Below, in pieces: positions 1-64,000 of a stretch of 64,000 nt of DNA. The position numbers were made by a program, and so were the translations under genes. Below the pieces are notes generated by a model that was not told the origin of the DNA, did no database searches, and saw nothing but the letters and a program-made list of their open reading frames with translations. Positions within the stretch are counted from its first letter, which is position 1. Every line of letters begins with the position of its first letter. Source of the DNA: Octopus sinensis (lineage: Eukaryota); assembly GCF_006345805.1 (NCBI RefSeq), contig NC_043004.1:53444001-53508000 (forward strand), written 5' to 3'.

Positions 1-1925
1 AGAATGCAACCTGCTGTCAGAAGAGCAGAAAGGATGCTGCAAGGGCTCACGCGGCTGTAAAGATCAGCTACATATCAATAAAGCCATAACTAAAGACAGA
101 CGTAGAAAGAAAAGAGTCTAAGTGTGGCTTGGCTGGATTACCGAAAGGCTTTTGGTAGTATTCTCCACATATGGATCCTAGAAACACTAGCCATGAACAA
201 GATAACACCAATAATCATAAAATATATAAAACGTTCCATTAATAAATGGCAGGCAGTGCTACAACTCCGGACAAATGAGGGACTCATAAAAACCAAAATC
301 ATTCCCATTAGAAGAGGAATATTCCAAGGAGACACGGTCTCTCCATTCCTTTTCTACTTAGCACTGAGGCTTTTATCTGACATGCTAAACAGAACTGGAT
401 GTGGATACAACTGTTACGGCAAAACAATCAGCCTACTCTTATATATGGATAACCTAAAACTGGAATCTAAATGAACTAATCAAAATAGACAGGAAAACAG
501 GGAAAATAATGACAGAATTTAGGATGCACCACCCACAATCTGACTAAAGTAGAAAGGTTTTGTACACAACGTATCGCAGGTAGTAGAGGCCTTATATAGC
601 TAGAAAACTATTACAAAACAACCACCGTAGGACTATGGAAATACTCACTTCAGAAGCAAGGAAAACTAATGGAAATAGCCACAAAGCACGAACAAAACAA
701 AATACTGTTTTCAGTTTTTAAGGAAGCTCACAAATACAAAAAAGAAGTCATAGTACTTATGAAGAAAACGAAGAAACAGCAAAAGCTGTAAAACAATTGA
801 AATCCAAACTAAAATCTGAACAGCAAGGGATCATCAAAAAACGAGGGCAAGAAAAGCCCCTTCATGGCAAATATTGGGTTAAACTAAACAGAAAAGAAAT
901 AAACAAGGCAAAATTTCAACAATCGCTGAGAAACTCAGAACGCACATTGGAGACTGAACGATATTTAATTGCAGCACCGGATCAAAGCCTCCCCACCAGA
1001 AATTAGCAAAAATCATGTAATGAAAAGAAAAACATCATTTCATTCCCTCGGGAATAATACCAATGTTTCCTTCGAAACATATGTCGGAAGTATGAACATT
1101 GGAATAACACCTACGTTTAACTCCATTTCTTATTTTATCTACGTCATTCAAAGACATTTCACTAAGCCCTGGAACTTCTACCTTTATAAGTATTGGCACT
1201 TAAGCGAATTTTTGCTACCCTGGTAACTATTTACTTATTTTTTCCGTGTAATTTATACACATTGAAAAATACACATACATACATACATGCATACATACAT
1301 ACACACATATATATATATACACACACAAGTAACTTCAGGGTATGTGGAGATGGAAAAGAAACAATAAATTATATAGTCTATGGCCGCCCAGTCCTGGGTA
1401 AGTAGAATTATCTATATTCACGGACACATCAGTGTTGGGACCTAAATATACTGGAAGCTATGCCAAGAATATGGAATAAGAACAGAAATATATAGTATAG
1501 GTACACGCCAGAAAAGGTCACAGAAAATGAGAAAGCAACCGTTCTCTGGGATATGCCAATACACACAGATAGCGAAATTAAGGCTAATAGGCTGGATATA
1601 GTTACCAACAGATGACAATGTTCCTCTAAAAGAAACGGAGAAACTTTCAAAACAGAGGTAACTGGAATGTGGTCTAAAAACAGAAACAATTCCTATCATA
1701 GTAGGTGTATTAGGTATGATAAAAAATATTCAGACAAATGCATAACAAATACTCAAGGACTAACAAGTACATATAATATACATAAAATAGCACGAATAGG
1801 CACCGCACACACGCTACGTAAAACACTTTCAATACAGTGAAAATGAGAGCACCACAGCAAACCGCAGCACATACCCAAGGTACAGAGAGCTGCGTTCGGT
1901 AGTGCAGTGAAAACATGTGATAAAA
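1..1925 (+). mobile_element. Degraded R4/Dong-like (RLE-type) non-LTR retrotransposon 3' part: RT plus restriction-like endonuclease region
   Basis: ORF 124-474 carries RT motifs (WLDYRKAF, RRGIFQGDTVSP, LYMDNLKL). 797-1006 has the post-RT motif ETERYLIAAPDQSL. 1330-1845 shows frameshifted remnants of the Zn-knuckle (RVCGDGKETINYIV) and of the RLE region (ATVLWDMPIHTDSEIKANRLDIV; ETIPIIVGVLG). Many stops and frameshifts. Interrupted at ~1006-1330. Confidence 0.8.
1032..1285. repeat. Dispersed ~250-bp repeat, copy 1, lying inside the LINE
   Basis: Near-identical to 5582-5850 (acatcattt..ttccctcggga..ttcgaaacatatgtcggaagtat..gaaaaatacacatacatac). Confidence 0.85.
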
Positions 1926-2968
1926 ATAAGACTACTGAATAATGATGATGAGGAGGAGGAGGATTTTAACTTCTGGCACAAGACCAGCATATTCTGTAAG
2001 GAATTAGTCGCTTAGTCTACACTAACCTTCTTTTCCATTTAGTGCATCGAGAAGTTTCTTACAACTGAATCTTCACAAACTAGTCTTATGTGTGATATCA
2101 ATTGAATACCGCAAGGGGAAAACAAATGCAAACCAAATGTCCACATATTCTGGATGTATGGCTGTTGCACTATTCGTAATACTGTGTACAATGTTTGGCA
2201 GATTGTACAACACATCCATGTATGTACATTTTGCCCCGATGAAAGCACTTCTTTAGCATTGTTGGGTCAATAACAATGATAATAGCCCAAAACCCAGATG
2301 AGTTTATCTTCCCACAATACCAGCAACAGCAGAAACCTTTCTGGGAGAGGTAAAAGATTTGTGAGGAATTTATGATGAAATCAACCACGAGAAAAATGTA
2401 AAAACGTTACGCAGATATGTTCTATAAATGCTATAGAGATGAGGCCGCCAGCTAAGGCCTTTTAAAGAATTCTCACATCCTTTGAGTTCTCTAACTGCAA
2501 AGGTAACAGCTTTCTTCTAGTGTTCACTCTTCCAGACAAATGCTAAACGTAAGCTATTCTTCTCGAGCCACATTTACAACATTTATTTGCCTATCAACAA
2601 TTTACAGGATGTTATAACCACACAGCCCATCATTTAAGTTGATGGGGGTTTCACAGAAAAGGAAAGTAGGAGAATACTACTTACAGTCCATGGCATATAC
2701 CTACATATGTTTCCACATGCACATACACATATACACTTATGAATATATAGAAAGGAAAGAGATATATATGTATATTCATATATGTATTTGTGTATGTGCG
2801 TAAGCATATACATATATATACATATATATATATCATATACACACGAGCGCAGGCACACACACACTTTATAAACAGACGTGCATTTATATATGAATAAATG
2901 AATACAAATATATACAAGTGTACATATACATGTATATATTTATGCATATATATATACATATATATATA

Positions 2969-3021
<53 letters not shown>

Positions 3022-3078
3022 ATATATATATATGAATATATGTATGTATGCATAGGTATATATATATTATATATATAT

Positions 3079-3903
3079 TTCCTAAAATCTTGATTTCGAA
3101 ACGTACGTCCGTAGATAACTTAAAAATGTATGATAGATTGCAGTCAATTCATTCTCTCTTACCTGTTTGTGTCTGCCTTCCAATTACTGTTTTTACTGAG
3201 ATCTCCCTTTTTAGTAGAAGAAATAGCTATAACCCTTTGACTGCTATTTCTAAATTCGGTATGTGGTAAGGCAATTCGTTGCTAAACCCTTTATTGCTTA
3301 GTATTACTTAAATTTTCCTCGAATGAGGCTTTTACATGCCGAAGACTACTTGGTGTAATTGATAATTATTCAAATTAATTAATTTCACCCTTCATTATTA
3401 CGGATAACCATATTTTATCTCAGTAGATGACCACAGCATCTTGTTTTGGCTACACGCGGGTGGGAAGGGGCTGGTGACACAATCGTTTCATTCACAAATT
3501 GAATTCGGTGATACTAGTTGCGGATTCTAGCTCGCTCTGATACTGAGTTGAGTTGGTGCCTTCTAGTATCTCAAAATTCAATATATAATCATTTATGATT
3601 ATAGTATTCTACGCTGAAGAGAAAAGAAGTTTCGGTAAGATAGAATTATTTAATATTTATTATTTAATTCTTATGCTTTCCTAAAAACTTGATTTCGAAA
3701 CGTACGTCCGTAGATAACTTAAAAATGTATGATAGATTGCAGTCAATTCATTCTCTCTTACCTGTTTGTGTCTGCCTTCCAATTGCTGTTTTTACTGAGA
3801 TCTCCCTTTTTAGTAGAAGAAATAGCTATAACCCTTTGACTGCTATTTCTAAATTCGGTATGTGGTAAGGCAATTCGTTGCTAAACCCTTTATTGCTTAG
3901 TAT

Positions 3904-3908
<5 letters not shown>
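3079..3908 (+). mobile_element. ORF-less partial tandem (599-bp period) with a hammerhead ribozyme; retrozyme-like or PLE pLTR-like
   Basis: 3079-3308 is repeated at 3678-3908. Both ends abut (TA)n. Hammerhead at 3608-3714. Confidence 0.75.
3608..3714 (+). ncRNA. Type I hammerhead ribozyme with extended stem II
   Basis: Stem I TCTACG/CGTAGA; core CTGAAGA; stem II GAAA-ag-AAGTTT...AAACTT-ga-TTTC with an AT-rich extension; GAAAC; palindromic stem/loop III ACGTACGT; GTC cleavage triplet at 3706-3708. Confidence 0.85.
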
Positions 3909-3963
<55 letters not shown>

Positions 3964-3989
3964 GTTGTGTATATATATGTTTATATGTA

Positions 3990-4035
<46 letters not shown>

Positions 4036-4478
4036 ATCATACATTTTCATGTTTTTCTGCCTGTGAGATGCTAGCCAATATATCTGCAAGAAAACATGAC
4101 AACATCAAAGCTACAACAAGATACGTTTCAACTGTCAGATTACCTTAATATCCATATACCTATTCCCTCAATACAGGATTATCTAAAGCGTATCTGATAG
4201 GATTCGCTTCAGTCAAGCATACTACATATAAGGACGTGTCTAAATGTGCATTATTATTATGAACTCACACACAAACACACACACATACACACGCAGAGGA
4301 AAGCACGTGCACGCATACACAGACAGATACATAGCAAAGTTACAAATGAATATAGATATATTCACATGAAACTTTATAGTTTCGAAGACAAGCCAGCATA
4401 ATAGGAAGCTAACTTCAACATGTCGCTATTCAGTTATAGTAATAAGCAATACATAATATAAATAGATATACAAATAAA

Positions 4479-4577
<99 letters not shown>

Positions 4578-4785
4578 CATAAATAAATGAATGTATAAGT
4601 ATAAATAAATGACACACAAGAATAATATGGTGCAATATTCGAGCGAAGATCTATTGGTCTATAAATCGGTGTGTCGATATAATATGTGTTTATATTCTTT
4701 TCACAAGTCTATATTTTTTTATTAACGATGTTATAACTCTCAGAGATAGATGTAAGACATCTCTCCTTTAATAAATGCATGTGTA

Positions 4786-5093
4786 TAGGACGGCAAGCTG
4801 GCAGAATCGTTAGCACGCCGGGCGAAAAGCTTACCCGTATTTCGTCTGCCGTTACGTTCTGAGTTCAAATTCCCCCAAGGTCGACTTTGCCTTTCATCCT
4901 TTTGGGGTCGATTAAATAAGTACCAGTTACACAGTGGGGTCGATATAATCGACTTAATCCGTTTGTCTGTCCTTGATTGTCCTCTCTGTGTTTAGCCCCT
5001 TGTAGGTAGTAAAGAAATAGGTATTTCGTCTGCCGCTACGTTCTGAGTTCAAATTCCGCCGAGGTCGACTTTGCCTTTCATCCTTTCGGGGTC
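4786..5093 (+). mobile_element. tRNA-derived SINE with a partial internal duplication
   Basis: A-box-like ggcaagctggcagaatcgttagc and B-box-like gttctgagttcaaattcc. The segment gtatttcgtctgccg..ggggtc recurs at ~4837-4908 and ~5020-5093. Confidence 0.75.
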
Positions 5094-5581
5094 TACAGAT
5101 GGAGAAGGACATACTACCACCATGTTCTTAATGATGAAATTAAACTCTCTGTTAATATATCTACCTCTTTGTAATGTTGGCAAATGAAATAAGTATAAAA
5201 ATGTGCATTGTCCGTTTAATTGGAAAATTCTATATGTGGCTGAAGATTGCTCGACATTTTAAAACTGATCTAATACTTACAGTGTTTAATAAAATGAAGT
5301 AGCATGAAACGATTGCACTACTCTACCTTGGATATCCTTGTTGGTTATTTTGATTATACATATGTGTGTGTGTGCGTGTGTGTGTGTGTGTGAGTGTATG
5401 TGTGTGTGTGTGCGTGTATGTGTGTGTTTAAATATATATATCGATATCGATAAATTAAGAAATGTAGTTAACGCAGGATTTATTCAAATCCTTATACTTC
5501 CGACATTGATATTATTCTCAAGAGAATAAAACGATGTGTTTTGTTTCTGTTTTTAACCCGACCAGATAAATAGATTGTTTT

Positions 5582-5850
5582 ACATCATTTTATTCCCTCG
5601 GGATTAATACCAATGTTTTCTTCGAAACATATGTCGGAAGTATAAAGATTAGAATAACACCTACGTTTAACTCCATTTCTTAATTTATCAACGTCATTCA
5701 AAGACATTTCTCTAAACCTTGGAACTTCTACCTTTATAAGTAGGCTATATAATCCTTGGCACTTAAGCGAATTTTTGCTACCCTGGTAACTATTGACTTA
5801 TTTTTTCCGTGTAATTTATACACATTGAAAAATACACATACATACATACA
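5582..5850. repeat. Dispersed ~250-bp repeat, copy 2
   Basis: Matches 1032-1285 in the same orientation, with a ~14-bp insertion. Confidence 0.85.
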
Positions 5851-6289
5851 TACACACACTGACACGTTCTCTTTCTTCTCCCCTCTTTAATTCCTTCTTT
5901 CTCTCTCTTCTCCCCCCCTTTGGTGCCTTTGTCCCTCTTTTTCTCTCTCTCTTTGATTCCTTTGCCCCCTTTCTTTTTCTCTCCCTTCTCCTCTCACGTG
6001 ACCGCCGGTCAACTAGCCTTTCGGCTTCTGACCACCGCCACGACAACATTGTTCTCTTCGTCTGCCGCCAAGGCATTTTTTCCAAATACGCCAGCTAAGA
6101 TTCGATGAACTGTCTAAAGTCGTAAGACACCCGCTGTTTTTATCCTGTTATTACTATTATTGATTTTTTGTATTTATATTCGTATGGAATCGTCCGTTTC
6201 TCTGTCCTTGTTTCGTATACATTCGATCCTTTTCCAAGAAATCTAATGCTCGTAGCTTATTTTTTCCTTGGGAGCGATCTCAAGATTAA

Positions 6290-6412
6290 TCAGTCGAAAT
6301 TGCGAGGATGATCCGGTTCTTGACTGAAGATTGAAGGCTTCGAATGTCCCGTCTGTTTTTTTTTGTATTGTCTTCTAAATGTTTTACGTTCTTGTCCCAG
6401 TTTGTATTTTTC

Positions 6413-6420
<8 letters not shown>
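6290..6420 (-). repeat. Dispersed repeat related to 12890-13070; possibly PLE terminal sequence
   Basis: The reverse complement shares aatacaaa..tgggacaagaac, gacggg and catc.t.gca.tttcg.ctg..gaga..gctcc with 12890-13070. Both abut (TA)n. Confidence 0.5.
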
Positions 6421-6470
<50 letters not shown>

Positions 6471-6799
6471 GTATATACATAAGTATATGTACGTAAAATA
6501 TACACACGTACTAATATATACTTAAATACATATTTATATACATATATCTATCTATCTATCTGTCTGTCAATCTATTTATCCATCTATCTATCTATACCAT
6601 GTTTCTAGATACACACCTATATGTATATATATGTATTTGTGTATGTGTGTGTAGAATGTATGCTCGCGTGTGTATGAGCTTGGTTGCTATTACATTTGTG
6701 TTCTCTTTAGACTGTTCTCTTATTTTAAATTTATACGAAGTTTGTTAGTTTCCAATCATTTATTCGGTGATGGTTGTGAATGTTGTGTAGTCGGGTGTC

Positions 6800-7620
6800 G
6801 GTGGTGGGCTAATTCTCAATCCATTCAAATTTTCCGCGAAGAACCTGAGTGAATTGAATTTCATTGATACACATGCTGCTATTTTTATTGGCCTTAATGC
6901 AGGTCTCGTCTGTGTAGCGAAATTTTAAATTCAAGGGAATCTACCGAACCGGCATATTTTTCTTCGATATGATGATACCTTAACGATATAGGTGCTTTTT
7001 TTCTTTTAAATTTATGCCAGGATTCGTCCACACTACATTGTATATATTGAGTATTTTTCCAAGTGTGAACTGTCCGACTGTGCATCTTAGTTTATATATT
7101 ACATGAGAATTTGTTTAGCAGATCATGTAGTTGTTATCGGTACAGGGTATTCTTCTGAAAGAATACGCTGCACTAATTGGTCATGTAATGAATCTGCCTT
7201 ATAAATTTTCCAGTCAGTTAAGCTTGCGTGTTGTCTACAAATATAAGCTGATTCAAGTCTAGGAGTAGTATCAACAACCATGACGCTCACGTCAAACTGT
7301 CATGGCAGGTCTCTGTTATGCCAATTTTCTTCTTAGATCTTTCAAATCTATTCCAAATTTGCGCAGGGTATAGTTTCCAACCTTTCTTGCACCTCTTTAT
7401 TACCTCATTCTATCTTGTGGGTTATACTCGAAAATCTACAAGCGGTAGATGGATATTTTTCTCTTCTCACTTTATACTTCTATCAGAACAAATATTTTTG
7501 TCGTTATTGAGATATAGCAGAACTCTTTTGGACCAGGTACTTGAGGTCATGCACTTTGCGTAAGGGAAATTGAGTATATGTACAATATTGCTTAGAGGTT
7601 CTAATCAGCGTTCGATCACT
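6800..7620 (-). pseudogene. Highly degraded PLE 3' region (GIY-YIG endonuclease relic)
   Basis: Minus-strand translation gives MIC*TNSHVIYKLRCTVGQFTLGKILN, resembling the C..NVIY.L.C..C...YIG.T motif. Multiple stops. Confidence 0.45.
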
Positions 7621-8277
7621 AAAAGTGGCAGACTGTTTTGAGGGTGTGTTAAAATATAATAAAGTGTTAATGTCTCCTTTACTGGATGGAATAGGCTATT
7701 TTCAGGAAAATGGACGGAATGTCGCTAAGCTTTTAACCCGGCATACTAGTGATTCTGCCAGCGCGCTGGCGTAGAAATAATAACGAATAGAAACGCAAAT
7801 GATAGTATTTGTACACGAAAAGTGTATACGCATACACCGATAAAATTAAAAACACTCACTAATACAGATACGGGATGTTTGGACTTACCAGACGCAAGTG
7901 AAAAATGTTAACATGTTCTTGGTCTTTCTAAATTCTAGTCGGGAAAAATATAATATACAATAAAATATACCATGCCTGCCATAACATGCAATAATTACGT
8001 TATCCATTTTCCTTGTGTTCATTAAATCTAAGCATATTCCATAATATTTCAATCCATGAAAAGCTACATTTACTGTTCTAGGATTATCACTCACAATAGT
8101 AAATTAAACACAAAGATATAAGTAAATGTAACATCTGATAATTAAATTGAAGTTGTTTACCTTTCATTTCCGAGGAAAACTGTTAATACTGACCAAATAA
8201 AAGGCGAGGCAGAATTCAAGAACCTGTCAATGAAATATATGTAATAAAAAGCTGAGACCAAAGTGTGTGCTTACTAC

Positions 8278-8352
<75 letters not shown>

Positions 8353-8548
8353 ATATATATATACACAGTATATATCTGCATGTACGTATGTGTATATATA
8401 TATATGTATATTTATGAATTGATGCGTATATTCACAAATATGTATACATATCTGTTGGTGTATATGTAGTTATTAACTGTGTTAAGTTACTTATGAATAT
8501 TCATAGATTACAGAACTATATATGAATATATCTACATGTATATGTGTG

Positions 8549-8579
<31 letters not shown>

Positions 8580-8756
8580 ATGTATGTATATACATAATTA
8601 TATATATTTATGTTTATATATATACACATATATGTACATATACATACAAACATGAAAATATCTATATTCACCTTTTTATATTTGAATGTGTGATCTTTTC
8701 GAGTTTTAATTTCTTCCGCATATATATGTCGGTTTATCTTTATGTGTAAATATATA

Positions 8757-9320
<564 letters not shown>

Positions 9321-10094
9321 ATATATATATATATCTATATATATATCAACATACACAAAAGGATGCGCGTAAACGCCATACATATACAGACGTATGAATA
9401 TAAATCTAAATATACACATAAATGCATGTGTACATATATTCACGCAAACCTTCTCGCACGCAAGCTAAAAATCATGTATGTAGCGATTCTCATATACTGA
9501 GTAAGGGGGGTGGACGAAAGAAAGGGAGAGAGAGAAAAAAGAAACGAAGGAGGGGTGGGGGAAAAAAGGAAATAAGAAAAAATTATGTATACAAGCAGTG
9601 TAACGGCATTATTGGCATATATGGAGACAAGTATACATACACAAGATACATATACATACAGTCGTGTATATGTGTGCTTAAGCACAAACATACTTTCACT
9701 TACACATACACAGATACGCATGCTTACAAATACATATGCTTTGCTATACACATACTTATATCAACATTCTAATTTTGACAACATTGCTTTTTTTTAAAAA
9801 AAACATTGCTTTTTAAAAATGGGTGCATTAATAAAAATATATACGAAAGACATAAAATAAAATATAACATCCTATTTTGGGTCATTTATAAATAATCAAG
9901 GTAATATAAATAATCAAGGTAATCCTATACAATACAATAACATGAAAACAAAGTTGGAGGTTTTTCCTAATATATATGTAGAAACATAAGACTTTGCTAT
10001 ACGGATTAAGATCCGCATAGTTTGGAAACAAAATCCATCGTAGCGCTCATCGTTCAAGAGTCAAAATCAAAATCAAAAATACAAAATATATACT

Positions 10095-10521
10095 CTATCC
10101 ATATGGTATATTTATATTCGACATTTTAAATTTAGCCGCGTGCCTACATATGTTCATTAGCTCACTTCTTTGATTCAAATAATTATTGTCTTTGAATAAG
10201 ATGTACATTTTTTCTAATAGACAAAGCTTGCACTTGAAATTATTTTTGTATGCTCCATGCCTGTATGGTGCCGCCCTGTCCAGAATGCTCCATGTCACGT
10301 TGAAAGGTGGGGCTTCCTTTACTTTTAGTTCCCAGACATATTTTGCTAGGCTGGTTTTCTTCCTATTCTCTGGGTATTTAAATGAATTTTTATGAGAATA
10401 AAATCTTGTTTTAAATGAATTTTGTGAAGCCCCTGTGTATGTCTTGTATTCCGATGAGCCTTCATTTAACGGCTTTTGTGTGTTTCTTAAATGGCTTATA
10501 AACACCTTCCACGCTGCAATT
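10095..10521 (-). pseudogene. 5'-truncated PLE GIY-YIG endonuclease (Naiad-like; a different family from the large array)
   Basis: NCSVEGV.YK..(frameshift)..YTGASQNSFKTRFYSHKNSF..TSLAKYVWELK..VTWSILDRAAPY..CKLCLLEK..LNQRSELMNICRH. The 5' break lies in (TA)n at ~10521. Confidence 0.85.
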
Positions 10522-10809
10522 GTATATATATATATATATATATATATAGATATATATATATATATTTACATATATAAGTGTACATATGTGAGTATATGTA
10601 TGTGTATGACAGTTTGTTGTTATACTTTATTGTTAGTAGATGTGTATATATATATGAATGTAGGAACATCAATATTTCACAATGTTTGATGATTATTGAT
10701 TATCTGCCCTGTCTTCATTTATTCACGTCATATTGAAAATTTTGAATAAAAAACACAGATGATTAATAAAGTACTATATGAAAACATACAACCATCACTA
10801 TTAATAATA

Positions 10810-10843
10810 ACGCTACTACGTCCACTATTTCCACTACTACTAT

Positions 10844-10920
<77 letters not shown>

Positions 10921-11101
10921 GTAATAATAATAATAATATAATAATAATAATATAATAATAATAATATAATAATAATAATATAATAATAATAATATAATAA
11001 TAATAATATAATAATAATAATATAATAATAATAATATAATAATAATAATAATAATAATAATAGTAATAATAATAATAATAATATTAATAATAATAATAAT
11101 A

Positions 11102-11190
<89 letters not shown>

Positions 11191-11215
11191 TAATGATAAT
11201 GATGATAATAATAGC
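10810..11215. repeat. Compound (CTA)n/(TAA)n microsatellite
   Basis: Read directly from the sequence; explains the poly-L/I/Y ORFs. Confidence 0.95.
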
Positions 11216-12580
11216 GACAACAACAATTGGCATTGTTCTGTTTTCCATTTCCTTTTCCCTGGTCTGCTATAGTATACTTCAACCACTTAACGGCAAACTC
11301 ATTCAATAAATCTAAATTCTCACACATTTTTGTACAAATAGAATTATGCATACATATATGTACATTAATGTATATTCAATATAAATATATGCTTGTGTGT
11401 GATGTGTGCATATATATATATTATATATATATATATATATAATATATATATATATATAATACAGGTACATTAACATACGGGAATATGTGTTTGTATGTGT
11501 GTGTACATGTGTGAATGTGTGTTTCTGTGTGAAAATCATTCTTTTGTTCCTCTCAGACTTAGAACTTGCGTGTTTTCATTGACATTTAATCATTTTACAA
11601 TCTTTGTCCTAGAGCACTGACGATGTAGGCTTATACAGCTTATAACTGTGTGGAATACGAACATTGAGTGAGATATGATGTTGGAAGACTCTACTTTGCT
11701 CATAATCCTGTAAGACTTTTTCGATCCAGAGTACCAATACTCCACAATCACTTTATCCCCGAACGATATGAATGATTGTCAAATTGACGCGTGCTTACAG
11801 ACCTTGGGTGACTTTGCAGAGAAAAGCAAGTGATTGTAATAAATAGCTAAGTATCCTGATCCACGCTGAGGGCTCACTACACTAAACCCTTCGAGGTCAG
11901 CCCTAATTCTAGGATAGAGGCTTCTTGTTTAAAAGTGGTCTAAATTGAAACCTTCCAGCAAAACCCCATGTTAATCTATGTTCTTCATTATTATCAAAAT
12001 TAAATGAAACAGTTTTTGGGTATTTCAGCAGGAATATGCTAACAAAAGGGTTAATATCTGAAGTATGTCTCTATAACGAATTTGACTTATGTGAAAGAAG
12101 CATGTTTTATTTGGGATAACCTGGCTTTGCTATAGTCAAAGCAAGTTTGTCTGCAGTCAGCATTGCTGCGCGTTCAATATAGTAATCTTAGTGTGTGGGA
12201 GAAATCTTGCATGCATATTTTCTCTTTGGAAAAATATTAATAATACGATAGTGCATGATAGAAGTTTTTTTATAGTAATTTTCAAATGGTTAGACATGGC
12301 CAATAATATCCAATAATAAAAGGGTTGGTGCAGTATAAAACCCTTATTTTGGAGGAACTAGTTGTCGCATAACCTCATAAGGTTATTTGGCAGAATACAT
12401 AAATTTCCACCACGACACCTCGATATAAATAAATTTATTACATGAGCGAAACGTTGATGTGAGTATCAAAACATTGAAAAAAAAAAAGAAACTATAACTA
12501 ATGCTACCGTGCAGAAAAATGAATGAGCAATTCTGAAGTTCATGTTTGTTATCATATATAATTATTCATGGATCAAGCAT

Positions 12581-12638
<58 letters not shown>

Positions 12639-12889
12639 ATGTAAGTATGTATGCATAGGTGCACGTGCATATAAGCACACTCGTATTTTAGTGATTGTGT
12701 GCAAGTCTTTATCGTATGTGAATCTATATACATATACATATATATATGTATATATATACACATACACGAAAGTATGAATATATATATATATGTATACATA
12801 TATATTTATAAATCAATAAATGGTGGGGTTGTGTTGAATTTTTCCTCTCCTCCTATTATAATGTTTCCTGTCCTATATATATATATATA

Positions 12890-13070
12890 AGAATACAAAA
12901 ATGGGACAAGAACACAACAGGCGACAACAAAACATCCAGACAGATTATACAAAAACGGACAAGAAAAAACAAGGACGGGTCTCTTGGAGTTTGCTTTCTT
13001 CATTTGTGTTCCACATCATCTTTGCAGTTTCGGCTGGTTGTACTCGAGACTGCTCCAATCTGGCCAGCCA
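12890..13070 (+). repeat. Dispersed repeat related to 6290-6420
   Basis: Shares the motifs listed for 6290-6420; flanked by (TA)n. Confidence 0.5.
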
Positions 13071-13690
13071 TATATATATATATATATTTATTTATATGTT
13101 TCCAGTACTAACGACAGGCAGAAATAGCCCAAAACAAGACTCGTCTGCAGGTCCCGTCACTAGAATGTGATAGGGGTTGGTTTCCCCGCTTGCAATATCT
13201 AGGATGCAGCTGTCCATCATTAACCAGCTATAGGAAATATCCTGTTAGGGTTAAAACATCTTAGTAAAGTCCGTTCCAACGGTCATATTGAAGTGGCTAC
13301 GAACATTAATTGTGAATACAACTACTACGTTGATCTCTTAGAGAGATTTTAGAACTAACATTTTTGCCTATATATTTCTCTGTGTGTATGCATGTATGTA
13401 TATGGAATATATACTTAAATTTTCTATGCATTTATATATGCGTCTGTGTTCATGTATGAATGCATGTATGAATGTATGCTTGCGTTTCTATATTTGATCT
13501 TCATCTTATTTATGCACATATAAATAAAATATCCATGATTTAAATACATACGCAGTCACACGTAGAGACATACGAATATAAATCGATATACAATTTTGTA
13601 TATGTCAATACATGAGTACATATATGCATGATATATACATGCATATTGTATATATATTATCTATATATATATTTATTTATATATATATTA

Positions 13691-13743
<53 letters not shown>

Positions 13744-14995
13744 CAACATACATACATACAATACATACATACATACATACATACACTGAATATTGGCTAT
13801 CGAATTTGCTGGCTTTTCGTTTATAGCTTTTTCAGTTGCTTGTTTCTTTTTCCTTCCAGTTTTCTTCCATTTACGACTTCATACATAATATTTCATTACT
13901 GATAGACTCATCTATCAGTGGGAAAAGATGAATAATTAATAGCTGGCAGTTATTTGCATGCAAATAAATTAAATGTGTCTTAATATATATTTCATCATGG
14001 GAAGAGAAGTTACTTAAACAATCTCTGTATATTTCTTTTTTTTTTCTTTCGATAATGGTTGTGTATTTTTTAGGCACTTTTTTTAAAAATTTATGTACAT
14101 TATATTTCTTTATTTATGTAAAATTTTGCCAAAATTTGAATTGAATAAAATTGTATTTAAGTAGTATTATTGTGTATATTACTTTTCTTCTTTCATATCT
14201 TTTTCTCTGCATTCATTTCTCATTTGTCTCTCATTCTACCTTCTTCTCCTCCTATATATATGTGTGTGTGTGGGGGGGGTGGTCTGTGTGTGTACGTGTG
14301 AGTGTGTGTGCGCGCGCGCTTGTATGTATACATGTATATATATTCGCATATGCATGCATATGAATATATATGTATTTTTGTGTCTGTGTGTGTGTATGCG
14401 TGTGTGTATATACATGTATGTATAAATATATATATTTATGTTTATATATGTTTGTACGTATGTATACATGTATTTAAGTATATATGTAAGGCTAAGAAAT
14501 TATGTATGCTTCCATATATGTATGTATATATATATTATATATGTGTGTGTGTGTGTGTGTATGTGTGTCAATGTGTATGTGTGTACGTGTGCATGTATGT
14601 AAGTATATATGTATGTATGTGTGTATGTATGTGTGCATGTATGTTCGTGTGTATATGATTGTATGTGGTAGTGTATTAGCAATTATTTCAATACATTTAA
14701 CGTTTTAAAATTTTTCTACAGTTTTCTTGTTTTAAGTGTACCTTATAATTCCATGTATTGATAAAAATATATATATGGTTTTCGATCGATATTTTTTAAT
14801 GTCCGTGTTATGTGTTTTTACGTAAATATTTATTTAAAACCTTTCTGGCTTATGTTAAGGCAAGTATGTCCCGGAAATTAGTAGTTCCAGAAATAAAAGT
14901 ATATGAGTATCAGTATGACACTATAGCACTATAATAGCAGTGTGCAGACATGTCTTCGGTCCATGAGTAAAAAGGGCGAAGATATGTATATATAC

Positions 14996-15065
<70 letters not shown>

Positions 15066-15092
15066 AAACAAGAAGAAGAAGAAGAAGAAGAA

Positions 15093-15160
<68 letters not shown>

Positions 15161-15258
15161 TACAATATAAGAGAATTATTCCAAACTTACAGGGAAAAAT
15201 TGAATTTAGAAATATTAAATCAAATTTCACAATATATGAATATATATATATATATATG

Positions 15259-15300
<42 letters not shown>

Positions 15301-16884
15301 ATATTAATATGAGAATGTGTGTCTGTCTGTGTGTTTCCCTAAAACTTGAGAACTACACAACCAATTTCATTCAAATTTTAGAAATGCCTTACTTAGGGTC
15401 CATGTAGTTTCATGGGCAAAAAGAATTTTCAACTTCTTTCCTAGGGCGAGCCCATAGCAATATCATATCTTCTCCACTATTTCAGTATTACGTTTTAAAA
15501 GTGAAACAAAACATTTCTTTATTTTATGTCAGATACTTTCACTTTAACAATAAAAATTAGAGATAATAATAAAAATTGAATTATATGTGGTAAGTAATAA
15601 TGAAAATCAAACTAAAGTATAATATAATCGTAACATAACAAAAGTAAAAATAGCAATTGGTATAAAATTGCATCAATGACTTGAACTTGAATAAGTGGTT
15701 TCACATGACTGGGAAGAAATTAAAAATTAAATTAGCGTGCAGAAATGGAATAGTCCAGATGGAGGTGTGCACATACAGTTTACTACGGCTTTTACATTAG
15801 ATTATCTGCTTATTAGCTAGCATTAAGTATCTATATTAAGTTTGGCTGTATGTAATGTCTGTTTTCACGAACAGCCGCTTCTACTGAGTACTGCTGTTGT
15901 TTTATTTCTTATACATAAAGGACTATAGCATTAACTGCGTACTACTTTTTGATTCAGCGTAAGGTTTTTTTGTTATTATTGTTACTGTTTAACTATTGTT
16001 ATCACGTCTGTTGGTTCCTCGTAAGAGAAACGTTGTTGTGTTGCATTTGTTAAATAATTGTAAGCTGTAACCCTCCCCCTTTGGGAGAAGGAGCTTTGGC
16101 TATTGTTTAAAAATTGAATTGTGTCCCTGTTTGGCGAAATTGACAATATTTTCATCGTTAACACGGAAGCATTTTTGTTAGAATGCCTTCGATAGAAGAA
16201 AGTCCAAAAATGAATTTCGTTACAGCCGTCGGCGGGCGCGAACTCATTAAAATTAAAATGGAAGAAATACAAACCTATTTCGGATTGATCACCGACAAAG
16301 ACGGTGAATCTAGGATAACACCATCAAACGAAATAAAAAATTAAATTAAAGAAGATACTATTGTCTATAAAGTATACAATGTAGAGAAAAGAAGATTTGA
16401 ACACCTGAAGGAAAGCACCATCGAAAAGTATCTTAGTGCGACTATGAAAGATATTAAGTATCTAACCAGAGGAGGTAAATTCGCCACAATAGAAGCAAGG
16501 TTCGAGTCAATGGAGCGTGCAAGGGAGTACTTGACTCGAACCTTGTAAATTGGAAATATCTTATTTTACCTTTATATCTGGGACGTAGGACGTACCGGAT
16601 AAAAATTTTAAATGTCCCTCCAGAAGTAGATGTAGGCTGGATTGTAACCACACTTCTATACAAGAGACAGGACAAGACACAATTGATCGAAATTGCAAGA
16701 GACGGGCCTAAAATTCCAGTCTGTTATATATTTTGAGTATTGTAATCACTAGTGATATCAAGATATAACTTTGTATTTTGTATTTTATGTGTAGATGTAT
16801 ATATATATAGATGTACCTGTAATATGTACACATATATACATGCACTAGCACTATGGCCCGGCAACGACGGGTCATAATGCTAGT
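15301..16884 (+). mobile_element. Non-autonomous Helitron/Helentron-like element
   Basis: 3' hairpin GCCCG-gcaacga-CGGGT followed by CTAGT (16880-16884). The 5' region atgagaatgtgtgtctgtctgtgtg..ccaatttcattcaaatttt resembles HINE/DINE-like starts. The 5' boundary is uncertain because it lies in (TA)n. Confidence 0.5.
16183..16730 (+). pseudogene. Possible LINE ORF1 (L1/Tx1-type RRM-like) fragment
   Basis: Broken frame MPSIEESPKMNFVTAVGG...IEKYLSATMKDIKYLTRGGKFATIEARF...LPLYLGRRTYRIKILNVPPEVDVGWIVTTLL, with stops and a frameshift. The family assignment is by resemblance only. Confidence 0.4.
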
Positions 16885-17072
16885 ATCTATCTATATACAG
16901 TAATGAAAAATTAAGTTATACCATTTAGAATAATTACATATTATAGAAAGATTAAATATAAGATATTACATATAACATTGATTAAGTAATGTGCAAAATA
17001 ATAAATAAAAACGTATATATTTGGTAGAATTTAATTTTTCATTATTGAATTGATAAAAAGTGTTTTTTTCTA

Positions 17073-17120
<48 letters not shown>

Positions 17121-17121
<1 letters not shown>

Positions 17122-17674
17122 CCGAGGGTGAACCAAAAGGTAATGCTATGGGTATAATTACCAACAAAGGAACATGTATTATACATCGAAATGATGCTGG
17201 ACCTCTGTGAATCACATCTTTAGATCTGAACATTGTCACCGTTTCTCTCAATAGCAATGTTCCAACTTCGAATGAGAGCATGTATCACTGCCCGGTGAAA
17301 TTCTGTTGACATTCTTTCATCCACTTCTTTACAGTTTTCATTTCATCGTCGCTGGACTATCATCGTCACTAGGCTATCATCTCTTCGGTCCCATGAAAGA
17401 GGTTTTGAGAGGCAAACATTATTCCAGTGACGTGGAAGGGAAAACTATAGTGAAGAAGTGGCTCAAAGAACAGTCAACAGAATTTTACGGTGCAGGGATA
17501 TATGCTCTCATTTGAAAATGGAGCATTGCTATTTAGAGAAATGGTGACTACGTTGAGAAGTAGGGATGTGATCCACAGAAGACCAGCTTCATTTTGATGT
17601 ATGATACATGTTCCTGTGTTGGTAATTATACTTGTCCTAAACGAAATGGCATTACTTTTTGACTCACACTCATA
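17121..17674 (+). mobile_element. Internally deleted mariner element with imperfect TIRs and transposase C-terminus
   Basis: Left TIR ccgagggtgaaccaaaaggtaatgc versus right-end reverse complement tatgagtgtgagtcaaaaagtaatgcc. ORF 17306-17515 reads YHLFGPMKEVLRGKHY..KWLKEQSTEFY and is followed by RNGDYVEK*. Confidence 0.85.
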
Positions 17675-18432
17675 TATATATATATAAATATATATATATA
17701 TAATATATATATATATACATGCGGGCGCATGGCCCATTGCTTAGCAATATTGGACTCACGATCACCAGGTAGTACACTGGGTTCTTGAGAAAAAATTCTC
17801 CATTCAATATTACGCTATGATCGCTTTGACACCTGACGCGTGGTAGACGGTATACCTCTTCAGACAAGGTCGTTATGATAAAAGTTATCCAGAGTGTTTC
17901 TGTTCATTAAAAATTGCTGATGTCGAGTTGAATAGGGTTCTGGACAACATCCCTTTCCAGAGGAATTTAGTTCTTTCGGCTATGTGAAGCCAGCACCTCC
18001 TTGATCAATTAGAATATGACATGGAGCTTTTACGATGCTGCATTTGCTGATGTGTTGCTTATTGTTGTCAGGTACTGCCATATGGATATGTAATGCCAGG
18101 TTTCCATGCTGTTGTTTGTCTTTTAATTGTCAGGCAGCATGTTAACACCGCTGTATTGAATGGTAGGGGTGCTGAAACTATAGTGTCATGAGTTAGGCAT
18201 CTGAAGATGGGAATATTTGACTGACATGCTTGTTTATGAATAAGGATCTCCTTATCCTTAGTTGTCGTTCATTGTGGTAAGGTTGAATGGAGTATGTATA
18301 TATATATATATGCACACATACATATATATGTGTGGGAGCGTGTGTGTGTGTATGTATAGATAGAAAAAGACATACAAACATGTATACATATATTTATACA
18401 TACATACATACATATACATATGTGTATATATA

Positions 18433-18474
<42 letters not shown>

Positions 18475-19646
18475 CTTATTATAAAAGCAGATTTTATCTG
18501 CCTCCCTTTGTCAGTTATAGAAATCTACAATATAGGATTTCTTCAATTACAATTTACCTAGCATTTTTAAGAGTAGAATGCATCGGGTTTTGCCAGGTCC
18601 AGTTTTTAAAATTTAAACTCCAATTAAGCAAAATTTACAGAAAACTCACATTCTGGTGTGTATGTCAAATGCTTTTCTTAGTCTGGTTTACAGCACACGC
18701 AAACGCACACACACAGTGTGCAACGAATAAAGTGAAACTAGATGTAATATTTGTTTCTGTCTATCACGCTGATAGATACATGAGTAAAATGTATGGCAAG
18801 CTAACAGATAAGAGTGAGTGAAAATGTTCTTGGAAGAGAGTAAATAGCGACAGAGTGATTTCAGGAAGACTAAACTGAAAGTATGAAACAGTGTTTATGT
18901 ATAAACAGACGACACTTATATAAACCCTTTCGTTACCAAACCGCCCGAATTTACCTATTCATATTTAAATGAGAATATCAGAGGAAATCTCTTTAGTACA
19001 TTCGTGAAAACACGTATTATACTTCGTAAACACTTCAAATACAGTTTTGTACAAAAGTCGAAGTGTAATTTTAATTCCGTGAATTATGGGAGATTTTTCT
19101 CCGAAATTTGTTCCTATTGTGTTTTCAAAATTTGTAATTCTGACAAAAAATGGATACGAATTTCATTATATCAAGCAGCGAGTCAGAATTCGAAGGATTT
19201 TCTACTGAAGACCTTCATAAATCTAACTCTATGACTGAAAAAAAAAAGCATCTTTATATAAGAGTGAAGTTGTGTGTCTGTCTCCTACGATTTAGATTCG
19301 TAACTACTCCCACATTTTGCGGTGCAGTTTAACCAAAAGCGGGTATCTTATAGTCGTGATTCATATCGAGCCCTTCTGGGTATTAGCGCGCGTCTACGAT
19401 GAGTCTACGATTTAAAAAAAATTTACCATCATATTTTTCCATTTTAATGCATTTTTTTCGCTTTTATATAAGGGAAGTAACTCTCTAAAAATATCTACGA
19501 TGTGTCAACGATTTAAAAACAAAAATTACCTTGATTTTTTAAAAATTTTTAATGAATCTTTTTGCTATTTTTTGGCTATAACTCTCTAAAATGCTTATAT
19601 AGTTATTTCCCTTACAACCCGAGCAAAGCCGGGCGATACTGCTAGT
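18475..19646 (+). mobile_element. Non-autonomous Helitron/Helentron-like element
   Basis: 3' hairpin CCCGAGC-aaa-GCCGGG followed by CTAGT at 19642-19646. Begins at (TA)n with ttattataaaagcagattttatctgcc. The 5' end is approximate. Confidence 0.5.
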
Positions 19647-19651
19647 ATATA

Positions 19652-19693
<42 letters not shown>

Positions 19694-19957
19694 ATTACCA
19701 TTGCTCGGGTCCTTTGACGGGGGATGCCGTAATGATATTTGGCATGCACTGGGTATTCTTAGATCTGCTGTATCTTCTCCTTCCCCAGCTCTCACCATAG
19801 CCACTTTATTGCAGAAAAGAGAATACACTGTATACTACACCAATTAAAATACTGAAAATAGTAAAAGACAAAATCGACCACTGCGTAACTTAAACTCAGT
19901 CTGTAGTGTTGGAACGAATGTTGCAAATTTACTTAACTAACATTTTTCAAACTCCGC

Positions 19958-19999
<42 letters not shown>

Positions 20000-20002
<3 letters not shown>

Positions 20003-20048
20003 ATCAAAATAAGCAACAAGGATATTTAAGGTTGCTTATTTTGATTAT
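20000..20048. repeat. Perfect 18-bp inverted repeat with a 13-nt spacer
   Basis: ataatcaaaataagcaac ... gttgcttattttgattat, abutting (TA)n. Confidence 0.85.
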
Positions 20049-20172
20049 AATCACTCCATTTGATTGATATGGGGAAAACCATATCAAATTCTGGTGCCTT
20101 TGACTTAAGTACCGTATTCATCTGAATCTAAATTTTGCTGAACGTATATAAATATATATATATATATTATAT

Positions 20173-20217
<45 letters not shown>

Positions 20218-20234
20218 TATATATTATATATATA

Positions 20235-20272
<38 letters not shown>

Positions 20273-20276
<4 letters not shown>

Positions 20277-21346
20277 TGAGGGTACTACTATTCGTAGATA
20301 CCACACGCTAAGAGGGACCAATGCGGTCAAAACTACTAAAATAAACAAAATTTTACCGAATGCAAAAATTTAGAGCAAATCATTTAAAAAAAAGAATTTA
20401 GTTACATATCACCTGTGATTTCGCAATTAATGCAGAATATGCATTCCGTGTTCATCAGTGAAACAAACTCAAGATATATAAGAAAAAACATAACGTTACA
20501 AGCTCGATAGCCAACCGTAGAATTCGTCGTAGCATGTACGAATGTTTATCTTTACATATCTATGAAAATGGCGGGCTTATTCGCAATGCATTTCGATAAC
20601 AAATTGCTTACTCGGAATAAAAATTCAGTATTGAACTATTCCGGTGAAAAATATAAATTAACAATTGAGGATAAAATTTTAAAAGAAATTATCAGTAGTT
20701 AGCGTGGTCTCTCTTAGCGTGTGGTATCTACGAATAGTAGTACCCTCAATATAATATAAATAAATATTTTCAAACTGGAAAAATTTACAGAGGTTTTTCA
20801 CGCTAACTACTGATCATTTCTTTTAAAATTTTATCCTCAATTGTTAATTTATATTTTTCAACGGAATAGTTCAATACTGAATTTTTATTCCGAGTAAGCA
20901 ATTTGTTATCGAAATGCATTGCGGATAAGCCCGCCATTTTCATAGATATTTAAAGATAAACATTCGGACATGCTACGACGAATTCTACGGTTGGCTATCG
21001 AGCTTGTAACGTTATGTTTTTTTCATATATATCTTGAGTTTGTTTCACTGATGAACATGGAATGGATATTCTGCATTAATTGCGAAATCACAGGTGATAT
21101 GTAACTAAACTCTTTTTTTTTAATGATTTGCTTTGAAGTTTTGCATTCGGTAAAATTTTGTTTATTTTAGTAGTTTTGACCGCATTGGTCCCTCTTAGCG
21201 TGTGGTATCTACGAATAGTAGTACCCTCAATATAATATACATAAATATTTTCAAAGTGGAAAAATTGGCAGATTTTTTTCTCTGACGAGGTTTTTCACGC
21301 TAACTACTGATAATTTCTTTTAAAGATTTTATCCTCAATCGTTAAT
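20273..21346. mobile_element. ORF-less inverted plus partial-tandem element (481-bp period) with a hammerhead-like motif
   Basis: 20273-20706 is the reverse complement of 20799-21233. ctcttagcgtgtggtatc.. recurs at 20711 and 21192. (TA)n lies on both sides. Confidence 0.75.
21042..21105 (+). ncRNA. Candidate degenerate type I hammerhead (mirror copy on the minus strand at 20401-20464)
   Basis: GTTTCA-CTGATGA-...-GAAA-TCAC(AG)GTGA-TA-TGTAAC. Stems I and III are plausible, and the mirror copy has an inner hairpin AATGCA/TGCATT. The stem II closing pair is A.C, which is non-canonical. Confidence 0.4.
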
Positions 21347-21376
21347 ATAATATATATAGATATATAATATATATAT

Positions 21377-21416
<40 letters not shown>

Positions 21417-21514
21417 ATATATAATATTATTAGAGACAAAACCACTATTTTGCAAAACAAACAAGGAAAGACTTAATCAATACATAAAATTTTAATAAAT
21501 AGTCAAAAAAACCG

Positions 21515-21560
21515 CCACTCTACAATCGTTTCTTGTCTTGATCGACAATCTTCAGGTGGA
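21515..21560 (-). ncRNA. Type I hammerhead, array copy 1 (2-nt insertion after the GTA triplet)
   Basis: CCAC-CTGAAGA-TTGTC(gatcaa)GACAA-GAAAC-GATT-GTA-ga-GTGG. Confidence 0.7.
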
Positions 21561-24500
21561 CTTCCAATCTAAAAAATCAATATTTTAAAATATAAAATAA
21601 TAATTTTAAAATAATTAAAGTATGAATGAAAAAGTTTAAGTATATAATCCATATATAACCTATATATAATCCATATATAATCAATAATATACAATATATA
21701 AACTAAAAAAAAACTATCAACATTAAATATAAACTATAAAATATAAAATATAAAATATAAAACAAAACAAAAAAATAATAATAATATAATAATAAACTAT
21801 ATATACAACACCATACACATATACCTAATTATATATAACCATATCTAACTACATACACTAAATCAACACCTATATATATATCCCTATACATACACATAAA
21901 AACGTCTAGGCAACTATAAATAAATAAAATAGCTAAATACTTCAACACAATACTTATTCATACTCCCACACACACACATACAACCCACATTCACGCTCTA
22001 GAAAACGGACATCACTCAAAACTATGAACGGAGAAATGGAATAAATGGAATTAAAAATTATATTCACTTGGTAAAAACGAACACTACTTAAAAATTATGA
22101 ATGAAACAATGCAATAAAACAACAGACATCGCAAATAGACACAAATTACTACGAATTCCTTAACAAACCTATCATGATAAACCAAAACTCATAAAAACAT
22201 ATAATGATAAAATCTCCCTTTACTAAACTCTATAACAAACCTATATAGCAATCCCCCTAACCTAAACATTCACACACAAATACACACACGTAAACCACAC
22301 ACCACCCACGACATATACAAATACCCACACCACTTACACATACCAATACATACATATAAACCTCAACATATACTCCAAAAACCCACTCAACCCCACACAG
22401 ACAAATAAACACAAAAATTATGAATGGATTCTTTTATAAAACTACCATGATAAGCTAAAACTCACAAAACAGAAATGATAAAACCTCCCTTTACTAAACA
22501 CTATAACATACTTATATAGCAATCCCTTTAACCTATACATTCACACACAAAAACACACACGTAAACCACACACCCATAACAAATACAAATACAAACCCCA
22601 CCCCACTCACACACACCCACAAGAACATATAAGCCTCAACATATACACCAAACAAAATTACTTTACCAAGGAACTTAACATATGTATAAAAAGTATAACC
22701 GCTCTGGAAACGAACATCTCTAAATTAATGAATGGAGAAATGGAATAAATGGAATTAAAAATAATATTCACGTGGCAAAACGAACACCACTCAAAAATTA
22801 TGAATGAAACAATGTAATAAAACAACCAACATCGAAAATAGACAAATTACCACGAATTCCCTAAAAAAAACATGATAAACCAAAACTCTTAAAAACATAT
22901 AACGATAAAATCTCCCTTTGCTAAACTCTATAACAAACCTATATAATAATCCCCCTAACCTAAACATTCACACACAAATACACACACGTAAACCACAGAC
23001 CCACGACTATACACATACCTATACTAACTTATAAACCTCAATATACACAAAACCCACTCACTCCCCACACAGACAAATTAACACATACATCCCAAACCTA
23101 AATAACAAACCCATATACACATTCACACACAAACACACACACACGCAAAACACACACACACAACGGATACATATACTCCCTCAAATATACGCATATACAT
23201 ACTCACTAAACTCGATATATACAACAATATTTACACCCCACACTCATACAGATAAATAAATTATACAACTAAAAACTCACACACAAACTCATATACATAA
23301 ACACTCCTATGAAAACAACATTAAATACATCGTAATTAACCAGAATATCAAAAATAACAATATGATATAAGGATAAATAAAAGACATACTTACAAGTCAG
23401 TTTCAAATTATGAAGTGAAATTAAATTCTTAGCCGTTAAAAAATCAAACCAAAATTACGTTACCATAGAAATAACTTATGTAAAAAAAGAATACGCGCCA
23501 TGGAAAGTAAACGTCATTTAAATTATGAATGGAGAAAAAGAATAAATGGAACTAAAAGCTATATCCACGTGGCAAACCAACACTACTTAAAAAAATTTAT
23601 TATGAATGGATTCTTTAAAAAACTACCATGAAAAATCATTATATACATTTATGAGCTTTAGCTCACCTTAGCAGCTCTAACAAACAACTTGCAGTAACCC
23701 AAACCCATTCTCTATGCCTACCTCACTCACACTACACTATTCCATTCACAATTCCAAACAACGCTAGTCCACCACCCGTAATTCACGTGGCAAAACGAAC
23801 ACCACTCAAAATTATGAATGAAACTATGTAATAAAACAACCAACATCGAAAATAGACAAATTACCACGAATTCCATATAAAAAAAAAACCATGATAAACC
23901 AAAACTCATAAAAACATATAACGATAAATCTCCCTTTGCTAAACTCTATAACAAACCTATATAGCAATCCTCCTAACCTAAACATTCACACACAAATACA
24001 CACACGAAAACCACAGACCCACAACTTATACACATACCTATACTAACTTATAAACCTCAATATACACCAAAACCCACTCCCTCCCCACACAGACAAATTA
24101 ACACATACATCCCAAAACCTAAATAACAACCCACATATACACATTCACAACAAACACACACACACGCAAAACACACACACACACAACAGATACATATACT
24201 CCCTCACATATACGCATACATACTCACTAAACTCGATATATACAACAATATTTACACACCCACACTCATACAGATAATAAATTATACAACTAAAAACTCA
24301 CCACACACAATCTCATATACATAACACTCCTATGAAAACAACATTAAATACATCGTAATTAACCAGAATATCAAAAATAACAATATGATATAAGGATAAA
24401 TAAAATACATACTTACAATTCAGTTTCAAATTATGAAGTGAAATTAAATTATATTCTTAGCCGTTAAAAAAACCAAACCAAAATTACGTTACCATAGAAA

Positions 24501-26063
24501 TAACTTATGAAAAAAAAAAAAAAAAATACGCGCCATAGAAAGTAAACGTCATTTAAATTATGAATGGAGAAATAGAATAAATGGAACTAAAAACTATATC
24601 CACGTAGCAAACCAACATTACTTAAAAAAATTTATTATGAATGGATTCTTTAAAAAACTACCATGAAAAATCATTATATACATTTATGAGCTTTAGCTCA
24701 CCTTAGCAGCTCTAACAAACAACTTGCAGTAACCCAAACCTATTCTCGATGCCTACCTCACTACCACACTAATCCATTCACAATTCCAAGCAACGCTAGT
24801 CCACCACCCCGGTTACAATTCCATTCTCCACCCATTCATTCACAATTTCAACGACATTCGCCTCCAGCGCTACATATAAGCCTCAACATATACACCGGAG
24901 ATACACTTACACATCCGTGCGGATGGGTGAGAGTATACATTGAGTGTAGTGATGGGGCTCCCATTACTATACACATTTGTACCTGTGTGGTAGTCTCCAT
25001 GTGTATATTCACGCACGGGTATAAATGCAGGGGGTACACGCGCACGTCATTTGCGTGTACCCCCTCACATGTACATATGCATGCTATTTGGGCTCGATAT
25101 ATGCAACAATGTAATCGCGCCCGCATACATGCATATGGGTGAATTGCACAATCAAAAAACGCACACGTGTGTGTGTGCGTTCCTTGGTTGTGCAATTCAC
25201 CCATCTGGGTGTGAGTGGGTGTAAGCGTATCGCTGTGGATGTCGAGCTTGATACGTATGTATATGAGTGTTATTAGGGGTTTGTACGTATTAATTGTGTG
25301 CATGTGCTTACGCACTTGCGTCCATGTATGGATGAATATTTGGGATTACTATGTGGGTGTAAATTGGGTATGGAGGGGGTAGTTTTGTCATTGTATGGGT
25401 GTGGTTTCATTTGTAATGGTGGTTAGTTGGTGATTTTTAGTATGTTCTGTATATTTGGGTTAGTTATGTATTATTCTAGTGTGTATAATTGTATACATAT
25501 AATGGTGTGAATGGGATTAAGCCCATTTGTGTGGATGTATGTGTTTATTTATCCATGTGGGGCGGGAGTGGCCGTTAGGTGTATATGCTGAGGCTCACAT
25601 GCAATTCCAGGTACAACGAATGAAGTGGGCACTTATATTTGTTATGGGTGTGTGTACTTTATTATAACAGACAATACCCAAATAAAATCTGTCAATTCAA
25701 CATACCAAATAAAAAACAAAAAACAAAGGGATCTTAAACATTCACACATACATACAAATCTCAAAAAAAACACCACTAAATAATACCCATAAACATATAA
25801 ATATTTCCTCCAAAATACATATAACAAATGCATAATAAGAATACATAATAAAATAAAAAAATTAAAAAAAAAAACCTAATATAAATTATTAAAGTTTTAA
25901 CGTACCATAAACTGTTAAATTAATATACATTAAAATGAACTAATTAAAACAAAGAAATATCAATAAAGACTAACTATAATTAAAGCCTAGACAACAAACC
26001 AAAAATATATTAACTAAACTAATTTAAACTAAACTAAAGTAACCTAAAAGGGAACTATTATTG

Positions 26064-28571
26064 CTATTTATCATGAAACTTATTATATAGGTAAAGTAAC
26101 TTATGTCTGCATTTTATTTTGCGCTCTTCACCAGTATTAAGTAAATTATCATACTTATAAAATAAAATTTCTTTAAACTCATTAGAGCATAAATAACAAC
26201 AATTAGCTCCTATAGTATATGATTATTTTTTACAAATTTCCTTCCCAAAGTAACTATAATTATATTTAGTGATTTAAGACTCCAAATGTACTTACTATTC
26301 CGGTTGAGTTGATTAAGTTTTTATTTTTAAAAGAATTCATATGTTGTGCGATTCTTAGTTTTATTTTTGAGGAAGTAGAACCTATATAAACCGCTTTTTG
26401 TAATTATTATTCTTAAGTTATTATCATGTAATGTAACTATACATTTATACACTACATCGTAATATCACAATTATTATTTAATATACAATTAGATTTATCT
26501 CTACATGTACAATTAATATAAGTCTTATCATTATTAATTATATATATCAAATAATTTCTTTTTATAAATATTATTCAGTTTATATTTATTAAATGAAGAA
26601 ATAATGTTCCCAACATTATTAGTGGTAGAGTAACCAACTCCAAAATTATTAAAAGAGAAAATGTTTCTATATTTACGATTATCTCTAATAAATAGTTCTA
26701 TAACATCTAAAATCTCTTTAATAATATTCGTTTTTACTTGATCTCCATAAGGAACTATTAACCAAATTTTATTCTTTTTAACCTTATTATTATTATCATT
26801 ATTATAATATATATTTATAATTCTTTATTTTATTAAAATTATTATCAGAATTATATCTATGTACAGCATTTAAGGAATTATTAATATTATTAAATTTATC
26901 AATATAATTATTATAATAATTATTAAATTTATTTTTATTTATATTATTCTTATTTATATTATTATTATTATATTTATTATTATTATTATTATTCTTATTT
27001 ATTTTTTATCATTTTTATTATTTTTTTTTAATATCTATTATTTTTACCACTAAACCTAACAAAATTATAATTATTATTAGAAGTATTTCGAAAATTAACA
27101 ATTAAATCTTTATCACTAATATTATAAAATTAATATTCCTATTATAACCTGCCCCTCTAAGGGCCTCATTATAATAATTAGCATGTTTATTAAAAATCTC
27201 TATATCATAAGAGAGTAATGAAATACGTTTACTTATATTATTAATCAACGATTTTTTAATAGAAAATGGGTGATTACTATTAACATTTATATATCTAAGG
27301 TTCTCATTAAGTTTATGATATGGTTGTGTTTTACCTGTAATAAGTTTAAAATTAACATCTAAATAATTAACATTATAATTCTCCTTATATATAGTAATAC
27401 TTAAACCATATCTTTTAAAGAAACTATATAGTTTTTTCTTATATACTTCTAGATTCCTATTAGTACAATTCTTTGTAACTAGTAGAAGATCGTCTCTATA
27501 TAAACACCCTCTATCTTAAGATTTTCTAATTGGAGTTCAGATAAAAGAAAAATACCTACTAAATCAGTAGCCTGTGCAGAATCTGGTGCTCCCATAGGTA
27601 TATCAAAACATTCTCTAGTATCATTCCTAGCCCATAATTTATTTTTATATTTAATTAGCGATTTCCTAGCCATTTTAATTACATTAACTTCTTCCCGTGA
27701 CATACCCACTTTATTCATTGCGAAAATAAGCGCTTTATTAAACACAATTTCATTAATAGAAGAATAATAATTATCTATATCTATTTGAATAAATTTATAA
27801 CGATTTTTATCTTTAATATTATTAAACCATTTCAATGTATTATTATTACTAAACCATAATTTTAAATAATTAAGTTTATTTAACTTATCAATATATTTAT
27901 CTAAAATAAATTTACTTAATTTACCTAGGTCCGATTTACATGGGCAAATTAATCTAACTTTAGGGTCTGAATAAAAATTATCTTTATGGTCTTTAAGAGT
28001 AATTCTGGGGTGCAAAGGTACATAAGGTTCAGTTTTATTATCCAACTCATATTTTAACATTACTACTTTAGAGGCCTTATTAATATTATAAAGAATATCA
28101 TCTGGAACAATTTTATATTTTTTAATTATTTTTCCCTAATAGTTTATCATATAATTTAACATCTAATTTATATAAGTTCCTTGTTTTATCAGATTGTACT
28201 ATAATACCATCCATAATTCTCATATCTTTAATTTTAATTGCTAAATTCCTTAAATATTCATTATTTCTATTTGGGTATTTATGGAATTCAATATTTTTTA
28301 CCACCTTCCATATACTATCTTCAAGTAATTGTAATTCTTTATTAAATGGAGGTTCCTTTCTAGATTTAAATTTAGAGGTAAAATTATCATTCCTACTATC
28401 AATATCATTAAATAAATAAAAATTATAGTAAAAAGCTTTCCATTTAATTCTAGAAATAAAATCTTTAACATTATTAACAAGTTTCAAGATAAATTCCTTT
28501 CTAGAAGGAATAGGAATATCTTTCAAAGATGAATCCCAAAACAGCGGTTCTATCTTACCTGTAAAATCCAT
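26064..28571 (-). CDS. PLE polyprotein copy 1 (RT + GIY-YIG, Naiad-like), ~835 aa if the frameshifts are corrected
   Basis: MDFTGKIEPL..SLKDIPIPS..FISRIKWKAF; HPRITLKDHKDNF..VRLICPCKSDLGKLSK; DIDNYYSSI; IPMGAPDS; YRDD; YLDVNF; NSNHP; CTCRDKSNC..VVYKC..YIGST..CYLC..CRH. Several indels. No 190-bp insertion in this copy. Confidence 0.9.
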
Positions 28572-28805
28572 AATTTTCGAAATTGAGGTATTACACTCAA
28601 TATACAAAATTATCAATATTATATAAATAATAAATATTAGGGAATAAATCCAAATTTACAGGGAAAAAAATCAGATTTAGGATTAAATCCAATTTTATAG
28701 TAAAATATTATAAAATATTATTAGAGACAAAACCACTATTTTGCAAAACAAACAAGGAAAGACTTAATCAATACATAAAATTTTAATAAATAGTCAAAAA
28801 AACCG

Positions 28806-28848
28806 CCACTACAATCGTTTCTTGTCTTGATCGACAATCTTCAGGTGG
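28806..28848 (-). ncRNA. Type I hammerhead, array copy 2 (intact)
   Basis: CCAC-CTGAAGA-TTGTC(gatcaa)GACAA-GAAAC-GATT-GTA-GTGG. Confidence 0.9.
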
Positions 28849-31800
28849 ACTTCCAATCTAAAAAATCAATATTTTAAAATATAAAAATAATAATTTTAAA
28901 TAATTAAGTATGAATGAAAAAGTTTAAGTATATAATCCATATATAACCTATATATAATCCATATATAATCAATATATAAACAATATATAAACTAAAAAAA
29001 ACCTATCAACAATTAAATATAAAATAAAAATATAAAATATAAATATAAAACAAAACAAAAAAATAATAATAATATAATAATAAACTATATATACACCCAT
29101 ACACATATACCTAATTATATATAACCATATCTAACTACATACACTAAATCACACACCTATATATATATCCCTATACATACACATAAAAACGTCTAGGCAA
29201 CTATAAATAAATAAAATAGCTAAATACTTCAACACAATACTTATTCATACTCCCACACACACACACATAACCCCACATTCACGCTCTAGAAAACGGACAT
29301 CACTCAAAACTATGAACGGAGAAATGGAATAAATGGAATTAAAAATTATATTCACTTGGTAAAAACGAACACTACTTAAAAATTATGAATGAAACAATGC
29401 AATAAAACAACAGACATCGCAAATAGACACAGATTACTACGAATTCCTTAACAAACCTATCATGATAAACCAAAACTCATAAAAACATATAATGATAAAA
29501 TCTCCCTTTACTAAACTCTATAACAAACCTATAGCAATCCCCCTAACCTAAACATTCACACACAAATACACACACGTAAACCACACACCCACGACATATA
29601 CAAATACCCACACCACTTACACATACCAATACATACATATAAACCTCAACATATACTCCAAAAACCCACTCAACCCCACACAGACAAATAAACACAAAAA
29701 TTATGAATGGATTCTTTTTAAAACTACCATGATAAGCTAAAACTCCAAAACAGAAATGATAAAACCTCCCTTTACTAAACACTATAACATACTTATATAG
29801 CAATCCCTTTAACCTATACATTCACACACAAAAACACACACGTAAACCACACACCCATAACAAATACAAACACCCACCCCACTCACACACACCCACAAGA
29901 ACATATAAGCCTCAACATATACACCAAACAAAATTACTTTACCAAGGAACTTAACATATGTATAAAAAGTATAACCGCTCTGGAAACGAACATCTCTAAA
30001 TTAATGAATGGAGAAATGGAATAAATGGAATTAAAAATAATATTCACGTGGCAAAACGAACACCACTCAAAAATTATGAATGAAACAATGTAATAACACA
30101 ACCAACATCGAAAATAGACAAATTACCACGAATTCCCTAAAAAAAACCATGATAAACCAAAACTCTTAAAAACATATAACGATAAATCTCCCTTTGCTAA
30201 ACTCTATAACAAACCTATATAATAATCCCCCTAACCTAAACATTCACACACAAATACACACACGTAAACCACAGACCACACGACTTATACACATACCTAT
30301 ACTAACTTATAAACCTCAATATACACCAAAACCCACTCACTCCACCACAGACAAATTAACACATACATCCCAAAACCTAAATAACAAACCCATATACACA
30401 TTCACACACAAACACACACACACGCAAAACACACACACACAACGGATACATATACTCCCTCAAATATACGCATACACATACTCACTAAACTCGATATATA
30501 CAACAATATTTACACACCCACACTCATACAGATAAATAAATTATACAACTAAAAACTCACACACAAACTCATATACATAAACACTCCTATGAAAACAACA
30601 TTAAATACATCGTAATTAACCAGAATATCAAAAATAACAATATGACATAAGGATAAATAAAAGACATACTTACAAGTCAGTTTCAAATTATGAAGTGAAA
30701 TTAAATTCTTAGCCGTTAAAAAATCAAACCAAATTTACGTTACCATAGAAATAACTTATGTAAAAAAAGAATACGCGCCATGGAAAGTAAACGTCATTTA
30801 AATTATGAATGGAGAAATAGAATAAATGGAACTAAAAGCTATATCCACGTGGCAAAACAACACTACTTAAAAAAATTTTATTATGAATGGATTCTTTAAA
30901 AAACTACCATGAAAAATCATTATATACATTTATGAGCTTTAGCTCACCTTAGCAGCTCTAACAAACAACTTGCAGTAACCCAAACCCATTCTCTATGCCT
31001 ACCTCACTACTACACTATTCCATTCACAATTCCAAACAACGCTAGTCCACCACCCGGTAATTCACGTGGCAAAACGAACACCACTCAAAAATTATGAATG
31101 AAACTATGTAATAAAACAACCAACATCGAAAATAGACAAATTACCACGAATTCCATATAAAAAAAAAACCATGATAAACCAAAACTCATAAAAACATATA
31201 ACGATAAATCTCCCTTTGCTAAACTCTATAACAAACCTATATAGCAATCCCCCTAACCTAAACATTCACACACAAATACACACACGTAAACCACAGACCA
31301 CAACTTATACACATACCTATACTAACTTATAAACTCAATATACACCAAAACCCACTCCCTCCACACAGAAAATTAACACATACATCCCAAAACCTAAATA
31401 ACAAACCCATATACACATTCACACACAAACACACACACACGCAAAACACACACACACAACAGATACATATACTCCTCACATATACGCATATACATACTCA
31501 CTAAACTCGATATATACAACAATATTTACACACCCACACTCATACAGATAAATAAATTATACAACTAAAAACTCACACACAATCTCATATACATAAACAC
31601 TCCTATGAAAACAACATTAAATACATCGTAATTAACCAGAATATCAAAAATAACAATATGATATAAGGATAAATAAAATACATACTTACAATTCAGTTTC
31701 AAATTATGAAGTGAAATTAAATTATATTCTTAGCCATTAAAAAAACCAAACCAAAATTACGTTTCCATAGAAATAACATATGAAAAAAAAAAAAAAAAAA

Positions 31801-34053
31801 AATACGCGCCATAGAAAGTAAACGTCATTTAAATTATGAATGGAGAAATAGAATAAATGGAACTAAAAACTATATCCACGTAGCAAACCAACACTACTTA
31901 AAAAAATTTATTATGAATGGATTCTTTAAAAAACTACCATGAAAAATCATTATATACATTTATGAGCTTTAGCTCACCTTAGCAGCTCTAACAAACAACT
32001 TGCAGTAACCCAAACCTATTCTCGATGCCTACCTCACTACCACACTAATCCATTCACAATTCCAAGCAACGCTAGTCCACCACCCGGTTACAATTCCCAA
32101 CTCCACCCATTCATTCACAATTTCAACGACATTCGCCTCCACAGCGCTACATATAAGCCTCAACATATACGGAGATACACTTACACATCCGTGCGGATGG
32201 GTGAGAGTATACATTGAGTGTAGTGATGGGGCTCCCATTACTATACACATTTGTACTGTGTGGTAGTCTCCATGTGTATATTCACGCACGGGTATAAATG
32301 CAGGGGTACACGCGCACGTCATTTGCGTGTACCCCCTCACATGTACATATGCATGCTATTTGGGCTCGATATATGCAACAATGTAATCGCGCCCGCATAC
32401 ATGCATATGGGTGAATTGCACAATCAAAAAACGCACACGTGTGTGTGTGCGTTCCCTGGTTGTGCAATTCACCCATCTGGGTGTGAGTGGGTGTAAGCGT
32501 ATCGCTGTGGATGTCGAGCTTGATACGTATGTATATGAGTGTTTATTAGGGGGTTGTACGTATTAATTGTGTGCATGTGCTTACGCACTTGCGTCCATGT
32601 ATGGATGAATATATTGGGATTACTATGTGCGTGTAAATTGGGTATGGAGGGGGTAGTTTTGTCATTGTATGGGTGTGGGTTTCATTTGTAATGGTGGTTA
32701 GTTGGTGATTTTTAGTATGTTCTGTATATTTGGGTTAGTTATGTATTATTCTAGTGTGTATAATTGTATACATATAATTGGTGTGAATGGGATTAAGCCC
32801 ATTTGTGTGGATGTATGTGTTTATTTATCCATGTGGGGCGGGAGTGGCCGTTAGGTGTATATGCTGAGGCTCACATGCAATTCCAGGTACAACGAATGAA
32901 GTGGGCACTTAAATTTGTTATGGGTGTGTGTACTTTATTATAACAGACAATACCCAAATAAAATCTGTCAATTCAACATACCAAATAAAAAACAAAAAAC
33001 AAAGGGATCTTAAACATTCACACATACATACAAATCTCAAAAAAAAACACCACTAAATAATACCCATAAACATATAAATATATCCTCCAAAATACATATA
33101 ACAAATGCATAATAAGAATACATAATAAAATAAAAAAATAAAAAAAAAAACCTAATATAAATTATTAAAGTTTTAACGTACCATAAACTGTTAAATTAAT
33201 ATACATTAAAATGAACTAAACTAGTTTAGTTTAAATTAGTTTAGTTAATATATTTTTGGTTTGTTGTCTAGGCTTTAATTATAGTTAGTCTTTATTGATA
33301 TTTCTTTGTTTTAATTAGTTCATTTTAATGTATATTAATTTAACAGTTTATGGTACGTTAAAACTTTAATAATTTATATTAGGTTTTTTTTTTTATTTTA
33401 TTTTATTATGTATTTTTATTATGCATTTGTTATATGTATTTTGGAGGATATATTTATATGTTTATGGGTATTATTTAGTGGTGTTTTTATTGAGATTTGT
33501 ATGTATGTGTGAATGTTTAAGATCCCTTTGTTTTTTGTTTTTTATTTGGTATGTTGAATTGACAGATTTTATTTGGGTATTGTCTGTTATAATAAAGTAC
33601 ACACACCCATAACAAATATAAGTGCCCACTTCATTCGTTGTACCTGGAATTGCATGTGAGCCTCAGCATATACACCTAACGGCCACTCCCGCCCCACATG
33701 GATAAATAAACACATACATCCACAAAAATGGGCTTAATCCCATTCACACCAATTATATGTATACAATTATACACACTAGAATAATACATAACTAACCCAA
33801 ATATACAGAACATACTAAAAATCACCAACTAACCACCATTACAAATGAAACCCACACCCATACAATGACAAAACTCCCCCTTCCATACCCAATTTACAGC
33901 CACATAGTAATCCCAATATATTCATCCATACATGGACGCAAGTGCGTAAGCACATGCACACAATTAATACGTACAACCCCCTAATACACACTCATATACA
34001 TACGTATCAAGCTCGACATCCACAGCGATACGCTTACACCCACTCACACCCAG

Positions 34054-34348
34054 ATGGGTGAATTGCACAACCAGGGAACGCACACACACACGTGTGCGTT
34101 TTTTGATTGTGCAATTCACCCATATGCATGTATGCGGGCGCGATTACATTGTTGCATATATCGAGCCCAAATAGCATGCATATGTACATGTGAGGGGGTA
34201 CACGCAAATGACGTGCGCGTGTACCCCCTGCATTTATACCCGTGCGTGAATATACACATGGAGACTACCACATAGGTACAAATGTGTGTATAGTAATGGG
34301 AGCCCCATCACTACACTCAATGTATACTCTCACCCATCCGCACGGATG
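34054..34348 (+). other. Cluster of strong hairpins in the element's non-coding region (present in all five copies)
   Basis: 17-bp stem ATGGGTGAATTGCACAA/TTGTGCAATTCACCCAT (34054-34123) enclosing AACGCACAC/GTGTGCGTT; 13-bp stem AGGGGGTACACGC/GCGTGTACCCCCT (34193-34229); CATCCG/CGGATG (34335-34348). Confidence 0.85.
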
Positions 34349-34453
34349 TGTAAGTGTATCTCCGGTGTATATGTTGAGGCTTATATGTAGCGCTGTGGAG
34401 GCGAATGTCGTTGAAATTGTGAATGAATGGGTGGAGTTGGGAATTGTAAACGG

Positions 34454-36500
34454 GGTGGTGGACTAGCGTTGCTTGGAATTGTGAATGGATTAGTGTGGTA
34501 GTGAGGTAGGCATCGAGAATAGGTTTGGGTTACTGCAAGTTGTTTGTTAGAGCTGCTAAGGTGAGCTAAAGCTCATAAATGTATATAATGATTTTTCATG
34601 GTGGTTTTTTAAAGAATCCATTCATAATAATTATTTTAAGTAGTGTTGGTTTGCTACGTGGATATAGTTTTTAGTTCCATTTATTCTATTCTCCATTCAT
34701 AATTTAAATGACGTTTACTTTCTATGTCGCGTATTTTTTTTTTTTTTTTTTTTTTCATAAGTTATTTCTATGGTAACGTAATTTTGGTTTGGTTTTTTTA
34801 ACAGCTAAGAATATAATTTAATCTTCATAATTTGAAACTGAATTGTAAGTATGTATTTTATTTATCCTTATATCATATTGTTATTTTTGATATTTGGTTA
34901 ATTACGATGTATTTAATGTTGTTTTCATAGGAGTGTTTATGTATATGAGATTGTGTGTGAGTTTTTAGTTGTATAATTATTTATCTGTATGAGTGTGGGT
35001 GTGTAAATATTGTTGTATATATCGAGTTTAGTGAGTATGTATATGCGTATATGTGAGGGAGTATATGTATCTGTTGTGTGTGTGTGTTTTGCGTGTGTGT
35101 GTGTTTGTGTGTGAATGTGTATATGGGTTTGTTATTTAGGTTTTGGGATGTATGTGTTAATTTGTCTGTGTGGGGAGGGAGTGGGTTTTGGTGTATATTG
35201 AGGTTTATAAGTTAGTATAGGTATGTGTATAAGTTGTGGGTCTGTGGTTTACGTGTGTGTATTTGTGTGTGAATGTTTAGGTTAGGGGGATTGCTATATA
35301 GGTTTGTTATAGAGTTTAGCAAAGGGAGATTTATCGTTATATGTTTTTATGAGTTTTGGTTTATCATGTTTTTTTTTTTTTTTTAGGGAATTCGTGGTAA
35401 TTTGTCTATTTTCGATGTTGGTTGTTTTATTACATAGTTTCATTCATAATTTTTGAGTGGTGTTCGTTTTGCCACGTGAATTACCGGGTGGTGGACTAGC
35501 GTTGTTTGGAATTGTGAATGGAATAGTGTAGTAGTGAGGTAGGCATAGAGAATGGGTTTGGGTTACTGCAAGTTGTTTGTTAGAGCTGCTAAGGTGAGCT
35601 AAAGCTCATAAATGTATATAATGATTTTTCATGGTAGTTTTTTAAAGAATCCATTCATAATAAAATTTTTTTAAGTAGTGTTGTTTTGCCACGTGGATAT
35701 AGCTTTTAGTTCCATTTATTCTTTTTCTCCATTCATAATTTAAATGACGTTTACTTTCCATGGCGCGTATTCTTTTTTTACATAAGTTATTTCTATGGTA
35801 ACGTAATTTTGGTTTGATTTTTTTAACGGCTAAGAATTTAATTTCACTTCATAATTTGAAACTGACTTGTAAGTATGTCTTTTATTTATCCTTATGTCAT
35901 ATTGTTATTTTTGATATTCTGGTTAATTACGATGTATTTAATGTTGTTTTCATAGGAGTGTTATGTATATGAGTTTGTGTGTGAGTTTTTAGTTGTATAA
36001 TTTATTTATCTGTATGAGTGTGGGTGTGTAAATATTGTTGTATATATCGAGTTTAGTGAGTATGTGTATGCGTATATTTGAGGGAGTATATGTATCCGTT
36101 GTGTGTGTGTGTTTTGCGTGTGTGTGTGTTTGTGTGTGAATGTGTATATGGGTTTGTTATTTAGGTTTTGGGATGTATGTGTTAATTTGTCTGTGTGGGG
36201 AGTGAGTGGGTTTTGGTGTATATTGAGGTTTATAAGTTAGTATAGGTATGTGTATAAGTCGTGGGTCTGTGGTTTACGTGTGTGTATTTGTGTGTGAATG
36301 TTTAGGTTAGGGGGATTATTATATAGGTTTGTTATAGAGTTTAGCAAAGGGAGATTTATCGTTATATGTTTTTAAGAGTTTTGGTTTATCATGGTTTTTT
36401 TAGGGAATTCGTGGTAATTTGTCTATTTTCGATGTTGGTTGTGTTATTACATTGTTTCATTCATAATTTTTGAGTGGTGTTCGTTTTGCCACGTGAATAT
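34454..36500 (+). repeat. Internal ~1.03-kb tandem duplication within each non-coding region
   Basis: ggtggtggactagcgttg starts at 34454 and at 35487. A shorter module beginning gtggtttacgtgtgtgt recurs at ~35244, 36269, 36688 and 36957. Confidence 0.9.
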
Positions 36501-37690
36501 TATTTTTAATTCCATTTATTCCATTTCTCCATTCATTAATTTAGAGATGTTCGTTTCCAGAGCGGTTATACTTTTTATACATATGTTAAGTTCCTTGGTA
36601 AAGTAATTTTGTTTGGTGTATATTTGAGGCTTATATGTTCTTGTGGGTTGTGTGAGTGGGGTGGGTGTTTGTATTTGTTATGGGTGTGTGGTTTACGTGT
36701 GTGTTTTTGTGTGTGAATGTATAGGTTAAAGGGATTGCTATATAAGTATGTTATAGTGTTTAGTAAAGGGAGGTTTTATCATTTCTGTTTTATGAGTTTT
36801 AGCTTATCATGGTAGTTTTATAAAAGAATCCATTCATAATTTTTGTTTTTTATTTGTCTGTTGTGGGTTGAGTGGGTTTTTGGAGTATATGTTGAGGTTT
36901 ATATGTATGTATTGGTATGTGTAAGTGGTGTGGGTATTTGTATATGTCGTGGGTGTGTGGTTTACGTGTGTGTATTTGTGTGTGAATGTTTAGGTTAGGG
37001 GGATTGCTATATAGGTTTGTTATAGAGTTTAGTAAAGGGAGATTTTATCATTATATGTTTTTATGAGTTTTTGGTTTATCATGATAGGTTTGTTAAGGAA
37101 TTCGTAGTAATCTGTGTCTATTTGCGATGTCTGTTGTTTTATTGCATTGTTTCATTCATAATTTTTAAGTAGTGTTCGTTTTTACCAAGTGAATATAATT
37201 TTTAATTCCATTTATTCCATTTCTCCGTTCATAGTTTTGAGTGATGTCCGTTTTCTAGAGCGTGAATGTGGGTTGTATGTGTGTGTGTGTGGGAGTATGA
37301 ATAAGTATTGTGTTGAAGTATTTAGCTATTTTATTTATTTATAGTTGCCTAGACGTTTTTATGTGTATGTATAGGGATTATATATAGGTGTGTGATTTAG
37401 TGTATGTAGTTAGATATGGTTATATATAATTAGGTATATGTGTATGGGTGTATATATAGTTTATTATTATATTATTATTATTTTTTTGTTTTGTTTTATA
37501 TTTTATAGTTTTTATTTAATTGTTGATAGGTTTTTTTTTTTTTTAGTTTATATATTGTTTATATATTGATTATATATGGATTATATATAGGTTATATATG
37601 GATTATATACTTATATTTTTTCATTCATACTTTAATTATTTAAAATTATTATTTTTATATTTTAAAATATTGATTTTTTAGATTGGAAGT

Positions 37691-37733
37691 CCACCTGAAG
37701 ATTGTCGATCAAGACAAGAAACGATTGTAGTGG
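37691..37733 (+). ncRNA. Type I hammerhead, array copy 3 (intact)
   Basis: CCAC-CTGAAGA-TTGTC(gatcaa)GACAA-GAAAC-GATT-GTA-GTGG. Confidence 0.9.
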
Positions 37734-37965
37734 CGGTTTTTTTGACTATTTATTAAAATTTTATGTATTGATTAGTCTTTCCTTGTTTGTTTTGCAAAAT
37801 AGTGGTTTTGTCTCTAATAATATTTTATAATATTTTACTATAAAATTGGATTTATCCTAAATCTGATTTTTTTCCCTGTAAATTTGGATTTATTCCCTAA
37901 TATTTATTATTTATATAATATTGATAATTTTGTATATTGAGTGTAATACCTCAATTTCGAAAATT

Positions 37966-40643
37966 ATGGATTTTACAGGTAAGATAGAACCGCTGTTTTG
38001 GGATTCATCTTTGAAAGATATTCCTATTCCTTCTAGAAAGGAATTTATCTTGAAACTTGTTAATAATGTTAAAGATTTTATTTCTAGAATTAAATGGAAA
38101 GCTTTTTACTATAATTTTTATTATTTAATGATATTGATAGTAGGAATGATAATTTTACCTCTAAATTTAAATCTAGAAAGGAACCTCCATTTAATAAAGA
38201 ATTACAATTACTTGAAGATAGTATATGGAAGGTGGTAAAAAATATTGAATTCCATAAATACCCAAATAGAAATAATGAATATTTAAGGAATTTAGCAATT
38301 AAAATTAAAGATATGAGAATTATGGATGGTATTATAGTACAATCTGATAAACAAGGATTATATAAATTAGATGTTAAATTATATGATAAACTGGATTTAA
38401 TCCTAAATCTATGTGTATGGGTGTATATATAGTTTATTATTATATTATTATTTTTTTGTTTTGTTTTATATTTTATAGTTTAATTTAATTGTTGATAGGT
38501 TTTTTTTAGTTATATATTGTTTATATATTGATTATATATGGATTATATATAGGTTATATATGGATTATATACTTATAGAAATAATTAAAAAATATAAAAT
38601 GTTCAGATGATATTCTTTATAATATAATAAGGCCTCTAAAGTAGTAATGTTAAATATGAGTTGGATAATAAAACTGAACCTTATGTACCTTTGCACCCCA
38701 GAATTACTCTTAAAGACCATAAAGATAATTTTTATTCAGACCCTAAAGTTAGATTAATTTGCCCATGTAAATCGGACCTAGGTAAATTAAGTAAATTTAT
38801 TTTAGATAAATATATTGATAAGTTAAATAAACTTAATTATTTAAAATTATGGTTTAGTAATAATAATACATTGAAATGGTTTAATAATATTAAAGATAAA
38901 AATCGTTATAAATTTATTCAAATAGATATAGATAATTATTATTCTTCTATTAATGAAATTGTGTTTAATAAAGCGCTTATTTTCGCAATGAATAAAGTGG
39001 GTATGTCACGGGAAGAAGTTAATGTAAAAAAATGGCTAGGAAATCGCTAATTAAATATAAAAATAAATTATGGGCTAGGAATGATACTAGAGAATGTTTT
39101 GATATACCTATGGGAGCACCAGATTCTGCACAGGCTACTGATTTAGTAGGTATTTTTCTTTTATCTGAACTCCAATTAGAAAATCTTAAGATAGAGGGTG
39201 GTTTATATAGAGACGATCTTCTACTAGTTACAAAGAATTGTACTAATAGGAATCTAGAAGTATATAAGAAAAAACTATATAGTTTCTTTAAAAGATATGG
39301 TTTAAGTATTACTATATATAAGGAGAATTATAATGTTAATTATTTAGATGTTAATTTTAAACTTATTACAGGTAAAACACAACCATATCATAAACTTAAT
39401 GAGAACCTTAGATATATAAATGTTAATAGTAATCACCCATTTTCTATTAAAAAATCGTTGATTAATAATATAAGTAAACGTATTTCATTACTCTCTTATG
39501 ATATAGAGATTTTTAATAAACATGCTAATTATTATAATGAGGCCCTTAGAGGGGCAGGTTATAATAGGAATATTAAATTTTATAATATTAGTGATAAAGA
39601 TTTAATTGTTAATTTTCGAGATACTTCTAATAATAATTATAATAATTTTGTTAGGTTTAGTGGTAAAAAATAGATATTATAAAAAAAATAATAAAAATGA
39701 TAAAAATATAAATAAGAATAATAATAATAATAATAAATATAATAATAATATAAATAAGAATAATATAAATAAAAATAAATTTAATAATTATTATAATAAT
39801 TATATTGATAAATTTAATAATATTAATAATTCCTTAAATGCTGTACATAGATATAATTCTGATAATAATTTTAATAAAATAAGAATTATAAATATATTTA
39901 TAATAATGATAATAATAATAAGGTTAATAAGAATAAAATTTGGTTAATAGTTCCTTATGGAGATCAAGTAAAAACGAATATTATTAAAGAGATTTTAGAT
40001 GTTATAGAACTATTTATTAGAGATAATCGTAAATATAGAAACATTTTCTCTTTTAATAATTTTGGAGTTGGTTACTCTACCACTAATAATGTTGGGAACA
40101 TTATTTCTTCATTTAATAAATATAAACTGAATAATATTTATAAAAAGAAATTATTTGATAATAATATTAATAATGATAAGACTTATATTAATTGTACATG
40201 TAGAGATAAATCTAATTGTATATTAAATAATAATTGTGATATTAACGATGTAGTGTATAAATGTATAGTTACATTACATGATAATAACTTTAAGAATAAT
40301 AATTACAAAAACGGTTTATATAGGTTCTACTTCCTCAAAAATAAAACTAAGAATCGCACAACATATGAATTCTTTTAAAAATAAAAACTTAATCAACTCA
40401 ACCAACCGCACTTAGTAAGTACATTTGGAGTCTTAAATCACTAAATATTAATTATAGTTTACTTTGGGAAATAATTTGTAAAACTAAACATATACTATAG
40501 GAGCTATTGTTGTTATTTATGCTCTAATGAGTTTAAAGAAATTTATTTTATAAGTATGATAATTTACTTAATACTGGTGAAGAGCGCAAAAAAAATGCAG
40601 ACATAAGTTACTTTACCTATATAATAAGTTTCATGATAAATAG
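37966..40643 (+). pseudogene. PLE polyprotein copy 2, interrupted by a ~190-bp self-derived insertion and by indels
   Basis: Same RT and GIY-YIG motifs (ORF-track pieces 37921-38238, 38661-39050, 39032-39673). TAG at 40641-40643. Confidence 0.9.
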
Positions 40644-43600
40644 CAATAATAGTTCCCTTTTAGGTTACTTTAGTTTAGTTTAAATTAGTTTAGTTAATAT
40701 TTTTTTGGTTTGTTGTCTAGGCTTTAATTATAGTTAGTCTTTATTGATATTTATTTGTTTTAATTAGTTCATTTTAATGTATATTAATTTAACAGTTTAT
40801 GGTACGTTAAAACTTTAATAATTTATATTAGGTTTTTTTTTTTTTTATTTTATTATGTATTTTTATTATGCATTTGTTATATGTATTTTGGAGGATATAT
40901 TTATATGTTTATGGGTATTATTTAGTGGTGTTTTTATTGAGATTTGTATGTATGTGTGAATGTTTAAGATCCCTTTGTTTTTTGTTTTTTATTTGGTATG
41001 TTGAATTGACAGATTTTATTTGGGTATTGTCTGTTATAATAAAGTACACACACCCATAACAATATAAGTGCCCACTTCATTCGTTGTACCTGGAATTGCA
41101 TGTGAGCCTCAGCATATACACCTAACGGCCACTCCCGCCCCACATGGATAAATAAACACATACATCCACAAAATGGGCTTAATCCATTCACACCAATTAT
41201 ATGTATACAATTATACACACTAGAATAATACATAACTAACCCAAATATACAGAACATACTAAAAATCACCAACTAACCACCATTACAAATGAAACCCACA
41301 CCATACAATGACAAAACTCCCCCCTCCATACCCATTTACACCCACATAGTAATCCCAATATATTCATCCATACATGGACGCAAGTGCGTAAGCACATGCA
41401 CACAATTAATACGTACAACCCCCTAATACACACTCATATACATACGTATCAAGCTCGACATCCACAGCGATACGCTTACACCCACTCACACCCAGATGGG
41501 TGAATTGCACAACCAGGGAACGCACACACACACGTGTGCGTTTTTTGATTGTGCAATTCACCCATATGCATGTATGCGGGCGCGATTACATTGTTGCATA
41601 TATCGAGCCCAAATAGCATGCATATGTACATGTGAGGGGGTACACGCAAATGACGTGCGCGTGTACCCCCTGCATTTATACCCGTGCGTGAATATACACA
41701 TGGAGACTACCACACAGGTACAAATGTGTATAGTAATGGGAGCCCCATCACTACACTCAATGTATACTCTCACCCATCCACGGATGTGTAAGTGTATCTC
41801 CGGTGTATATGTTGAGGCTTATATGTAGCGCTGTGGAGGCGAATGTCGTTGAAATTGTGAATGAATGGGTGGAGTTGGGAATTGTACCGGGTGGTGGACT
41901 AGCGTTGCTTGGAATTGTGAATGGATTAGTGTGTAGTGAGGTAGGCATCGAGAATAGGTTTGGGTTACTGCAAGTTGTTTGTTAGAGCTGCTAAGGTGAG
42001 CTAAAGCTCATAAATGTATATAATGATTTTTCATGGTAGTTTTTTAAAGAATCCATTCATAATAAATTTTTTTAAGTAGTGTTGGTTTGCTACGTGGATA
42101 TAGTTTTTAGTTCCATTTATTCTATTTCTCCATTCATAATTTAAATGACGTTTACTTTCTATGGCGCGTATTTTTTTTTTTTTTTTTTTCATAAGTTATT
42201 TCTATGGTAACGTAATTTTGGTTTGGTTTTTTTAACGGCTAAGAATATAATTTAATTTCACTTCATAATTTGAAACTGAATTGTAAGTATGTATTTTATT
42301 TATCCTTATATCATATTGTTATTTTTGATATTCTGGTTAATTACGATGTATTTAATGTTGTTTTCATAGGAGTGTTTATGTATATGAGATTGTGTGTGAG
42401 TTTTTAGTTGTATAATTTATTTATCTGTATGAGTGTGGGTGTGTAAATATTGTTGTATATATCGAGTTTAGTGAGTATGTATATGCGTATATGTGAGGGA
42501 GTATATGTATCTGTTGTGTGTGTGTGTTTTGCGTGTGTGTTGTTTTGTGTGTGAATGTGTATATGGGTTTGTTATTTAGGTTTTGGATATATGTGTTAAT
42601 TTGTCTGTGGGGGGGGGGAGTGGGTTTTGGTGTATATTGAGGTTTATAAGTTAGTATAGGTATGTGTATAAGTTGTGGGTCTGTGGTTTACGTGTGTGTA
42701 TTTGTGTGTGAATGTTTAGGTTAGGAGGATTGCTATATAGGTTTGTTATAGAGTTTAGCAAAGGGAGATTTTCTCGTATATGTTTTTATGAGTTTTGGTT
42801 ATCATGGTTTTTGTTTTTTTTTTAGGGAATTCGTGGTAATTTGTCTATTTTCGATGTTGGTTGTTTTATTACATAGTTTCATTCATAATTTTTGAGTGTT
42901 GTTCGTTTTGCCACGTGAATTACCGGGTGGTGGACTAGCGTTGTTTGGAATTGTGAATGGAATAGTGTAGTAGTGAGGTAGGCATAGAGAATGGGTTTGG
43001 GTTACTGCAAGTTGTTTGTTAGAGCTGCTAAGGTGAGCTAAAGCTCATAAATGTATATAATGATTTTTCATGGTAGTTTTTTAAAGAATCCATTCATAAT
43101 AAAATTTTTTTAAGTAGTGTTGGTTTGCCACGTGGATATAGCTTTTAGTTCCATTTATTCTTTTTCTCCATTCATAATTTAAATGACGTTTACTTTCCAT
43201 GGCGCGTATTCTTTTTTTACATAAGTTATTTCTATGGTAACGTAATTTTGGTTTGGTTTTTTTAACGGCTAAGGATTTAATTTCACTTCATAATTTGAAA
43301 CTGACTTGTAAGTATGTCTTTTATTTATCCTTATGTCATATTGTTATTTTTGATATTCTGGTTAATACGATGTATTTAATGTTGTTTTCATAGGAGTGTT
43401 TATGTATATGAGTTTGTGTGTGAGTTTTTAGTTGTATAATTTATTTATCTGTATGAGTGTGGTGGGTGTAAATATTGTTGTATATATCGAGTTTAGTGAG
43501 TATGTATATGCGTATATTTGAGGGAGTATATGTATCCGTTGTGTGTGTGTGTGTTTTGCGTGTGTGTGTGTGTTTGTGTGTGAATGTGTATATGGGTTTG

Positions 43601-45129
43601 TTATTTATGTTTTGGGATGTATGTGTTAATTTGTCTGTGTGGGGAGTGAGTGGGTTTTGGTGTATATTGAGGTTTATAAGTTAGTATAGGTATGTGTATA
43701 AGTCGTGGGTCTGTGGTTTACGTGTGTGTATTTGTGTGTGAATGTTTAGGTTAGGGGGATTATTATATAGGTTTGTTATAGAGTTTAGCAAAGGGAGATT
43801 TATCGTTATATGTTTTTAAGAGTTTTGGTTTATCATGGTTTTTTTAGGGAATTCGTGGTAATTTGTCTATTTTCGATGTTGGTTGTGTTATTACATTGTT
43901 TCATTCATAATTTTTGAGTGGTGTTCGTTTTGCCACGTGAATATTATTTTTAATTCCATTTATTCCATTTCTCCATTCATTAATTAGAGATGTTCGTTTC
44001 CAGAGCGGTTATACTTTTTATACATATGTTAAGTTCCTTGGTAAAGTAATTTGTGTTGGTGTATATGTTGAGGCTTATATGTTCTTGTGGGTGTGTGTGA
44101 GTGGGGTGGGTGTTTGTATTTGTTATGGGTGTGTGGTTTACGTGTGTGTTTTGTGTGTGAATGTATAGGTTAAAGGGATTGCTATATAAGTATGTTATAG
44201 TGTTTAGTAAAGGGAGGTTTTATCATTTTTTTATGAGTTTTAGCTTATCATGGTAGTTTTATAAAAGAATCCATTCATAATTTTTGTGTTTATTTGTCTG
44301 TGTGGGGTTGAGTGGGTTTTTGGAGTATATGTTGAGGTTTATATGTATGTATTGGTATGTGTAAGTGTGGTGGTGTGGGTATTTGTATATGTCGTGGGTG
44401 TGTGGTTTACGTGTGGTGTATTGTGTGTGAATGTTTAGGTTAGGGGGATTGCTATATAGGTTTGTTATAGAGTTTAGTAAAGGGAGATTTTATCATTATA
44501 TGTTTTTATGAGTTTTGGTTTATCATGATAGGTTTGTTAAGGAATTCGTAGTAATCTGTGTCTATTTGCGATGTTGTCTGTTGTTTTATTGCATTGTTTC
44601 ATTCATAATTTTTAAGTAGTGTTCGTTTTTACCAAGTGAATATAATTTTTAATTCCATTTATTCCATTTCTCCGTTCATAGTTTTGAGTGATGTCCGTTT
44701 TCTAGAGCGTGAATGTGGGTTGTATGTGTGTGTGTGTGGGAGTATGAATAAGTATTGTGTTGAAGTATTTAGCTATTTTATTTATTTATAGTTGCCTAGA
44801 CGTTTTTATGTGTATGTATAGGGATATATATATAGGTGTGTGATTTAGTGTATGTAGTTAGATATGGTTATATATAATTAGGTATATGTGTATGGGTGTA
44901 TATATAGTTTATTATTATTATTATTATTTTTTTGTTTTGTTTTATTATTTTTATAGTTTATATTTAATTGTTGATAGGTTTTTTTTAGTTTATATTGGTA
45001 TATATTGATTATATATGGATTATATATAGGTTATATATGGATTATATACTTATATTTTTTCATTCATACTTTAATTATTTAAAATTATTATTTTTATATT
45101 TTAAAATATTGATTTTTTAGATTGGAAGT

Positions 45130-45176
45130 CCACCTGAAGATTGTCGATCAAGAAAGAAGAAGAACGATTGTAGTGG
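45130..45176 (+). ncRNA. Type I hammerhead, array copy 4 (stem II 3' strand and GAAA corrupted)
   Basis: ccacctgaagattgtcgatcaagaaagaagaagaacgattgtagtgg. The corruption may be a sequencing error. Confidence 0.55.
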
Positions 45177-45410
45177 CGGTTTTTTTGACTATTTATTAAA
45201 ATTTTATGTATTGATTAAGTCTTTCCTTGTTTGTTTTGCAAAATAGTGGTTTTGTCTCTAATAATATTTTATAATATTTTACTATAAAATTGGATTTAAT
45301 CCTAAATCTGATTTTTTTCCCTGTAAATTTGGATTTATTCCCTAATATTTATTATTTATATAATATTGATAATTTTGTATATTGAGTGTAATACCTCAAT
45401 TTCGAAAATT

Positions 45411-48101
45411 ATGGATTTTACAGGTAAGATAGAACCGCTGTGTTTGGGATTCATCTTTGAAAGATATTCCTATTCCTTCTAGAAAGGAATTTATCTTGAA
45501 ACTTGTTAATAATGTTAAAGATTTTATTTCTAGAATTAAATGGAAAGCTTTTTACTATAATTTTTATTTATTTAATGATATTGATAGTAGGAATGATAAT
45601 TTTACCTCTAAATTTAAATCTAGAAAGGAACCTCCATTTAATAAAGAATTACAATTACTTGAAGATAGTATATGGAAGGTGGTAAAAAATATTGAATTCC
45701 ATAAATACCCAAATAGAAATAATGAATATTTAAGGAATTTAGCAATTAAAATTAAAGATATGAGAATTATGGATGGTATTATAGTACAATCTGATAAAAC
45801 AAGGAACTTATATAAATTAGATGTTAAATTATATGATAAACTGGATTTAATCCTAAATCTATGTGTATGGGTGTATATATAGTTTATTATTATATTATTA
45901 TTATTTTTTTGTTTTGTTTTATATTTTATAGTTTATATTTAATTGTTGATAGGTTTTTTTTAGTTTATATATTGTTTATATATTGATTATATATGGATTA
46001 TATATAGGTTATATATGGATTATATACTTATAGAAATAATTAAAAAATATAAAATTGTTCCAGATGATATTCTTTATAATATTAATAAGGCCTCTAAAGT
46101 AGTAATGTTAAAATATGAGTTGGATAATAAAACTGAACCTTATGTACCTTTGCACCCCAGAATTACTCTTAAAGACCATAAAGATAATTTTTATTCAGAC
46201 CCTAAAGTTAGATTAATTTGCCCATGTAAATCGGACCTAGGTAAATTAAGTAAATTTATTTTAGATAAATATATTGATAAGTTAAATAAACTTAATTATT
46301 TAAAATTATGGTTTAGTAATAATAATACATTGAAATGGTTTAATAATATTAAAGATAAAAATCGTTATAAATTTATTCAAATAGATATAGATATTATTAT
46401 ATTCTTCTATTAATGAAATGTGTTTAATAAAGCGCTTATTTTCGCAATGAATAAAGTGGGTATGTCACGGGAAGAAGTTAATGTAATTAAAATGGCTAGG
46501 AAATCGCTAATTAAATAAAAAATAAATTATGGGCTAGGAATGATACTAGAGAATGTTTTGATATACCTATGGGAGCACCAGATTCTGCACAGGCTACTGA
46601 TTTAGTAGGTATTTTTCTTTTATCTGAACTCCAATTAGAAAATCTTAAGATAGAGGGTGGTTTATATAGAGACGATCTTCTACTAGTTACAAAGAATTGT
46701 ACTAATAGGAATCTAGAAGTATATAAGAAAAAACTATATAGTTTCTTTAAAAGATATGGTTTAAGTATTACTATATATAAGGAGAATTATAATGTTAATT
46801 ATTTAGATGTTAATTTTAAACTTATTACAGGTAAAACACAACCATATCATAAACTTAATGAGAACCTTAGATATATAAATGTTAATAGTAATCACCCATT
46901 TTCTATTAAAAAATCGTTGATTAATAATATAAGTAAACGTATTTCATTACTCTCTTATGATATAGAGATTTTTAATAAACATGCTAATTATTATAATGAG
47001 GCCCTTAGAGGGGCAGGTTATAATAGGAATATTAATTTTATAATATTAGTGATAAAGATTTAATTGTTAATTTTCGAGATACTTCTAATAATAATTATAA
47101 TTTTGTTAGGTTTATTGGTAAAAATAATAGATATTATAAAAAAAATAATAAAAATGATAAAAATATAAATAAGAATAATAATAATAATAATAAATATAAT
47201 AATAATAATATAAATAAGAATAATATAAATAAAAATAAATTTAATAATATTATAATAATTATATTGATAAATTTAATAATATTAATAATTCCTTAAATGC
47301 TGTACATAGATATAATTCTGATAATAATTTTAATAAAATAAAGAATTATAAAATATTTATAATAATGATAATAATAATAAGGTTAATAAGAATAAAATTT
47401 GGTTAATAGTTCCTTATGGAGATCAAGTAAAAACGAATATTATTAAAGAGATTTTAGATGTTATAGAACTATTTATTAGAGATAATCGTAAATATAGAAA
47501 CATTTTCTCTTTTTAATTTTTTGGAGTTGGTTACTCTACCACTAATAATGGGGAACATTATTTCTTCATTTAATAAATATAAACTGAATAATATTTATAA
47601 AAAGAAATTATTTGATAATAATATTAATAATGATAAGACTTATATTAATTGTACATGTAGAGATAAATCTAATTGTATATTAAATAATAATTGTGATATT
47701 AACGATGTAGTGTATAAATGTATAGTTACATTACATGATAATAACTTTAAGAATAATAATTACAAAAAAGCGGTTTATATAGGTTCTACTTCCTCAAAAA
47801 TAAAACTAAGAATCGCACAACATATGAATTCTTTTAAAAATAAAAACTTAATCAACTCAACCGCACTTAGTAAGTACATTTGGAGTCTTAAATCACTAAA
47901 TATTAATTATAGTTTACTTTGGGAAATAATTTGTAAAACTAAATCATATACTATAGGAGCTAATTGTTGTTATTTATGCTCTAATGAGTTTAAAGAAATT
48001 TATTTTATAAGTATGATAATTTACTTAATACTGGTGAAGAGCGCAAAATAAAATGCAGACATAAGTTACTTTACCTATATAATAAGTTTCATGATAAATA
48101 G
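45411..48101 (+). pseudogene. PLE polyprotein copy 3, carrying the same ~190-bp insertion
   Basis: ORF-track pieces 45457-45882, 46015-46413, 46569-47063 and 47521-48051 (GIY-YIG: VVYKC..AVYIGSTS..CYLCSNE). TAG at 48099-48101. Confidence 0.9.
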
Positions 48102-51100
48102 CAATAATAGTTCCCTTTTAGGTTACTTTAGTTTAGTTTAAATTAGTTTAGTTAATATATTTTTGGTTTGTTGTCTAGGCTTTAATTATAGTTAGTCTTT
48201 ATTGATATTTATTTGTTTTAATTAGTTCATTTTAATGTATATTAATTTAACAGTTTATGGTACGTTAAAACTTTAATAATTTATATTAGGTTTTTTTTTT
48301 TTATTTTATTATGTATTTTTATTATGCATTTGTTATATGTATTTTGGAGGATATATTTATATGTTTATGGGTATTATTTAGTGGTTTTTTTATTGAGATT
48401 TGTATGTATGTGTGAATGTTTAAGATCCCTTGTTTTTTGTTTTTTATTTGGTATGTTGAATTGACAGATTTTATTTGGGTATTGTCTGTTATAATAAAGT
48501 ACACACACCCATAACAAATATAAGTGCCCACTTCATTCGTTGTACCTGGAATTGCATGTGAGCCTCAGCATATACACTAACGGCCACTCCCGCCCCACAT
48601 GGATAAATAAACACATACATCCACAAAATGGGCTTAATCCCATTCACACCAATTATATGTATACAATTATACACACTAGAATAATACATAACTAACCCAA
48701 ATATACAGAACATACTAAAAATCACCAACTAACCACCATTACAAATGAAACCCACACCCATACAATGACAAAACTCCCCCCTCCATACCCAATTTACACC
48801 CACATAGTAATCCCAATATATTCATCCATACATGGACGCAAGTGCGTAAGCACATGCACACAATTAATACGTACAACCCCCTAATACACACTCATATACA
48901 TACGTATCAAGCTCGACATCCACAGCGATACGCTTACACCCACTCACACCCAGATGGGTGAATTGCACAACCAGGGAACGCACACACACTCGTGTGCGTT
49001 TTTTGATTGTGCAATTCACCCATATGCATGTATGCGGGCGCGATTACATTGTTGCATATATCGAGCCAAATAGCATGCATATGTACATGTGAGGGGGTAC
49101 ACGCAAATGACGTGCGCGTGTACCCCCTGCATTTATACCCGTGCGTGAATATACACATGGAGACTACCACACAGGTACAAATGTGTATAGTAATGGGAGC
49201 CCCATCACTACACTCAATGTATACTCTCACCCATCCGCACGGATGTGTAAGTGTATCTCCGGTGTATATGTTGAGGCTTATATGTAGCGCTGTGGAGGCG
49301 AATGTCGTTGAAATTGTGAATGAAGGGTGGAGTTGGGAATTGTAACCGGGTGGTGGACTAGCGTTGCTTGGAATTGTGAATGGATTAGTGTGGTAGTGAG
49401 GTAGGCATCGAGAATAGGTTTGGGTTACTGCAAGTTGTTTGTTAGAGCTGCTAAGGTGAGCTAAAGCTCATAAATGTATATAATGATTTTTCATGGTAGT
49501 TTTTTAAAGAATCCATTCATAAAAAATTTTTTTAAGTAGTGTTGGTTTGCTACGTGGATATAGTTTTTAGTTCCATTTATTCTATTTCTCCATTCATAAT
49601 TTAAATGACGTTTACTTTCTATGGCGCGTATTTTTTTTTTTTTTTTTTCATAAGTTATTTCTATGGTAACGTAATTTTGGTTTGGTTTTTTTAACGGCTA
49701 AGAATATAATTTAATTTCACTTCATAATTTGAAACTGAATTGTAAGTATGTATTTATTTATCCTTATATCATATTGTTATTTTTGATATTCTGGTTAATT
49801 ACGATGTATTTAATGTTGTTTTCATAGGAGTGTTTATGTATATGAGATTGTGTGTGAGTTTTTAGTTGTATAATTTATTTATCTGTATGAGTGTGGGTGT
49901 GTAAATATTGTTGTATATATCGAGTTTAGTGAGTATGTATATGCGTATATGTGAGGGAGTATATGTATCTGTTGTGTGTGTGTGTTTTGCGTGTGGTGTG
50001 TTTTGTGTGTGTGAATGTGTATATGGGTTTGTTATTTAGGTTTTGGGATATATGTGTTAATTTGGTGTGTGGGGAGGGAGTGGGTTTTGGTGTATATTGA
50101 GGTTTATAAGTTAGTATAGGTATGTGTATAAGTTGTGGGTCTGTGGTTTACGTGTGTGTATTGTGTGTGAATGTTTAGGTTAGGAGGATTGCTATATAGG
50201 TTTGTTATAGAGTTTAGCAAAGGGAGATTTATCGTTATATGTTTTTATGAGTTTTGGTTATCATGGTTTTTGTTTTTTTTTTAGGGAATTCGTGGTAATT
50301 TGTCTATTTTCGATGTTGGTTGTTTTATTACATAGTTTCATTCATAATTTTTGAGTGTTGTTCGTTTTGCCACGTGAATACCGGGGTGGTGGACTGCGTT
50401 GTTTGGAATTGTGAATGGAATAGTGTAGTAGTGAGGTAGGCATAGAGAATGGGTTTGGGTTACTGCAAGTTGTTTGTTAGAGCTGCTAAGGTGAGCTAAA
50501 GCTCATAAATGTATATAATGATTTTTCATGGTAGTTTTTTAAAGAATCCATTCATAATAAAATTTTTTTAAGTAGTGTTGGTTTGCCACGTGGATATAGT
50601 TTTTAGTTCCATTTATTCTTTTTCTCCATTCATAATTTAAATGACGTTTACTTTCCATGGCGCGTATTCTTTTTTTACATAAGTTATTTCTATGGTAATT
50701 TTGGTTTTTGGTTTTTTTTTTTAACGGCTAAGGATTTAATTTCACTTCATAATTTGAAACTGACTTGTAAGTATGTCTTTTATTTATCCTTATGTCATAT
50801 TGTTATTTTTGATATTCTGGTTAATTACGATGTATTTAATGTTGTTTTCATAGGAGTGTTTATGTATATGAGTTTGTGTGTGAGTTTTTAGTTGTATAAT
50901 TTATTTATCTGTATGAGTGTGGGTGTGTAAATATTGTTGTAATATCGAGTTTAGTGAGTATGTATATGCGTATATTTGAGGGAGTATATGTATCCGTTGT
51001 GTGTGTGTGTGTTTTGCGTGTGTGTGTGTTTGTGTGTGAATGTGTATATGGGTTGTTATTTATGTTTGGGATGTATGTGTTAATTTGTCTGTGTGGGGAG

Positions 51101-52578
51101 TGAGTGGGTTGGTGTGTATATTGAGGTTTATAAGTTAGTATAGGTATGTGTATAAGTCGTGGGTCTGTGGTTTACGTGTGTGTATTTGTGTGTGAATGTT
51201 TAGGTTAGGGGGATTATTATATAGGTTGTTATAGAGTTTAGCAAAGGGAGATTTATCGTTATATGTTTTTAAGAGTTTTGGTTTATCATGGTTTTTTTAG
51301 GGAATTCGTGGTAATTTGTCTATTTTCGATGTTGGTTGTTTTATTACATTGTTTCATTCATAATTTTTGAGTGGTGTTCGTTTTGCCACGTGAATATTAT
51401 TTTTAATTCCATTTATTCCATTCTCCATTCATTAATTTAGAGATGTTCGTTTCCAGAGCGGTTATACTTTTTATACATATGTAAGTTCCTTGGTAAAGTA
51501 ATTTTGTTTGGTGTATATGTTGAGGCTTATATGTTTCTGTGGGGGTGTGTGTGAGTGGGGTGGGTGTTTGTATTTGTTATGGGTGTGTGGTTTACGTGTG
51601 TGTTTTTGTGTGTGAATGTATAGGTTAAAGGGATTGCTTATATAAGTATGTTATAGTGTTTAGTAAAGGGAGGTTTTATCATTTCTGTTTTGTGAGTCTT
51701 AGCTTATCATGGTAGTTTTATAAAAGAATCCATTCATAATTTTTGTGTTTATTTGTCTGTGTGGGGTTGAGTGGGTTTTTGGAGTATATGTTGAGGTTTA
51801 TATGTATGTATTGGTATGTGTAAGTGGTGTGGGTATTTGTATATGTCGTGGGTGTGTGGTTTACGTGTGTGTATTTGTGTGTGAATGTTTAGGTTAGGGG
51901 GATTGCTATATAGGTTTGTTATAGAGTTTAGTAAAGGGAGATTTTATCATTATATGTTTTTATGAGTTTTTGGTTTATCATGATAGGTTTGTTAAGGAAT
52001 TCGTAGTAGTAATCTGTGTCTATTTGCGATGTCTGTTGTTTTATTGCATTGTTTCATTCATAATTTTTAAGTAGTGTTCGTTTTTACCAAGTGAATATAA
52101 TTTTTAATTCCATTTATTCCATTTCTCCGTTCATAGTTTTGAGTGATGTCCGTTTTCTAGAGCGTGAATGTGGGTTGTATGTGTATGTGTGTGGGAGTTA
52201 TGAATAAGTATTGTGTTGAAGTATTTAGCTATTTTATTTATAGTTGCCTAGACGTTTTTATGTGTATGTATAGGGATATATATATAGGTGTGTGATTTAG
52301 TGTATGTAGTTAGATATGGTTATATATATTAGGTATATGTGTATGGGTGTGTATATATAGTTATTATTATATTATTATTATTTTTTTGTTTTGTTTTATA
52401 TTTTATAGTTTATATTTAATTGTTGATAGGTTTTTTTTGTTATATATTGTTTATATATTGATTATATATGGATTTATATAGGTTATATATGGATTATATA
52501 CTTAAACTTTTTCATTCATACTTTAATTATTTAAAATTATTTTTATATTTTAAAATATTGATTTTTTAGATTGGAAGT

Positions 52579-52621
52579 CCACCTGAAGATTGTCGATCAA
52601 GACAAGAAACGATTGTAGTGG
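52579..52621 (+). ncRNA. Type I hammerhead, array copy 5 (intact)
   Basis: Same motif as copies 2 and 3. Confidence 0.9.
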
Positions 52622-52792
52622 CGGTTATTTTGACTATTTATTAAAATTTTATGTATATGATTAAGTCTTTCCTTGTTTGTTTTGCAAAATAGTGGTTTTG
52701 TCTCTAATAATATTTTATAATATTTTACTATAAAATTGGATTTAATCCTAAATCTATTTTTTTCCCTGTAAATTTGGATTATTCCCTAATAT

Positions 52793-52870
<78 letters not shown>

Positions 52871-52874
<4 letters not shown>

Positions 52875-53451
52875 AAGAAGTAAATATATGGCACAACGAA
52901 GTACCGATATTTACTGGAAATAGCGAACGTAATGATACGACGCTAATGTATAGCTTCACCGCGTATGTACTAGCAAAAATGCGTGTGTGCAACAAACTAG
53001 AAAAAATTGTCTTACCTCCAGGGAGAACATCTGAAATGTGAAATACCTGGAAAAGGATAATGTGCGACCTGCGCAGGTTTCAGATTTTTCAAGATATGTC
53101 TGCCACCCATAAACTTGATCTATCTTCATCAGCCAAACATATACCACGACAACCTTTCAGATGTTACCACATTAATGCCATTACACTCGACTGAAACGGC
53201 GAAACGCTAACAGCACGAGAACGGTGAAGAAGTTTCAATAAATTAGTAATGCAATACTAGAGTATTGCTTTCCAGTAAAGAATAGCCCGTGAGGGGAAAA
53301 TATACAAAGAAGTAAATATATGGCACAACGAAGTACCGATATTTACTGGAAATAGCGAACGTAATAATACGACGCTAATGTATAGCTTCACCGCGTATGT
53401 ACTAGCAAAAATGCGTGCGTGCAACAAACTAGAAAAAATTGTCTTACCTCC
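52871..53451 (-). mobile_element. ORF-less partial tandem (432-bp period) with a hammerhead; retrozyme-like or pLTR-like
   Basis: tacaaagaagtaaat..gtcttacctcc occurs at 52871-53019 and again at 53303-53451. (TA)n lies on both sides. Confidence 0.75.
53060..53140 (-). ncRNA. Type I hammerhead with extended stem II and palindromic stem III
   Basis: Minus strand: CTGATGA-AGAT..TCAAG..TATG/CATA..CTTGA..ATCT-GAA-ACCTGCGCAGGT-C. This gives a 12-nt palindrome and a GTC triplet. Stem I (atgtttgg/gcacat) is imperfect. Confidence 0.7.
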
Positions 53452-53549
53452 ATATATATATATATATATATATATTATATAATATATATATATATATATA
53501 TATAATATATCACCTGGATCACCTGGATCCGCTAGCCACAATATATGCT

Positions 53550-54105
53550 CCATTCCTCAAGTGCTCTCACAATTCTCCTCCACGTTGTCCCGAACATTTC
53601 TTCTTCGACCATTTTCCCACCTGACTGAAGTTCTTCTGAGTGGCCTCTTCTTTTCGCGCGAGTACCACTAGACAACTACGCGGGACCAAAGATTGTCTGT
53701 GAAACTTGTGACATGATCGGCCCGTCGTAGCGTTGCGTGATGGCATTCTGCGACAACGTCCTTCACTCCATTTCTATCCTTGATCTCTTCGTTCTTGTCT
53801 GACGGCGTATCGAGCGAATGCGTAACAGCCGGAGGCGGTAAAATAGAAGAGATGAACAGCTACGTGCATCTCGGTCAAGAAGTGACAATGAAGCGAGAGA
53901 TGGCAAATGAGATCTCGCGAAGTGCAAGAACAGGATGGGAGCGTTCAACTCAATAAAGGATGTGTTGAAGATAAACCTACACAAAGCAACTCGCCCAGTT
54001 TTACCTGCAATGCTATGCGCATGTGAGACTTGGGCCTTGACTAAGAGAGGATATCTCCTTTCGGAGCAGATAGACATGCAAAGGTCGATGTTGGAAATCT
54101 CGCTA
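53550..54105. mobile_element. RTE-clade LINE RT fragment with an internal inversion
   Basis: Plus strand ~53825-54105: IEEMNSYVHLGQEV..AFNSIKDVL..VLPAMLCACETWALTK..MQRSMLEISL. Minus strand ~53550-53800 continues it: NEEIKDRNGVKDVV..ADHVTSFTDNLWSRVVV*WYSREKKRPL. Confidence 0.8.
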
Positions 54106-54599
54106 TATGTGTATGCATGTGTGTTTGTCTCTGTGTGTGCGTGCGTGTGTATGCGTGCGTGTGTATGCGTGTGTAAGTAAACCTCAGAGTTAGTTAAGTG
54201 AGTTTACGATATTCGTTCCTACGTTACAGGTTGAGTTTAAGTTAGGCGGAGGTCGTTTGTGCCTTTTGCTATTTTGAGTATTTTAAGTGATGTAACATAC
54301 AGTGTGTTCTCTTCTCTGCTGTGCTGTGTGTGACGAATTGCAACGATTAATATAGCGCTCCATCAGTTAAAAGATCGAAGATATAATAAACTCCTGAAAT
54401 ATTTTATGAAATATAGCTATCTGGGTTTTGCTGACCGAAATTTTATTCTTATTTCGTAATTTTTGAAGGTGTTAAATAACAAGAATATGGTTTAGTAACT
54501 GCAATGTATGTAATCTAGGTTTAAATAAGCACGTGTATTTGGAAACGATCATAGATTTAGCTTTTATGCATACACATCGGTTAATAGAAAACAGAGGGA

Positions 54600-54745
54600 A
54601 ATAAAGATACATAGATGGATATATAGTTAGATAGATAGATATACAGATAGATAGAATGATAGATAGATAGATAGATTGATAAATAGATAGATAAATAGAT
54701 AGATAGATAGAAAGATAGATAGACAGATAGATAGATAGATAGACT

Positions 54746-54812
<67 letters not shown>

Positions 54813-54817
54813 GGATG

Positions 54818-54898
<81 letters not shown>
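54600..54898. repeat. (GATA)n microsatellite
   Basis: Read directly from the sequence. Confidence 0.95.
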
Positions 54899-55776
54899 GC
54901 TATTTATTGGACATGAAAAAAGAGATTGCTTGTTTCTTCCGTTGATGATATTGATTCCTAACTATATAATATAATATTTTGTGTTTTTTTTATTATTTAT
55001 ATTCTCTCTACAGTTATGGAATTGATTGCTGATTCTCATCATATATTCACTTGATAAGATTGAATAATTTTGCGGCGAGAACAAATAATGAAATTGATGT
55101 TTAATGAAAAAGTATATGAAAAAAAAAAGACCCTTCAAGAAAGAGGATTCCTATGTAAACCTGGCATGTGATATAATTCTATAATGTCACGTTTTCGTTA
55201 TTAAACATCGAGTTTATGTCTATATTGATGGAGATAACTCGAGTCTAAATCGTGTCTTGCAATATATCGTTTATAAAATGTAACTTCATATTTCATTCAA
55301 ATAACGTAGCAAGTGTCTGTTTTTTGTTGCGCATTCATTATTTACGAAAGCATTAATGCAGATTTTGTGATTAATTGCAAACTTAGTTTTATGAACTTTC
55401 TACTTCGTCTTCCCATTGACAATCTTAAAAAAATGTAAATTGATAAAATTCACTCTACATGTCATAAATAAAGAAATTTGATGGCTGCTCAAAGGATATC
55501 ATTATTGACCAATTATATAGCATTTGGCCAACATAAATTCAGTCAACAATGATCAATGGGAAAATAATAGTAAGAAATATCATGGGCAACTGAGAAAATC
55601 ACAAGCCGAGTCATATTGTTTATTTACGTTCTGTGTTCAAATCCCATCGATTTGCTATTCTTTCTCGCAGATCAGGCTCTAAACGGAGATTGATCCGATC
55701 TATACTTATAAAAAGTCCAAATCTGACCCGCACATATATTGTGCATGGGGTAGAATATTGTTCAGTGTATAATTCA

Positions 55777-56201
55777 AGCGCAGGATTGGCTGTGTGGTAA
55801 GTAGCTTCCTAACCAACCACATGGTTCCGGGTTCATTCCCACTGCGTGGTATCTTGGGCAAGTGTCTTCTGCTATAGCCCCGGGCCGACCAATGCCTTGT
55901 GAGTGGATTTGGTAGACGGAAACTGAAAGAAGCCTGTCGTATATATGTGTATATATATATATATATGTATGTTTGTGTGTGTTTGTGTGTCTGTGTTTGT
56001 CCCCCTAGCATTGCTTGACAACCGATGCTTGTGCGTTTACGTCCCCGTCACTTAGCGGTTCGGCAAAAGACACCGATAGAATAAGTACTGGGCTTACAAA
56101 AGAATAAGTCCCGGGGTCGATTTGCTCGACTAAAGGCGGTGCTCCAGCATGGCCGCAGTCAAATGACTGAAACAAGTAAAAGAGTAAAAGAGTAAAGAGT
56201 A
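55777..56201 (+). mobile_element. tRNA-derived SINE
   Basis: Head ggctgtgtggtaag..ggttccgggttcattccc; central ttgggcaagtgtctt..gccttgtgagtggatttggtagacggaaactgaaagaagc; internal TA/TG tract; tail gactgaaacaagtaaaagagtaaaagagt. Confidence 0.85.
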
Positions 56202-57100
56202 CTCTTAATTAAATTCGTTGAAATACGTCTTGAGGGTCATATGGTAATATCTAAAGCAGGCTACGCAACTCGTTGAACCTCAAAATCAGCCGTTATTTTT
56301 TGTTTATATCTATTTACACCTTATAACATTAGTCTTATAATAAAATAATTGCTTTCTATCATAGCGTTATTTACGCATTCTAAATCATGTTCACTTCGTC
56401 CGAAGATCTTCGCAATCACAAAGAGAAGGACTGGATATATTACTCAACATTTCTGAGCAATTGTCTTAAGCCAGAACCTCGGGCGAATCTAACATCTTTT
56501 AGCGAAATGAGTTTGAGAATGCATGGAAGTGTGTCGGATGCATTGCACCCCTAATCCAATCTTATAACACTGAGCCTCGTTGATTCAGTGTGATATTGTC
56601 GTTAACAATAGATATTTTTCTGAAACATTTAGCCTGTGACTCGTTAACTCATTGACCATGCAGTTTTGTCGGCTGACTACTTAATTACTCATTGTACAAA
56701 CAATGAAATCGACACCTTTTTTTTATCTCAATATGTCCTTTCCGTATTCTAAAGAGAAAAACAAGAGACTTGAGTGAGATCTGGCTATATCAAACAGCTT
56801 GATCTACCAAGTACATGGTATCTTAAAGGGTAAAAATTTTGCTTCAAATAAACTATGTTACACATAGTGAACGGTTTCGGGCTATGATGTTGTACTATAA
56901 TTAAACTCCATATTTTGCTTTTGTTCCTAAAGTTTTTTTTTTCTTACCTAGGTTACTATTCCACAAGATTTAAATTTGACTTTTATCTATCCATTGAGAA
57001 AGAGTTTAGGTGACATGTAACCGTAATACGTAGCTGTCAATTCCAATGCAATGTTGAAATTTAAACATTGAGCTAATTATTTTCTGTCTTTCATGAATAT

Positions 57101-57299
57101 AGGCGTAGGAGTGGCTGTGTGGTAAGTAACTTGATTATGAACCACATGGTTCCAGGTTCCGTCCCACTGCGTGGCATGTTGGGCAAGTGTGTTCTACTAT
57201 AGCCTGGGGCCGACCAAAGCCTTGTGAGTGGATTTGGTAGACGGAAAGAAGCCCGTCGCATATATGTATATATATGTGTGTGTGTGTGTGTATGTGTGT

Positions 57300-57331
<32 letters not shown>

Positions 57332-57545
57332 TTGTGTGTCTGTGTTGTCACCCCAATATCGTCTGACAACCGATGCTGGTCTGTTTACCTCCCCGTAACT
57401 TAGCGGTTCGGCAAAACAGACCGATAGAATAAGTACTGGGCTTACAGAAAAGAATATGTCCAGGGTTCAATTTGCTCGACTAAAGGCGATGCTCCAGCAT
57501 GGCCGCAGTCAAATGACTGAAACAAGTAAAAAATTAAAAGAGTGT
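57101..57545 (+). mobile_element. tRNA-derived SINE, same family as 55777-56201
   Basis: Colinear similarity over the whole length. Confidence 0.85.
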
Positions 57546-57689
57546 ATAAGCAACGAGTTAACCGTTTGCTTTCTCTGCAGATGGCGAGCTACGTAATTTA
57601 CCTCACACTATTAATACATTTTACTCATTTTCTTCTTCTTCTCATCCACTCCCTCTCTTTTTTTTTCTTCTCCTTTTCCTCTTATTCTT

Positions 57690-57846
57690 CTACTTCATCA
57701 CCATCATCGTCGTCGCCATCGTCATCACCATCATCATCTTATTCATCACCGTCATCACGTCACGGACATCATCATACGCATCATCATCATCACCATACTA
57801 CTATTAATGCTAGTACTATTACTATTACTACTACTACTACTACTAC

Positions 57847-57905
<59 letters not shown>

Positions 57906-58326
57906 TCACTACTACTGCTGCTGCTGCTACTAATCTTACTAGCACCACTACCATCACTACCACCAATACACTTGCACTACTATTGCAGATGCTACTGCTG
58001 TCACTACTGCTGCTGCTGATATTTATGGTGCTACTTCTCCTACTATTACATTTTTTTCATGTTATTTTTTTACTTGTTACTGTTATTACTACTGTTACGG
58101 ACGATACTGAGGATCTTGCAACGACTGCAATTATTATTTCTTCTTCTTCTTCTTCTTCTTCTTCTTCTTCTTCTTCTTCTTCTTCTTCTTCTTCTTCTTC
58201 TTCTTCTTCTTCTTCTTTCTTCTTCTTCTTCTTCTTCTACCTCTTCTTCTTCTCTTTCTTCTTAATCTTCTTCTTCTTCTCCTTCCCCTTCTTCTTCTTC
58301 TACAACTACTGCTACTACTACTACTA

Positions 58327-58367
<41 letters not shown>

Positions 58368-58370
58368 ATT
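57690..58370. repeat. Compound trinucleotide microsatellite (CAT, ACT, AAT, GCT, CTT)
   Basis: Read directly from the sequence; explains the 296-aa low-complexity ORF 57542-58432. Confidence 0.9.
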
Positions 58371-58563
58371 CCTCTTTTTTTTCGTCTATAGATTTGTTAG
58401 ATATCACTCTAGACCTAAATGACGGTGGATAATTCTCACAAAACCAGTCAAATTCAGCAAACATTGCACTGAATATCTTGCCGTTTGAAACTAAGATTAA
58501 CAAAAGAAATCTTACAATTACTAATAACTTTAAACTTATATCTGTTTCTAAAATTAATAGAAA

Positions 58564-59801
58564 TATTGGACCATCCCAAAAAATAATGCGGTTGTTTTAC
58601 TTCTGTTATTTTTCAAAATAAAGATAAACAAATTTCTTTTCTTAATGTAAAGCTCTTTTTTACTCTCCTTCCTTTTCTACAATGTTGTTCCATCTATTTA
58701 GTAAACTTGGAAGGTTCTTTTCCAAAGTTCACTTGTTCGTGACGCCAGTACTCTACTGACCTCTTCTACAAAATTCATAGTTTTCCGTCCAATTGATTTT
58801 GAAGACTACATAATGAATTATAATGAGATTTGGCAATGTTCGGCGAATATAGTACCTCGGGCTTAGTTTCCCATTCGAACTGTTACAGCCTTTGGAATGC
58901 CATCATCGATATATGTCGCCGAGAATTATCCTGATGGAAGAACACCGTTCGTCTAGAAACCAAAGATGATCGTTTTTCTTCAAGCGCTGACTTAAGCCGC
59001 TCAAGCTGCTCAAAGTAGATATCCATTGTTATCGCTTGGTTTCGGTTTAAAAGTTCAAAGTGGACTAGATTTTTCATATCCCACCAAACAGATACAACAC
59101 ATTACGTGGGTGAAGACATTCTTTAGCCTGGGATGTCAGAGTTTCTCCTTTCCCTATCCACTGAATTCGGCGTTTCACATTTTTATAGAGAACCCATTTC
59201 TCGTTACCAGTCACTATTCGGTCTAAAATGGGTTTATTCGTGAGATGTGACAGCAAAGAAGGGCATACATTCACTCTCTGCACGCGTTTAGACTAAGAAA
59301 GTGTGTGAGGAACCCATTGACCCAGTTTGCTAACTTTTCCAATGGCCCACATTTTTCTATGAATGGTTGAATGACCAAATCCAAGTTTCTCTGTTAGTTC
59401 CTCAGCAGTTACGATGGTATTATGTTTTTCAGTTATTCAGGTTGTCCTCATCGAGCTTTAGAGATCTTCCAGGACGAGCCACGTTGACACTGGCTTACGC
59501 TTATTGACGTTCCCTATATACTACATTAATATTCCTCCGTTGTGTTTCCGTTGTGCTGTTGCTGTCATTGAACTTATAAAGCAAAATATGCCAAATGTGC
59601 TCCTTTGTCATTTCAATTATAGCTTTGAAAAAATAAATGTTAAAATCGAACTGCACTCTTCAAAACTTGCACTAAGAATAAGTATAAGGTAAAATTGCTA
59701 CCTGCGTTTATAGCAACTTGGTGCAGGTAGTTTATCCCCCCCTCTAGCTTTTAGTCCAAGCAGTTGAAAAAACAGCATTATTTATGGGATGACCCATGTA
59801 C
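58564..59801 (-). mobile_element. Near full-length degraded mariner transposon (~1.24 kb)
   Basis: TIRs tattggaccatcccaaaaaataatgcggtt and (reverse complement) tacatgggtcatcccataaataatgctgtt. Transposase pieces DRIVTGNEKWVLYKN and FELL..YFEQLERL..FFHQDNSRRH. Confidence 0.85.
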
Positions 59802-61099
59802 ATTGTCTTGTCACTGGAAAATATCTTGAAAACTCCTTGGTATATGAAGCTTAAATTACATTGATGATAGAGAAAATATACATGTCTCACAGTAAATTCA
59901 AATAAAAACCGAAATACCCAGCATTTGTATTTATTTTGAGAGCCGGAAAACAGTAATACCACTGCAAATACAATAAGTATGATAAGCGAAACTGGTCTGT
60001 TCTTGAAACCTTTTCACTTACACTAGCAGATTTGACACCTACATGTTGCGTTAAGCAGAAAAAATCAACATTCCGCCAAATGATTTTATTCTTTCGATAA
60101 GAATATTGTGTTTTTAAATAATTAAATGTTGTAAATACCTGTATTATGCTACTAGATTAATTTCGAAGCGGTGACAGAAAGAATGTTATCTTTAAAGTCA
60201 GGTTCAGGTGAAAACGGGTTAAACCACTTTGATTCCAAAATGCACAACCACTGATTAACAACGGAAAACAATTGACAAAACACCTTTCTACATTAAGTTC
60301 CACTCTCACTCCATAGCTATCCATTTGTAATGTTTCCTGTACACCCTTCCCTCGATACCAAACCGCCATCATTCTAAATTTCTATTAGCATTTCATTGCA
60401 TTTTTTTAATATATTTTAATTCTGGACATTTTAATAAAATATTTCCTAATTATTGATATTTTGTTGCATTTATTTTTAGTACTGTATAATGCCCTGTGTA
60501 TTTGTACATTCTCTTGATTGTAAATACATCTAGACATACATATATTCATAAATATGTTGCGATGTTTCTTTTTCACCTATAATATTTACAATTACATTAA
60601 TACTGTCCACATTAATGCGTACGTTTACAATCAAAGTTACACATAAAATATGCATATAATTTAATACATATAAATAGATAAATCAAACACCGTATATTAT
60701 TATTAGAAAAATAAGCAATCTGAAGTCACATACATATATGAATAAAAGTATATACAAGCTTCCTTTCCGCCGACCAGCAATCCGACATAAACGTATGCAT
60801 ATATCACACAAATACATACGAATAGTTACAAATATTCATATGTGTGGGTTTGCACATGTGTATGTAAGTGAATATTTTCAAATACATACACTTATTTATG
60901 TGTAGCACCCCCACCACACATATGTATATAAAGACAGAGAGAAACGTATATCTACGTAAATATAGACACACATACACACACACATATATATACTTATATA
61001 GATATAGATATAAACATAGATATAATACTTATGTGTATATATACTTATATATTTATAATATATTGATATTTATATGTACATATATATATGTATATATAT

Positions 61100-61132
<33 letters not shown>

Positions 61133-61648
61133 CATACATACATACATACGTACATGCATACATACATACATACATACATCCATACATATATATATAAATA
61201 TACATACAGTTTTGTAACTTGTTTGTGTACGCACATATTAATTTCTTTGGTGTTTGTACTTTCATAGAACACGATCGGCCTATTCACCCGAATAATTAAA
61301 TAAATAAATAATTAAAAGTAAATTAGTGAGCGACTAAAAAATTGGGAAAACAACATTTGTAGCAGAGAACAACAAAGATAGAACCCTATGAAGCATTCAA
61401 CGAAAGGCAGCCTTAGAAGCGATAGCTATGAAAGCTTTAACTTAACCATTACCATTGCAACGGTATTAGCTGAGACTGAATGGTAGTTAATTAGGTGATT
61501 AAGCCTTTCATTAAGTAGAATGAAATGAAATCTAATTATAAAATTATCAAAACAAATTGTGTTCCAATATCAACATCAATGATAATAATGGTTTTAATAA
61601 AAACGAAAATATAAACCAGAAGCAATTTAACAGTGGATTGTTTATTAC

Positions 61649-61718
<70 letters not shown>

Positions 61719-61839
61719 ACAATAGTATTGTGTTTGTTTCGTACAATACATCAACGGAAGACAAGTTACAAGAACTTATTACACGAAGCTCAATATTTTA
61801 CTGTTTGAGATAAACAAGGAAGTGAATGATATATCTATC

Positions 61840-61898
<59 letters not shown>

Positions 61899-62119
61899 TT
61901 ATGAGAGGTAATAGTGTCAGGAAATGCTGAGTAAGTGCTATGGACAGATTATAGTTAAGCTCCAGATTCGGTGATTATGCGAATAAGGAGTCCAACGTAG
62001 GTCATGTATCAGTATGTGTAATATATAAATAACATTTTTAGAATGAAATAAAAATCCAAGGCTGTGAAAGATTTTAGATCATTTATAAATAGAAGGTCTT
62101 GCAGCTGTTTTAGGGATAT

Positions 62120-62445
62120 TTTATATATCCCTGCATCAGAGATGGTGTGAGAAAATGGTTAAGCAATAGACATGCTTGACCTCCTGCTTCTGCCCCCGCC
62201 CCCGCCCTACCCGAGAAATATCAATTGAGGTAACTTTGGCACACAGAGATAACTTTGGTAGAAGGAATACGGTGGAATTTCTCAGAAAATAGGGGTGAGT
62301 GAGGGACTAAACCTATATATAAAGCACCCTATATAAAACACCCCTACAGTGTTTCATGCCGATTGGCCCAATCTTTTGGACGTGATGCGAGTACAGACGG
62401 ACGAACGGGCTGACATTACGTCCATTATAGTATGATTATAGTATG
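62120..62445. mobile_element. Possible DINE/HINE-like (Helentron-associated) fragment
   Basis: gtttcatgccgattggccc..cagacggacgaacgg..attatagtatgat resembles DINE-like ends. Resemblance only. Confidence 0.35.
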
Positions 62446-62685
62446 ATATATATGTATGTATTTTGTACTAGATCCAAAAGGTCCACAGTTATTCGTCGAC
62501 AGCCATTCTAAGTAAAAGTTAGAAAGGAATTCCCGTCGTTTTTTGGAACAGTGAATTATTGCATCCCTCGCCATGAGAAAATTGACCCTGCGTCTTCCGT
62601 ATAGAAATGAGTGAGTGATGAATTTATTTGATATTTAGAATGACATCAAGTTACATAAACTTTGAAATAGTCCAAATAAAAAACA

Positions 62686-62689
<4 letters not shown>

Positions 62690-62770
<81 letters not shown>
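62690..62770. repeat. (GA)n microsatellite
   Basis: Read directly from the sequence. Confidence 0.95.
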
Positions 62771-62772
<2 letters not shown>

Positions 62773-63914
62773 ACAAGTAAAATCGCAATAACTTGAGGAA
62801 CATAATGAGATAAAGTAAGTGGATGTTATATCAGGATTGCAAGTAGTAGAAACAATTCGATTAACAATTGACTCCTTAGGGACCTGGCATTGCAGCTGGC
62901 ATATTTAGAATGAATTTTATATCATAAGGTTGGTTTGTAAAATGTTTATGATAGAAATTTCATAAATTAGAATTATATACAAAATATATGCGGTTCTTGG
63001 TTTTTACAGCAGGTCTAACAAGGGCCAACGGTAGCCTTTGGTGGCGACCATTCTGCTGCAATCATCCAACAATTCCTCAGATACGAATATGATTGCTCTT
63101 ACGAAGCCGCCAATACGTAAGGCCAGGAAGCAGGAGCAAGGGATTATCGCCGAGTGTGTGTTTGATTATGTGCATATGTGAATATATATGTGCGTCCGTT
63201 TTGTTACAGCGCGTTACGCGCAATGTGTGTGCGTATCTGTCCAAATATGTTTGTTGCTCATAGAATGTAAGATATGTAACATGTATCCATCTGCATAAAT
63301 ATATCACAGATGAGAAATATATTCACCTCGTAAATGGCCTTATATATTTGCACATATCAGTGTATATTCATATACAGAATATACATACATGTGCGCTCGC
63401 ACACGCACATACATATATGCATGTATGTGTGTGTATATATATATATAGTTCATATACACATGCACGTATATGTGTGAGTGCGTTTATGTCAGTCCACAAA
63501 TGTTTCTTTTCTATTATTTACATGCGTCTTTAATAATTATATACGAGTTCGCATCTTTATTGAAATATATTTCTTCCTGAGAAAGAGATTATAACTAAGA
63601 ATTTAAGTAAAAACTGATATTCAAACTATGCAAACGAGTTCCATTTGATGCTGAGAAAATTAATAAAAGATCACACTTCACAACAGTTCAAAGCTGGAAT
63701 TTCTTTAACTTCTTATCTTTTGTGTATATGAGTAATAACTGCGTTTTAAGACTTCTAAAGATGGCACTTACATGCGTTTTATTCTTTGAAAAGCTTTCAT
63801 ATTTGCCATCTGAAGAATTTTTGTGAAAAGTTGGTAGAATTTCTTAATTATATGCCGCTATACTTGTTCCTATTTCACAAAAGCCGTTGAAAAGAATATT
63901 TCATATATATATAT

Positions 63915-63966
<52 letters not shown>

Positions 63967-64000
63967 GAAAAGAATAAATATTTCATGTGTGTGTGTGTGA

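Follow-up and report, generated by a model that had tools for sequence, protein, structure and literature searches.

A head-to-head array of a 7.45-kb Hydra-clade Penelope-like element in Octopus sinensis, probably formed by one complex insertion into a (TA)n microsatellite

We analyzed a 64,000-nt stretch of the Octopus sinensis genome (RefSeq assembly GCF_006345805.1, contig NC_043004.1, positions 53,444,001 to 53,508,000; hereafter the window) that contains a head-to-head array of one Penelope-like element (PLE) between TA-rich flanks (Table 1). Self-BLAST of the window gives the plus arm a period of 7449 bp, with positions 33222, 40671 and 48129 equivalent, and at the level of the assembly, from which alone the unit count and the 5′-to-5′ junction are taken, it bears out the initial annotation in finding the unit 1.62 times in the minus arm and 2.63 times in the plus arm. 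The inverted repeat described earlier is also present, the arms being 97-98% identical by BLAST, but it is not a simple foldback, a 186-bp segment occurring in the plus-arm ORFs only. At the center of the array the two 5′ ends are separated by 2 nt (bases 33220-33221, part of neither arm) with no TA repeat between them, and a genome search returned this head-to-head junction as a single occurrence. The plus arm enters the unit at u1, 27 nt beyond the ORF stop codon, and the minus arm enters it 93 nt deeper, at u94. As previously reported, both outer ends lie past the hammerhead cut and run into (TA)n; the minus arm has its 3′ end at a proximal start site 113 nt beyond the cut (u4621), and the plus arm at a distal one 192 nt beyond it (u4700). 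The array has a small, unrelated hammerhead element 80 bp from its left end.

Table 1. Positions of the array and its component features, numbered from the first base of the window.
Position	Strand	Feature	Basis
21330-21405	.	TA-rich microsatellite flank, left of array, target site	
21406-33219	-	Minus arm, 1.62 units: outer pLTR, ORF, inner pLTR	
21406-25943	-	Outer pLTR copy of minus arm	self-BLAST
near 21555	-	Mutated hammerhead, 2-nt insertion after cut site	
26064-28571	-	RT/GIY-YIG ORF copy M1, frameshifted, without the 186-bp rearrangement	
28616-33219	-	Inner pLTR copy of minus arm, hammerhead intact	
28806-28848	-	Intact hammerhead, cut after 28810	
33214-33231	.	Perfect 18-nt palindrome at the 5′-to-5′ junction of the arms	
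33222-52810	+	Plus arm, 2.63 units: pLTR, ORF, pLTR, ORF, pLTR	
34449-36499	+	Two tandem internal repeats of ~1.03 kb, ~94% alike, within pLTR	self-BLAST
37691-37733	+	Intact type-I hammerhead, cut after GUA at 37729	
37966-40643	+	RT/GIY-YIG ORF copy P1, interrupted	
38393-38578	+	186-bp rearrangement in P1	
45130-45181	+	Mutated hammerhead, helix II and GAAA box gone	
45411-48101	+	RT/GIY-YIG ORF copy P2, interrupted, with the 186-bp rearrangement of P1	
45843-46033	+	186-bp rearrangement, P2 counterpart	
52579-52621	+	Intact hammerhead, last pLTR copy	
52732-52810	+	79-nt tail, proximal to distal start site; plus arm only	
52811-52872	.	(TA)n microsatellite flank, right of array	

The repeated non-coding part of the unit, a pLTR of 4.7 kb, is as unusually long as first noted. 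All pLTR copies of the array contain the pair of internal repeats, and other loci carry one to three copies of the repeat. As in other PLEs, the hammerhead sits in the pLTR, where a ribozyme is predicted from the core CUGAAGA..GAAA..GUA and helices I, II and III. All five copies announced for the window were located, but only three of the five are intact. These three were recovered by a strict, hand-written descriptor that had no match in 300 random 64-kb sequences, while Rfam gave no hammerhead match even at E<=10. The intact copy preceding P1 has a helix I of 4 bp, a helix II of 5 bp and a self-complementary helix III (ACGAUUGU) of the dimer type, and the hammerhead is identical in 22 of 27 family copies.

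The three RT/GIY-YIG ORFs were likewise found at their expected places, although none is open, the longest stop-free piece spanning 218 codons. Each ORF copy in the window carries 8-13 private 1-nt indels, compared with 0-8 in copies elsewhere, and the indel-to-substitution ratio ranges from ~0.7:1 to 4:1. The 186-bp segment of P1 and P2 is not an intron but a rearrangement private to both plus-arm ORFs that stands in place of 11 bp of ORF and is assembled from pLTR pieces u4623-4647 and u4216-4394. Among the best-scoring genome matches only P1 and P2 match its junctions over their full length, and three further places in the genome align across the right junction, at 84%. P1 and P2 diverge by 0.6%, which is not clearly below the divergence of P1 from other loci. 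On the minus arm, M1 has 15 private substitutions, and seven substitutions absent from the plus arm are common to both pLTRs.

The element is a young, high-copy PLE of the Hydra clade, with a C-terminal endonuclease. An AlphaFold model of the endonuclease (pLDDT 86.7) matches the fold of I-TevI (Z 9.4, rmsd 2.5, 90 of 92 residues aligned), followed by T4 EndoII (Z 7.2), PD-T4-3 (Z 5.7) and UvrC-N (Z 5.4), with the next row at Z 4.2. Alignment of 48 homologues shows conservation of CxCX5C, VVY...YIG, R, CxxC-E and N...CxH, and CCHH is absent from both the translation and this alignment. Since the conserved linker and endonuclease motifs and the lack of CCHH agree with section 11 of PMC8557442, we assign the element to the Hydra clade. 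RT homologues include proteins from Apostichopus and Octopus; UniRef labels one of them a reverse transcriptase domain protein, Atlas clusters carry RVT_1, and the Y and DD of the LYRDD motif are invariant across 30 homologues. Pfam yielded no match to RT (RVT_1) or GIY-YIG endonuclease in the element, and the fold search with an RT fragment returned HIV RT, DGR RT and group II RT at Z 5.5-6.4 among unrelated rows. For the Hydra traits of DKT in place of DKG and an RWK motif in the N-terminal part, the element showed only the look-alike strings ..DNKT.. and ..IKWK...

With the Hydra-clade PLEs described by Craig, Yushenova, Rodriguez and Arkhipova (2021, PMC8557442) the element shares a single ORF encoding a putative RT and then a C-terminal GIY-YIG domain, the CxCX5C linker, the absence of CCHH, CxxC and CxH around a conserved E and N, the pLTR hammerhead, insertion into (TA)n and relatives in Apostichopus and molluscs. 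It differs from them in its 7.45-kb unit, whose 4.7-kb pLTR contains a long hairpin and kilobase-scale tandem repeats, in the long Asn-rich inserts of its ORF and in its tail, of 79 nt rather than 30-40 nt. Hydra-clade families are generally below 3 kb (PMC8557442), a trait that the 7449-bp unit exceeds but that is descriptive and not defining, and the size range of the clade is hereby extended to far larger elements than those described. The giant Athena-type PLEs known as terminons (Arkhipova 2017, cited in PMC8557442) are likewise oversized, hammerhead-bearing relatives, but they are associated with telomeres, contain many ORFs and for the most part have no endonuclease, whereas the element in the window has one ORF and an endonuclease and is scattered among TA microsatellites.

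Identity with the retrozymes, which are non-autonomous, non-coding and hammerhead-delimited, was considered and rejected, given that the unit encodes an endonuclease and a putative RT and that the insertion ends lie off the cut site. With animal non-LTR retrozymes and the small circRNAs that carry hammerheads (PMC4209133; bioRxiv 10.64898/2026.07.22.740005) the element shares a dimer-type, type-I hammerhead present once per unit, tandem and inverted genomic copies and a proposed link to PLE pLTRs. Retrozymes, however, measure only hundreds of nt, do not code for protein and are known in the form of circular RNAs, while the element analyzed here is 7.45 kb long and codes for an endonuclease and a putative RT.

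Comparison with ten other loci of the element establishes head-to-head pairs as the family norm and (TA)n as the family target. The head-to-head layout is seen in seven of the ten, and 19 of 20 outer ends examined read ..CTCTAATAATATT or ..CCCTAATATTTATT and then TA repeats, the twentieth (minus arm of L019L020) being placed at u4621 by alignment. The two start sites look alike, each being an AU-rich stretch similar to the TA target; they lie 79 nt from each other, at 45 and 124 nt upstream of the ATG. In seven of eight pairs the arms divide the sites between them, one ending at the proximal and one at the distal site (binomial P ~0.035), and junctions are near-symmetric, with an offset below 130 nt, in five of the eight. 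Genome-wide recurrence of arrays with the same phase had been proposed as a check: the phase of the outer ends does recur, but the position of the 5′ junction varies, so that the start of an arm near the ORF stop codon, correct for the window, is not a rule and differs at the seven other head-to-head junctions. Arrays with several ORFs are found elsewhere, with minus, plus and plus ORFs at C10:7346-7347 and two tandem ORFs at L013L014, where one 5′ end (position 8234) is at most 1 nt away from the hammerhead cut. Judged by their sequences, copies at the same locus are each other's closest relatives: in the pLTR tree they cluster in all six of the other loci giving at least two copies, and the five copies of the window form a weakly supported group together with four copies from two other loci.

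We consider it probable, with good confidence, that the array is one ordinary complex insertion of this young, high-copy Hydra-clade PLE into a (TA)n microsatellite. Each outer end is a 3′ end located at a canonical RT start site beside (TA)n, which argues that both target ends primed cDNA; the earlier proposal of such double priming, with the cDNAs joined at their 5′ ends, is thereby supported, though it was already in print. The dimeric RT-endonuclease of the element would have cleaved the TA tract on both strands, and each DNA end would have primed internally on a read-through RNA of more than one unit (pLTR-ORF-pLTR, ~12 kb), one at the proximal and the other at the distal start site. Both cDNAs would then have been extended to 5′ ends that nearly coincide (u1 and u94) and joined there at the short palindrome, the outcome being a nearly symmetric palindrome with ~1.6 units per arm. 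The template must have exceeded one unit in length, and the substitutions private to the minus arm, seven in its pLTRs and 15 in its ORF, suggest that the arms may stem from two different RNA molecules.

The remaining unit of the plus arm could have been added at the DNA level. That the plus-arm ORF was rearranged, and a whole unit later gained through unequal exchange between the 4.7-kb direct pLTRs, is a proposal for which we see an even chance. The rearrangement common to P1 and P2, not matched in full elsewhere among the best-scoring genome matches, points to such a later duplication and not to 2.6 rounds of RT. Exchange of this kind is expected to leave a hybrid middle pLTR, which fits the sites common to plus-arm pLTRs P2 and P3 at u1929-2943 and the one common to P1 and P2 at u3571, a signal of six sites of which five fall within the ambiguously aligned internal 1-kb repeats.

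Partial tandems, an inverted 5′-truncated copy, a one-sided tail and a (TA)n bias are described for PLEs by Craig 2021 (PMC8557442, Fig. 2 legend), and the pLTR-forming partial tandems, inverted copy and one-sided tail are all present in the array. Frangieh et al. 2024 (PMC11167929) reported that both strands are cut and extended, that RT starts internally at two sites and that a multi-copy mRNA serves as template, for Poseidon PAc of Anolis carolinensis, which belongs to a different clade but shares with our element priming by both target strands, a pair of adjacent, internal RT start sites where pLTR and ORF meet, an AT-rich target and a template of more than one unit. The tail can be attributed to the two adjacent start sites, as in PAc (PMC11167929). 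In PAc, RT starts 111-118 nt inside the ORF, at sites without homology to the target, whereas here the sites are upstream of the ATG and target-like, and PAc shows no strand bias in start site in vitro, whereas the arms analyzed here usually start at different sites.

Landing in TA repeats in this way is the usual mode of the element, and the array is thus unusual in size but of a known kind; it opens no new mechanism but shows the published model of PLE insertion clearly and on a large scale. The split use of start sites in seven of eight pairs, together with 5′ ends that are often close, hints that both DNA ends may prime on one RNA in one dimeric RNP, an idea that refines the in vitro work and can be tested. 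In the twin priming that Ostertag and Kazazian are said to have described for L1 in 2001, the second target end reportedly also primes RT, so that a single insertion event gives rise to an inversion with little duplicated sequence. Here, by comparison, both arms copy the same region and generate a long palindrome, and this is the family rule and not the exception.

Rather than by one insertion enlarged through unequal exchange, both arms, with all 2.6 plus-arm units, might have been copied from long linear transcripts of an older tandem array, a scenario that we hold to be unlikely but worth serious attention. The units follow one another seamlessly, nothing being duplicated at the hammerhead or the start sites, multi-ORF arrays recur at C10:7346-7347 and L013L014, and multi-copy mRNA templates have been proposed (Frangieh 2024, PMC11167929). 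A template of 19.6 kb would nonetheless be required, and the compound rearrangement of P1 and P2 has no other full match in the best-scoring genome candidates, which leaves a source array with two such units missing.

The initial annotation favored rolling-circle-like amplification on multimeric or circular hammerhead-processed RNA. In rolling-circle RT, both target ends would prime, at two neighboring sites, on the same circular RNA of an autonomous 7.45-kb element, cut by the hammerhead and ligated, and copy it for 1.6 and 2.6 rounds. Such copying was proposed in 2014 by Cervera and de la Pena (PMC4209133), and would, if true, provide the first direct view of an autonomous PLE acting like a retrozyme; we judge it very improbable, both as regards the rounds of copying and the shared circular template. 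It would account for the seamless multimer units, for the private lesion common to P1 and P2, as from one unit recopied, and for the 5′ end next to the cut at L013L014. Neither arm of the window, however, begins at the hammerhead cut, a lesion-bearing DNA source would be needed and none was found among the best-scoring genome matches, and units within an arm are non-identical, with sharing between adjacent units rather than only private changes. In vitro, moreover, hammerhead cleavage is dispensable and no reads end at the cut (Frangieh 2024, PMC11167929), and a circular template retains no edge over linear read-through.

The palindrome or the number of units could also be an assembly artefact, arising from a foldback or chimeric long read or from a miscounted repeat, and the excess of 1-nt indels and the indel ratios are typical of an unpolished long-read consensus. 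This explanation is very improbable in our estimation: the arms differ by the 93-nt offset, the 186-bp rearrangement, their outer ends and arm-specific substitutions, which simple foldback of one molecule would not generate, and the same layout is seen in seven of the ten other loci. Arrays of this kind are error-prone places for long-read assemblies. Least plausible is that two independent insertions landed side by side in opposite orientation in one TA tract, for although the tract is a hot spot, with the unrelated hammerhead element 80 bp to the left, and the arms have sites of their own, the 5′ ends abut without TA repeat where every independent end of the family borders (TA)n, and 5′-to-5′ abutment recurs in seven of ten loci with arms that are mutually nearest relatives.

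Self-BLAST showed one unit repeated on both strands of the window, forming an inverted and tandem array of a Penelope-like element (PLE) with a minus and a plus arm. The period of the plus arm is 7449 bp, window positions 33222, 40671 and 48129 being equivalent, and unit positions (u) are numbered here as window position minus 33221. The plus arm starts at u1, 27 nt past the ORF stop codon, and the minus arm at u94. The outer end of the minus arm, at 21406 (u4621), lies 113 nt beyond the hammerhead cut at u4508, and that of the plus arm, at 52810 (u4700), lies 192 nt beyond it, with TA repeats directly adjoining both. The array's junction sequence occurs once in the genome. The head-to-head multimer described in the initial annotation is thus borne out in the assembly by the self-BLAST arms, their starts and their outer ends in TA repeats. 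Every copy of the pLTR, the repeated 4.7-kb non-coding part, holds a ~82-nt near-perfect hairpin within its most GC-rich part.

Features of the array, of its sister loci and of the small neighbouring element
Feature	Position	Strand	Remarks
Minus arm	21406-33219	-	1.62 units, self-BLAST
Plus arm	33222-52810	+	2.63 units, self-BLAST
18-nt perfect palindrome	33214-33231	.	5' end-to-5' end meeting point of both arms
Minus-arm ORF (M1)	26064-28571	-	RT/GIY-YIG
Plus-arm ORFs (P1, P2)	37966-40643, 45411-48101	+	RT/GIY-YIG
186-bp segment	38393-38578 (P1), 45843-46033 (P2)	+	takes the place of 11 bp of common ORF sequence
pLTR hairpin	34048-34129, 41490-41571, 48948-49029, 32401-32482, 25129-25210		weak sub-threshold matches to miRNA precursor models (Rfam)
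Proximal end motif	u~4621		..CTCTAATAATATT
Distal end motif	u~4700		..CCCTAATATTTATT
Junctions of 7 head-to-head sister loci	u1/3878, 4862/2828, 4648/1998, 4512/4498, 4402/4273, 3998/4007, 2869/2813
Small element arms	20257-20706 and 20799-21248		~450 bp each, 96% alike
Small element hammerhead-like motifs	20403-20458, 21048-21103	-, +	one per arm

The array is a large PLE of the Hydra clade. The C-terminal 163 residues, read from a part of a sister copy that has no interruption, were used as the endonuclease query and had 2909 relatives at E<=0.001. In an alignment of 48 relatives CxCX5C, VY...YIG, R, CxxC-E and N...CxH are conserved and CCHH is absent, and the endonuclease of the Hydra clade has been described by exactly these motifs (CxCX5C, CxxC-E and CxH, without CCHH; PMC8557442, section 11). 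The top structural matches of an AlphaFold model of the endonuclease (pLDDT 86.7) in VIA-align are all GIY-YIG nucleases (I-TevI, Z 9.4; T4 EndoII, 7.2; PD-T4-3, 5.7; UvrC-N, 5.4), the next row having Z 4.2; Foldseek gave weak rows only, Hpy188I and EndoII among them. The putative reverse transcriptase (RT) part carries LYRDD, its Y and DD invariant across 30 homologues that include proteins of Apostichopus, a named host of the Hydra clade (PMC8557442), and the closest named protein is from Octopus vulgaris. A fold search with the RT part placed HIV RT, DGR RT and group II RT at Z 5.5-6.4, interspersed with unrelated rows. Pfam returned no RVT or GIY-YIG match for the window ORF pieces, a longer open frame of another copy or 8 homologues, and searching the PDB by sequence yielded no informative match to the RT piece, to the N-terminal piece or to the endonuclease profile. 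A protein homology search with a 327-aa C-terminal piece had no match, probably because Asn-rich words filled its candidate list.

The three RT/GIY-YIG ORFs initially reported are all broken, with stop-free pieces of at most 218 codons. They contain many private 1-nt indels, mostly outside homopolymers, at indel-to-substitution ratios of about 0.7:1 to 4:1, and this excess of private indels is greater than in the sister loci. The pattern looks like long-read consensus error, and the excess is probably due to errors in the assembly consensus of a palindromic region with several copies. Neither the disruption of the ORFs nor the fine-scale site patterns can therefore be taken as certain.

A first search of the 2.7-Gb host genome returned 1764 candidates, the 40 that were scored being 96-98% identical, and ORF copies differ by 0.1-1.6% in substitutions. 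The family is abundant, with some 300-1700 copies genome-wide, and young. We mapped the unit onto ten further 20-kb loci. Seven of these sister loci are laid out head to head: a 5'-truncated arm in inverted orientation lies directly against the 5' end of the main arm. Junctions are near-symmetric in five of eight cases, the window included. The initial annotation had asked for other arrays with the same phase of start and end. The sister loci share this phase at the outer ends, with their two sites and TA repeats, and not at the 5' starts: junction positions vary over the seven head-to-head loci, and a start just after the stop codon is therefore not a rule of the family. In an independent insertion at one sister locus (L005L006, G000:C1:176840218-176860217), the inverted arm ends at position 7612, exactly on u1, where the plus arm of the window also has its 5' end; u1 may be a point at which the RNA preferentially begins or the RT tends to stop.

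Of the 20 outer ends examined, 19 carry one or the other of two look-alike motifs with TA repeats directly behind it, and unit mapping put the twentieth at u4621. The 79-nt difference between the motifs is the PLE "tail", which is present on one arm and absent from the other in seven of eight pairs (binomial P ~0.035 under independent choice). A tree was built from a 0.9-kb segment of the pLTR. For each of the six other loci that contribute at least two copies, the copies of that locus are most closely related to one another; the five copies of the window fall in a weakly supported group together with four copies from two other loci. Taken together, the sister-locus layout, the outer-end motifs, the tree and the unique junction indicate that each complex locus is one insertion event, with both outer ends as primed 3' ends and a template longer than one unit. 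The window array has the usual insertion architecture of its family.

Other variation within the family was also observed. A 1.03-kb internal pLTR repeat is present in one to three copies depending on the locus (L001L002, L009L010 and L019L020 versus L011L012 and L017L018), and one subfamily has ~70 bp of other sequence in place of u1-175. Multi-ORF arrays on contigs C10 and C2 are known from match coordinates only; by these coordinates, G000:C10:73465548-73478711 holds minus, plus and plus ORF copies, the plus copies 5583 bp apart, and is a second case of the layout with one inverted and two tandem ORFs.

PLEs typically form partial tandems with an inverted copy, truncated at its 5' end, beside them; they bear a tail on one side and favour (TA)n (Craig et al. 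2021, PMC8557442). A PLE protein has been shown in vitro to cut both strands and to extend both, with reverse transcription beginning at two neighbouring internal sites, and a multi-copy mRNA has been proposed as template (Frangieh et al. 2024, PMC11167929); circular RNA and more-than-unit reverse transcription had already been proposed for PLE tandems (Cervera and de la Pena 2014, PMC4209133). The mechanism initially put forward, reverse transcription primed at both target ends on multimeric or circular hammerhead-processed RNA, is therefore largely already known. Our results support its primed ends and its template of more than one unit; its circle is not required by the observations.

Five hammerheads had been reported, of which three are intact. 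The motif is a type-I hammerhead with a helix I of 4 bp, a helix II of 5 bp and a self-complementary helix III (ACGAUUGU) of the dimer type, as described in metazoan PLEs (PMC4209133). A strict descriptor gave three matches in the window and none across 300 random sequences of 64 kb, and the hammerhead is identical in 22 of 27 sampled family copies. Rfam, run on the window at the gathering threshold and then at E<=10, returned no hammerhead and only weak miRNA-model matches on the pLTR hairpin.

Both plus-arm ORFs contain a 186-bp segment, absent from the minus-arm ORF, that is assembled from two pLTR pieces (u4623-4647 and u4216-4394). An intron was rejected, as these are pLTR pieces replacing 11 bp and GT..AG removal does not restore the common frame. 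Queries over the left and right segment junctions matched in full only at these two ORFs among the best 40 of 321 and of 1395 candidates, three other places aligning across the right junction at 84%; this points to both ORFs being copies of one lesion-bearing unit. The locus would originally have been a symmetric palindrome of 1.6 + 1.6 units, like the sister loci, and the plus arm would have gained its further unit afterwards, when its direct 4.7-kb pLTRs underwent unequal exchange. One unit was probably added in this way, and this reading needs no lesion-bearing source elsewhere. Five sites are common to the second and third plus-arm pLTRs, all at u1929-2943, and one, at u3571, to the first and second, an order weakly suggestive of the hybrid middle pLTR that would be expected. 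In the minus arm, 7 substitutions are shared by the pLTRs and 15 are private to the ORF. This arm may therefore have been copied from another RNA molecule, or it may have been homogenised since.

Direct reverse transcription of all 2.6 units, from a linear or circular template, would instead require a lesion-bearing source, and none was seen elsewhere among the best 40 of 321 and of 1395 candidates. Nothing observed calls for rolling-circle copying of a hammerhead-processed circular RNA: the window arms do not start at the hammerhead cut, and a 5' end no more than 1 nt away from it at one sister locus (L013L014) is suggestive but a single case. For the window locus, a snap-back origin in which one arm was copied from its partner is rejected, since the rearrangement, the outer ends and arm-specific substitutions set the two arms apart.

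Sister locus L013L014 (G000:C4:121818260-121838259) holds, at 8234-16504, a derivative with an internal deletion, arrayed in tandem at a 4.08-kb period, in which pLTR u1104 is joined to u4216 and TA repeats adjoin the 5' end. The u4216 breakpoint is common to this derivative and to the 186-bp rearrangement of the window. At 4316-4632 the locus also carries a ~320-bp miniature head-to-head insertion, its junction inside the palindromic helix-III sequence.

Two further elements lie in the window. One, at 20145-21330, is a small element from another family, likewise head to head, which lies within a (TA)68 tract and 80 bp to the left of the array. Its left arm ends in ..CCCTCAATATAA and its right arm, which runs ~100 nt further, in ..ATCCTCAATCGTTAA; TA repeats come directly after both, and the giant element has the same proximal/distal asymmetry. 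The other is an endonuclease fragment (..SLAKYVWELK..CKLCLLEK..CRH..) of a different Hydra-type PLE, found at 10095-10505 on the minus strand, together with 8979-9010; it is adjoined by Ile/Leu/Tyr low-complexity frames at 10728-11351 and has a weak hammerhead-like core downstream.
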